Shown one piece after another: positions 1 through 64,000 of a stretch of 64,000 nucleotides of DNA. The notes under the pieces are model-generated. The model saw nothing but the letters and a program-made list of their open reading frames with translations. It was not told the DNA's origin and searched no databases. The position numbers and the translations under genes are program-made. Positions within the stretch are counted from its first letter, which is position 1. Every line of letters begins with the position of its first letter. This stretch comes from Carcharhinus amblyrhynchos (lineage: Eukaryota): the NCBI GenBank assembly GCA_965287045.1, contig OZ336893.1:43028001-43092000 (forward strand). The letters are read 5' to 3'.

Positions 1-800
1 TTCTATGAATTCTACGAAATAAGTAAGCACTCTGTACAGACAGCCAATCTGCTCATAAATTGCAAGCAACCAACCAAAACAAAGCGATGACTTACCATGG
101 CATCATTATACAGTTTGGTGGAAGGTATAATTTACAATGAAAACAATCTACATGTGAAGACAAAGCAGTTATGAGCAATAGATGGATTTGAGTTCATTTA
201 TTTTTCCACGGGTATTATATCAGTGCTCACAAGGAGAAACTGAACCTTTAATTAAATACCATCCTTCACGTTTGTGAAAAAGGATTCTCCTTTCAGACAT
301 GAGGTCTAGCACATCACTACAGCCTCAGCGACACGTCCCCAGGTACAGACAGCAAAGCCCCATTCACATCTGCTTCATTCAGAATTCATTCATTTTCTGG
401 TGTTTAGCTCATTGAACTGTTATAGCAGACTCCAGCGCTGGGTAAATTTACATCCTGTAACAGCAGGACTCTGGCGCCTCCTCTTAAAAAACAAACACAA
501 TCTCGCGTTATTGCCTCTTCCAGCTCCCACACTGTTAATGGAACTCACTGCAGCCTGTGGCTAACTCCCACTCCCTGGAGCAAAACAGGCTGCTGCAAAT
601 GGAACTCTGCTTAAACCTACTCTGACTGGTGGAGGCCACTAAGTGTGACTCCTCACTGAGAATCACTCCAAAAGAAAAAGGCACATCCTGCGTGTTAGAG
701 GCTAATTGCTGCCACTCAGTGTCCCTTCAACTCAACTCAATTGTGAGATGGAGAGATTTTCGTTGGGTCCTCAAAGAATATCAAAAGGATCTTGAGCAAG

Positions 801-802
<2 letters not shown>

Positions 803-870
<68 letters not shown>
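803..870. repeat. (GT)34 microsatellite
   Basis: Uninterrupted GT dinucleotide run. Confidence 0.98.
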
Positions 871-874
<4 letters not shown>

Positions 875-1767
875 GCGGGGAAGGGGGGGGGAGGTGAATG
901 CTGAAGGTAAATGGTTTGATCTATATAAGTGCTGTAGCAGGCTGGGGGCTGAATGGTCTCCTCCTCTTCTCACATTCCAGTGGCTCCAGAACAGCAACTG
1001 CTGCAAAGTAATAACTCAGTAAGTGCGAGGAATTGTAAATTAAAACCTCACCATTTTTGACCTTGTTTTTCCCCGAAGTCACTGATTACTCACTGGTTCC
1101 ATTGCAAACTGTCTCTCACTCTTCAATTCCTCAGCCGGGCGCCCATTCTGGACTTTGGGACAGGAGAAGTTTGCTGGTAAACTGTTCAAACAAATGCAGC
1201 CTCACAGTCTGAGGTGTACATTCAACTGAAATTACAGCATCAGTATCGTGCATATTCCTGCTTAGCTCAGGGGTATTGATTGAGAGCAGGAAAAGGGTCC
1301 AATCTGAGAACTTCTGCTTTGTAGGTGTCTTTGTAGGTAAGTCACAGAGGAGCTCTGCAATGTTATCTGACATTTATCATTAAATGAGGAGTTGAAGCCC
1401 AAATTCTGCATATTTTCCATCATGCTGGTGGGGCAATACTGCCTCCACAGAGATCTGCACAAGAATCCCCACTGCCCATATTAATGAACCCTCCCATCCC
1501 ACACACTACTGGGATACTCACCGCATATACAGGCACAGGGATTACCCCCTACAAATGAATAAGGGGAACACCCCACACAAGCACCACAGGGCAACAAAAG
1601 CACCAGGACAACCCAACACATAAGGGGAACTCCCTCCCCCCCTCCCCCTCCCCTCTCCCCTGTCCTTCCCCACTCATGATGTGGGTATGCCGGCGTTGGA
1701 CTGGCGTAAACACAGTAAAAAGTCTGACAACACCAGGTTTTAGTCCAACCTATTTATTTGATAATAT

Positions 1768-1809
1768 TCTCACAAGCTTTCGAGGGGACAGCCTCTTCGT
1801 CAGGTGAAT
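1768..1809 (-). ncRNA. Minimal type-I hammerhead ribozyme motif (mirror copy)
   Basis: Reverse-complement copy of 1840-1881 in the left arm. Confidence 0.82.
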
Positions 1810-1839
1810 GGAGAGTTCTGTCTGAGGCCAGAACTCTCC

Positions 1840-1881
1840 ATTCACCTGACGAAGAGGCTGTCCCCTCGAAAGCTTGTGAGT
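1840..1881 (+). ncRNA. Minimal type-I hammerhead ribozyme motif
   Basis: AUUCAC-CUGACGA-A-GAGG(CUGUCC)CCUC-GAAA-GC-U-U-GUGAGU: intact core, stem I, stem II, palindromic AAGCUU stem III; AATAAA at 1891-1896. Confidence 0.85.
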
Positions 1882-2419
1882 ATATTATCAAATAAATAGG
1901 TTGGACTAAAACCTGGTGTTGTCAGACTTTTTACTGTGTCTTCCCCACTCCCCATGGAGCTCCCCAGAGGGTCCCATTGGCACCTCCCCCGGCACAGCTG
2001 TCCCCCTCCCCGGGTTTATACTTGTGCATCCCCAGTGCAAACCCTTCAAAATGTTTTTTAATACCTGTTGTAAACCTTGCCAACGTGCAGTCACATCAGC
2101 AATTCTGAATGTGGGGGGAATATATGGCAGGGAAGCTCCGATTCTTTAATAACTTGTGAAAATGTATTGACACGAATTTCTCGCCCTTTCTGGGTGGGTA
2201 CCTCGTGACATCGCTGGAGAAAATGAGATCTCATCGGCAAGAATCTCATTTTCCCATTCCCGTGAGATTTTGCAGCCACACTGCCATTTGTACTCATGGT
2301 GAACAGGGGCATAAAATCACCCCATTGTCTTGGTTAGATTCCACAGATAGTCACAAAGACTGCAGCGTGTTGTCTCCAGACTAACTGCCTGAAATAGGAA
2401 TAGTATTACTGAGAATCAT

Positions 2420-3383
2420 CCAACTGGCAGGAGTGACACAGGGATCACTGCTGGGGCAGGTCAGGGAACTAAATGCAAATTTGCAGATGTCACAAAGTTG
2501 GGTGGGAGGATGAACTGTGAGGAGAATTCAGAGATCCTTCAGTGCCATTGGATAAATTGGGTGAGTGGGCAAACTAATGGATAAACATCATTTGGATAAA
2601 TGAGAGATTATCCAAAACGGGAAGGCAGATTACTGTCCGAATGGCCATAAGAAGGGAATGTGCAATGAGACCTGGATTTCCTTGTGCACCAGTCGCTGAA
2701 GGTAAACGTGCAGGTGCAGCAGGCGGTGAAGAAAGCAAATGGTATGTTATCCTTCATAGCGAGAGGATTCGAGTACAGGAGCAGGAATGTCTTGCTGCAA
2801 TTATACAGGGCCTTGATCAGGTGAGACCTGGAATAATTGTGTGCAGATTTGGTCTCCTTATCTGATAAAAGGATGTTCTTGCTCCAAACGGAGTGCAGCG
2901 AAGGTTGACCAGACTGATTCCTGGGATGGCAGGACTGACATAAGAGGAGAGATTGAGTTGATAAAGGTTGTATCAGCTGGAGTCTAGAAGAATGCGGAGG
3001 GATCTTATAGAAAGCTAAAAATTGTAACAGGGCTAGACAGGGTAGATGCAGGAAGGAAGTTCTCAATGGTGGGGATGCCCAGAACCAGCGGTCACAGTCT
3101 GAGGATGCAGAGTAGACCGTTTAGGACACAGATGAGGAGAAATTTCTTCACCCAGAGAGTGGTCAGCTGTGGAATTTGCTACAGAAAAAAACTGAGGCTA
3201 AAACATGGCTGCTTCCAAGAAGCCGTTCGATGTAGCACGTGGGGCGTAGGGGATCAGGGAATATGGGGGGGAAATGGGGTCAGACTATTGAGTTGGATGA
3301 CCAGCCATAATCATAATGAGTGGCAGAGCAGGCTCGAAGGGTCGAATAGCCTCCCCCTGCTCCTATTTTCGATGTTTTCATGA
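2420..3383 (+). mobile_element. Old 5'-truncated CR1 LINE (RT C-terminus and 3' UTR)
   Basis: Decayed KFADVTK, RRNFFTQRVV motifs with frameshifts; CR1-type 3' UTR. Confidence 0.9.
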
Positions 3384-3384
3384 A

Positions 3385-3625
3385 TATGATTCAATACACA
3401 GTACTCCGACACTGCACAGCAAGTCCAGGTGTATGATACAATACACAGTGTATGATACAATACACAGTGTATGATACCCACTGGTTAATGATACACACTG
3501 GTACACACTGGTTAATATGGTTAATACACTGGTTAATATGATACACACTGGTTAATACACAGTGTACAATACACTGTGTATGATACAATACACAGTACTC
3601 CGACACCGCACAGCAAGTTCAGGTG
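3385..3625. repeat. 47-bp direct repeat flanking a scrambled minisatellite
   Basis: 3385-3431 matches 3579-3625 (3 mismatches); the interior is built from GTGTATGATACAATACACA and CTGGTTAATACACA units. Confidence 0.85.
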
Positions 3626-4096
3626 CAACACTGAATTGTTGATTTGAGATGAATGCTTGATGTCAAAGCCTGTATGTCTTTGGATGCTTTTCAAATCTTA
3701 CACTATATTTTCCTGTGGTGCTTGCAAATTATTAATCATGAGGTGTGCTTCAGACTGTAAAAGCAATGCTCAGAGCAAGGCCAGGTTTTCCTGAACCTGG
3801 AAGCACTGGCCCACAGTTCTCTGACCATTCCCTTGCACGAGGAGAAAATCAGGACTGGTAAAAAAGAGAATTCATGAAGTACTTTTCTGGTTTCAAAATG
3901 GAGACTTTTTAACAACTTTATTGGCATAATATACTTTAAAATTCCAAAGTTAAACAACATGCACGCTCACATTTCACTAACGTCAGCTTTCTGCTTATGA
4001 ACTGAGTAGGGAATCTCCCTCTGAATACCCTGAATTGTTTTAAAAGGCCTGAAATGGTTTGTTACCATGGATTACAGCCAGACTCCACTATTATCT

Positions 4097-4405
4097 AAGT
4101 TAAAGTTTATTTATTCATCACGAGTAGGCTTACATTTCACACTGTAATTAAGGTACTGTGAAAATCCCCTAGTTGCCACACTCTGGCGCCTGTTCGGGAA
4201 CACTGAGGGAGAATTTAGCGTGGCCAATGCACCTAATGTGCACATCTTTGGACTGTGGGTGGAAACCGGAGCACCCCGAGGAAACCCTCGCAGACACGGG
4301 GAGAATGTGCAAACTCCACACAGACAGTGAGCCAAGCCGGGAATCAAACTCAGATCCTTATCGCTGTGAGGCAGCAGTGCCAACCACTGTGCCATCGTGC
4401 CACCC
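4097..4405 (-). mobile_element. tRNA-derived V-type SINE (HE1-like head/core, alternative 3' tail)
   Basis: A/B-box head GGCACAGTGGTTGGCACTGCTGCCTCACAG, shared core, tail ...GTAAGCCTACTCGTG..AATAAATAAACTT. Confidence 0.88.
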
Positions 4406-4824
4406 ATTGATCTCTGGAGCACAGATTTGAATTCAGTCTAGGTTAACGGGGAGAAAGTTCCCTTGTTCTGTCTGCTACAAGGGTCCTAATTAAGAGGCTT
4501 GGAGGCATCTCCAACCATTTCCATGAGGCCTTCATGTATCTGCTGCACAAAACTGGCAATAATTAGACAGTGAGGGAAAAGATTTCCACCATGTCATTGG
4601 AGAATAGTTGCAAGTTTAAATAAACCACTTGTACTTTTATACAACGATAGGAATTCCATCCCCGGCATTCTGGCAATTTCATTTTTCAGATTACAAGGAT
4701 GGCTGAATGTTGCAGAAAATTAAAATATCAGACTGATATTGTTAAAAATGTTCCACTGAGGATAAGAACTAATGGAATTTTACTGGGCAGGAAATAGCTT
4801 TATTTTTGTTAGCAATGGATGTAC

Positions 4825-5000
4825 AGTATGCATTTATATAGCACCTTCAATATCATAAAATGTCCCAAGGTACTTCACAGCAAACAAGTTCAACATCAAG
4901 CTACATAATGAGATATAAGGGTAGGTGATCACAAGTTTGATTTGAAGAAATGCCTTAATTAAGACAGTGGTTTAAAGGAGGAAGTTCCAGAGCTTCGTGC
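4825..5000 (-). mobile_element. L2-like LINE 3' fragment
   Basis: ATGCATTTATATAGCACCTT...CCCAAGG..CTTCACAG; related pieces at 20640-20800 and 22510-22800. Confidence 0.55.
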
Positions 5001-5004
5001 TGAA

Positions 5005-5652
5005 AGATGTAATTCTCCCAATCCCATCAATGAGTTCAATGTCACTGAATGGGGGGAATTCAACGGAAATCCAAAAATGACCGGCACCAATTTCCCATGG
5101 GATGTTGCGTTGGTGTCTGCAGTGGGAAATTGAGAAACCTGCAGGCATGGAAGGGATTTGCATCACGATAGTGGGATACAGATGAAGACCCAACCACAGA
5201 CTTCCCCCCAACTCCTGATCCTCCACCATGTCAGCAGGAAAACACTCCAGTCCAGACCATGTCTGCAACAACATGGTGTACAGAAGTTAGGGTTCATCTG
5301 TACAGTGTCTGGGGCTGCTTCCCAAATTCGGGATGGAGGCCACCAACCACCCTGGACCTTGGAATGCCACAGCAGAGGGCAAGGGCAATATTTACAGGTG
5401 GATCTTGCAGATTCAGTGTCATCGACAGTGGAAGTGTGATATTGGATGCCTTTTCAATATAGCACCCGGATACAATGGCAGAACTTGACCCATCATGCTC
5501 ATTCCACCACAGAATATGGTGTCAAACTCTTGGATGCCTAAGTAATGAAGCCAGAAGATATGGCGTGGTTTCCTGCCAGCCTCTGCAGTGGAAAATACGC
5601 CGCATTCTCACCCCCATCACAGGAACTGGTCCCAAATTGAAGAATTCCACCC
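5005..5652. mobile_element. MITE-like element with decayed terminal inverted repeats
   Basis: Begins TGTAATTCTCCCAAT and ends ATTGAAGAATTCCACCC; GC-richer non-coding interior. Confidence 0.5.
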
Positions 5653-5714
5653 TAGTTATCTGAAAGCTTGTCTGCCAATGACGGATTAGTGGAAAATGGG
5701 GATGAGCAAGCAGT

Positions 5715-6420
5715 TGCAGAGACCAAACGCAGACTGGGTGATCGCTTTACCACGAACCTCCAGTCCATCCGCAAGCAGGGCCTGGCCCTCTTGCCTCTTC
5801 AACACACCACCCTGCCCTCCTGTCCACGTGCCCCTCCGGGGCCCTTCGCAATGTTCCACTGAACCCCAGTGCAAACTGCAGGAACAGCACCTCATCTTCC
5901 AATTGGGCACTTTACAGACGGAACAATGAGTTCACCAACTTCAGAGCACAAACTCCCCCCTCCACCTTCACTTCATCTCCATTTATTTTATTCCATTTTT
6001 TTAACATCTCGTTTATCCATTTTTGTCACTTTTTATTCTTATATTTTGCTTTCCCACTTCTCAAATCTCACTCTTTATCTGGTCTCCAAATCCTCCCCCT
6101 TTCCGGGACAACTGCCACATTTCTCAGGTACTCCCCGAACAATCTGTTCCTTTGTTCTGCCATTCACACATTCCGAACATTTAATGGATGCTTTTAGCAC
6201 TTTTCTCAGCCTTTATCATCATCATTTACATTTCCTTTGTCCAATTACAGCCTTCCTAATACAGCATAAATCTTGTCTGATTTTCCTTTTCTTCAGCTCT
6301 GATGAAAGGTCATCCAGACGCGAAATGTTGGCTCTATTCTCTCCCCACAGATGCTGTCAGACCTGCTGAGATTTTCTAGCAGTACTTGTTTTTGTTTCAG
6401 ATTCCCTTATCTGCAATATG
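5715..6420 (+). mobile_element. Penelope-like element 3' end (different family): GIY-YIG remnant and pLTR
   Basis: ETKRRLGDRF and KLQEQHLIFQLGTLQ peptides, then a pyrimidine-rich UTR and a hammerhead motif. Confidence 0.85.
6295..6333 (+). ncRNA. Hammerhead motif, partly decayed
   Basis: AGCU-CUGAUGA-A-AGGUC(AUCCA)GACGC-GAAA-UG-U-U-GGCU; core intact, base of stem II and stem III palindrome damaged. Confidence 0.6.
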
Positions 6421-7055
6421 TTACTTTTAAGTTAGAATTGAAAGCTGTGACTGGCAGTTGAGCTGACAGTATAATAATACCACTAATGTTATCTTGTGTT
6501 GTCTCATTTCCCTGTAATTCTATTTGTTTTCACAATTATTGAAGTTTAATCATAATGGCTCGTGCATTAGCGTCAAGAGAATGAGTTCAGAATTAGTCAT
6601 AGAAAGATAAAAAGGGGAAGTTAGTTTTCTTTCTATTGGGGTCACTAACATACGAATTGCTTCACCCCAAGTGGCGATTGAAGCTGAAACAATCAAAAGA
6701 GAAACACTTAAAAAATAAAGCTATTCGAATAAGGGACAGAATAAGAAATTAAATAGGTAAAATGCAGTACAGGGATCAGCAGAGAGCCAATAAACTGAAT
6801 GATTTCCTATTACAACAGCACTTCCATAATAATTAAAATTATACCTTTTGCATCTTTAATTACCTTCAATATTTAATCAATATCTAACATGGGGAGGGGG
6901 GGATGGCTTTCTCACAGTGTTAGCTCCAACATGAATGAGTTTTCCTTTGAGCCTGCCACAGTATACCAGGAGATGCTCAGATGACAGCCTAAGGGCTAAT
7001 AAGATATTTCTTCCCTTGCTAATGTCATCTCATCAACTACCCATCAGCTCCTGAA

Positions 7056-7080
7056 TCAAGGTCAGTGGTGCACGAGGTCA
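7056..7080 (+). promoter_or_regulatory. Nuclear-receptor half-site pair (TCAAGGTCA n10 AGGTCA)
   Basis: Exact ERR/NR5A-type extended half site at 7056-7064 and a second AGGTCA at 7075-7080 in TE-free DNA. Confidence 0.3.
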
Positions 7081-7859
7081 CTGGAGCACAAAATCACTTA
7101 TAGAAGATGCATTATTTCTTAGCAAAATTCCTCTAGTTTTTTCTAAACTCCTAGCGTGCACCTGAAATCAACATGTGCCCTCACTACAGTCATTACTGTT
7201 TGTACCCTATTGTTGTGCAATTTAATACATTAAAAAAAGATTCTGGAAATGAGAGCTCATCCAATTGCTTTAAACAGCCTGAAATCTAATTTTCTGTTCG
7301 TTCATTTATAAAGTTCAACTGAGGAAATTTACTCAGTGAGACAGTGTTACTAAACTGGAAAGTATCTTTCAAACAATTCCTTCATCTTGATCGCTGCCTA
7401 TCCTGATTTTGCTGTAAAAACACTAAAGCAATTTTTAATGGGTTACAATCCTTGAGTGATGATCTGTAAATCCTCCGTCTCCCACTGTCCTTCCACATTT
7501 ACTTTGACACAGGGCACCATCTTCAGATCATTCTGCCAATTCACTCCATTTTGCTTGATTAACGCACCTGGGAATTCATTTAGTGTCGGTGATTATGGAG
7601 TAATTACCTCACTTCACAGTGTCACTCTGTCAAAGGAAAGCAGCCTTTCATTTAACCCTTGAGAAAGACTAGCATTTTTCAAGAACGTTCTGCATCCCAC
7701 CCACCATCGCCACTGTCCCCTTTAGCCAAAAGAATGAAGCAGTAAGGAGTAGAGCTAAGGTATTTAATCACGTACTCTGTGATCAGGGAGAAGATGATGC
7801 TCTCCGAGTCTTGTTTATTTTTCTATTGAGATGGGGAACCAAGTGTTCCATTTCGCATT

Positions 7860-9857
7860 TTATCCAGGAACATGTGGATGTTAAGAAAGAGGATGTGTTG
7901 GAACTTTTAAATTCTATCAAGATAGATAAGTCGCCGGGACCAGATGGGATGTACCCCAGGTTACTGTGGGAGGTGAGGGAAGTGATTGCAGAGCCCCTGG
8001 CGATGATCTTTGCATCGTCGATGGAGACTGGAGAGGTTCCGGAGGATTGGAGGATTGCGGATGTGGTTCCTATTTTCAAGAAAGGGAACAGGGATAGCTC
8101 GGGAAATTACTGACCGGTGAGTCTGACCTCAGCGGTTGGTAAGTTGATGGAGAGGATTCGGAGGGACAAGATTTATGAGCATTTAGAGATGTTTAGAATG
8201 ATCAGAAATAGTCAGCACGGCTTTGTCAAGGGCAGGTTGTGCCTTACGAGCCTAGTTGAGTTCTTTAAAAATGTGACTGAACACATTGATGAAGGAAGAG
8301 CGGTAGACGTGGTTTACATGGACTTCAGCAAGGCGTTTGATTAGGTCCCCCATGCAAGACTTCTTGAGAAGGTGAGAGGGCATGGGATCCAAGGGGCTTT
8401 GGCCTTGTGGATCCAGAACTGGCTTGCCTGCAGAAGGCAGAGAGTGGTTGTGGATGGGTCTTTTTCTGCATGGAGGTCGGTTGCCAGTGGAGTGCCCCCC
8501 CAGGGATCTGTTCTAGGACCCTTGCTGTTTGTCATTTTCATAAATGACCTAGATGAGGAAGTGGAGGGATGGGTTAGTAAGTTCGCCGATGATACATAAG
8601 AACATAAGAACATAAGAAACAGGAGCAGGAGTAGGCCATCTGGCCCTTCGAGCCTGCCCCGCCATTCAATAAGATCATGGCTGATCTGTCGTGGCTCAGT
8701 TCCACTTTCCGGCCCTCTCCCCATAACCCTTAATCCCCTCTCTTATCAAAAACCCATCAACCCGCTTCTTGAAAATATTTAGCGAGGCAGCCTCCACCAC
8801 TTCAATGGGTAGAGAATTCCAGAGATTCACCACCCTTTGAGTGAAGAAGTTCCTCCTCAACTCCGTTCTAAAACGCCCCCCCTTTATCTTGAGGCTGTGC
8901 CCCCTAGTCATACTGTCTTTTTTCAGTGGGAAGAGTCTCTCCACCTCTATGCTATCCATCCCATTCATCATCTTCTTATACGTCTCACAAAGGTTGGTGG
9001 TGTTGTGGATAGTCTGGAGGGATGTCAGAAGTTGCAGTGTGACATAGATAGGATGTAAGACTGGGTGGAGAAGTGGCAGATGGACCTCAACGCGGATAAA
9101 TGTGTAGTGGTCCATTCTGGCAGGACCAATGGGATGCAGGAGTACAATATCAAGGGTAGGAGTCTTAGTTGGGTTGAAGAGCAGAAGGATCTTGGGGTCC
9201 GGGTCCACAGGACTCTTAAATCGGCCTTGCAGGTGAAGGATGTGGTCAAGAAGGCGTATGGTGTACTGGCCTTCATTAATCGAGGGATTGAGTTTAGGAG
9301 TCGGGGGATAATGCTGCAACTTTATAAGACCCTTGTCAGACCCCACCTGGAGTACTGTGCGGAGTCCTGGTCACCTCACTATCGGAAGGATGTGGAAGCT
9401 ATTGAGAGGGTGCAGAGGAGATTTACAAGGATGTTGCCTGGATTGGGAGGCATGTCTTATGAAGATAGGTTGAGGGAGCTAGGTCTCTTCCCCCTGGAGA
9501 GACAAAGGTTGAGAGGCGACCTGATAGAGGTTTATAAAATGTTGAGAGGTATAGATAGGGTGGATTCTTGGAGGCTATTTCCCAGGGCTGAAATGGTTGC
9601 TACGAGAGGGCACAGGTTTAAGTACAGAGGGGATATTAGGGGTAAGTTTTTCACTCAGAGGGTGGTGAGTGAGTGGAATCGGCTGCCGTCGGTGGTGGTA
9701 GAGGCGAACTCACTGGGGTCTTTTAAAAGACTTCTGGATGAGTAATGGGATCTAATGGCATTGGAAGTTACAGATAGTTCTATGGCTTGGTAGGTATAGA
9801 TGTGATCGGCGCAACTTGTGGGCCTGTTTGTGCTGTTGTGTTCTATGTTCTATGTTC
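7860..9857 (+). mobile_element. CR1 LINE, 5'-truncated, RT domain, (TTCTATG)n tail; interrupted by a nested CR1
   Basis: [51 protein letters not shown] motifs with a few stops and frameshifts. Confidence 0.96.
8594..8986 (-). mobile_element. Young CR1 3' fragment nested in the older CR1
   Basis: Near-identical to 51082-51465; (TTCTTATG)n tail; ACA present at both junctions (8594-8596, 8987-8989). Confidence 0.95.
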
Positions 9858-10659
9858 AATTTAAATTTGGCCAGTATATTGATTTGAACAAAAGTCACTG
9901 CACATCTTCAAATATTGGAGTCCAGTGCTTCATTCCTTTCTCTGCTATCTCTTGTTTAATAATTACAATATGGTCTAATATTACTGCATATTGTCACAGG
10001 AAAAGACAGTTATGCATGAGGAAGGTCAGTTGATCCAATTTAATTAATCTATCCAGAAGCATTTGATAATATTTCCCCACTATAGAACTTGCTTACTTCT
10101 TAAATGATTTTAAGGTTTTTGTCTCTATGGCTCAATCTGGAAGTTCATTTCATGTCATGATCATTCTATGTATACCTTACATGTATCTGAAGGGGCAATG
10201 AAGGAGCCACAAGCCATTTAAACTCTCCAAAGCCAGCACCCAAATTTGTGCCGAGTAACATCAGTTCCAAATGATATTTTTATTAATTTCTACCTCTTTC
10301 CTTTAGTTTTAACTTAAGATAAACAGTGAAATCGTTTGTCTCTCCATGCCATGGGGAGGCCTGAGAATCCTGCCCAATATTCTGGATTTACTCTCTTCAT
10401 TCCCCAAACAGTCTTATACATCTGGATAAGATCACCACCCTCCTGTCTCTTTCTAAAGTGAAAGACTCCCAGGTTTCTCTGCTTTCATTATAGGTCAGAA
10501 ATCTTACAGCCTTGTGGTTCTTGTCTTCGCTGTATACAGTGTTGCTTTGGTTTCTTAATGACTACAACTACTACAGAACGGAAGGTATGATCGGCCACAG
10601 AATTATAGATTCTGATCAGAACTTTCCCTCACTTATTATGTTGTGACTGGATTCTCTGG

Positions 10660-12560
10660 TCATAGAATCACTGAAGATAAAGTATAGAGGAAGTCTTTTG
10701 AGTCATCATGTTCGTGCTGGCATCCAATTATTCCCATTCTCCCATTTTTTTCCCCATGGGCCTACCAATTTTCCCTTTCCAAATATTTTCCAATTCCCTT
10801 CTGAAATTTATTATTGAATCTGTTTCCACAACCCTTTCAATGCAATGCTTTCCAAATCACAGAATCTCACTGGAAAATAACTTTCTCTTTATTTATCCTT
10901 AAGATTTTGAACATTTCTACCAAATCTCCCCTTAATTTTCCCTGCTGTAAGGAGAACAAGTTTTTCGACTCTCTTCAGCTAATAGAAGCCCTTTATTGCT
11001 GGCTCAATTCTAATCTGTCTGCCCTGCACCCTCTCCAAGGCCTTGACATCCTTCCTAGAGTGTGATGCACAGATTTGTCTCGAACACACAGCTTGGACCA
11101 ATGTTTTAGGTTTAGCAGAATTTCCTTGCTTTTGTATCTTATGCCTCTACTTATAAAGTCCATGATCCCAAATGCATTTTCAACAGTCTTTTTATATTAT
11201 CCTGTCACCTTCAATGACTTTCTAATAGACATGCTCAAATTCTGCCACATTGTACTGTTCAGTTTATTTTGCCTGTCCTCAGTTTTCTTTTCAAAATAAA
11301 CCATTCCAACATTTCTGTATTGAATGTGTCATGTGCCTGCGCATTTTAACAGTCTGTCTATCTCCTGAAATATGCTTATGGTTTACGCAATTTCTGAACT
11401 CCATATCATTTGAAAATTTTTGAAATGATGTCCTGTCTACTCAAATCCAGGTAATTATTGTGTCTGTATATGAAAAAGACCTGTGGACTGATACAATCCC
11501 TGGGAGACACCACTGCATACTTCTGACTAAACAACTGTTTCCCACTACTCTCCATTTTCTGACCCTTATCCAATTTTATATCTATGCGACCAATGCAGTC
11601 TTAATCCTCTGGGCTTCAATTTGGTTACAACTCTATTGTGTGGTACCCCATCAAGATCCACAAATAACACTCAGCACACTACCCTCAATGACCCCGACCT
11701 TTACTTATACCCAAGGAGATTGTGGTCAATGTTTCTGCAACTTCCATTACCAACCTGGTAACTGATGCCAGTTACTTCTACTCTGAGCTTTGCCAACCAT
11801 TAAGTAGCTTCTCCATGCTTTTGTCTTCTTCGATTTCTCTATCTCGTCCTTTATCACGACATTATCTTCTTCAGTGAAGACAGATCCAATGTATTCAGGC
11901 AGGATTGCAGTCATACCTGCTGCCGTCTAATTGCCCTAACACCCCTTTTCTATGTTCAGAAAAGATACTGGAGTTCCCTATTTTACTCTCTATTCTCATA
12001 CACATTCTCTTATCTCTTTTTTTCCCGTTCTCCCTCATATTGTACTGACTGAATTATGTACTCAACATTTATCACTGGCCTTTTTCAGTCATTCAGCTTT
12101 GGATGGCCTTTCATTCCCCCTCATGGGCTTGTATCTAGTGTGTACCCAAATGATCCCCTCTCTGAGGGTCTCCCATTATTCATTTGCTGTTTTACTGTTT
12201 CATTTGCCAGTCTGTGATTTCAATCCACCTGATTAGGATTCCTTGCCAACTCAGTAAAATTAGCCTCCTCCAGTTGAATATTTCCATGATTTTCCATAAC
12301 TACTCAAATCTTAATCATAGTCTAATCATTGTTTCCCTAATACAGTCCCTCAGAACTAGATCCAGTAAAGTCTCCAGTCACGTTGACTGGAAACAAACTG
12401 CTCAAAAAAGTCCTCTTGTATGCATTTCAGGAATTCCTTCTCCTCTGTTCCCTTTGCACTGTTATTTTCCTGATTTTTATCAAAGTAATTGAAGTCCCCA
12501 TTATCACAATTTAGCAATCCAGGGATTTACTACCTTTGAGGTCCTGCTGTATAATCAATG
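10660..12560 (-). mobile_element. Highly decayed CR1 LINE
   Basis: Scattered reverse-strand remnants of CR1 ORF2 in the expected order. Confidence 0.6.
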
Positions 12561-12734
12561 CCAAGCCTCTTAAAACTCTGTCAGTAAGATCCAATTATTT
12601 TCCTGCCTATGTGTCGGCTCTAACACGGACCAGGACTTCTCACTGTTCCCCCTACCCCTGCAAAATCCTCTGCAACAGTTCAATGATGTTCTTTTCTGGC
12701 AACAAGGATCGTGTATGATGCACATCAGTGGTTG

Positions 12735-15278
12735 CCACAGTAATGCAGTGGTAATGTTGGGAAAAGCATTAGACAGGAAATCAGAGATGCATGCAGTAAA
12801 GGAACATCTGTGATTACGGGCGACTTTAATCTGGATATAGATTGGGAGAGTCAAATTAGTCACGGTAAATCGAAGAGGAATTTCTGGAGTGTTTCCGTGG
12901 TGGTTTTCTGGAGCAATATGTTGAAGAGCCAACAAGGGATCAGGCCATCTTAGACTGGGTGTTGTGCAATGAGAGAGGGTTAGTTGGTGAGAGAGCTCTT
13001 AAGGAATGAGTGACTATAACATGGTAGAATTCTTTGCCAAGATGGATAGTGATGTAGTTGACTTTGAGACCAGGCTGCTGAATCTCAATAAAGGTAACCA
13101 TGATGGTATGAGGCATGAATTGCCTGTGATGGACTAGGAAACATTACTGAAAAGGAAAGACAGCGGACAGTCAATGGCAGCCATTTAAAGAATGAATAGG
13201 TGGTGAACTCCAGTTGTTTATTCCTGTTTGGCACAAGAGTCGTAAAAGGAATTGTGGCCAAACCATGGCCAAGGGAAATTAGAGATAGTATCAGATTCAA
13301 GGAAGAAACACACAAATTGGCAAGAAAAAGCAATAGGCCTGAGGATTGGCATAGGCTTAAAATTCAGCAACACAGGACCCAAGGGATTGATTAAGCAGGG
13401 AAAAATAGAGTATGAAAGTAAGCCAGCAGGGAATGAAAAAACAGACTATAAAAGTTTCCACAGATATGTAAAAAGAAAAAGACTGACAAAAACAAATGTG
13501 TGCCCCTTACAGTCAAAAACGGGAGAATTCATAACAGGGAACAAAGAAATAGCCAAGGAATTAAATTTGTGCTTTGCTTCAGTCTTCACAAAGGAAAACA
13601 CAAATAATGTGCCAGAAGTGCAGAGAGAAATGAGTTTTCCTGAGGAGCTGAAGGAAATCAGCATTAGTAGAGAAATGGTTTTGGGGAAATTGATGGGATT
13701 AAGATGGATAAATCTCCAGGTCCTGATAATTTTCATCCAGAGTACCTAAGAAAGTGGCCCTGGTTATAGTAGATTGTTTGGTGGTTATTTTCCAAAATTT
13801 TTTGGACACTGGAATAGTTCCTACAGATTGGAGGGTAGTAATGTAAGCCCAATATTCAAAAAGGGAGGAGGAGAGAAAACAGGGAACTATAAACCAGTGA
13901 GCCTAACGTCAATACTGGGGATGTTGCTGGAGTCTATTATCAAGAATTTCATAACTCAGCATTTGGAAGGCAGTGGTATAATCAGACAAAGTCAGCATGG
14001 AGTTATAAAAGTGAAGTCATGCTTGAAGAATCTATTGGAATTTTTTGAGGATGTAACTGAGAGTTGACCAAAGAGAAAACAGCGGATGTGGTTTATTTTG
14101 ACTTTGAGAAGGCTTTCGACAAGGTCTCACATAACAAACTGCCATGTAAAGTTAAAGCACATTTGATTGCAGGCAATGTGTTGAGATTGAAAGCAAGCTA
14201 GTAAGCAGATAGGATCAAAGAGTTGGCATAAATGGGTATTTTTTTGATTGACAGTCAGCGACTAGTGGGGTTCTGCAGGGATCTGTGCTAGAACCCCAAC
14301 TGTTCACATTATATATTAATGATTTTGAAGAGGCAACTGAATATATTATCTCCAAACGTGCAGATGATACAAAGTTGGGTGGGAGGATAAGCTGTGAGGA
14401 GGACGCAGAGATACTTCAGCGTGATTTAAACGAACTGAGTGTGTCGACATCTGCATGACAAATGCAGCATAATGCAAATAAATGTGAGGTTATCCACTTT
14501 GGTAACAATAATAGGAAGACAGATTATTACTTGAATGGGTGTAAATTGAGAGAGCTGGATACTGAATGAGACCCTGATGACCTTGTGCAACAGTTGTTGA
14601 AAGTAAGTGCGCAGGTACAGCAGGCAATATAGAAGCCAAATGGTATATTGGCCTTCATAGCAAGAGGATTTGAGTATAGGGATAGGGATGTTTTGCTGCA
14701 GTTGTATAGGGAGTTGGTGAGGCCACATCTGGAATATTGTTTACAGTTTTGGTATCCTTATCTGAAGAAGGATATCCTTGCTATAGAGGGAGTACCACAA
14801 AGGTTTACCAGGCTGATTCCTGGGTTGGCAGGTCTGTCATATGATGAGAGATTAAGCTGGTTAGGATTATATTCACTGGAGTTTAGAAGAGTGAGAGGGG
14901 ATCTCAGAGAAACTTATAAAATTCTGACAGGGTTAGACAGGATAGATTCAGAAAGAATGTTCCTGATGGTGGGTGAGTCCAGAACTAGGGAGCATAGTTT
15001 GAGGATAAGGGGTAAACCTTTTAGGACTGAGGGTAGGAGAAATCACTTCACCTAGAGGGTGGCGAATGTGTGGAATTTACTATCATAGCACGTAGCTGGG
15101 GCCAAAATGCTGTCCGATTTCAGGAAGAAATTAGATATAGCTCATGGCATTAAAGGGATCAAGGTACATGGGGGGAAAGGGGGGCCAGAATATTGAATTT
15201 AATGATCAGCCATGATCAAAATGAATGGCAGAGTAGGCTCTAAGGGCCGAATGGCCTACTCCTACTCTTCGTTTCCAT
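12735..15278 (+). mobile_element. CR1 LINE ORF2 remnant (end of endonuclease, RT, 3' UTR)
   Basis: GDFN, FASVFTKE, NYKPVSLTS, LVRPHLEYC, LEFRRVRGDL motifs; many stops. Confidence 0.95.
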
Positions 15279-15339
15279 GCTACTATTTAGCAGATTCATC
15301 CAATAGTTGCTATGTATTAGTTGGACACTTCTAAATAAG

Positions 15340-15900
15340 AAAGAACTTATATGTAATTTGGAACCTTTCATAACATTGCAAAATGCTTTACAGTGAGTGA
15401 AGTACTTTTGATGTATAGTCAGTGTGGAAATGTAAAAAAGTGCAGCAAGATCCAGAACAACAAAGTAGTAAATGGATAAACCAGTTAATCTGTTTTGGTT
15501 GAACAATAAATGGTGTGACACTAGAAAAACTCCACTGCCCTTCTTTGAATATTGGCACGGGATCATTTACATCGGCCTGAGAGAGCAGTGCAATATCTAA
15601 TCTGCATCAGCATTTCTGACTGTGCACCATTTCCCCCATCCTGGCATGGGTTATGGACAAGGTTTTCCAGCTTTTTCCATTGGAAACCCATCTTCTGGCA
15701 GGTTCCTTGGCAGCAGCCACACAAAACTCTGTAGACATCGGTGGGACTGGAAGATCCCGCTGCCAGCCAATCCTGAGCCACCTCTACTGCCGGAAAACCA
15801 GGGGTCCAGAAAATCCTGCCCTATATACTCAACTCTCTGGGGTAAGGACTGAACCTCAAACTTTTGAGTCAGACTACAAGAGTGCTATCACTAAACCAAG
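15340..15900 (-). mobile_element. Decayed Deu-domain SINE containing a MITE-like insert (15655-15821)
   Basis: GAAGTACTTTTGA.GT.TAGTCA as at 48618-49014; insert ends GAAAATCCTGCCC. Confidence 0.55.
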
Positions 15901-15953
15901 AGGACTACCCACAGAAAGCACTGAGGTGTCTAGATTCTTTCAGTTGCTTTTTC

Positions 15954-16216
15954 AAAGTTTATTTATTAGTGTCACAAGTAGCCTTATATCAACACTGCAA
16001 TGAAGTTACTGTGAAATTCCCCTAGTCACTACACTCCAGCATCTGTTCGGTTCACTGAGGGAAAATTTACCATGGCCAATGAACCTAACCAGCATTTCTG
16101 CATGGGAGGAAACCCATGCAGATGTGGGGAGAACATGCAAACTCCACACAGACTGTAACCCAAGCTGGGAATCAAACCTGGGTGCCTAGCACTGTGAGGG
16201 AACAGTGCTAACCACT
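15954..16216 (-). mobile_element. V-type SINE, alternative tail
   Basis: Similar to 4097-4405. Confidence 0.85.
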
Positions 16217-17789
16217 TTAAGAGTTGTATTGGCTGTTTCAATATAATCCAAGGATTGTTTATGGTATTTATCTCTACTAATTGTAGCACTTTACACTCAT
16301 TTCTATTAAATTTTGTCTGCTATTCTGTCTACTTAAAGATTTTCCTCTAATACATTCTATAATTTTGGGTTGCTTCCTTCAATTACACTGTCACTCCTAG
16401 TTTGGTGTCACCTGCAAATTGCCTTGTGATTAGATTACAGACTAATCTTTATTATCCACATTCAACATATTTAATGTAAATGTGATTGTCCACAATGATT
16501 TAGATGCTGTGTCACTATAATCTGACAACTAAAAGTAATAGTTTTGTGGAACAAATCTATTTCCACAAGTCATGTCAACTTTGATTTATTCTCCAGGATT
16601 CAGGATCCATGGAAATGCTGTGTCACAGTTAATTAAATCCACGAATATATACAGATATCTCGCAGGAGAGATAAACAATATCATTAGGATCTTAATGATT
16701 TTCAGAATTCCTCAGGCTCTGGAACAGCATTGTGGGATACCAGCTTACAAATGTTAAATGTTCTCTTTGAAAGTTCTTGCCTCTATTTCAACAGAGGCAT
16801 CAATAGCTTCTAAATTAAAGGGTTAATGCTACCATTACAAAGAGGCAGAGCAGTTTTTGATTAAACAAGTTGTTGTATGGTAGCGTCAGGGACCCAAAAT
16901 CTGCATTTTATAACTCAAGGTATTCAGTAATTGGATATACCATTAATGACGCGATCTGAACATTTCTGCAGTTTTGAACACAGTGTCTCCTATTGGAAAC
17001 AAGCGTACAACATTCATCAAATATCTTTCCTTTAATTAGAATTACTTCGCATTGGAAAAGTTGCATTTGACGCAAGTGCTTCGATATTTTTGGAGCGTTT
17101 GTGAATTAGTCTTCCCAGTTTAGCTTGTCACTCATCCCTACTGTTTCATTATCAGAATATCCTGTTCTTTACTGCAGGATAGTGAATTTAATTGTAATTT
17201 ATTCCTTTCTTTTGAAAGGTTTGGATTTTGAATTTTTACGAAGGCACACAGCAACCTTCAGTGTCCTGCCGAATTTTAGCTTCAACACGCACACAGAAGC
17301 ACACTTGTTCAGCAAGGTGCAGGATTCATTCCGTTACTGTGGCAGCACCTGCTCCGCATATAGCAAACGGTCCACTGGGACCAGCTTACTGTTGATATCA
17401 GTCCAGGTCAGCTGGCGGACTCAAATAAATGGTGCAGACAATTTCAGAGCCTTGCAGTTTCCTTTCATACACAATGAAAGACTGTTTGTCGCGTTTGAAA
17501 GGCAGGCTCTTACTGCTCTAGTAAGAATCGCAGCTTCTGTGGCGAGCTATCCCCCTTTCTCTTTTTCCTGCTCCATCCCCCACAACAGAACACTTGCTTC
17601 CTCCCAGAATTCCTGCATTTCAGGAGACAAGAGGTTCAGTGACACATACAACCCGGCCGACCACAACAGGAGAGGCAAACTAGCCATTGGATTGTGCTGT
17701 GTGAAACTAGAACAGCCACAAGAGACCAGCTTACAGCCCCACAGACAGAGACACTTCTTTCCAAATAAATTTATTGCCCCATTAACAAG

Positions 17790-17805
17790 TGACCTCTAAT
17801 GACCT
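17790..17805 (-). promoter_or_regulatory. Perfect DR4 element AGGTCA-ttag-AGGTCA (TR/RXR or LXR/RXR type)
   Basis: TGACCTctaaTGACCT on +, in a TE-free homeobox-motif-rich island with TGATTGAT at 17849-17856. Confidence 0.55.
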
Positions 17806-18839
17806 GGGATCACATTGATCCAATTACATATTCTCAACAGAATGTGTCTGATTGATCAATGATTTGATTGGAGAATGTTTGGCTCATTTTCAGCCCCCAT
17901 TAAATCTATTCCTTCTGGATTGAAAGATCATGAAATTATTTAAGACTTGAACTTGGCTTCAAAAAGATACATTGGTCTTCATTTGAACTGTAGCTTGTCA
18001 TTCACCAGAATGTGAAGATGTTAAAATACATTTAATTAGATTTTATGTTTTGTTTTGTTGTAAACACAACAAACACTACCCCGAAATTTTAAAATGTGGG
18101 ATCTTTGCCTCAAAGAAATTTCAGTTTAACTATAGATGGCTGCTGCCAGCTGAAGAACTCAATCTCCAATGATTTTAATATGTTAATGAGTCTGTATTCT
18201 TCAGATCTTACAGCCTGGCAGCTGAAAGGAAGTGGGACTTGTAAGATCCAGCTTTGCCAACACTGCTTGTGGGCTGGGAGGGAGCAAGAACGCTCCAATC
18301 ACCAGCTCAGTCTTTCAACCAAACTTGTCACTATTTCTTTACCTTTCTCCACAGTCCCTGCGATCTCTCGCCACGTACAATCGCTCTTTCTGCCATAATC
18401 TTTCATTTCCCATAACCTTCTTCCCCACGATCTTCTTTCCATGTAAGCTCTCCCACTCAGCAATCTCTAGCTCACTGCCCCCTCCCCCTCACAATCTTCC
18501 CCTCTTCCCTCAAAGCAATTTCTCTCTGCTTCCCTCTACTAGCTGTGCTCCCCTCCCTCGATCACCCTTTTGATGGCTGGAGTCACCGGGGATAGTTTGA
18601 TTGTTGCCTTGTGGAACAGATATTTTTGCCCATCAGTGAGCCAGGAGCCTCTCACTCTGGCCACCTCCCAGGTGGACAGCAATATAAAAGCAGTCCTAAC
18701 GAGCTCCTAATCCAGCAGGTCCCTCTGCATTCCCGGCATTTCAGCATTTTCCGGGCACTGGCAAGAGTCTAAACTCCCTCCCTGCAGATATCAGAGTCCT
18801 AGAGTCGATCCTCCTTATTGCACGATAATCTGTAGTAGA

Positions 18840-19130
18840 CATAGTAAAAAGTCTCACAACACCAGGTTAAAGTCCAACAGGTTAATTTAGAATCACAAGC
18901 TTTCAGAGCACTGCTCCTTCATCGGGTGATCACAATTTCTTTATCTTTCTCCAGTTCTGCGATCTCTCGCCACACACAATCTCTCTTCCTGCCATAATCT
19001 CTCATCTCCCATAACTTTCTTCCCCATGATCTTCTTTCCATGTAAATTCTTTCCAAATAAATCCATTGGACTTTAACCTGGTGCTGTGAGACTTCTCACT
19101 GTGCTCACCACAGTCCAGCATCTCCACATC
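18840..19130. mobile_element. Penelope-derived inverted insert (subfamily B) with captured DNA in the loop
   Basis: Minus arm 18840-18929 with a hammerhead motif (core CCGAUGA), plus arm ~19048-19130; TSD AATCTGT(A/G)GTAGA at 18827-18839 and 19131-19143. Confidence 0.85.
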
Positions 19131-20800
19131 AATCTGTGGTAGAGCAGTAACATAAAATACTAAAACAGGTTTCCTCTGTTTGATATTTAGAAGAATTGGA
19201 AACTCTCGTGTAAATGACTCTCTTGGTCCTTCCCATTCGACGATATCAGACAATTGGAGGATGCAAGACTTCCTGTGCTGTTAACTTGAGCTGCATTTAG
19301 ATCCACACAGAGGGAACATTTTCCACAGCTACTCTTGCTTAACTGGACGCAGCTTTGGAAACAATACAATTTCCTGCCTAACCCTGTTGCAGACGCCTTG
19401 TGTCAAAAGGAGAGCAAGAAACATGAGAGGCTTCAAAAACTAATGACAAAAATATCACTCAGTCGAAGATGAAAAATCCGTTATCATTGAACAGAACAGC
19501 TGAGACAGAAACTCAACACCAAGGAGACAGAATGAAAAGGTGACGAAATGTGCAGGGCTTTTCATGCGACGCTTTTAAAAATACAAACACTGTTAAAAAT
19601 CTTATATCACACACTGCAGTTTATCCACTCAATGTACTCACTGCATTCACGTGGCCCCTTCTGGGTGCATCTCTGGGGTGGGGAAATGTATGATAGGGTG
19701 GGTGTTTGACAACTCCAGAGGTATCTACAATGGAAAGGTTAGTCTCACAGAAACTCTAAGAGATACTCAGCATATCACCACTTCGCCTGATTACATCCAC
19801 TGGGAGAATATCGACAGCTGTCATTACATTCCGCAGCTCAGATAACAGAGATTCAGAATGGAAGAAAGATGATGTACAAAAGCGGAACCAGAAGTATCCA
19901 ATAAGCGGACAAGTATATAAACTCTGGGAAAGCTACAACATAGATTTATTAGGCTGTTACCTGAACTGGAGTTACAGTCAGGAAGAAAGGCTTGAGCAGG
20001 TAGGTTTTATTCAATGCGCTGTAATACCCAGAGCCAAAATCAACAGAGGAATGACCCTTGTCATCCCATTGTTCCAGCACCATCTGCTCAGATAGACTGA
20101 GGCTGAGATGTTGCTTTCTGCAACAAGCTTTTTGACTCCAGTGTGAAATATTGGAGAATTAGCGCCTAGACAACACATTTCCAGAATAAGCTGCATCCTA
20201 TAAAATCGCCATTTGGCCCAGCGAATTTGTACTGGTTCTTTCAAAGGACAAACCAGTCAGTCTCACTCCCCTGCTCTTTACACCAAACCCTCCACATTTT
20301 TACTCCTTTCAAATATTTATTCAATTCCCGTTTGAATCTGTATCTATCACCCGATCATTCCAAATCTCAGCCACTCATAGCACTGAAAAGTTTATTTTCA
20401 TGTCACCTGTATTGCTTTTGCTATTCAGTCAGTCTGTGCCATCTTGTTATTGACCTAGTAACTATCTGAAACAATTTTGTTACTGACTGTCCCATGTATA
20501 AAGCATTTCGACCCTGGTAAGAGGGAAGAATATAAAACTACAATATATCAATTGAGAGTAATAGGAGATCACCAACTCGGTGACACAGTAAATTGAAGAT
20601 TGAGATCGACAATCTCACAAAATGGTGAAGTGAAGCAGTAACAAGAACTTATATTTGTATAGCACCTTTACTGTGGGATAACTGATGAATGCTGGCTTAG
20701 TCAGGAACACACGTCCCGTAAAATGAATGAAAATTTTAATTTAAGAATGGTGCTCACAGGAGGATTATAAAACTAAATATGACACTTATGAGATATTTCA

Positions 20801-21123
20801 GGTGGTGCAGTGGCATAGTGGTTAGCACTGCTGCCTCACAGCGCCAGGGACCCGGGTTCGATTCTAGCCTTGGGTGACTGTCTGTGTGGAGTTTGCACGT
20901 TGTCCCTGTGTCTGCGTGAATTTCCCCCGGATGCTCCCATTTTCTCCCAGAGTCCAATAATGTGCGGGTTAGGTGGATTGGGCATGCTAAATTAACCCGA
21001 GTGTCAGGGAGATTAGCAGGGTTAATACGTGGGATTACGGGGATAGGGGCTGCGTGGGATTGTTATCGGTACAGACTCAATGGGCTGGATGGCTTCCTTC
21101 TGCACTGTAGGGATTCTATGATT
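20801..21123 (+). mobile_element. HE1-type SINE, full length
   Basis: tRNA-like head with GGGTTCGATTC B box, core, CR1-like tail CTGCACTGTAGGGATTCTATG; splits an L2-like fragment. Confidence 0.92.
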
Positions 21124-21373
21124 AGGCCAGATGACTAAAAGATTAGCCAAAGAAGTAGGTGTTAAGGAGTGTCTTAAGGAATGTGGGTTTTCACAGATTA
21201 CAGACTGTTGAATAATTGCACACTTCCGCAGTTCGGAGAAGTGAGATCATGGGGTTGCTTGCAAGTCAAGCAAAAATAGTTTCCCTGTGTGCAAGATACA
21301 TTTTTAATTGCTCAATTCAGTAACTTGTCATGGGTGCATTCTGGACATGTCAGTAAGCAATAAAAGATACTGC

Positions 21374-21525
21374 CTGATAGACAAGGGAATTAAGGGTTAT
21401 GGGGAGAAAGCGGGAAAATGGAACTGATCCACTTCAGATCAGCCATGATCTTATTGAATGGCGGGGCAGGCTCAAAGGGCTTGATGGCCTACTCCTGCTC
21501 CTATTTCTTATGTTCTTACGTTATG
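21374..21525 (+). mobile_element. CR1 3' end
   Basis: KGYGEKAGKWN, 3' UTR and TTCTTATG tail; related to but more diverged than the young family. Confidence 0.88.
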
Positions 21526-22509
21526 TAAAAACAATCGCTTTCATTGCAGTTTCGATCCAGGAAGTGTAAACTGACGGTCAGACCCCTCGTGAATTAGAGA
21601 TCAGTCCCTTACAGCAGGGTGAAAGGGCCTCAAGAAAATCACTAAAAGAATAAAAGGGAAGGTGGAAAATATTATCACACAGGAATTTATTAGAATGTGA
21701 AATTCTCTCGTACAAGTGTTACACAAAATACCTTACAGGAAATCTGTTTGTTTAAAAAAAAGTTTTAAGGACTGGGACAAACATGCCGGTGAGATTACAT
21801 TTTGGTGGCTTATGTAGAGAATAGCAATAGTCCAGGCGCGATGGTTAGGCGGAGTTGTTTCATTGCTGTGACATTTTCTGATTCCACAGAACATAATTCC
21901 CTTTCCTGGTCCTTGCATCAGCTAAATGGGATATTAAACACATTTTGTACACAGTCTAATTAGTTGCAGTCACTAAATTATTATGGCTCAGATCCACAAA
22001 AGCTTTTGCTAATTTAGCAAAATTAATGTTCCAGAAAATTTTTCATGAATCCACATTTTTAACCGCACTGCTGATTATTCTTTTGCGATAAGACTCGTTC
22101 TTTTTCACTGCCTTGCTTTAGTTGATTCACAGTGGTCAGCAAATTGGTTTTGTATCCTTTCTGGACAACTAACAACTTAACTGATCAACAAGTGATCGGG
22201 TCACGCATCACAGGAATGGTCTCCTGGCGACACAGAACTGTGTATTGCTAAAAAAAGGAGACAGGCTGTTGAAGTTTTTCATCTAACACTCATCAGGGCA
22301 GAAGCATGAATACCAAATTCCAAAGGGAGCAACAAACTATACGGTATGAAAAATGGGTGCTAGTGAGTTGGGAAGTCAACTTTGATTGGTCAAGGTATTG
22401 GATGGAGGATGCGCCAGAAAACTACAATCCCTCAGGGTCCTGCATAATTCAGAAAAGGTATAATGCCTGAGCATATTCCTTTTGTTCTCAGGGGACAAGT
22501 ATCTGCATT

Positions 22510-22800
22510 GCAAACAACTTATACTTATATGACACCTCTAACTTACTGAATCATTCCAAGATACTTGGCAGGAGCATTATAAAGGACTGAGCCATATGAG
22601 GAATTGTTAGGTCAAATGACCAAAAGCTCGGTCCATGAGATAGGTTTTAAGGAGTGTCCTAAAGGAGGCAAATGAAGTAGAAAGGAGCGAGTTGTAGAAA
22701 GGATGTTTCAGAACTTGGGACCTAAACAACTGAAGACTTGTTCACCAACAATGAAGTAATTATCATTGGGATGCACATGAGGCCATAATTAGAAGAATGT
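22510..22800 (-). mobile_element. L2-like LINE 3' fragment
   Basis: TGACCAAAAGCT.GGTC..GAG.TAGGTTTTAAGGAG.GTC shared with 21124-21180. Confidence 0.55.
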
Positions 22801-23109
22801 AGCCAACAAATAGAAATCAAACCTCCTGATATTCGTTAGGAATGAGAGTGCTGAGAAATGTCAAGAGTTTCATTGGATTTCATAGGTTTCTTGCCCATTG
22901 TATTACAAGGAGTCAGCCATGGTTCAGTCTCCGAGTCAAAAGTTTTGTGGTTCAAGTCCTATTCTAGACACTAGAAGACAGAGTAATGTTCTGGCACAGT
23001 ACTGCAGCTCTGTCGGAGATCTCATCTTTTATGTATAATATCAAACCAAGGTTCTGTTGTCCCTCTCAGGTGGATATAGAAGAACTCACAATGCTATTGC
23101 AAGCAGTGT

Positions 23110-23386
23110 ATAGAATCATACAATCCCCACTGAATCTGCACCGACTCTCTGACTAAGTATTTTACCCAGGCCTTCTCCCCCACCCTATCCCTGTATTCCC
23201 ACACATTTTACCATGGCCAATCCATCTAACCAGTACATCTTTGGACTGTGGAGGAAATCGGAGCACCTGGACAAAACCCATGAACATGGGGAGAACGTGC
23301 AAACTGTACACAGTCGCCCAAAGCTGGAATTGAACCTGGGTCTCTGGAGCTGTGAGGCAGCAGTGCTAACCACTGTGCCACCATGC
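23110..23386 (-). mobile_element. HE1-type SINE inside a decayed Deu-SINE (22908-23430, +)
   Basis: Reverse-strand head, core and GATTCTAT tail. Confidence 0.85.
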
Positions 23387-23619
23387 ATGTTGGTCAACAT
23401 TTATCCCTCAACTAACATCACTAAAACACTTTAAAACCACTGCACTGGTTATAAGGTGCTTTGGGATATCCCAAAACCTCATGCAGCACATCACAAAAAC
23501 TGATACATTTCCCCTCCACAATCCACAATGAATAGAAGAACAGACAATTTAAAAAGCAGCTAAGATTTTGAGGAATGAAATGATAATATGTGATTGTTCA
23601 GTCATAACCAGAGAACCAA

Positions 23620-24060
23620 AAAAAAAGTTACAACACAAAGAGACCATTTGGCCCATCATATCTGTGCCAGCCAAAAAAGAGAAAGAAAAGAAACTAGCCA
23701 CTGATTTGAACCTGAGTCTCCAGCAGCTGGTCCTTGGCCTGGCAGGTTCCAGCATCGATGGTACTGACCCAGGTACCTTTGAAATGTGCATTTGATCCTC
23801 AACCACCAATCCAGGCAGTGAATTCCACATGTTCACCACCCTCTGGGTGAAAAAGTTTTTCTCCAGTTCCCCCTAATCCTTCTACCACTCACTTTAAATC
23901 TATGCCCCCTGACAACTGACCCCTCAGCTGTGGAAGCACGTCATTCCTGTCGACCCTGTCTTAGCCTCTCATAATTTTGTTCACCTCAATTTGGTCACCC
24001 CTCCACCTCCGCTATTCTAAGGAAAACAATCCTAGCCAATCCCCTCTCGCCTCATAGCCA
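23620..24060 (-). mobile_element. Old CR1 3' fragment
   Basis: FTQRVVNMWNSLP on the minus strand. Confidence 0.8.
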
Positions 24061-24069
24061 CAGTTTGCT

Positions 24070-24360
24070 CTAGCAGTGAGGTCATTTCCCTTGGACTGTC
24101 TAGTGGTCACCCACTCGTTTTCTGTTCCACGTTCCAAAGCTGCAGTGTGACCATTTCTCCGAATGATCTATCCATGTAGCTCTCAGTCTCGTGGATGCAC
24201 CACAGTGACTCCAGCCACCACTCAAGCTCTGAAATTCAGAGCTCAAGTTTCTGCAGCTGGTAACACTTCCTGTACAAGTGGTTGTGTAGGACACCGGTAG
24301 TATCCATGGCTTCCCACATATTACAAGACATGCGTTCAGCATGACTCAGCTGTCCTGTAT
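24070..24360 (-). mobile_element. CR1 ORF1 remnant (Zn-finger / leucine-zipper region)
   Basis: Frameshifted CNMWE...YRKCYQLQKLEL*ISELE pattern. Confidence 0.6.
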
Positions 24361-25835
24361 TGGCTTTAATTTACTTTCCTTATGTTAACTTTATTCGATT
24401 TTGGTTTATCTACAGTACCCTATTTTACCCAGCTTTGATTTAACATTACTTCTCTATCGCTTGTGTTAAATCTAGGTAGTTACTTTCTAAAACAAAAGAA
24501 TGCATTGTTCTAATTTTTAACTGCTTAAAGACCCTCCCTAACAGCAATTTCTCACATACCAATGAACCTATGGTGGGGAGGAGGTAGAGGGGGTATTTTC
24601 TGGCCTCCCAGCAGCATGCTTCTCATGGCAGGAGGGGAGAGGTGCTACGTTGTTCTTTTGGTCTCGTCACTGTCACTGGGAATTCCCACTGACTGTACCA
24701 GGAAAACCGCAGCAGCACCAGTTGGCATGCACAGCCGCAAAATTCCATTCCTACGTTTCTTTTGGAATTCCTCAAACTCAGGCCCCCCCCCATGCAGATT
24801 TCCAACTCCTGGTCTCCTGGCAGCTGAGATAGAAATGGAAAAAGGATAAAGCACTCCCCCCGCCCACCATCCTCACTGAATTCCCTTACTCGCCAAATCC
24901 ACTGCAATCTCACTCTGTACCAGCTGCATTCCGTGCCACTGCACTTAACCTCTCATCTTTATACTACCGAGATTGAGATCAGTTATTGTCTGAAGAGCTG
25001 CTCTCTGCAGTGACCACAGCTAGCGTAGGGTTCATTGCACACTGCAGCACATGACAGCTAGCTTAAAAGGAACCATTCAAATGGATACTGTTGAAGACTG
25101 ACTTGTCCTTGTCGGTTTCCCCCCCTCTCTTCCTCAGTCCTAACTGAGGGAACTGACCAGAGACATCTGTTTTTGCTACACGTATTTGCCACAAGATGCA
25201 CCAAGTCTTGTTGACTGATGGACCAGGGGTGAAATGCTTTGGATTTTCCTCCCACCCCTCCCACCTCCCCCCTGACAACCCAGCGAAGGGCAGGATCCTC
25301 CTGTTCTGAATCTTAAGAATCTGAGAGATTCACAAAGAGAAACTCATAGCACTGAACTTACTTAATAACAGGCAAATACAGACATGCTCCAGGATTTTAA
25401 AAATATTAAAAAGAATGAATCATGCTAATGTAAAAATGTAAAACCATTTGGATTGGCAAAGCAGGAGCTAAAAAAAACCGATATAAAATTAACAAGTTTT
25501 GGTTTTCAATTATGCCAAGATTCTCCTGAACATCTGCAGTAACTTCAGCCCAAGACCATGGACGATGGAGAAATTCTGTAAACTTGGATAAAGGCTCATT
25601 AAAATTAACCCCATTTCTCCCCCAGATTTTCAGGTAACAGCAACAAATATCCAATTAATGCCGTGTGAATTAACATTGTTGGAAAAAAAGTGGTTGAAAG
25701 AACACGGAGTTAGGAACAGGACTGAAGATTTGTGGAGAGATAAACGAACGCAGTGTGAAATGATGCAATTCCTGACTTGGTGAAAATTAATTTACAATAC
25801 AGAAAGTTAGGTTTTGTGAGATATTCACCTACTAA

Positions 25836-25991
25836 TAAGTTTTAAGTTTATTTATAAGTCATAATTAGGTTTACACTAACACTGCAATGAAGTTACTGTG
25901 AAAATCCCCTAGTCGCAACACTGCGGCACCTGCTCAGGTACACTAAGGGAGAATTTAGCACGGCCAATGAACCTAACTGGAACATCTTTTG
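25836..25991 (-). mobile_element. V-type SINE 3' half (alternative tail)
   Basis: CACTGCAATGAAGTTACTGTGAAAATCCCCTAGTCG tail sequence. Confidence 0.8.
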
Positions 25992-26569
25992 GGCTTTATA
26001 CAGGCCTTACATGCAACGATTGCAGGGGAAAAATCAGCTGCTAGGTTCCCAGATGTCTATTCAGTGTAAGCCGTGCAGTATGAAGTTTGTCTACTTCTTG
26101 TGATACAGACATGGGTTGCTGTAGCATTGCTCAAAACGCAAAAACTGAGGGTATAATGTATGATGCAAAGTTGGACAAATATTCTCAAGTGTCTCTTGCC
26201 CTACATTTGGATAGAGAGGGAAAAATATCCCAGAATCCTGCTCAAGTGGCTCAGTGAGGAAAACATGGAAAGTGATGGGGTGGGAGGAAGCACTGGAGGG
26301 AAAGTCTAGGATGTATTCCCAGCTGATTAACAAACTCAACACCTTGCAAAATTCAGATGAGGATATGAAATCCTCAGCAAGCTTCCTCAGCACTGAACAG
26401 TCTCTTATTATTACCAATTTGAAAACCTTTGGAAATAATGTAGCTCTACATTTCAAACAGTGTAAGACTCCACCTGTCCCTGTAGGAACTATTTGAAGAA
26501 AAGTGAGTTCTCACACTGTGACTGCCAAATTTCATCTCTCAACCCACAGAACTAAAAAGAGATTACCTG

Positions 26570-26753
26570 ACTTTTGAATGGACATACCTCGCATTAAGTT
26601 GATCTTTCTCTACACCCTAGCTATCACTGTAACACTACATTCTGCACTCTCTCCTTTCCTTCTCTATGAATGATATGTTTTTCTGCATGGCACGCAAGAA
26701 ACAATACTTTTCACTGTATGTTAATACATGTGACAATAATAAATTAAATCAAA
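26570..26753 (+). mobile_element. Rex1/Babar LINE 3' UTR
   Basis: Matches 30645-30840. Confidence 0.85.
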
Positions 26754-26791
26754 TGATCATTTATCTCATTGCTGTTTGTGGAACAGTGCCT

Positions 26792-27108
26792 CACGGTGGC
26801 ACAGTGGTTAGTGCTGCTGTCTCACAGCACAAGGGTCCTGTGTTCAATTCCAGCCTCAGGTGACTGTGTGGAGTTTGCACATTCTCCCCATGTCTGTGTG
26901 GGTTTCCTCCAGGTCTCCAGCTTCCTCCCATATGTCAAAGGTATGTGGGTTAGGTTGATTGGCCATGCTAAATTGCCCCTTAATGTCAGGGGATTAGCAG
27001 AGTAAATACATGAGGTTACAGTCAGAGGGCCTGGATGGGATTGTGGTCGGTGCAGACTCAATGGGCCAAATGGCCTCCTTCTGCACTGTAGGGATTCAAT
27101 GGATTCTA
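26792..27108 (+). mobile_element. HE1-type SINE
   Basis: Similar to 20801-21123. Confidence 0.9.
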
Positions 27109-27294
27109 AATTCAAATTGCTAACAGGGCAGTGACGTCAACAGGTCACCCAGAATCTCATTAATCATTGGGTGCAAAGGTCTGTATCATTAACTAATTAG
27201 ATTTTAAGATAGAAAAAGAAACATAGCCAGGTGGAGAAGGAAAAGTGATTAGCCTCAAATTACAGACAAAAAGAGAAATAAAGGGAAATAAACT

Positions 27295-27409
27295 ATGGGA
27301 TCTAATGGGATTGGGGTTATAGATAGGTCTATGGCTTAGTAGGTATACATGTGATCGGCGCAACTCGTGGGCCGAAGGGCTTGTTTGTGCTGTAGTGTTC
27401 TATGTTCTA
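27295..27409 (+). mobile_element. CR1 3' UTR fragment
   Basis: Matches 9745-9857 including the TTCTATG tail. Confidence 0.88.
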
Positions 27410-29486
27410 AAGAGAGGGAAAGAAAGAGAGCAAATTGAGAGAGAAAGAGAGAAGCGACAAGCAAAACTAAAAAAACTTTATTCTAATTTAAATTTAAAGA
27501 AGTCTCTAAGTAGAATTTACTACTTGTGGAAGAAAGGCTCCAGAGTTTCATTGTTTCCCTTTCTGCCTGGATCATACATCATACAGGGTGTCCTTACAGG
27601 GATATTACCAGCCCTAAGTAGTTGCAACAAAATTAATTGTCTTAACCCCATAAAATCTACTAATTTCAAAACACACATGAATGGTTCACAGAAAACCAGA
27701 AACTTCTTTCCGTTTGGTGAGGGTAACTGTGGAACTGGCAAGTCGACGAGTAATTTCGGTTGAATCAGAACTTACGGCACTGCTTTCAACCACTCATGAG
27801 AGTGGGAGTTCATGAATTTATCCAGCAATTTCTGGACCTTTGCAAAACAGCATATTTGCTCACAGGTTTCTGTGTGCGCTTGGGACTGGTTATTCCGTTC
27901 AGAACAACTGGGATCTGGGTGGTAAACATTAAAAAAACATAAAGAATTGAGGGGAATGAAGTGAACTGTGGGGAAAAAAAAACAAGAAACAAAAAGTCAG
28001 GAAATGTTTACTGGAATAAGAAAAAATGAATAAATAATCTTAGGGGAACATTAAGAAACATATATATAAAGGAAATATGGAAACAGTTTAATTAATTCTC
28101 TTGACCTCTTCTCATTTCCTCATGGAAATTGAATGCTTATAGGAAAAATAATGAAAATATAGACAATCTTATCAGGATAATGCAGCAGCAATGATACGAT
28201 GGTGTATAAATGGTGACTGTTAAGCACCACAGCAGGTCACTGGTAGTAAAACATTCAGATGTAGCCCCTCACTCTTAAGTACAGGAAAAACATGCATTCC
28301 GTATAACAGTGAAATCAACAGGATGTGCTTTAAAACACGTATAGAAAACTGCCTGAGACTTCAATGCAGTTTGCAACTGCCCTCATTTCATTCTTAAATA
28401 GGACAGGAAAAGAGGGAAAGCTTGGTAACTTTAGAAAAGTGATTTCAGGTAGTTTTGAAATGTCTTTTGTTGAAATCATAAGGTAAAAATAATACCAACT
28501 AATTGAATTTTATTGCAAGACCAATAATCAGTAAAATGATCAGTAATTCACATTAATATTAATACCCGGATAACTTTCTGTTGTTCAGCAGCTTTTAAGT
28601 TTTGTAAGCTAGATGCTTCCGTTAATAAAACCAGTTCATTGTAGATTCTGCTCTGAATGACAGCAACGAGAAAGTTAAAAGTTCATTTACTTACCTAACA
28701 AACAGCTAGCAGTTATTCCGCATGTACCCCAGCACATTTCTGCCTGTCCCAGACAGGTTGCTAACTGGTTATTGGAACCCAAGGTCTACGTGGGCCATTG
28801 GGAAAGTTCTATCCATTTTATATTCACAAAAACCAAAATGCTCCTTTCAATTTTCAACCCGTGCAGTGATCTGAGAATTCCAGCACTTTGGAAGATGTGA
28901 GGAAGGGAAATGATGTATCACTGATTATGAGCTCATGATCTATACTGTAAAAGTCCTTCCACATGATTCTGAGAAATGTAAGCGTTGTTAGGTTGTAACC
29001 AGGAAACAGCTGCACTTGCTAGTTTGTTGAATCCTGTTGTTCAGCACATTCAAAGCAGGAAGAGAAGGCTGGCTTTACGCTGGGGATACTTGTTGAGTTG
29101 ATCTGGCTCCCAGTCCCAATTGGACACACAGGAAGATCTCAGCCACAGCACAATCTGCTTGGGGTCAGGGACACAAGGATGCCTGCAACAACTCCATTGT
29201 CTATCATGAAAGCAATTTCCTTATTTTAACAAATGATATAACCATTTGTGTTCATGTAAAGTGGTGCACCCAATTTAATAACTGACATCATATTGTTCAT
29301 ATGTTTGTGCATCAGAGATAAGAACTGAACAAATACTAACTAGTTAATCACTCCTAATAAAGAAATGTAAAGGCTTCTTTCTCACCTTAGAAGGAAAACA
29401 AGAATGGAGGAGAAAGCCAGTCGTATATTTCCCTTACATAAAGAATCATGTCCCATCTGTTCTGCCCTATTGTGACTTAAAATTTT

Positions 29487-31090
29487 AAAGTTTATTTATT
29501 AGTGTCACAAGTAGGCTTACATTAACACTTACAATACATTGGCTCACATGATCCAAAATTATGAAAGGTTAGTCATGCCATGAATCAATTCCAGCCTCCC
29601 AAATGACCTGGATCCATTACAGTTTGTCTACCGCTGCAACAGGTCCACAGCAGACACCATTTCCCTGGCCCTGCACTCAACCCTGGAGCACCTAGGTAAC
29701 AAGGACACCTATGTTAGACTGCTATTTATTGACTACAGCTCAGCCTTCATCACTATTATTCCCATGAAACTCATCTCTAAACTCCGTGGTCTGCGCCTTG
29801 GCACTTCCCTCTGCAACTGGATGCTGAACTTCCTAACCACAATCAGTAAGGATAGGCAACAACACCTCCTCCACTATCATCCTCAGCACCGGTGCCCCAC
29901 AAGGCTGTGTTCTCAGCCTCCTATTAGACACCTTACGCACCTATGACTCTATGGCCAAATTCCCCTCCAATTTGACTTTCAAGTTTGCTGACAAAGCCAC
30001 CGTAGTGGGTTGGATCCCAAACAATGACGAGACAGAGGACAGGAATGAGATACAGAATCTGGTGAACACTTGCAGCAACAATAATCTCTCCCTCAATGTC
30101 AACAAAATGAAGGAGATTGTCATCAACTTCAGGAAGTGTAAAGGCGAACATGCCCCTGTCTATATCTATGGGGACAAAGTAGAAGAGTCGAAAGCTTCAA
30201 GTTTTAGGTGTCCAGGTCACCAACAACCTGTCCTGGTCCCCCCCATGCAGACACTATAGTTAAGAAATCCCACCAACACCTCTACTTTCTCAGAAGACTA
30301 AGGAAATTTGGCATGTCAGCTACAATTCTCACCAACTTGCATAGATGCCCCATAGAAAGTATTCTTTCTGGCTGTATCACAGCTTGGTATGGGCTCCTGC
30401 TCTGCCCAAGACCTCAAGGAATACAAAAAGTCGCGAATGTAGCCCAATCCATCACTCAAACCAGCCTCCCATCCACTGACTCTGTCTACGCTTCCTGCTG
30501 CCTTGGCAAAGCAGCCAGCATAATTAAGGACCCCACGCACCCTGGACATTCTTTCTTCCATCTTCTTCCATCAGGAAAATGATATAAAAGTCTGAGTTCA
30601 TGTACCAACCAACTCAAGAACAGCTTCTTCCTTGCTGCTGTCAGACTTTTGAATGGACTTACCTTGCATTGAGTTGATCTTTCTCTAGGTATGACTGTAA
30701 CACTACATTCTGCACTCTCTCCTTTCTGCAGTCTCTCCTTTCCTTCTCTATGAACGGTATGTTTTGTCTTTATAGCATGCAAGAAACAATACTTTTCACT
30801 GTATGTTAATACATGTGACAATAATAAATAAATCAAATCAACACTGCAATAAAGTTACTGTGAAAATCCTCTAGTTGCCACACTCCAGGGTACATTGAGG
30901 GAGAATTTAGCATGGCCAATGGACCCTAACCAGCTCATCTTTCTGACAGTGGGAGGAAACCGGAGCACCTGGAGGAAACCTGTGTGGACACAGGAAGAAT
31001 GTGCAGACTCTGCACAGATAGTGACTCAAACCAGGAATTGAACCCAGGCCCCTGACGCTATGAGGCAGCATTGCTAACCACTGTGCTGCC
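29487..31090 (-). mobile_element. V-type SINE split by a Rex1 LINE (pieces 29487-29536 and 30840-31090)
   Basis: Tail ...GTAGGCTTACATTAACACT resumes as AACACTGCAATAAAGTTACTGTG at 30840. Confidence 0.85.
29545..30840 (+). mobile_element. Rex1/Babar LINE, 5'-truncated RT and 3' UTR
   Basis: [53 protein letters not shown]; (AAATC)n tail. Confidence 0.92.
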
Positions 31091-31520
31091 AATGCTGCAT
31101 AATTATGCTAATTCGTAACAATTGCATAATTATGTTAATTCTACTCCTCTTGGATCTGCGATACTCTTGTATTAGTCCAATTAATACTAATAACTCAATG
31201 TCAATTAGTTCATATAGAAAACAGTTCTGGATTCTGAACAAAATGGCCTCTGAATGTTTTTCTCCAAATAAATATATCCAGTTTTATTTGAACTTTGTAT
31301 TTTCAAAGTTGAACATAGATTCCTAATTGGATGTATATGTCAGATGCGCATCCTGAATTGGGAAAGATTGAATACATGTTCACCAGGAGGCTGTTAGATA
31401 TGGTTTTTACCTTTTATTACGTTCCAAAGGCCTATAAGGACTCAGAGTGAGTACCTATACCACAGGGACTGCAGCAGTTCAAGAAAGACAACTCACCACC
31501 ACCTTCTCGAGGACAGTTCT

Positions 31521-31878
31521 GGCAGCAGGGTAGCACAGCGGCTAGCACTGCTGCCTCACAGCTCCAGGGATCCGGCTTCCATTCCAGCCTTGGATGATGG
31601 TGTGTGTGGAGCTTGCACGTCCTCTCCGTGTCTGCGTGGGTTGCTTCTGGGTGCTCCGATTTCCTCCCACACTCCGTAGATGTACAGGTTAGGTGGATTG
31701 GCCGTGGTAAATTGCCCCTTCGTGGCTCAAGATGTGTAAGTTAGATGGATTAGTCATGGTAAATGTGTGGCTAGGGGTAGGGGAAAGGCCCTGGGGAAGG
31801 TACTGTCAGAGAGAGTCAGTGCAGACTCAATGGGCTGCATTGCTTCCTTTTGCACTGTAGGAATTCTAAGAAATTCTA
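31521..31878 (+). mobile_element. HE1-type SINE
   Basis: Head, core and CACTGTAG.AATTCTA tail. Confidence 0.88.
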
Positions 31879-33488
31879 CAAAAATCAGGTTAACTGCCTT
31901 TGGGTGATATCGCCTCAGCTAGGAATAACAGACGTTTCCCATCATGCTGACTTCAGGTGTACTTCAAGGTAGTTAAAATAGCACCTAAGGAGATGTCTAT
32001 CTTGCAGTATATATCTACAACCTATATTCAAATAACATTTTATCTAAGGTATGCACTGACCTCCAATGTAAATCTGGGAATTACAATGCCAAAATGTGAA
32101 CACACTTGTGTAAAATCACTCGGTTGCACAGTATTATATTTACCCACAAGTTACTCAACGTACTTTCTGAACAAAAAAACATTCACAATGATTTTTTTCA
32201 CCGGGTCGCAGCAAGCTTTTGCTAAAGAAGCAGATTCGGAGCACTGCGTACAGTTAATTTACTGATCAGATATGAAATTTTCCTGTCGATTAAAAGATAA
32301 ATCCAGCTCATCACAATGTGAATCGAATGTCAAATAAAGGTATTGCGCTCAGCCCAGCACCGACCCGAAGTCAGTCCATTCCCTTCAAACCCAGGAGCTG
32401 CAAGTTAGGCTGAAGTTTCACTGGTTCAAGCGCACCTCACCACAACCTGGAGTATTTTAGGACTTGGCTTTGCTTCAAATAAAAATAACGCCTGATGTTC
32501 TAAACCAGCTTCTAAAATCTACAGCTTTCGCTGTAATGCATCCTACTCACAAAATCGACAGTGAGCTTGTGGTTTTTCACTTGCTGATTATGTATCTTTC
32601 GCTGCCATGATGGGCTGTTGTCCACGCTGTGATATTTTGCATTTTGAAAGAAACGTTGTTAAAAAAAATGTTGATCAATGTTTGAATGGGCTGCTTTGAG
32701 CCTTCCCGAGGACAGGTGAGGATCATAAATCTTCCAATGCAGGTTCCATTTCTCCTTGCATTACGCCTCACCCAGTTGTCATGCAGTTTGTTGACACTCT
32801 CTGTAATCTATTCCTTGTGTTCAGTTGAAGGTAAATTACTCAGTGCATTTGTAAAAACAATGGTACTTCCACCAGGATGAAATTATTGTTGGTCACTGGC
32901 CATTTGGCAAATGCACTGGATGTTTGATTTAATACAAGCTGACAATTCCACAGTCTCGCCACAGTGCACAGGCCCCCTGAGCTCTTCCCTGATGTCCTCT
33001 TGTTTTATTTATTTTCTCCCCCCCCCCCATTGGTGATCCCACCTGTCCTTTTTGCAATGTTATTCAGAGAACTTCCCCCTCAGGCTCCTTCGATCCCAAA
33101 TATTCATTTCATCCTCTGCTCCCACTTTCACAAAAACCAATAAAGAAGACAAGCACGGCCAGTGGAGACTGTGGAACACCAGTGACTTCAGCTTAGTTAC
33201 CGGGTGACATTTCACTGAAATGACCTCGCTTTTTGAGGGATTAATCTTTTTACCAATTTAACATTTTGAAATGAACAGTATCAATGAGAAAGTAACACCG
33301 GAAATATCTCATTAATCTCACTCTTAATATTTAGAGCTTGTTTTCTTTTTTCTGTCAGCTGCAAGTTCATCTATAACACATTCCAAGCCCTGAGCTGTAA
33401 GATAAGCATACGCGCTGTTCTCAGAACTGCAGTGTCTCTCTATTCACAGAATAAAGTAGGTCCAACACAGCAGCTCACAATGACTCAC

Positions 33489-33502
33489 CTTCTGACTGCT
33501 GT
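33489..33502 (-). other. Candidate 14-nt microexon ACAGCAGTCAGAAG
   Basis: Minus strand reads tccccttcttcttccatccaccctacag|ACAGCAGTCAGAAG|gtgagt, next to a long TE-free island. Confidence 0.4.
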
Positions 33503-33649
33503 CTGTAGGGTGGATGGAAGAAGAAGGGGACATAGTTTTATAAAGTGCGATGTTAAGAGCAACCAATGACCTTGTATTTAATTGGTTTTGAGCATTACTT
33601 TTATTCTTGACTAAATATATTGAAGTTATTTCTAGAGACGAGAGACAAG

Positions 33650-33903
33650 GTACAAAGGTGTAAGGTCACGTACCAACTCACTTAAGAACAGCTTCTTCTC
33701 TGCTGCTGTCAGACTTTTGACTGGACCTACTTCGCATTAAGTTGATCTTTCGCTGCACCCTAGCTATGGCTGTAACACTACATTCTGCACTGTCTCCTTT
33801 CCCTCTCCCCTATTTACTCTATGAACGGTATGTTTTGTCTGTATAGTGCGCAAGAAACAACACTTTTCATTGTATCCCAATGCATGTGGCAATAATAAAT
33901 CAG
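33650..33903 (+). mobile_element. Rex1/Babar LINE 3' end
   Basis: Matches 30580-30835. Confidence 0.85.
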
Positions 33904-33914
33904 ACTGAAGTCAG

Positions 33915-34113
33915 CTGTGTGGAGAAGCTGAGCTTGTTCTCCTTGGAGAGGAGAAGCTTGAGAGGAGATTTGAAAGGGGCTTAAAATCATGAGAGATCTG
34001 GACCGAGCAGGGAGAAAGATACTGCTCTCATTGGCAGAAGGGTTGAGGATCGGAGGACAGTGAATTAAAGTGATTGGCTATAAGAGCCAATGGAGACATC
34101 AGGTAAAATGTTG
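33915..34113 (+). mobile_element. CR1 ORF2 C-terminal remnant leading into the tandem array
   Basis: EKLSLFSLERRSLRGDL-type sequence. Confidence 0.8.
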
Positions 34114-35586
34114 TCACACAGCGAGTGGTTAGGATCTGGAATGTACTGTCTGAGAGTGTGGTGGAGACAGATTCACACAGTGAGTGGTTAGGATCTGGAA
34201 TGTACTGTCTAAGAATGTGGTGGAGACAGATTCACACAGTGAGTGGTTGGAATCTGGAATGTACTGTCTGAGAGTGTGGTAGAGACAGATTCACACAGTG
34301 AGTGGTTGGAATCTGGAATGTACTGTCTGAGAGTGTGGTGGAGACAGATTCACACAGTGAGTGGTTGGAATCTGGAATGTACTGTCTGAGAGTGTGGTGG
34401 AGACAGATTCACACAGTGAGTGGTTGGAATCTGGAATGTACTGTCTGAGAGTGTGGTGGAGACAAATTCACACAGTGAGTGGTTAGGATCTGGAATGTAC
34501 TGTCTAAGAATGTGGTGGAGACAGATTCACACAGTGAGTGGTTGGAATCTGGAATGTACTGTCTGAGAGTGTGGTAGAGACAGATTCACACAGTGAGTGG
34601 TTGGAATCTGGAATGTACTGTCTGAGAGTGTGGTGGAGACAGATTCACACAGTGAGTGGTTGGAATCTGGAATGTACTGTCTGAGAGTGTGGTGGAGACA
34701 GAATCACACAGCGAGTGGTTAGGATCTGGAATATACTGACTGAGAGTGTGGTGGAGACAGATTCACACAGTGAGTGGTTAGGATCAGGAATGTACTGTCT
34801 GAGAGTGTGGTGGAGACAGATTCACACAGCGAGTGGTTAGGATCTGGAATGTACTGTCTGAGAGTGTGGTGGAGACAGATTCACACAGTGAGTGGTTAGG
34901 ATCTGGAATGTACTGTCTGAGAGTGTAGTGGAGACAATTTCACACAGCGAGTGGTTAGGATCTGGAATGTACTGACTGAGAGTGTGGTGGAGACAGATTC
35001 ACACAGTGAGTGGTTAGGATCAGGAATGTACTGTCTGAGAGTGTGGTGGAGACAGATTCACACAGCGAGTGGTTAGGATCTGGAATGTACTGTCTGAGAG
35101 TGTGGTGGAGACAGATTCACACAGTGAGTGGTTAGGATCTGGAATGTACTGTCTGAGAGTGTAGTGGAGACAATTTCACACAGCGAGTGGTTAGGATCTG
35201 GAATGTACTGTCTGAGAGTGTGTGGTGGATACAGATTCCCACAGTGAGTGGCTAGGATCTGAGTGCACTGTCTGAGAGTGTGTTGGAGATAGATTCATAC
35301 AGTGAGTGGTTTGGATCTGAGTGGACTGTCTGAGAGTGTGGTGGAGGCAGATTCACACAGTGAGTGGTTAGGATCTAGAATGTACTGTCTGAGAGTGTGG
35401 AGGAGGCAGATTCACACAGCGAGTGGTTAGGATCTGGAATGTACTGTCTGAGAGTGTGGAGGAGGCAGATTCACACAGCGAGTGGTTAGGATCTGGAATG
35501 TACTGTCTGAGAGTATGGAGGAGGCAGATTCACACAGCGAGTGGTTAGGATCTGGAATGCACTGTCTGAAAGTGTGGTGGAGGCAG
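34114..35586 (+). repeat. 59-bp minisatellite, ~25 copies, derived from CR1 ORF2
   Basis: Unit TCACACAGTGAGTGGTTAGGATCTGGAATGTACTGTCTGAGAGTGTGGTGGAGACAGAT corresponds to the CR1 TQRVVRIWNxLxESVVE segment. Confidence 0.97.
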
Positions 35587-36015
35587 TCAGTTGTGCTTTT
35601 CCAAAACTTGGTTGAGCACCTGAGAGAATAAGTATTCCCTGGGTACAAGAAAAAGTTGGAGAAGCAAGACTAAAAGTCATTCCACACACTCTGGAATTAC
35701 AGAATGCCCTCCTTCTACACTGAAACCATTCTATCATTCTTTGGTATTCTAATCCATAATTAAAAGGCACTTAAGATTTGCCAACAATCCATGAAGTTTC
35801 AGATCAATGTGAAGTGTTAACATGTTAAAAGTTGATAAGTGCAATCAGTTCGTTCCTGCTTCCTGCTTTCTCTCAGCAAAAACTGGATTTTGAAGTGTTC
35901 AAAACTTCCTGGAATGTTGCTGCAAACTTTGGAATTAATTTGGGGAGTGATCCCAACATCCCTTGGGTCTTGAACTGTGGTCTTTCTCACCACTCCACAC
36001 AGGAGCAGCAGAGTG

Positions 36016-36328
36016 TCACAGAATCTCTACAATGCAGACGGAGGCCATTCAGCCCATCGAATCTGCACCAACAACAATCCCACCTTGGCCCTATCCTCAC
36101 ATATTTATCCTGCTAATCCCTTAAACCTATGCATTCAGAGACAGTAAGGGGCAATTTAGCAATGAACCTAACCCGCACATCTTTGGACTGTGGGAGGAAA
36201 CCAGAGCACCCGGAGGAAACATGCGCAGACACAAGGAGAATGTGCAAACTCCACACAGTCACCCAAGCCGGGAATCGGACCCAGTCCCTTGAGCTGTGAG
36301 GCAGCAGTACTAAGCACTGTGCCACCCC
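36016..36328 (-). mobile_element. HE1-type SINE
   Basis: Reverse-strand head, core and tail. Confidence 0.9.
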
Positions 36329-36571
36329 CAGATGTATTAAACGTCCCAGAACTGCCTGGGTCAGGGTTTGGAAGAGGTGGCTCCACTGATGCAGCTCCTG
36401 CAAATGTGACAAAGAAGCAGCAAATTCATTTTAATGCTTACACAAAGACAAATCTTATGCAGCCTGTTGCACAGATTTTCACTTTCCAATATCAGAAAGA
36501 GCTGCCCGTTGAGTTTTAATCTTTGGAAATGATACTGACAGTTGGGTCAGTGGAATTCTGTTTCACGTCAA

Positions 36572-36766
36572 GATGTGGGTATGCCGGTGTTGGACTGGTG
36601 TAAACACAGTAAAAAGTCTGACAACACCAGGTTTTAGTCCAACCTATTTATTTGATAATATACTCGCAAGCTTTCGGGTTACCTGACGAAGGGGCTAACC
36701 CGAAAGCTTGCGAGTATATTATCAAATAAATAGGTTGGACTAAAACCTGGTGTTGTCAGACTTTTA
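36572..36766. mobile_element. Young Penelope-derived hairpin insert (subfamily A)
   Basis: Perfect 70-bp arms 36612-36681 / 36696-36765, 14-nt loop, TSD TCACGTCAAGAT at 36563-36574 and 36767-36778 (GAT shared with the element end). Confidence 0.92.
36679..36714 (+). ncRNA. Hammerhead motif with the 5' strand of stem I cut by the inversion
   Basis: CUGACGA-A-GGG(GCUAA)CCC-GAAA-GC-U-U-GCGAG. Confidence 0.65.
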
Positions 36767-37449
36767 TCACGTCAAGATAAGCAGAGTTTCACTTTCCTTC
36801 AGTCAACAGCAATTGTGGCCAAGAACAGCTACAGTCATTTGCTCACATCACAGAGGCCCTGTCATTGTACTGCCCAGTTCAGTATCAAGGGTCAATATCA
36901 TCCAGATACACGGTATCGCCTCAGCAGTTTAAATCTACATGCTGCATCTCTGTCTTGAGAATAATAATGAGCAGCAGTATTTCTTATGCTAGAGCCTTGG
37001 TATTGAGAGCAAACATTTGAAGCAAACACCTTTATGTGCATGTTTAATTTGAGAACTCTCCTTTGCACCATTTAAGCAACAGTTACAATTTTCCAGCTCC
37101 CATTGACACACGTATCTTTGGATTCCTCGCACTATTGTTCCCACTAACTGTACTGCTTGATTACAACACACTTTCTCCCCTCTGTTTCTGCTGATGTTTC
37201 AATCATGTTGTGGTCATGCTTCTCATTTTGAATAACTGTCCCCTGCCCCTTTTGCATTGCCGCTGTATTTATTAATTGCCTGTGGAGTCATGCACTGTTG
37301 CTGGTGGCTGTATATACCCAGGACTCAAATTCAAGAGTCATCCATTATCAGATCAACACAACATTGAGAAATAAAAGCAGAAGTCGGCATTTTGGCTCTT
37401 TCAGCCCGCTCCACCATTCAATAATATCATTGGTGATCTTCTATTCCAC

Positions 37450-37790
37450 TGTTTATTGTATTGTGGTTAACTTTTAGCAGGTGGAGGGCACTGACTGGGT
37501 TGTTATTTGAGGAGATACTGATGCTGCGTGCTTTCTTAGTGTCGATCTGTCGATTCCATGTCTCAAGGAGGTCAGGGTGCTTAGTCCATTTTTTTCCCAT
37601 TTAAGAGACTGTTAATTAATTAATTTGTTTAGTTTATCATTCTACCCAAAATAATATAAAGAGGTGCTGACTGACACCGGGGTGGGAGTTGAGTTCAGAC
37701 GTATATATTTCACTCTGTGAATAGATCTAAACTGAATAAAGATTGGCTCTGCTTTCATTCTTCAACATCTGCCTATCAGAGAGTTTAACA
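37450..37790 (+). mobile_element. Probable solo LTR
   Basis: TGT...TAACA ends, TATAAA ~37655, AATAAA 37735-37740; flanks CCAC / CCAA are an imperfect TSD. Confidence 0.5.
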
Positions 37791-37909
37791 CCAACACCAA
37801 CTAATTCTAAATTTCAGCACATCTTATGGGAGAGTTTGGTTCAATCGAAGGTCTAAGAAATTTTAAAGATTCGATGAGGATTTGTGCTGACTGAGGGTCA
37901 CTTCAGTCC

Positions 37910-39063
37910 CACAGAATCCTTATAGTGCAGAAAGAAGCCATTTGGCCCATCAAGCCTGCACTGACACTCCAGCAAAGCATCTCACCCCAACCCTATCCAT
38001 GTCTTCCCATCTACTTATCCCACTAATTCCCCTCTGTGGGAGGAAACCGGAACACTCAGAGGAAAGCCTCACAGACACGTGCACCGGAATTCTACCGCCC
38101 TACCTGTTACGGAACTGGAGCGGGCGAGGGGCGGACAACGGAAATGTTGCTGGGGTGAGTTCGGAAACTCCACATAGTCAGCCACCCAAGGCCAGAACTG
38201 AACCCCGGTCCAGCAAAGAACAACAAAGAACAGTACAGCACAGGAGCAGATGCTTCCGCCCTCCAAGCCTGCACCGATTATGATGCCTACCTAAACTGAA
38301 ACCAGATGCATTTACGGAATCCGTATCCTTCCATTCCCATCCTATTAATTAACTTGATTTTTCTACCCTGGGAAAGAGCGTCTGACTATCCACTCTGTCT
38401 ATACCCCTCAGAATCTTGTAAACTTCTGTTAGGTCACCCCTCAAGCTCTGTCGTTCTACATATCCAACCTCTCGTCATAGCTAATACCCTCCAGATCAGG
38501 CAACATCCTGGTAAACCTCTTCTGTGCCCTTTCCAAAACATCCACATCCTTCTGGTAGTGTGGCAACCAGATTTGTACACAATATTCTAAATGAGACCTA
38601 ACTCAGGTTCTGTACAGCTGCAGCACATTCTGCCAATTTTTAAATTCGATGCCCCAAGTGATGAAGGCAAGCATTCTGTACGCCTTCTTGGCTACCTTAT
38701 CCATCTGCATTGCCACTTTCAGTGATCGGTGAACATGTACACCCAGATCCCTCTGCCTGTCAATACTCCTAGGGGTTCTGCAATTTACTGTATAATTCCT
38801 ACACACACTGGACCTTCCAAAATGCATTATCTAATATTTGTTCAGATTAACCTCCATCTGCCATTTGTCCGCCCAAGTCTCCAACTGGTCTATATTTTGC
38901 TATATCCTCTGACAATCCTCTTCATTATCTGCAACTCCACCAATTTTTGTGTCATCTGTGAACTTACTAGTCAGACCAGCTATTTCCCTCCAAATCATAT
39001 ATATATATATATACACTGGTGCTGCGAGGCAGCAGTGCTAACCACCGTGTCACTGTGCCGCCC
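37910..39063 (-). mobile_element. HE1-type SINE interrupted twice
   Basis: Tail and core 37910-38210 with a GC-rich insert ~38083-38163; head resumes 39014-39063. Confidence 0.8.
38212..38996 (-). mobile_element. CR1 3' fragment nested in the SINE
   Basis: MHFGRS...QRDLGVHVHRSLK...LQLYRT; (TA)n at the 5' junction. Confidence 0.9.
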
Positions 39064-39630
39064 CAGTCCTGTCCGTTGTTTTTATTATCTTGCTAAGTTC
39101 CAGAGGTTTGACGCATTCTTCCTTCCTAAACTTATATTAATTTTTTAACTCTTGATATACTTCAGTTGAGATAATCTGTCCAAATGTGGTTGCACTGAAG
39201 GTTGCTAATAGCAGTACTTCCACAGGGATCTGCTTTTATAAGATTCAGATGACTAATTAGTGCTGTTTAATCCTTTAATTTGACTTTCAAGCAGCCAAAC
39301 AAAACATCAACTTTAAGCAAAACCTGACTAAATTTGCAGCATCTCAAAAACCAGCAGAGAACGCCAAGAGAAATGGGTTATTTTCTAAGAACAAAAATAT
39401 AATTGATTAGGTTAATGAATATTAAAATGATGAAAATAGGAATCAAAGAGAATATATAGGGAGGAAAAGAAGAGTAAAATTAAATTAAAGTATTCATGTT
39501 TTTGTATTTTCTAAGTGTTTGTTTTTGCTATGTAGGGTTAATGTTATCATAATTTTTTTCTCAGATTTCATATCTTTAATTCTGTGACATTAGTTTTTAG
39601 TCTTCATCCCAGTGTAGGCATAGATAAGGA

Positions 39631-39943
39631 GTGCGATATGGTGGCATTGTGGTTAGCACTGCTGCCTCACAGCACCAGGGACCCAGGTTCAATTCCAGCC
39701 TTGGGTCACTGCCTGTGTGGAGTTTGCACATTCTCACCGTGTCCACATGGGTGCTCCAGTTTCCTCTTACAGTCCAAAGATGTACAGGTTAGGCGGATTG
39801 GCCAGGTTAAAATTGCCCCTCAGTGTTGGGGAGATGAGCAGGGTAAATATGCGGGGTTACTGGAAGAGAGCCTCGATGGGATTATGGTTGGTGCAGGCTC
39901 AATGGGCCAAATGGCCTCCTTCTGCACCTTAGGGATTCTTTGA
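39631..39943 (+). mobile_element. HE1-type SINE
   Basis: Similar to 20801-21123. Confidence 0.9.
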
Positions 39944-40261
39944 ACACTATTCAAACTATCATAGCTCAGCTAACTAGAAAGATCCTGAAGCCCCAATTAA
40001 GAATTGAATGAAATCTAATTGCCCAAAACCCACAGAGAAGTCAATTATTTCTTAAATTATTCCAGGCTTTAAACTTCCTAAAGTAGCTAAAATGTCCAAG
40101 TTTCTGCAGCTCTGCAAACCCAGACCCTCGACACCAGTCTCAGAGTCCTTCTCTATATTGCCTTCAGCACTGGAATGCTTCCGGCTTTGGAGATGGTGAT
40201 TGGTGCAGGATTCCTGTTTATCTGACCCGGGCACTAGGAAGTTTAATCACTATCTCTCTAT

Positions 40262-41029
40262 TGTGATGACATTGTGCTGTTGATATATTTTCTACTTCTG
40301 AAGAGTGTTTGAAGTTCAGTGATTTTGTTCTCAAAGCAGTCGGCATGTTTGGGGGAAATGCAGCAGATGCTGGAAAGCAGAATAATTACTCATTTTAACC
40401 TTGTAGTGTTTACTTAGAATATGGCAAATTGCTTTGTAGTTTTGTAACTAGAGGGGACCCCCTGGGACTTTTTTAATTAAAGTAATGGAAGGTGAGTTAG
40501 GTATCCAAGGTCATATAGTTACGTGATACCAGAAGTGAGAAGAACTGGGTTTGTAGCAGAAAAACAATTTTTTTTCTGTGTTTATTACTGGAGAGGGCTA
40601 TTTAAAAATAAAAGCCTACAAGCTGCTCGCTCTCCCTCTCTCTCTCTCTGTTGAAAAGTCTCTCTGGAACCTTCATGATTGTTACCACAATGTAAAGCAA
40701 GCTTGCCAACAGTATTTAAAGTAGAGTTAAAGTTTATGGGAAGACTGTTGCTTTCTTGGATCTGAAAATAGTGATAAGTTAGAAATTAAAAATAATTTAT
40801 TTTCATGTTTAAAGATGATTCAATGGCTAAGAGTTAAATTCTTTCATTTTGTTAGAGTTCTTCATAACCGTGTTATGAATAAGGCTTGTTTTGATAAAAA
40901 ATCCCTAATTGGTCGTTGGAATTAATCCTGGAGGCAAGTATCCTTTCTTCACATTTCTGCTAAAATAGAAAGATTGTTAAGGTCAGGTCTGCATAATGTG
41001 CCTTGGGGTTCAGGTCCAGGACTCTAACA
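40262..41029. mobile_element. Solo LTR (Gypsy/ERV-like), 768 bp
   Basis: TGTGA...TAACA termini and exact 4-bp TSD CTAT (40258-40261, 41030-41033). Confidence 0.62.
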
Positions 41030-43463
41030 CTATGCAGTTCTGGCAGTGTAGCTCAACATCATGTTGGTTTTGTAAGTTGCTCCCCGGCATTATTTGGGCT
41101 GTTTATTTTAGGGTCGAGTGAAACTCCATCTATTTTTTATTCCTGCATGTAGGACATTACACTTGTCCAAGCTAAATTTCATCTGATTTCAACTCCACCC
41201 TGTCCCCAGCCATCCAATCACATATTGATCACACAGAGTAAAGAATTTCTTGATGAGTTTTCATTTGTCTTTTATGTACTTTTACCTGGCCTTACTGTGA
41301 TGGTTTAATTTGAAATAGATTGCTGGATTTATCATTATCTTGCACACCCTGGAAGCTCTCTCAGCAAGTGGCTCCTTTCATGACTACAAAACCTTGATTT
41401 CTCCAATCTGTTCCATAATTCAGTTCTTTCGACACTGGGAATTAGTGTCCGTTCTACTTTGAACTGCCTCTAAGTATCTCTCTTGCATCTTGGTGATCAG
41501 AACTAAACAAACACATTCTAGATTCTCCCTCTGACTTTTTGGATCAGCATATACCATTTATTTTATTAATGCTTCTCTGAGTACATCGAGACTTCAACTG
41601 AATCTGTCTTGTGGAAACAGATTGGGAAACTCTTCATCCTCATGTTTATATCAGGTCTCCTGCAGCCATCACTTTCAGAGGGGCGATTACAGGACAGCTG
41701 ACTTTTATCTTTGCTTCTAGGCCCTGTAAATACGTGAATCTTTAATTGCCATTTAAGGACAGAACTGGGCACAACTGCACCAATCTTAGCTGCAGTCCAG
41801 CCAAGGAACAGCCTCAAATTAAATGTCTATTTATTTTTATGGGGGTAACAGGTAGCCAGAAAATACACAAAGTGACCTGGTCCCCTGATGTACTCAGTGT
41901 CCAGCCCTCCTGTAAATAATCCACTATCTTCCTCCTCAAGCTAACTTTTCCCCAGACTGCACCAGCCTTCGCATCCTCAACACAATGGAGCCACTCTGCC
42001 AGTCTCTACCCGCTTGTCAACAGCTAGCCAGCCATTTCAATTAGTGCTGGCGAGGCAACTGGAATTTCCAGGAGCTGACTGCAGTAAAAGGTTTCCAATT
42101 ATTTTCACACCAATCAAAGAGAAAGGTCATTTATCTTGACTGTTGTGGGGGAAATAAACATTGTGGCTGCGTAGAGAATAGTGAGTGACATTGTGACCAG
42201 GAACGTACGTGAAACCTCAGCCCTATCAAAATAGCTGCAGTTTCATGATCAGGTTTGTGGTTTCTGGAAATGCTTTCAGACAGTTTTATTCCATTGTGAG
42301 TAGTGAAAAGCAGCTAATATGATTGTCTCTGAACAGCATGAAGGAAAACTACACAATTTTAGGAATAAGCATTGCAGGAAAATGTAATCAAAGGAGAAAC
42401 CATCTGTATCTAACTCGTGCTTCAAAGAAAACTTTTACATATCCACAGACAATGATCATTCTGGGACTGATATAATCTCACAACAGATTCAAAACACCAT
42501 GAGTTTTTTGGTACATAGTGACCTGCCAAAGTATCTCACACATTTTCAAAAATCATTCTGATTCCTGTACCTAATTCAAAGTCCACAAACTAATTAAAGC
42601 AAAGTGAAGGTCATTGTACTCCAATTAAAATGATTCGATACCAAGTGAAAGAATGACTCGTGTGCACAATTCAGTGTTCTACCATTACCAGTAAAACAAC
42701 TTACTATTGCGCTAGTGGGAAGCCTTTTACAATTTCTCGCTTCAGTCACAGACGCTGTACGTGAGTATAGGTTTATATATAGGCTACCTGCATTTTCAGT
42801 ACAAAAATGAGGCTTTGCTGCATTGAACATCTAAAAGAAAATAGCCTGCAGGGCAGAATGTGAGCAGAATACAAATGCAATAACATATATCAAACTGCAA
42901 AGGCTGACCAAGCTTCTTACTGGGAATTATTCAGGTAGCAATGGTCTACATTGAAGAGGCAACTTCCTCTTTCTAACTATTATCTGAAATCAGATTCAGG
43001 GAACCAGCAATCACCCTGTATTTTTAGACTACTTCAGTAAAATGGCATGAGCGCGCGACCTTCATTGCAAGCTGTAACACAGGGAGAAATTCTAACCTCT
43101 GCCTCCTGCAGTGCTCCGATGTTTCTTTATTCAGTTGGCATACTCACACAGCAACACAACCCTCCAACCCTTGTGATATATTTGATTTTATGATTATTTT
43201 AAAGAGATGCAGCCATTTCTTGCATTCTGCACATGAGAGGAGCTCTGAAGGAGTGGCGTGGATGCAATTAGTAACAAAGGTAGAGGATTAGAGGAGCAGG
43301 GGGGATGTGAAGCTTTAGAAGAATAAAGAGGAAGCTTGGAGAAAATCTATGAACAGATTTGTAACAGGAGACGATTCAATCCATTGAGGGACAGGGAATT
43401 AATGTTGATTCTAAGGATACGGAAAATGGCTGAGTCCAGATTAGCATATCATAGGAAGGGAGT

Positions 43464-43816
43464 CGTGATGTGGAATTGTTGGCATTGGATTGGGTTAGGC
43501 ACAGAAAATAGTCTCACAACACCAGGTTAAAGTCCAACAGATTTATTTGATAGCATGAGCTTTTGGAGCATTGCTCCTTCATCAGGTGAGTAGTGGGGTT
43601 TTATATGGTTGAGGGTTGATGGAGCATCACAAAACAGTCATGGACAGCATAGTAAGAAGTCTCACAACACCAGGTTAAAATCCAAAAGGTTTATTTGGTA
43701 GCACAAGCCGCTAGCTTTCGGAGAACTGCCCCTTCATCGGGTAAGTGGGAGTTCTGTTCTCAAACAGGGCACATAATGACACAAACTCAGTTTACAGAAT
43801 AATGGTTGGAATGCGA
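43464..43816 (-). mobile_element. Two tandem PLE subfamily-B pLTR fragments (43464-43591, 43648-43816)
   Basis: Both match 46479-46640; each has a hammerhead motif with one core mutation (GAAA>AAAA; CUGAUGA>CCGAUGA). Confidence 0.85.
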
Positions 43817-44384
43817 TCGCAGCAGCATTTACTGACAGGTTCTCACAGAAATAGCAGCAAGTTATGTGAGAAACCTGATGCTTCTGCAGAGATTAGCAAC
43901 CATTCAGGGAGGGACAAAACAGGTGGGCAAAGAGCAACAAACAAGACAAAGACAAAATGTATTTAACAAGATTTTGCAGTTTTCATTCAGTAGGAAAAAT
44001 AAGGCTGAATTTTATCTCATTGATAATTTTAACTCTTCACAAATTCTGAATTTGCATTCAGACTTTTTGTGGAATTATTTCCAAGAAGAATTTCCTCCCG
44101 TAAAAATATCTTAAAATAAAGATGCTTTGGGAAGATTTTTCCCCATTCTCCTCCTAGATAGGTTTTATTTTTCCTTCAGTGGTGTGCTACATAATGACAC
44201 CAATCACTGCATCTTATTTATACAATTATCAAAACATTTCAACTGTCACCAAATGGCCCACAGGAGCACATTCACCTCTCAGTCAGGATATTCCGGGTTC
44301 CTGAGCATAAATTACGAGGCTGAAACTCTGGTACAGTACTGAAAGACTGCTAATTGTCAGAGGTATCGGGCTGCATTTAATACC

Positions 44385-45720
44385 ATTGGAAATTGGAGCA
44401 GGACTAGGCTATTCAACACTTGGAGCCCGTTCCACTATTTACTACAGTCATGGCTGATCTAACACTCACTAAGTCCACTTTCCTGCCCTATTTTTATAAC
44501 CCTTAATTCCCCTACTGGTTTTATTTATTCATTTCACAGGATATGAGTGTCGCTGGCTGGGCCGGCATTTAATATCCACCCCCAACTACCCTCCATTTCA
44601 GAGGGTCTTTGAGTCAACCACATTGCTGTGGATTGAGAGTCACTCATAGACCAGACCAGGTAAGGATGGCAGATTTCCCTCCCTCAAGGACATAAATGAA
44701 CTGGTAGGTTTTTATGACAATTGACAATGGTCATCATTAGACTTTTAATTCCAGATTTTTACTGATTTCAAATTTCACAATCTGCATGGCAGGATTCGAA
44801 CCTGAGTCCCCAGAACTTGTCCTGGGTCTCGCGATTACTGCGCCCCTAAAAACATATTGTTCTCAGCCCTGAAAATGTTCATTCTCGGTGTCCACACTTC
44901 CTGAGGTAAAGAATCCAAAGATTCTTTGAAAGAAGAAATTCTCCCTCAAATCCAAATCTCTGCATTCAAATAATAATCCACTTTTTCACATTTTTCTTCC
45001 AAAATAAACAATCTCACATTTTCCCACATTGAATTCCATTTGCCACTTTTCTGCCCACTCGTTTATCCTGTCAATATTTCCCTGTGAATTATTTATATCG
45101 TTCCTATAACCTGCCTTCCCTTTGTATCATCCACAAATTTGGCCACAGTACACGCTGTTCCTTCCTCCAAATCATTAATATATATAGAGTGAAGAGGTGT
45201 GGTTCCAGCACTGATCCTTGTGGCACTCACCTGGTTACTGCCACCCAACCTGAGAAAGACCTCCTTATCGCTATTTGCAGCTTTTGGTTAGTTAGCCAAT
45301 CCTGTATCCGGACCAGAATATTACCTCCAACACTATAAGCTCCTTTCTTGAGAAATAGCCTTTTGTGTGGCATCTTTTGCAATGCCTTTTGAAAATCCAA
45401 ATATACAACAACTACTGGTTCTCCTCTTATCTACTCCACTGATACCTCCTTAAAGAACTTTGAGGAGGTATCAGTAGGGTATAATAGAGTGTAATAAAGT
45501 ATCAGTATAATAAATTTGTCAGACATAATTTCACCTTTATGAAGCCACGCTGACTCCGCTTAATCAGGTTGTAACTTTCCAAATGCACTGCTATTCTCTC
45601 CTTAATAATCTCTCCACTATCGATTCTAATAATTTCCAATAACTGAAGTAAAACTAACTGCCCTCTTGGCTCCTGCACTTTGCCTCCTTCCCTTTTTGAA
45701 CAATCTTTGAATTAAACCTG
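44385..45720 (-). mobile_element. Decayed CR1 containing a tRNA-SINE (44517-44840, -)
   Basis: CR1 3' UTR at 44385-44515, RT remnants to ~45720; the SINE matches 54798-55160. Confidence 0.8.
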
Positions 45721-46322
45721 ACTACATTAAGTTAGAAGATACTCTGTGTGAATTTTGCCACATGAAGAGCTCGGCTGCATCCAATTTTAACATTCTAACT
45801 ACAGAATGTTAAATTACCAAATTACACACAGGTTCAAATATTTCGCTTGATGTATGACTGCGGATGCGATGTAACTGATAACCGAGAAATTTCAATCTCC
45901 CCTTTCCTCCTCCTATCAGCAGGAGGTGGAATAATATGCGAAGTCCATGTTGCCTTTGCTGTAGAGCACTCTTTGATGTACAGACAGTGTTAATTAAAGA
46001 GTAATGTCTGTAAACCCACCAGACTGACCTTTGCAAACTGTTTGGCAGGATGCCCTGATGATGCGTTTATTCGGCTAAGGTTTAAAATGACAACCGGTCT
46101 AGTAAAGAATAATAATTAGTAAAGAAAGTCGAACTGTCTCGCTCCAAGTTGCACCTATGGATTAACCTCAGCTACAGGGCAATTCGCTTCACAAAATATC
46201 GAATATTCTTACGCTCTTGTCATCATTCAATCACTTGTTATTTCCAGCCTTGAGTACATGGACTGTCTCCGTATGAGGTTGTTAGACAGAGTATTCTCAG
46301 AATGTAAGTCTGGCAATGTTAA

Positions 46323-46422
46323 CCTGACGAATTCACCTGACGAAGAGGGAAACCTCGAAAGCTTGTGAGTCTATTATCAGATAAATCGGTTGGACTAAAA
46401 CCTGGTGTTGTCAGACTTTTTA
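46323..46422 (+). mobile_element. 100-bp PLE subfamily-A insert (ribozyme plus pLTR end only)
   Basis: TSD CAATGTTAA at 46314-46322 and 46423-46431; ACCTGACGAA duplicated at the 5' junction. Confidence 0.88.
46331..46370 (+). ncRNA. Minimal type-I hammerhead ribozyme motif with GNRA-capped stem II
   Basis: AUUCAC-CUGACGA-A-GAGG(GAAA)CCUC-GAAA-GC-U-U-GUGAGU. Confidence 0.87.
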
Positions 46423-47204
46423 CAATGTTAATCCAAGCAGGCTTCCTCTCCTGCCCCATATCTGTACCATGTTAATCCAGTAAGAAGACTCACAAAACCA
46501 GGTTAAAGTCCAACAGGTTTATTTGATAGCAAAAGCCACTAGCTTTTGGAGCACTGCCTCTTTGTCAGATGAGTGGCAGTTCTATTCACAAACAGGGTAT
46601 ATAAAGACACAATCTCAATTTACAAAATAATGGTTGGAATATGAATCTTTACAGGTAACCAAGTCTTAAAGATACAGATAATGTGAGTGGAGAGAGCATT
46701 AAGCACAGGTTAAAGAGATATGTATTGTTTCCAGACAGGACTGTTAGTGAGATTTTGCAAGCCCAGGCAAGTCGTTATGGGGTTTACGGATAGAGCGACA
46801 TGAACCCAAGATCCCGGTTGAGACTGTCCTCATGTGTGCTATCAGTCTCTGCTCAGCGACTCTGCGTTGTCGTGCGTCCTGAAGGCCGCCTTGGAGAACG
46901 CTTACCCAAAGATCAGAGGTTGAATGCCCGTGACTGCTCAAGTGTTCGCCAACAGGAAGAGAATAGTCTTGCCTGGTGATTGTCTAGTGGTGTTCGTTCA
47001 TCCATTGTCGTAGTGTCTGCATGGTCTCCCCAATGCCTCGGGACGTCCTTTCCTGCAGCGTATCAGGTAGACAACTCTGGCCGAGTTGCAAGAGTACGTA
47101 CTGTGTACCTGGTGGATGGTGTTCTCACGTGAGATGATGGCATCCGTGTCGGTGATCCAGCATGTCTTGCAGAGGTTGCTGTGGCAAGGCTGTGTGGTCA
47201 TGGT

Positions 47205-48036
47205 CACCCTAAACACGTTAAAGAAGCCATCCCCTATGGACAAGCCCTCCGTATACACAGGATCTGCTCAGATGAGGAGGATCGCAACAGACATCTCCAG
47301 ACACTGAAAGATGCCCTCATAAGAACAGGATATGGCACTTGACCCATCGACCGACAGTTCTGACGCACCACAGCGAAAAACTGCACCCATCTCCTCAGAA
47401 GCCAAACATGGGACACGCTGGACAGAGTTCCCTTCGTCGTCCAGTACTTCCCCAGAGTGGAGAAGCTACGACATCTTCCCTGGAGTCTTCAACATATCAT
47501 TGATGAAGATGAACATCTCGCCAGGGCCATCCCCACACCCCCACTTCTTGCCTTCAAACAACCGAACAACCTCAAACAGACCATTGTTCACAGCAAACTA
47601 CCCAGCCTTCAGGAGAACAGTGACCACAACACCACACAACCCTGCCACAGCAACCTCTGCAAGACATGCCGGATCATTGACACAGATGCCATCATCTCAT
47701 GTGAGAATACCATCCACCAGGTACACGGTACATACTCTTGCAACTTGGCCGACATTGTCTACCTGATAGGCTGCAGGAAAGGATGTCCCGAGGCCATGCA
47801 GACACTACAACAATGAACACCACTTGACAATCACCAGGCAAGACTGTTCCCTTCCTGTTGGTGAACACTTCAGCGGTCACGGGCATTGGGCCTCTGATCT
47901 TCAGGTAAGCATTCTCCAAGGCGGCCTTCACGACACACAACAACGCAGGGTCGCTGAGTACAGACTGATAGCCAAGTTCTGCACACATGGGGACGGTCTC
48001 AATTGGGATCTTGGGTTCATGATGCACTATCTGTAA
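47205..48036 (+). pseudogene. PLE ORF remnant: RT thumb, Cys linker, GIY-YIG endonuclease
   Basis: HPKHVKEAIPYGQALRIHRICS, PCHSNLCKTC, IVYLIGCRKGCP, PVGEHF, DGLNWDLGFM; stops and a deletion at the YIG motif. Confidence 0.9.
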
Positions 48037-48244
48037 CCCCCGTGACTTGCCTGTGCTTGCAAAACCTCACTAATTGTCCTGTCTGGAGACAATACACATC
48101 TCTTTAATCTGTGCTTAACCCTCTCTCCACTCACACTGTCTGTACCTTTAAGATTTGATTATCTGTAAAGACTTGCATTCCAATCATTATTTTGTAAATT
48201 GAGTTTGTGCCTTTATACGCCCTGTTTGTGAACAGAACTCCCAC

Positions 48245-48281
48245 TTATCTGACGAAGGGGCAGCGTTCTGAAAGCTAATGG
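48245..48281 (+). ncRNA. Hammerhead motif (subfamily B)
   Basis: UUAU-CUGACGA-A-GGGGC(AGC)GUUCU-GAAA-GC-U-A-AUGG. Confidence 0.65.
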
Positions 48282-48617
48282 ATTTTGCTCCCAAATAAAC
48301 CTGTTGGACTTTAACCTGGTGTTGTGAGTCTTCTGACTGTGTTTACCCCAGTCCAACACTGGCATCTCCACATCATGACTACCATGTTAATCCTCTCCTG
48401 TCCCATATGTGTGTCATATATGATTTCCGACATGTTGGTAATCACAGCTTCACAATTACACCAGTACCAATCAAACTTCTGCATTACCTGATTGGCCAGA
48501 GGATAAACTTCTGTTAGTTGTACACGTTCATCACACTGAAGAGAAATTTCGGCACATCTGCACTGATGGACGGGTTAAACTGGAACAGCTGTAATGATAT
48601 TTATGCTCCATTAGATT

Positions 48618-49014
48618 AAAAGAAAGACTTGTGTCTGTACAGCACCTTTTGCAACGTCAGGCCATCCTCAGATGCTTTACAGCCAATTGAATACTTTTGA
48701 AGTGTAGTCATTGTTGTTATGTAGGAAATGCAGCAATCATTCGGCGCACAGCAAGATCCCACAAACAGCAACGTGACAATGACCAATCTGCTTTGAGATG
48801 TTGGGTTAAGTTCAGTGAAGACACCAGAGAGAAGTCCCTGTGAGGACACAGGGTCTGCATTTGATGCCTCATCCAGAAGATGGCCCCCCTGACAGTGCAG
48901 CGCTCCTTCAGCACTGCATTGGGGTATCTGCCTGGATTTTACACTCAGGTCCCTGCAGCAGGATTTGAACCCACAGCACCGTGATCTAGAGAGTCCTATC
49001 CACTGAGACACAGC
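48618..49014 (-). mobile_element. Deu-domain SINE (SacSINE1/AmnSINE1-like)
   Basis: TACTTTTGAAGTGTAGTCATTGTTG..ATGTAGGAAA..GCGCACAGCAAG.TCCCACAAACAGCAA Deu core and a tRNA-like head near 49000. Confidence 0.82.
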
Positions 49015-49775
49015 ACAAAAGGAAGCTCAGTTATAGTTCCACCCCTGTGGAGACAGCAAACCGATTGATCAGAATAATCCAAGCTGAATGTAGCAGGGCC
49101 TGCGGGGTTCCCATGCTCCAGTTCATGCACTGGGAGATATTAAATGATTTTTTTTTCTCCAATAGGCAGGAAACAGCAGGTGACTTGCATTAGCTGTTTA
49201 TATCTCCTGCTGCCGATCTCCCAACGCAGCCAGCAGCAGGAATGAATCCTTACAGCAGCAAGACTGCACTCTGTAAAAGCTAACGGGAATAAATATCTCA
49301 TCCTTTACAATTAAATCCTAGCTGCACTTCGACAGCATGTCCACTACTAATGTTAGATTTACAATTGATTCTGGGCCATTCCAATGCATGGAACAGCAGA
49401 CAGTAACAATAGGGATAGACATTTATACAAACAGTTACAGTTTAAAACTAATACAGCTCTATATTGAGGAGCCATTCTACACACCATGAGAAAATGTTGC
49501 ATGCTGCAGGCACTGATAACTACCTGAGCCACTTCACTGATGTCCAGGCTCTGTGTCTGAGATACAATTACAGAGAAGCTACACTCCTCGTGCATGTGTA
49601 GTGTGTAACGTTGCAGCTCCTGCCTCTCTATCTAAAGCTGTTGCTTTTCAAGTTTTGTTTGTGTTTCTCTCCTGTCATGTTTGTCTTTGCTTTTGTCTGT
49701 TCTCAATCCTGCAAAATTACAACACCGGGTCTGCGATTTGCAGCATCATTGCGGGTGGACTGCCTGACTGTCCTT

Positions 49776-50185
49776 ATTTGATTTATCATTGTCACATGTA
49801 TTGGGATACAGCGAAAAGTATTGTTTCTTGCGCACTATACAGACAAAGCATACCGTTCACAGAGAAGGAAAGAAGGTGCAGAATGTAGTGTTACAGTCAT
49901 AGCTAGGGTGTAGAGAAAGATCAAGGTAGGTCCATTCAAAAGTCTGGTGGCAGCAGGGAAGAAGCTCGTTTTGAGTCGATTGGTACGTGACCTCAGGCTT
50001 TTGTATCTTTTTCCCGACAGAGGAAGGTAGAAGAGAGAATGTCCGGGGTGTGTGGGGTCCTCAATTATGCTGGCTGCTTTGCCGAGGCAGCGGGAAGTGT
50101 AGACAGAGTCAATGGATGGGAGGTTGATGGATTGGGCTACATTCACAACCTTTTGTAGTTCCTTGCAGTCTTGGGCAGAGCAGGA
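49776..50185 (-). mobile_element. Rex1/Babar LINE 3' fragment
   Basis: CSAQDCKELQKVV...DPTHPGH...SFFPAA. Confidence 0.9.
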
Positions 50186-51081
50186 TACCTGGACACTGCA
50201 GAATACAATCATCTAATTTATTTAAAGCTATCTGTGGATAATGTATAACACGGGACTGTTTTATTGATTCAAATGTCCAAGATGTGATGATATCTAACCA
50301 GCACATAACTCTAATTTGGAAATGTTATCTGTTTTGATCTAGTGGTGCCCCTACTTCTTGAGATCTTGATAATGTTCTGGTGGTTCTGTTTGCTATCAAC
50401 ATCAGCCAGAAACTATCTAGAGCAGCATCTTCCTTAATGTACTGGTCACATGTATTTCTCAACATCAGCTTAGAATGGCCATCTGATTTTTATTTTGTTG
50501 CTTTTAAAGACTTCTGAAGGCTTTCTGTAAATATACAAGAAGAAAAAGCAACATCTGGTCAGCATAAGAACTGAATTAAATGATTAAATATTGTTGGTTG
50601 TGTTCCCATGCAAAAATCGTGATCCAATTAAAAGTGCTTCAGATTTAGTGTTACCTGTCCCATTCAAAATTGAGAGTTGGTGGGCAGGGGCAGGTGAACA
50701 AAAGAGTTTGTTCGTAGAGCTGACTTTTTTCTCTTCATGTTTCCTGTTGCACAAACTACACTTGTGAACTATTACTTTGCTGAAGAAATTCTCTCCATTT
50801 CAGTGTCCTTATTTTGAATCAGTGCAAACCCTCTGAACTTCTGCATTCTATACAAGTTTCTAACTAACAAACTCTTTCACAATCTCAAAAATAATCTCTT
50901 GGCTGTCTTTTTGTCAAAGAAAACTCTCAAGATCTCAATCAATTTTCATAGTTCTGTCTTTTATAATTATTATCTTGCAGTCCTCTGCTAAAAAGAGGAT
51001 ATTTGGTTTTTGAGTAAGGAAGTTGAAACTGGCCATGGTTTTCTTATCAGTTCAGTTGGTGATTGCTCAATATCCATGGGG

Positions 51082-52613
51082 ACATAAGAACATAAGAAAT
51101 AGGAGCAGGAGTAGGCCATCTAGCCCTTCGAGCCTGCCCCGCCATTCAATAAGATCATGGCTGATCTGTCGTGGCTCAGTTCCACATTCCCGCCCTCTCC
51201 CCATAACCCTTAATCCCCTCTCTTATCAAGAACCCATCAACCCGCTTCTTAAAAATATTTAGCGAGGCAGCCTCCACCACTTCAATGGGCAGAGAATTCC
51301 AGAGATTCACCACCCTTTGAGTGAAGAAGTTCCTCCTCAACTCCGTTCTAAACCGCCTCCCCTTTATCTTGAGGCTGTGCCCCCTAGTCCTACTGTCTTT
51401 TTTGAGCGGGAAGAGTCTCTCCACCTCTATCCTATCCATCCCATTCATCATCTTATACGTCTCAATGAGATCTCCCCTCATTCTTCTAAACTCTAACGAG
51501 TACAAGCCTAGTTTATTCAGCCTCTCCTCATAGCTCAATCCCCTCAACTCTGGTATCAGCCTAGTAAACCTCCTCTGCACTCCCTCCAGGGCCAAAATAT
51601 CCTTGCGCAGGTGCGGCGCCCAAAACTGCACACAGTACTCCAGCTGCGGCCTCACCAATGCCCTATACAGCTGCAGCAAGACCTCCCTACTTTTATATTC
51701 AATCCCCCTTGCTATGAAGGCCAGCATCCCATTCGCCGTCCTGACCACCTGCTGCACCTGCAGGCTGGGTTTTTGCGACTCATGCACAAGGACCCCGAGG
51801 TCCCTCTGCACCGTCGCCTGCTGCAGTTTTTCGCCACGTAAGTAATAGTCCTTCCTACCATTCTTCCTACCAAAGTGGACCACCTCACACTTGCCAACAT
51901 TAAATTCCATTTGCCATTTCCTGGCCCATTCGCCCAGCCTATCTAGATCCTTCTGCAGACTCTCCACACCCTCCGCACAATTTGCCTTTCCCCCAATCTT
52001 GGTGTCATCAGCAAATTTCGACACCCTGCACTCGGTTCCCTCCTCCAGATCATCTATATAAATGGTAAATAGCTGAGGCCCCAGCACCGACCCCTGGGGC
52101 ACCCCACTAGTCACCATCCGCCAATCCGAATAGCACCCATTGACCCCCACTCTCTGCCTCCTATTTGACAACCAATCCTCTATCCACGCTAACACCCTAC
52201 CCCCAACTCCATGTCCCCTGACCTTCTGCAATAACCTCTTGTGAGGTACTTTGTCAAACGCCTTCTGAAAATCCAGAAAGACCACATCCACCGGCTCTCC
52301 TCTATCCACTGCCCTAGACACATCCTCATAGAACTCCAGTAAATTTGTCAGACACGACTTCCCTTTAATGAAACCGTGTTGCGTCTGCCCTATCAAGCAA
52401 TTCCCTTCAAGATGCCTCGCAATTTCCTCCTTAATGACGGATTCTAACATTTTACCTACCACAGACGTTAAACTAACCGGCCTATAATTCCCAAACTTTT
52501 GCCTGGCACCCTTCTTAAACAACGGCGTAACATTAGCCGTTTTCCAATCTTCCGGCACTTCCCCGGAATCCAGCGACGTTTGGAAAATAACCACCAAGGC
52601 ATCCACTATAACC
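51082..52613 (-). mobile_element. Young CR1 LINE, 5'-truncated
   Basis: Uninterrupted ORF, CpG-rich, (TTCTTATG)n tail. Confidence 0.97.
51176..52606 (-). CDS. CR1 ORF2 C-terminal 476 aa (reverse transcriptase domain; N-terminally truncated, probably not expressed)
   Basis: [63 protein letters not shown] without stops. Confidence 0.93.
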   Translation of the reverse strand: MDALVVIFQTSLDSGEVPEDWKTANVTPLFKKGARQKFGNYRPVSLTSVVGKMLESVIKEEIARHLEGNCLIGQTQHGFIKGKSCLTNLLEFYEDVSRAVDRGEPVDVVFLDFQKAFDKVPHKRLLQKVRGHGVGGRVLAWIEDWLSNRRQRVGVNGCYSDWRMVTSGVPQGSVLGPQLFTIYIDDLEEGTECRVSKFADDTKIGGKANCAEGVESLQKDLDRLGEWARKWQMEFNVGKCEVVHFGRKNGRKDYYLRGEKLQQATVQRDLGVLVHESQKPSLQVQQVVRTANGMLAFIARGIEYKSREVLLQLYRALVRPQLEYCVQFWAPHLRKDILALEGVQRRFTRLIPELRGLSYEERLNKLGLYSLEFRRMRGDLIETYKMMNGMDRIEVERLFPLKKDSRTRGHSLKIKGRRFRTELRRNFFTQRVVNLWNSLPIEVVEAASLNIFKKRVDGFLIREGIKGYGERAGMWN

Positions 52614-53120
52614 TAGATGTCTGGCTTTGCTGGTGCACAAGATTGGAAGTAGCAAAATGAACCCATATCTTCAGTTACTTGAATCATTTAATATTTTAAG
52701 AGTTTTGCTCCAAAATGACATGTGAAGAAAGTACAATTATCTGTTTTTAACTTACAAGGGAATCATTCCCAACTCACATAACCGACTGCATTTTCGAAGT
52801 CAACAAACTGGCTGAACAGTAAATAATTGCTTCAGGAACTGGATTAGTTGTATCCTCAGGAAGGAACAGCTGAACATCTATTGCCCTGGTAGAAACTCCA
52901 GTTAGCAAACTGTCAGCAACAGAGCACCAATATTTTCAACTCTGATGCTAACTGTCGGGAATGCATAGGAATAATCCTCCAAGCCTTTTTCCAAACCAAC
53001 AGCATTTGCTAAAGCCGGGTTCTGACCACAGATTTGAGGGAGGGTCTCAAGGGGTCTGCCAAAAACAACCAGAGAAAGTGCAGCACGTGGGCCGTATGCC
53101 CTCCACCCACATCTCGCTCG

Positions 53121-53416
53121 CTCAAGATAAAGGGGAGGCGGTTTAGAACGGAGTTGAGGAGGAACTTCTTCACTCAAAGGGTGGTGAATCTCTGGAATTC
53201 TCTGCCCGTTGAAGTGGTGGAGGCTGCCTCGCTAAATATTTTTAAGAAGCGCGTTGATGGGTTCTTGATAAGAGAGGGGATTAAGGGTTATGGGGAGAGG
53301 GCGGGAAAGTGGAACTGAGCCACGACAGATCAGCCATGATCTTATTGAATGGCGGGGCAGGCTCGAAGGGCTAGATGGCCTACTCCTGCTCCTATTTCTT
53401 TTATGTTCTTATGTTC
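53121..53416 (+). mobile_element. Young CR1 3' fragment
   Basis: Near-identical to the 3' end of 51082-52613. Confidence 0.95.
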
Positions 53417-53509
53417 AAGTGAAGTTTCAAGCCCATACTTGAGTACGATGAGCAATCAATTCAACCAATGGCCAGTAACTGAGTTTCACACAAGCGTAAA
53501 ACACATCAC

Positions 53510-54790
53510 TGGCACAGAATTTCTACATTTCAGAAACAGGCCATTCAGCCCATCATGTTTGTACCAACTTACTGGGTAATTTACTAACAGCCTTTTCCTG
53601 CCTGCTCCCCATAACCCTGCACATTGTTCAAACAACAGTGTAACCCGCTTTTGAAAGCCTTCATTGAAAATCCCATCAATTCTATCCGGAACCCTCAAGA
53701 TTTTTAATACTTTTATCAAATCTTCTCTCAGCCTTTCTCTCTCTAAGGAGTACAGTCCTAACTTCTCCAATCTATCTTCATAACTCAAGTCTCACACCCT
53801 GGAACCATTCTCATGAATCTTTTCTGCACTCTCCCAATTGACTTCCGAAAGTGTGGTGCCCAAAGCTGAATGGAACACTCTCAGTGAGACTTATTCAAGT
53901 TCAAGCCAGCCTCCTTCTCCCTGTACCCTATGCCACTATTAATAAAAGCCAGGAAACTGCTGAGTTTTTGTTTATAAGAAGCCTCACAACACCAGGTTAA
54001 AGTTCAACAGGATTATTTGGTAGCTCAAGCCACAAACTTTCAGAGCACTTTTTAAATAACCTGTCTCTCAATCTATCCTGTCACTTTCAATGATTTATTC
54101 ACACATACCCCCAGGACCACCTGCTCCTGTACCCACTTTAAAGTTGTACCTTTCATTTTATATTGTTCCTCCTACCAAAGAGAATCACTTCACATTTCTC
54201 CCCAGTGAATTGTACCTGCCACCTGCTCACCCTCTCCATCAACTTTTTATGTCCTTTTGAAGATCTGCTCTCAAGTTTTGTATCGTCCACAAATTTTGAA
54301 ATTGTTCCCTGTACACCAAGGTCAGGAACAAATATCAGGAAAAATAAGGATCCCAACACTGACCCCTGCAGAATTACATTACAAACCGTCCTCCAACCCA
54401 AAAAACATCCATTAAGCATGATCCTATTTCCTGTCACTCAGCCAATTTTGTAACCACGTTGCTACTGTCCCTTTTATTCCATGAGCTATAACTTTTCTCA
54501 CAAATCCTGTATCAGTTGTCTTTTAGAAGTCCAAATACATCACATCAACAGCATTGCCCTCATCAATCCTCACTGACACTTCTTCAAAAATCTCAAGTAA
54601 GTTAGTTAAATGCGATTTTCCCTTAAGAAATCTGTGCTGGCTTTCCTTAATCAACAAACATTTGTCCATGTAACTATTAATTTTGTCCCAAATTATTGTT
54701 TCTAGAAGTTTCCACATCACTGAAGTTAAACTGGCTGGCCTGTAGTCGTTGGGCTTATCATTACGTCCTTTTTTGAATAAGGATGTAACA
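53510..54790 (-). mobile_element. Old CR1 with a PLE-B pLTR fragment at 53975-54049
   Basis: QHRFLKGKSHLTNLLE, LQGSVLG, KFVDDTK, SYEDRLEKLGL. Confidence 0.88.
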
Positions 54791-54797
54791 ACTTATC

Positions 54798-55160
54798 GAG
54801 GAGGCAATGGCCTAGTGATATTATTACCAGACTATTAATCCAGAAACTCAGCTAATGTTCTGGGGACCCGGGTTCGAATCCCGCCATGGCAGACGGTGGA
54901 ATTTGAATTCAATAAAAAATATCTGGAATTAAGAATCTACTGATGACCATGAAACCATTGTTGATTATTGGAAAAATCCATCTGGTTTACTAATGTCCTT
55001 TAGGGAAGGGAATCTGCCTCCTTAACTGGTCTGGCCTACAGGTGACTCCAGAGCCACAGTGATGTGGTTGACTCTCAACTGCCCTCCAAGGGCAACTAGG
55101 GATGGGCAATAAATGCTGGCCAGCCAGCAACACCCATGTCCCACAAATGAATAAGAAAAA
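54798..55160 (+). mobile_element. tRNA-derived SINE (third type), full length
   Basis: A box TGGCCTAGTG, B box GGTTCGAATCC, tail GGGATGGGCAATAAATGCTGGCC...GAATAAGAAAAA; partial copies 55590-55818, 58635-58740, 59440-59630. Confidence 0.9.
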
Positions 55161-56319
55161 ACGGCAACTACATCCCTCACCAAATTCCCAGCGAGGGCCA
55201 CAAGTTTTACATTAGGTGAATAAACCAAATATAGTCATAAATATATATGGTCAACTGTAGAACAGGAAAGGGAAATTATCTATCAGATGATGAGTTTTGT
55301 TTTATAACTGTTAAAGAGCATGATGGATATGTTAGACAAAGTTCCCAGATAAAGGAGCTCTATTCTTTAACCCAAAAACTGTGGAATTATTTTGTAACAA
55401 TGTTACAATTTGCATAAATTAGAAACTGAAGCGAAGTGATGTAGCCACTTAGCTGATCTTGGTGCACTGTATTTCATATGTATCCGAATTTAAATACATT
55501 CTATTTTCCCTTGAATGAACTGTTAACTTCTTACAAAACTATGTTAATTATTAAGGAGAATTTTCCACAGAAGTCAGTAAAACTCAGGTTATCTGGAATA
55601 TTTTAAACAACCTGAAGCCATTGTCAACTGTCATAAAAACCCATCTTGTTCACTAATGTCCTTCAGGGAAGGAAATCTGCCGTCCTCACCCGGTCTGGCC
55701 TACATGTGACTCCAGACCCACAGCAATGTGGTTGAATGCCTCTGAAATGGGAGGCAGTTAGGGATGGGCAATAAATGCTGGCCCATCCAGCGATGCCCAT
55801 AAATTAATTTTAAAAAACATTCAACAACAGAACAAGTATATTGAGCAACATTAACCAGTTGTGACAAGGCTTAAAACAAAACAGAATATTGTAATGAAGA
55901 TTTAGCTATATATTTCTTCTGTATTTTCCCTTCTATATTTTTAAGCATATCATTCTACACCCGATCTTAAACTAACTTTCTTCCGCTTCCTTCATGAAAA
56001 CCCCTGTTGCTATTCTTGACAAGTTTATCTGACTGCAGGGCTGGTAACCAAGGATATAGACAGCATTAAGAATACTCCATCTTGCTGAGAAAAGTCTCAA
56101 TAAGCTGACTCCACCTGCAGGTAAAAGAAAAAGCCCTCGTTCATTGTTGGGATTCTTTTTGGGAAGCACACTTTCTCCAGGTGTTCATCTCACTTTTATC
56201 AATATTCTAATCTTCCATGTTGAATTTGAGCAGACAGTCATGTGTACAAACTGGGAGGCAACACTTGTTCCTCCAATTGCTGATTCTGTTTGCAGTGACT
56301 GAACTGAGATCAGCAACTC

Positions 56320-56728
56320 AAAGTTTTAAAGTTTATTTATTTACCAGAATGATAGGGAGTGGGATAGCTTGATCATGGTTTCGGACATAGCTCAGCAAAA
56401 CATCAAGGGTCGGAGAGCCTGGACTGTGCTGTACTGTTCAACATTCTATTAATCATTGTCACAAGTAGGCTTACATTAACACTGCAATGAAGTTACTGTG
56501 TAAATCCCGTAGTTGCCACACTCCGGCGCCTGTTTGAGGGACAATTTAGCATGGCCAATGCACCTAATCAGCATGTCTTTTGGACCGTGGGAGGAAATCA
56601 GAGCACCAGAGGAAACTCACACAGACACGGACAGAACATGCAGACTCCAGACAGACAGTGGCCCAAGCCAGAATCGAACCTGGATCCCTGGCGCTGTGGG
56701 GCAGCAGTCTAAATCGCTGTTCCGCCCC
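56320..56728 (-). mobile_element. V-type SINE (alternative tail) with a CR1-like 3' UTR insert ~56342-56448
   Basis: Tail AAAGTTTATTTATT...TGTCACAAGTAGGC is split by an unrelated ~105 bp piece. Confidence 0.8.
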
Positions 56729-56817
56729 ACAGTTTACCAGAGGAAGCCTGTGAGCGATTATGAACTCAGCGTGGGTCTCAAGGCTATCCCCATCACATTT
56801 GGTAAAACACCCTAAAA

Positions 56818-57130
56818 GGCAGGCATGGTGACACAGTTTGATTCTGGCCTTGTGTGACTGTCTGTGTGGGGTTTGCATGTTTTGGCTATGTCTACATGGG
56901 TTTCTTCTGGGTGCTCTGGTTTCCTCCCAAAGATGCGCGGGTTAGGTGGATTGGCCATGCTAAATTGCCCCTTAGTGTCCCAAGTTGTGTGGATTAGCAG
57001 GGTAAATACTTGGGGTTACAAGCATAGGGTGGGGGAGAGGGCCTGGGTAAGATACTGTGTTAGAGAGTCAGTGTAGACCCGATGGGCTGAACATCTCCCT
57101 TCTGCACTGTAGGTATTCTATGAATTCTAT
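56818..57130 (+). mobile_element. HE1-type SINE
   Basis: Core and CTGCACTGTAGGTATTCTATGAATTCTAT tail; internal deletion in the head. Confidence 0.88.
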
Positions 57131-57584
57131 AAAACACTTCACCATCAAACTATCCTGCATACAGCTCTATAACCATTGGGTGAACCTGCATTTCTTTTGT
57201 TTTATATTTTCTAACATTGTTGTACATGGCCGAGATTGGAGCCTGCAATTGGATTATAATAATCTAGGATCAATTAGTTTCAATAAAGCATAAAGGTTTG
57301 ATTCAAAACCCACACCTGATCAGCCCTGGGCCCCTCCCACTTGGCAGTGGTTGACAGCTGTTTGATATTTAATCTGCTGAAGCTGACCGATTGCGATCAC
57401 AATTCTTTCCTCATCGAGTGACGGCAACAGGAAAGATACAAAGAATCTTGAAAAGGTCATTTGACACATCTAGTAATCTTCTCCCACAGATCTGCTCTGT
57501 CAAATTCTTGAATTTCTGAATGTCCTTATAGAAATGATTAAATGAACTTTGAAAGCCGTGAATCTTTTGATGTGCAGTGACAAT

Positions 57585-58340
57585 TTGTTTTTATTCGTCC
57601 ACAGGATGTGAGCATCAGTGACAAGGCCAACATTTGTTGACCATCGCTGATAGCCCTTGAAATGGATGGCCAAAATTTTACAGCCCTGATCTGGGCAGTC
57701 ATTGTCATGGGCAGGCTGGGAAATCTCCAAATTTTACTGTCCTGCTTGTGACAGTCTGGTAAAACCCGGCCAAAGGCTTGATAGATCATTTCCAAGGGTA
57801 GTTAAGAGTCAGGTGTCACATATAGCCACATGGGAATCTGGTCTGGAGTCACATTTTGGCCAAACCTGCTGAGGATGGCAGATTTCCTTCCCTAAAAGGC
57901 ATCAGTGAACCAAATGGATTTTCATGACAATCTATTTTTATTCACTCAGGAGATGTGGGTGTTGCTGGCTGGGTCAGCATCTACTGCCCATCCCTAACTT
58001 CTCCTGAACTGTGTGTATTTCATTGCTATGGATCTAGAGTCACATGTAGGCCAGACCAGATAAGGATGGCAGATTTCTTTCCCTAGAAGGCATTAGTGAA
58101 CCAGATGGTTTTTTACGACAATCGGCAAAGCTTTCAGGGTCATCATTAGAGTATTCATTCCAGATTTTTTATGAATTCAATTATCACCAGCTGCCATGGT
58201 AGGATTCGAACCCAGGTGTTCAGAGCATTACCCCGGGCTTCTGGAATTCACAGTCACCATTACTGAAATAAGCTTTCAATTCTAGATTTTCCATTGACTG
58301 AATTTAAATTCCATTGGCTGCCACTGCCAGATTGAAATTT
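57585..58340 (-). mobile_element. Nested SINE cluster (third-type SINE containing a MITE-like piece and a related SINE)
   Basis: Outer copy broken by 57668-57772 (GGCCAAAATTTTAC...GTAAAACCCGGCC) and by an inner copy ~57934-58247. Confidence 0.72.
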
Positions 58341-59769
58341 GTTTAAACTCCTGGAGTAAGGCTCTGAATAAATACAAAAAGGGGAAGGTTCAGATCCATC
58401 CTCGGCACATCTGTATCATTTATTCCTCCATTAGGCCAAGCAAAAAAGAATTCTCTGTGCCTCTGGAATATTTAATTCACTTCCGTTTTCCTGTGATTTT
58501 ATTTTCTGTTCCAGATTTGCTATCCTGTTATCACCAGACTGAATCGAAAATCTCCCAGAATCATTACATGGTGACCGATATAGAATTCGGGTAGATAGCC
58601 CTTTCTAGGGTTTGCAGATACATGATAGGCCGATTTCCTTTTATTCATTTACAGGATGTGAACGTTGTTGGGCCAGCATTTATTGTCCATCCCTAACTGC
58701 CTTTCATTTCAGAGGGCATTTAACAGTCAGCCACATTCTACAGGACAGGAAAGTTTCATTGAAGCTGTTGTACATTGTGGAAATAATAAAAATGACTGAA
58801 ATGGTTCCAGCACCATGATTCTCCCTGAGAACCTGATACTCTTTTCAACTATCCTTCAGTGACTCCAATCAACTTCCTCAAACAGATTTACGTGTTAAAT
58901 TCAGCAAAGAAAGCCACAGTAAAAGCTCAAAGTAGACATCTTTTCTCTATAATCACAATCAAGTTTATTCACACAATGGCGTTTTGTGTGAACGTAAACT
59001 CTAAGTGGAAAGCTTGGGTATCAATGGGAGAAAGACAGGGGTTTGCTTACTGTGCAAACACCTTTTTGAAATCAGTTCCTCCTTCAATGTAAACTCGTGT
59101 CGCTCACAGATAAATGTCAAAGTTGTGGGAGACAGATGAAGGGCTACTTTAGATTTAATCTTTAACAGGAAGGATACTTTGAAAAAGGGAAAGCCAGAGT
59201 GAGTGCATTTCAAATGGCATTTCCGCCCCATCTGGTTCAACAGGGCAGATTCACCAATGCCCCAGTCTCTGGGGGAACCCCATTCAATGGAAGAATGAAG
59301 CAGGAACTGGGAATGCTGCATGGATTTCCCAACTTAACTGCCCAGTGGGAGGCAGGGACACTGAATTCACTGCTCCAACTTTTTATTGTTGCAGTCTCCT
59401 CAAATCAGCAACGTTTTCGAGAATACCAGCAATGTCAGAAAACTGGTCCTCAGCCTTCTGATGGAAGTTCACTAATGTCCTTTAGGGAAGGAAATCTGCT
59501 GTCCTTCCCTGGTCTGGCCTACATGTGACCCCAGAGCCACAGCAATGTGGTTGACTCTTAAATGCCCTTGGGGATGGGCAAAAATCTGCCCAGCCAATGA
59601 TGTCCACATCCCATGAACAAATAAAAAAAAGAATCAGGAGTGCAAACTCTGACCGGTATTCTCCTCCCTCACCAGTAATCCTGAGGCCAATTGTAGCTTA
59701 GCTCCACTAAGCTATCAAACTTAGATCTTCCAGGTCTGTGCAATTCAATGACTCACTGAATAAACTCTG

Positions 59770-60445
59770 ATAAGTTCATAAGTTCATAAGATACAGGAAC
59801 AGAATCAGGACATTCAGCCCATCAAGTCTGCTCCACCATTCGATCATGGCTGGTGTGCTTCTCATCCCCGTGTTCCTGCCTTCTTCCCATTGCCCTTCAA
59901 CCCATTACCAATTAAAAACCTATCTAACTCCTCCTTAAATTTACTCACTGTCCCAGCATCCACCGCACTTTGGGGGAGCGAATTCCACAAATTCACAGCC
60001 CTTTGGGAGAAGTAGTTTCTCCTCAGCTCTGTTTTAAATTTGCTGTCCCTTATCCGAAGGCTATGACCTCTCATCCTAGAATATCCCACAAGAGGAAGCA
60101 TCTCCACAACTACTTTATACATATCTTTTATCATATATATTTCAATTTGATCTCCCCTCATTCTTCTAAGTTCCAGAGTATCGGCCTAAACTGTTCAATC
60201 TCTCTTCATACGACAAACCTCTCATCTCTGGAATCAATCTGGTGAACCTCCTCTAAACTGTCTCCACTACATCTTTCCTCAATAAGGGAACCAAATCTGC
60301 AGAATAATCCAGGTGCGGCCTCACCAATGCCTTGTATAATTGCAACAATACTTCCTTATCTTTATATTCTGTTCCTTTAGCTGTAAATGCCAACATTCCA
60401 TTTATTTTCTTTAGTATCTGCTGTACCTACATGCTAGTTTTCTGT
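59770..60445 (-). mobile_element. CR1 3' fragment
   Basis: ELRRNYFSQRAVNLWNSLPQ; (TTATGAAC)n tail. Confidence 0.9.
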
Positions 60446-61104
60446 GGGTAATTTTCTTTGGATAATTTCTCAGCCGTTAATACTGAGCATTGCTTACTCT
60501 GTCAACCATCTGTGACATTCCCACAGATTACTCGTTTTGCCAAATGCTCACATTTTTAAAAGAAAATTAAATTAAAATTTGATGGACTGTCTTGCAACAA
60601 ACATTAAAGTCGCATTCAGTGTAAATTCTAATCCTTCTGCGATCTTTCTGATGGAGCTGTCTCATGCTGGCAGAGGTGCATCATCTGAGAACTCATCCCC
60701 GATGTGTGAGCCTAAACAATGACTCTTGGCTGGCAGGAGGGATAGGGCGTCACAGCTGAGCCCAGTTCTGTTTCATTCTCCTAACAGAGATCCTAACAGG
60801 AGTCGCTGAATAGTAGTGGGATTTTCCCTCTCCAAGTCCAACAGATCCAAGGTCAGTTGTGATGTTCCCCGTGGTTGTCCTCATAGAAATTTTCTGCATG
60901 TCATTTACAAATAACCCCATTACAGATCAGAAAGTTTAAAACCGGCCAAATGAGGGTACATTTGAAGCTTCTGAAATAAGTGCAATGTTTCCAGCAAAGT
61001 TTGCTTAGGGGCACAAGACATTTTAATTGGGCCAATTTAATAGCTCAATACTTATGGAGATGTTGCCAGTGTAAATGTCATGTCTGCAAATTAAACTATC
61101 CTAA

Positions 61105-61662
61105 CAGTTTTGGGCGCCGCACCTGCACAAGGATATTTTGGCCCTGGAGGGAGTGCAGAGGAGGTTTACTAGGCTGATACCGGAGTTGAGGGGGTTGAGC
61201 TATGAGGAGAGGCTGAATAAACTAGGCTTGTACTCGTTAGAGTTTAGAAGAATGAGGGGAGATCTCATTGAGACGTATAAGATGATGAATGGGATGGATA
61301 GGATAGAGGTGGAGAGACTCTTCCCGCTCAAAAAAGACAGTAGGACTAGGGGGCACAGCCTCAAGATAAAGGGGAGGCGGTTTAGAACGGAGTTGAGGAG
61401 GAACTTCTTCACTCAAAGGGTGGTGAATCTCTGGAATTCTCTGCCCGTTGAAGTGGTGGAGGCTGCCTCGCTAAATATTTTTAAGAAGCGGGTTGATGGG
61501 TTCTTGATAAGAGAGGGGATTAAGGGTTATGGGGAGAGGGCGGGAAAGTGGAACTGAGCCACAACAGATCAGCCATGATCTTATTGAATGGCGGGGCAGG
61601 CTCGAAGGGCTAGATGGCCTACTCCTGCTCCTATTTCTTATGTTCTTATGTTCTTATGTTCT
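61105..61662 (+). mobile_element. Young CR1 3' fragment
   Basis: 139-aa ORF nearly identical to the end of the 476-aa ORF; CTAAC at both junctions (61101-61105, 61661-61665). Confidence 0.96.
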
Positions 61663-61900
61663 AACTGGTTCTATTTTTGATAATGTCCAAAACAAAGTTT
61701 TTCTTCATACAAATGTCTTGTGCACAGCTGCACCAGTTTGTTAAAAAGATGGAGCAAGTGTAAAGAACAATCTGTCAGAAACATTGGGCTTCTCAATCAG
61801 AAAGGCAAAGGTTTTTGCACAAGGAGTGTCACCTGTAATTCTTATTACAGAAATCGCAGAAAAATGGTGTCTGGGAAATCCTATTGGTCATAATGCTGAA

Positions 61901-62797
61901 CATGAGTTGAAAATGTCAGCGTTGGACTGAGGTAAACACAGTAAGAAGCCTCACAACACCAGGTTAAAGTCCAACAGGTTTATTTGGTCGCAAAAGCCTT
62001 CAGGTAATTGGGAGTTACAAAATAATGATTGGAATGTGAGTCTTTACAGGTAATCAAGTCTTAAAGGTACAGACAATGTGAGTGGAGAGAGGCTTAAGCA
62101 CAGATTAAAGAGATGCGTATTGTCTCCAGACAGGACAGTTAGTGAGATTTTGCAAGTCCAGACAAGTCAGGGGGGTTACAGATAGTGCGACATGAACCCA
62201 AGATCCTGGCTGAGGCTGTCCTCATGTGTGCAGAACTTGGCTATCAGTCTCTGCTCAGCGGCTCTGCGCTGTCGTGTGTCGTGAAGGCCACCTTGGAGAA
62301 CGCTTACCCGAAGATCAGAGGCCAAATGCCTGTGACCGCTGATATGTTCCTCAACAGGAAGAGAACACTCTTGCCTTGTAATTGTCAACAATCACCAGGC
62401 AAGAGTGTTCTTTTCCTGTTGGGGAACACAGATAGCCAAGTTCCACATGTATGAGGATGGCCTCAGCTGGGATCTTGGATTCATGTCACACTATCTGTAA
62501 ACCCCATGACTTGCCTGGACTTGCAAAATCTCACTAACTATTCTGTCTGGAGACAATACACATCTCTTTAACCTGTGCTTCAGTCTCTCTGCACTCACAC
62601 TGTTTGTACCTTTAAGACTTGATGACCTGTAAAGACTTGCATTCCAACCATTATTCTGTAAATTGAGTTTGTGACTTTATACGCCCTGTTTGTGAACAGA
62701 GCTCTCACTTACCTGACGAAGGGGCAGCGCTCTGAAAGCTAGTGGCTTTTGCCACCAAATAAACCTGTTGGACTTTAACCTGGTGTGAGACATCTTA
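61901..62797. mobile_element. PLE subfamily-B inverted insert
   Basis: Minus arm to ~62387 with a GIY-YIG C-terminal remnant, plus arm after; TSD CATAA(T/A)GCTGAA at 61889-61900 and 62798-62809. Confidence 0.9.
62709..62745 (+). ncRNA. Hammerhead motif (subfamily B)
   Basis: UUAC-CUGACGA-A-GGGGC(AGC)GCUCU-GAAA-GC-U-A-GUGG. Confidence 0.7.
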
Positions 62798-63239
62798 CAT
62801 AAAGCTGAAGCCAGTGGCTGGTTTTGCACCAGTGCTTTCCTGAAATACATAAAAGCGTGAGTGACTGTGTGAAACCCACTCGGCAAGGCTCATTTGCTGA
62901 CTCTGTGCTCCCACTGTTGATCAATAAAAAAAATGTCGAGGGTTGGGTCACAACGTATTTCCAAATTCTCCTTAACTATGTACAAATAGTGGGGAAACAA
63001 CTTGGGTAAGTATATATTATTTAATCATTTGCTTTTATCAAATGTTTTGAGAAAGGATCTTTTCAATCTTAAAGCCCCTCAATTTACACCACATGATTGT
63101 AGTTAAACACTTTGCCATCTGTCTGCCATCCTTTCCTCTATCATTTACAGGTTAATCCTTTTGGTTTATTGGATGAATGTCAGCAGCAAAATGGCAGGGG
63201 ATAAATTTCAGACAAATATGTTCAGTGTTTGTTGCAGAA

Positions 63240-63490
63240 AGAAAGACTTTGCATTCAGGCAGCACCTTAAATGACCTCAGGACATTCCAAAGTGTTTTGT
63301 TTTCTCAGTGAAGTGTTTGTGAAGTGCAAATACTGTTGGAATGTAGGAAAACACATCAGAAAGATTGTATGACTATCCCACAGGGTGAACTCAATGCTAT
63401 TGGGGGTTTCCTGCTGATCACAGAGTGTGGGGGTGATAGCGACACACTCCCCTGTTGAAGGGACCTTGGCAAGAGGCTTGAAGGGCAGCA
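63240..63490 (-). mobile_element. Decayed Deu-domain SINE
   Basis: GACCTCAGGACATTCCAAAG...GAAGTG..TGAAGTG...ATGTAGGAAA as at 48618. Confidence 0.55.
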
Positions 63491-63632
63491 GGAAATGTGC
63501 TGGTGAGGCATTCTGAAAGGGGCAGAGTGGAAAGAAGATACAGAAAGGTTGCCCCCACTTCTCTTGACTTTTCCATGAGAAGGGCAGAGAGTCCACATGA
63601 GTGGCACGCATGTGGTACCCAGAACTTGGATA

Positions 63633-64000
63633 TATTTTATTCTTTCATGGCATTTGGGGATCCCTGGCCAGGTCAACCTTCTATTGTCCATTCCTAGTTG
63701 CCCTGCAAAGGTGGTGGTGAGCTGCCTTCCAGAACCATTGCAGTTCCTGAGGTGTAGTGTGTTAGGAAAGGAGTTCCAGGATTTTGACCTCGTGACAGTG
63801 AAGGAACAGTGATATTTTTCCACGTGGTGTGTGACTTGGAAAGGAACTTGCAGGTGGTGATGTTCCCATGTATCTGCTGCCTTCCTTCTAGGTGGCCATG
63901 GCTGACGGGTTTGAAAGGTCTGTTGAAGGAATCTGGGTAATTTGTTGCTTTGCATCTTGTAGGTGATACACAACAGCTCTGTGAAAGAGCATCCCACCCA
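63633..64000 (-). mobile_element. CR1/L2-group LINE 3' end, runs to the window edge
   Basis: SFTVTRSKSWNSFPN peptide; 3' tail resembles that of the SINE at 54798-55160. Confidence 0.75.

Follow-up and report, generated by a model that had tools for sequence, protein, structure and literature searches.

The window, that is, the whole 64,000-nucleotide stretch analysed here from contig OZ336893.1 of the shark Carcharhinus amblyrhynchos, carries pLTR copies and fragments of Penelope-like elements (PLEs) together with minimal hammerhead motifs of three families, A, B and C:

1674..1951, head-to-head inverted pair of family-A pLTRs, with a tailed minus arm (1674-1820) and an untailed plus arm (1817-1951) distinguished by one lineage-diagnostic site
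1768..1809, minus strand, minimal hammerhead with intact core and stem II GAGG-CTGTCC-CCTC
1840..1881, plus strand, minimal hammerhead with intact core and the same stem II, predicted to be cut at 1875/1876
6293..6335, plus strand, minimal hammerhead of the older family C, in this copy with two outer stem II pairs broken
18835..19131, old family-B pLTR fragments, with a hammerhead at 18891-18931 (minus strand) carrying the core change U4C
36567..36765, family-A fold-back stub of the GCGAG lineage, with a hammerhead at 36677-36715 (plus strand; stem II GGG-GCTAA-CCC), a truncated copy without the native 5′ strand of stem I
43461..43816, minus strand, two old family-B pLTR copies, with hammerheads at 43551-43591 (G12A) and 43706-43746 (U4C, pair 5 broken)
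46331..46429, plus strand, family-A single arm, with an intact-core hammerhead at 46331-46370 (stem II GAGG-GAAA-CCTC)
46478..48385, inverted family-B insertion that includes the 3′ part of an RT/GIY-YIG ORF (75-87% amino acid identity to family A), with hammerheads at 46534-46574 (minus strand, dead) and 48243-48283 (plus strand)
53972..54049, minus strand, family-B pLTR fragment cut off within stem II
61901..62786, compound family-B insertion containing 3′ fragments of the ORF, with a hammerhead at 62707-62747 (plus strand; stem II GGGGC-AGC-GCTCT), whose G·U at 10.1-11.1 reflects CpG decay

As in min-HHRs, the motifs combine the core CUGAnGA ... GAAA ... UH and an extra base after A9 with a covarying helix II containing G10.1-C11.1 and a short helix I, and have palindromic positions 15.2-16.2 (AGCU in families A and B, ACGU in C) without a helix III. 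Six cores in the window have a stem of 3 bp plus palindromic stem III positions, compared with a mean of 0.01 and a maximum of 1 when two-base blocks of the window were shuffled 200 times. The three family-A stem II strings quoted in the original prediction are all present (cores at 1846, 36683 and 46337), the first of them also on the minus strand at 1803, and the sequences downstream are indeed nearly the same (58-61 of 62 nt identical). The motifs are genuine and 7 of 11 window cores retain every catalytic base, but saying that all keep or derive from CUGAyGA masks that four of the six cored family-B copies, including the one quoted for GGAGC-AGU-GCUCU, have changed catalytic bases (U4C twice, G12A, and G8A with G12A). 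An Rfam scan of the window returned no hammerhead family among five matches at E<=1, as would be expected for a motif lacking helix III; the MIR538 and MIR7533 matches were rejected, both being the palindrome at 1770-1879.

The element's repeat unit measures 3,014 bp and places the hammerhead upstream of a single ORF encoding an RT (PF00078, E 7e-10), a CxxxxCxxC linker and, at the C terminus, a GIY-YIG domain (PF01541, above the cut-off), the layout of EN+ PLEs; among the loci examined, no ORF was fully intact. The closest named proteins are from sharks (84-91%), and the proposed PLE identity is borne out by these matches, the RT and GIY-YIG domains and the unit anatomy, which includes pLTRs, an inverted arm, a one-sided tail and a TSD. 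The hammerheads lie in the pLTRs, with weaker support in family C, whose common sequence spans about 5713-6452 and matches PLE proteins at 4 of 30 loci. A CX2-5CxxC linker between RT and EN marks Neptune, the CxxxxCxxC type having been described for Neptune and Nematis (Craig et al. 2021, PMC8557442), and the element likely belongs to the Neptune clade. We rejected a non-LTR retrozyme, i.e. non-coding tandem repeats each with a hammerhead, for the unit is coding and no tandem array of the window contains the motif.

For the genome-wide comparisons, many loci were retrieved by patterns requiring a paired 10.2-11.2 or an intact core, which biases the flank tree, the family-B CpG tally, type-level pairing, 13-nt diversity, divergence and four-gamete results towards pairing, leaving only the genome-wide 10.2-11.2 counts and 100 flank-anchored copies free of it. 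At C1 5.3-5.5 Mb, segmental duplication accounts for the tandem copies, of which one each was taken.

Inserted copies decay neutrally. In family B, where the genome holds 20,039 matches, a hand tally of the first 100 gave CG 45, TG 27, CA 27 and TA 1 at the CpG C11.1-G12, meaning that changes that keep the pair and changes that kill the core are equally frequent (27 vs 27). Hand tallies of 100 family-A copies point the same way, with G8A in 8 vs C7T in 4 and G12A in 6 vs C11.1T in 5 listed (3 independent). The family-B GCUCU strand, offered as covariation, is thus C-to-T decay of GCUCC at this very CpG. Likewise, the 'GUC/GAC' stem at 6295 is the inner part of a 5-bp family stem, G[G/A]GTC-ATCCA-GACTC, and in the window copy (AGGTC/GACGC) both outer pairs, the conserved G10.1-C11.1 among them, are broken. 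Because decay is symmetric and four of the six window B cores are dead, selection likely acts on the source RNA only.

Family A is where covariation holds. Across 18,110 genome matches, pair 10.2-11.2 is G-C in 9,047, A-U in 8,632, G·U in 277 and A·C in 154, and a hand tally found Watson-Crick pairing in 99 of the 100 flank-anchored copies. The G·U class carries an RNA signature: one lineage accounts for 45 of its first 100 matches, and of 17 inverted pairs 11 have G·U in both arms, nine of these 11 from that same lineage, whereas A·C is shared by the arms in only 2 of 16 (p 0.004). Families A-C together have 25 multi-locus types, of which 23, 25 and 20 retain pairing at pairs 2, 3 and 4, where column shuffles, which ignore relatedness, give 18.6, 21.2 and 15.4; of the 15 multi-locus types in family A, only 10 keep pair 10.4. 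Stem II is the most diverse 13-nt interval (0.92; 15 multi-locus types), while the adjoining core is nearly invariant (0.11). The three family-A stem types are multi-copy lineages rather than singletons, and a within-type divergence of 0.2-1.3% supports several recently co-active source lineages, as had been suggested.

Mapped on the flank tree, stem II types form no clades (AU tests, p 0.003-0.02), and the pair class changes 15 times, compared with 23 after shuffling and 1-9 for most non-CpG flank sites, on a weak tree that has no starred branch and on which some flank sites are themselves homoplastic (9-12 changes). Since the types are not monophyletic, they likely reassort between lineages; in one insertion, L403, pLTRs of two different types stand in tandem. 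Reassortment through one crossover at the cleavage site was rejected, as flank sites upstream and downstream are mostly compatible across the ribozyme in a set partly made up of loci selected for G·U and A·C. Given that stem II types do not correspond one-to-one with source lineages, independent compensatory mutations may be far fewer than copy numbers imply, and a single pair of mutations, spread as a block, could account for the A-U/G-C switch.

Taken to its end, this would make the covariation historical, one or two double changes having arisen once and the short stem travelling ever since as a linked block, an outcome to which we give a small but appreciable chance. It would explain why two-sided change within family A is confined to pair 10.2-11.2, why neighbouring flank sites are near-perfectly linked too (D8/D11) and why lineages with a broken stem I amplified freely. 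However, a site lying between 10.2 and 11.2 forms all four gametes with either partner while the partners stay coupled, further two-sided changes separate the families at pairs 3-5, and the sole large lineage without Watson-Crick pairing carries G·U rather than A·C.

Both sides of a stem can also change without selection when template switching during reverse transcription or DNA repair perfects a quasi-palindrome, and stem II, with its G and C runs, is the most variable interval of insertions in which fold-back junctions are common. Such hairpin-templated mutation is nonetheless improbable, as each of the three families has lineages in which G·U pairs persist, the largest lineages retain uncorrected mismatches (C·C, A·C) on the loop side, and changes in single arms are one-sided. 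Selection on the genomic copies themselves for a host function is very improbable and in bulk already largely refuted by the equal CpG tallies and dead B cores, even though many copies have an intact core and the sequence occurs in assembled contigs of four runs guessed to be RNA, contigs that show neither ends nor levels.

We therefore favour, with a probability of about 0.78, minimal type-I hammerheads carried by the pLTRs of a PLE of shark type, likely of the Neptune clade, in which stem II probably stays paired as only folded source RNAs copy well, inserted copies decay neutrally and variants likely recombine between co-active lineages. Source RNAs with a folded stem II would be copied well and keep their pairing, and recombination between such lineages would produce the reassortment. 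PLE hammerheads cleave weakly. Self-cleavage would follow CUU or CUA, in a dimer or with protein help. In predicted cofolds of two monomers, stems I and II are swapped and the AGCU helix III does not form.

Constraint on the source RNA appears uneven. Stem I, 5-6 bp in the predicted fold, has the 3′ strand GCGAG in 1,966 copies, and its mismatch is mostly uncompensated: 97 of the first 100 retain the 5′ strand TTCAC, which leaves A·C mismatched at a distance of one pair from the core. One GCGAG lineage is among the youngest (0.35%), and in a GTGCG lineage stem I pair 4 is broken (13 of 207 copies). These copies suggest constraint on the pairing of stem II but not on a perfect stem I. Selection on the RNA fold, as originally proposed, fits the pairing kept at the lineage level in the inner three stem II pairs, but neither the genomic copies nor the large young lineages with a broken stem I.

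The motif and its covariation are otherwise already known, making the finding genuine and mostly ordinary: variable, covarying min-HHRs have been reported from metazoan PLE pLTRs (Cervera and De la Peña 2014, PMC4209133), a paper whose available passages and supplementary file 2 do not name sharks. Helix II has 7-8 bp in the Schistosoma families, compared with 3-5 bp here, and that paper neither separated lineage changes from decay nor mapped stem types on a flank tree, as was done for the shark element. With some 18,000 young copies belonging to one family, this genome allows selection on the source RNA to be told apart from decay of the copies. Non-LTR retrozymes (bioRxiv 10.64898/2026.07.22.740005), for which one chondrichthyan genome was sampled, likewise have type-I hammerheads derived from PLE pLTRs, but in non-coding tandem arrays rather than at dispersed or inverted ends of a coding PLE. 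PAc, a Poseidon element from the green anole (Frangieh et al. 2024, PMC11167929), resembles the shark element in its hammerhead at the pLTR-ORF junction, in two adjacent start points that define the tail and in the extension of both target strands. It differs in the linker and in that its ORF starts at stem II, whereas in the shark element about 125 nt separate the core start from the ATG that follows, leaving stem II free to change length. Counting against our favoured reading, PAc mutants with a dead ribozyme remain able to insert in vitro, and RNA ends do not map to the PAc cut site (PMC11167929).

Inverted insertions have the form known from EN+ PLE units, with head-to-head arms, partial tandems, a 30-40 bp tail on one arm and a short TSD (Arkhipova et al. 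2013, PMC3846280; Craig et al. 2021, PMC8557442): exactly one arm is tailed in 74 of 76 long and 44 of 44 short pairs, and the TSD mode is 12 bp. The inversion has been attributed to self-priming (Arkhipova et al. 2013, PMC3846280), yet in 8 of 73 insertions the arms come from different lineages (at least 2 lineage-diagnostic sites differ), which pure fold-back would not produce. Eleven of 76 pairs had been flagged; three were then removed, L167 and L258 for being compound insertions and L047 for having outer arms that agree, with the difference lying in an internal pLTR. Among 44 short palindromes (50 listed of 396 in the genome, minus 6 already in the set), none was discordant and diagnostic sites showed no excess (3/388 vs 24/2021); at the same sites only, 3 of 52 long and 0 of 65 short pairs were discordant (p about 0.08, by hand). 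The discordant arms hint at two templates, a signal not replicated in the short palindromes. It is possible, if doubtful, that both target strands are primed from two separate pLTR-ORF junction RNAs rather than by fold-back of one molecule; RNAs from different lineages would then create a heterotypic source and move intact stem II cassettes, letting A-U and G-C types outlast flank turnovers. If real, two-template events would decide between self-priming and dual priming in PLE integration; the literature searched, with most subscription papers and Repbase/Dfam outside its reach, held no prior shark or two-template report. In five of the eight discordant pairs, the TSD is at least 10 bp long.

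Eleven hammerhead cores were tabulated in the window, four of family A, six of family B and one of family C, i.e. the three groups of minimal type-I motifs in the pLTRs of a Penelope-like element (PLE). A strict filter retains six of them; in 200 shuffles it retained 0.01 on average. The family A and C cores lie at:

1803, minus strand, family-A core
1846, family-A core
36683, family-A core, young lineage with stem I 3′ strand GCGAG
46337, family-A core
6299, family-C core

The motif opens with the stem I 5′ strand and CUGAnGA plus one additional A; stem II then leads into GAAA, a palindromic dinucleotide, UH and finally the stem I 3′ strand (numbered after the available text of PMC4209133 and by convention). 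An Rfam search returned no model matching the motif. In minimum-energy fold predictions, 14/14 paired types form stem II together with most of stem I; in both A·C types folded, stem II is absent or disrupted. The original prediction, that stem II covaries across the copies of the window through selection on the RNA fold, quoted stem II strings that are indeed present, and its three family-A types share 58–61 of 62 downstream bases. Among the 12-nt GAGG/CCTC types, the loop varies mostly within GNRA (GAAA, GTAA, GGAA, GAGA, GGGA; e.g. loci L031, L038, L045 and L240), and the lineage of L214 and L222 carries A at free core position 7 (CTGAAGA) and at H17, changes that its members share and that fall where the core tolerates them.

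The host is an EN+ Penelope-like element, as indicated by an RT and GIY-YIG unit, shark protein relatives, inverted arms with one tail, and a target-site duplication (TSD). The 3,014-bp unit in L061 (10 kb from elsewhere in this genome) comprises a pLTR with hammerhead and, from an ATG ~125 nt past the core, the coding part with RT, the linker motif CxxxxCxxC and GIY-YIG; the closest named proteins to its ORF are from shark (84–91%), and the family-B pieces in the window match the same ORF end at 75–87%, with weak PLE-protein matches in 4/30 family-C loci. Exactly one arm is tailed in 74/76 and 44/44 inverted pairs, whose TSD has a mode of 12 bp. The element is provisionally labelled Neptune by its linker motif (after the available text of PMC8557442) and not by a tree. 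Up to 0.55 of the words sampled from L061:5560–6400 occur in runs X1–X24, which come from eight organisms, so relatives share the family. At their 5′ junctions (e.g. window 46324–46345), copies often carry short re-copied pLTR pieces, suggesting repeated RT restarts, and 38/207 arms stop ≤20 nt upstream of the core. Family C (window 6255–6295; L293–L321) shows a TATAAA-like box, then a pyrimidine tract, then CAG abutting the stem I 5′ strand, a junction resembling a 3′ splice site; in Penelope of D. virilis, an intron ends at helix I (PMC4209133, available text).

At the lineage level, pairs 10.1–10.3 keep pairing. A family-A pattern has 21,465 matches genome-wide (reversed control, 0). In genome-wide counts of its own, pair 10.2–11.2 is G-C in 9,047, A-U in 8,632, G·U in 277 and A·C in 154, and it is Watson-Crick in 99/100 flank-anchored copies counted by hand. 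When the first 100 matches with G·U were counted by hand, one type made up 45; without its share, ~150 G·U copies remain, equal to the A·C count, in agreement with symmetric decay. Both arms of an insertion carry the G·U in 11/17 pairs, vs 2/16 for A·C (p 0.004), that one lineage supplying 9 of the 11. Across 25 multi-locus types of families A–C, pairs 2, 3 and 4 are paired in 23, 25 and 20, vs 18.6, 21.2 and 15.4 in a shuffle that takes no account of relatedness. Proximity alone is disfavoured as the cause of this coupling because the fifth base, which sits between 10.2 and 11.2, forms all four gametes with each partner, yet 10.2–11.2 remains coupled. Since many loci were chosen by patterns demanding pairing or an intact core, the flank tree, type counts, diversity, gamete test and 25-type shuffle lean towards pairing. 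Stem I is looser than stem II: its 3′ strand GCGAG occurs in 1,966 copies, and no compensating change accompanies it in 97 of the first 100.

Once in the genome, copies decay neutrally, without selection. Family B has the consensus GG[A/G]GC-AGC-GCTCC, and its CpG at C11.1–G12 reads CG 45, TG 27, CA 27 and TA 1 in the first 100 of 20,039 matches, counted by hand (16/8/6 for CG/TG/CA by script in 30 loci). The GCUCU variant, originally taken as covariation, is thus decay, since changes keeping a G·U and those destroying G12 are equally frequent; in the loop CpG, changes that break the pair are even ahead (11 vs 7). In 100 family-A copies counted by hand, G8A occurs 8 times vs 4 for C7T. Nor does the family-C example at 6295 stand: the family's stem is 5 bp long (25/30 loci could be parsed), and the copy in the window has lost pairing at the two outermost positions.

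The stem II variants are not singletons. Among 128 loci of contig C1, 15 types recur at more than one locus, the three originally named among them, with 0.2–1.3% divergence within types. Diversity by 13-nt window peaks in stem II (0.92); the window starting at H17 comes second (0.89), the remaining flank windows lie at 0.14–0.80 and the core has 0.11. Identical types recurring at regular spacing mark segmental duplications at G000:C1:5.34–5.53 Mb and C21:47.7–48.2 Mb, and copy counts are therefore inflated.

Mapped on a pLTR-flank tree, stem II types are not monophyletic. The tree (84 loci, one copy each, at least 200 upstream bases, ribozyme removed, excluding 55 merged loci that had been selected for G·U or A·C alone) is ladder-shaped with no starred branch, and requires 15 changes of pair class (shuffled 23), 12 of length class (28) and 20 of the fifth base (27); with one omitted from the tree at a time, 17 non-CpG flank sites show 1–12 changes (median 5). 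AU tests reject a single clade for G-C types (p 0.006), long types (0.003), GAGGCAGTCCCCTC (0.003) and CTAAC-loop types (0.022). Recurrent point mutation explains poorly why the same multi-step type sits on both old and young flanks, and we infer from these sequences that stem II is exchanged between lineages. In L403, an insertion flanked by one shared TSD, the internal and terminal pLTR differ in type.

The two arms of one insertion may stem from two templates. Arms differ by 3.8% at lineage-diagnostic sites vs 1.15% elsewhere, the sites not being independent. With two compound loci and L047 dropped, 8 of 73 pairs are discordant at a minimum of two diagnostic sites; five of these have a TSD of 10–12 bp, and all have cores at least 125 bp apart. 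Later gene conversion from other copies may also have produced discordant arms. In a fresh set of short palindromes, discordant arms were found in 0/44; palindromes this short may arise by fold-back or may have been homogenised. A two-template origin is best treated as a lead. Under the mechanism we propose, a source transcript would span pLTR–ORF junctions, the protein would prime both nicked strands at two start points, a folded stem II would give an RNA an advantage (in cleavage, protein binding or processing), and recombination would carry stem II between lineages.

As far as their available text goes, PMC11167929 describes two RT start sites with extension on both strands, protein-assisted cleavage and insertion that proceeds without cleavage, and PMC4209133 describes min-HHRs of vertebrate PLEs with an extra base after position 9, in families rich in covariations, extremely variable and of low activity (see also PMC3846280 and PMC6155905). 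The stem II observation is real and largely known, with useful quantitative refinements. Searches of the literature accessible to us found neither stem II lineages of sharks nor discordant arms reported, though the supplements of bioRxiv 10.64898/2026.07.22.740005 may cover the one chondrichthyan sampled there.

Other repeats share the window. A tandem array at 34114–35586 (59-bp unit, 25 copies, 93% matches) has no hammerhead core in its unit. A dispersed repeat with an 8-bp tandem tail, 96–99% identical between 8592–8974, 51072–51628, 53121–53400 and 61105–61659, is probably a young LINE 3′ end; in L011 and L052 it is also found inserted within pLTR copies. Several short interspersed families (D3, D12–D20; 20810–20912 and copies) we take, by resemblance, to be probable tRNA-derived SINEs.
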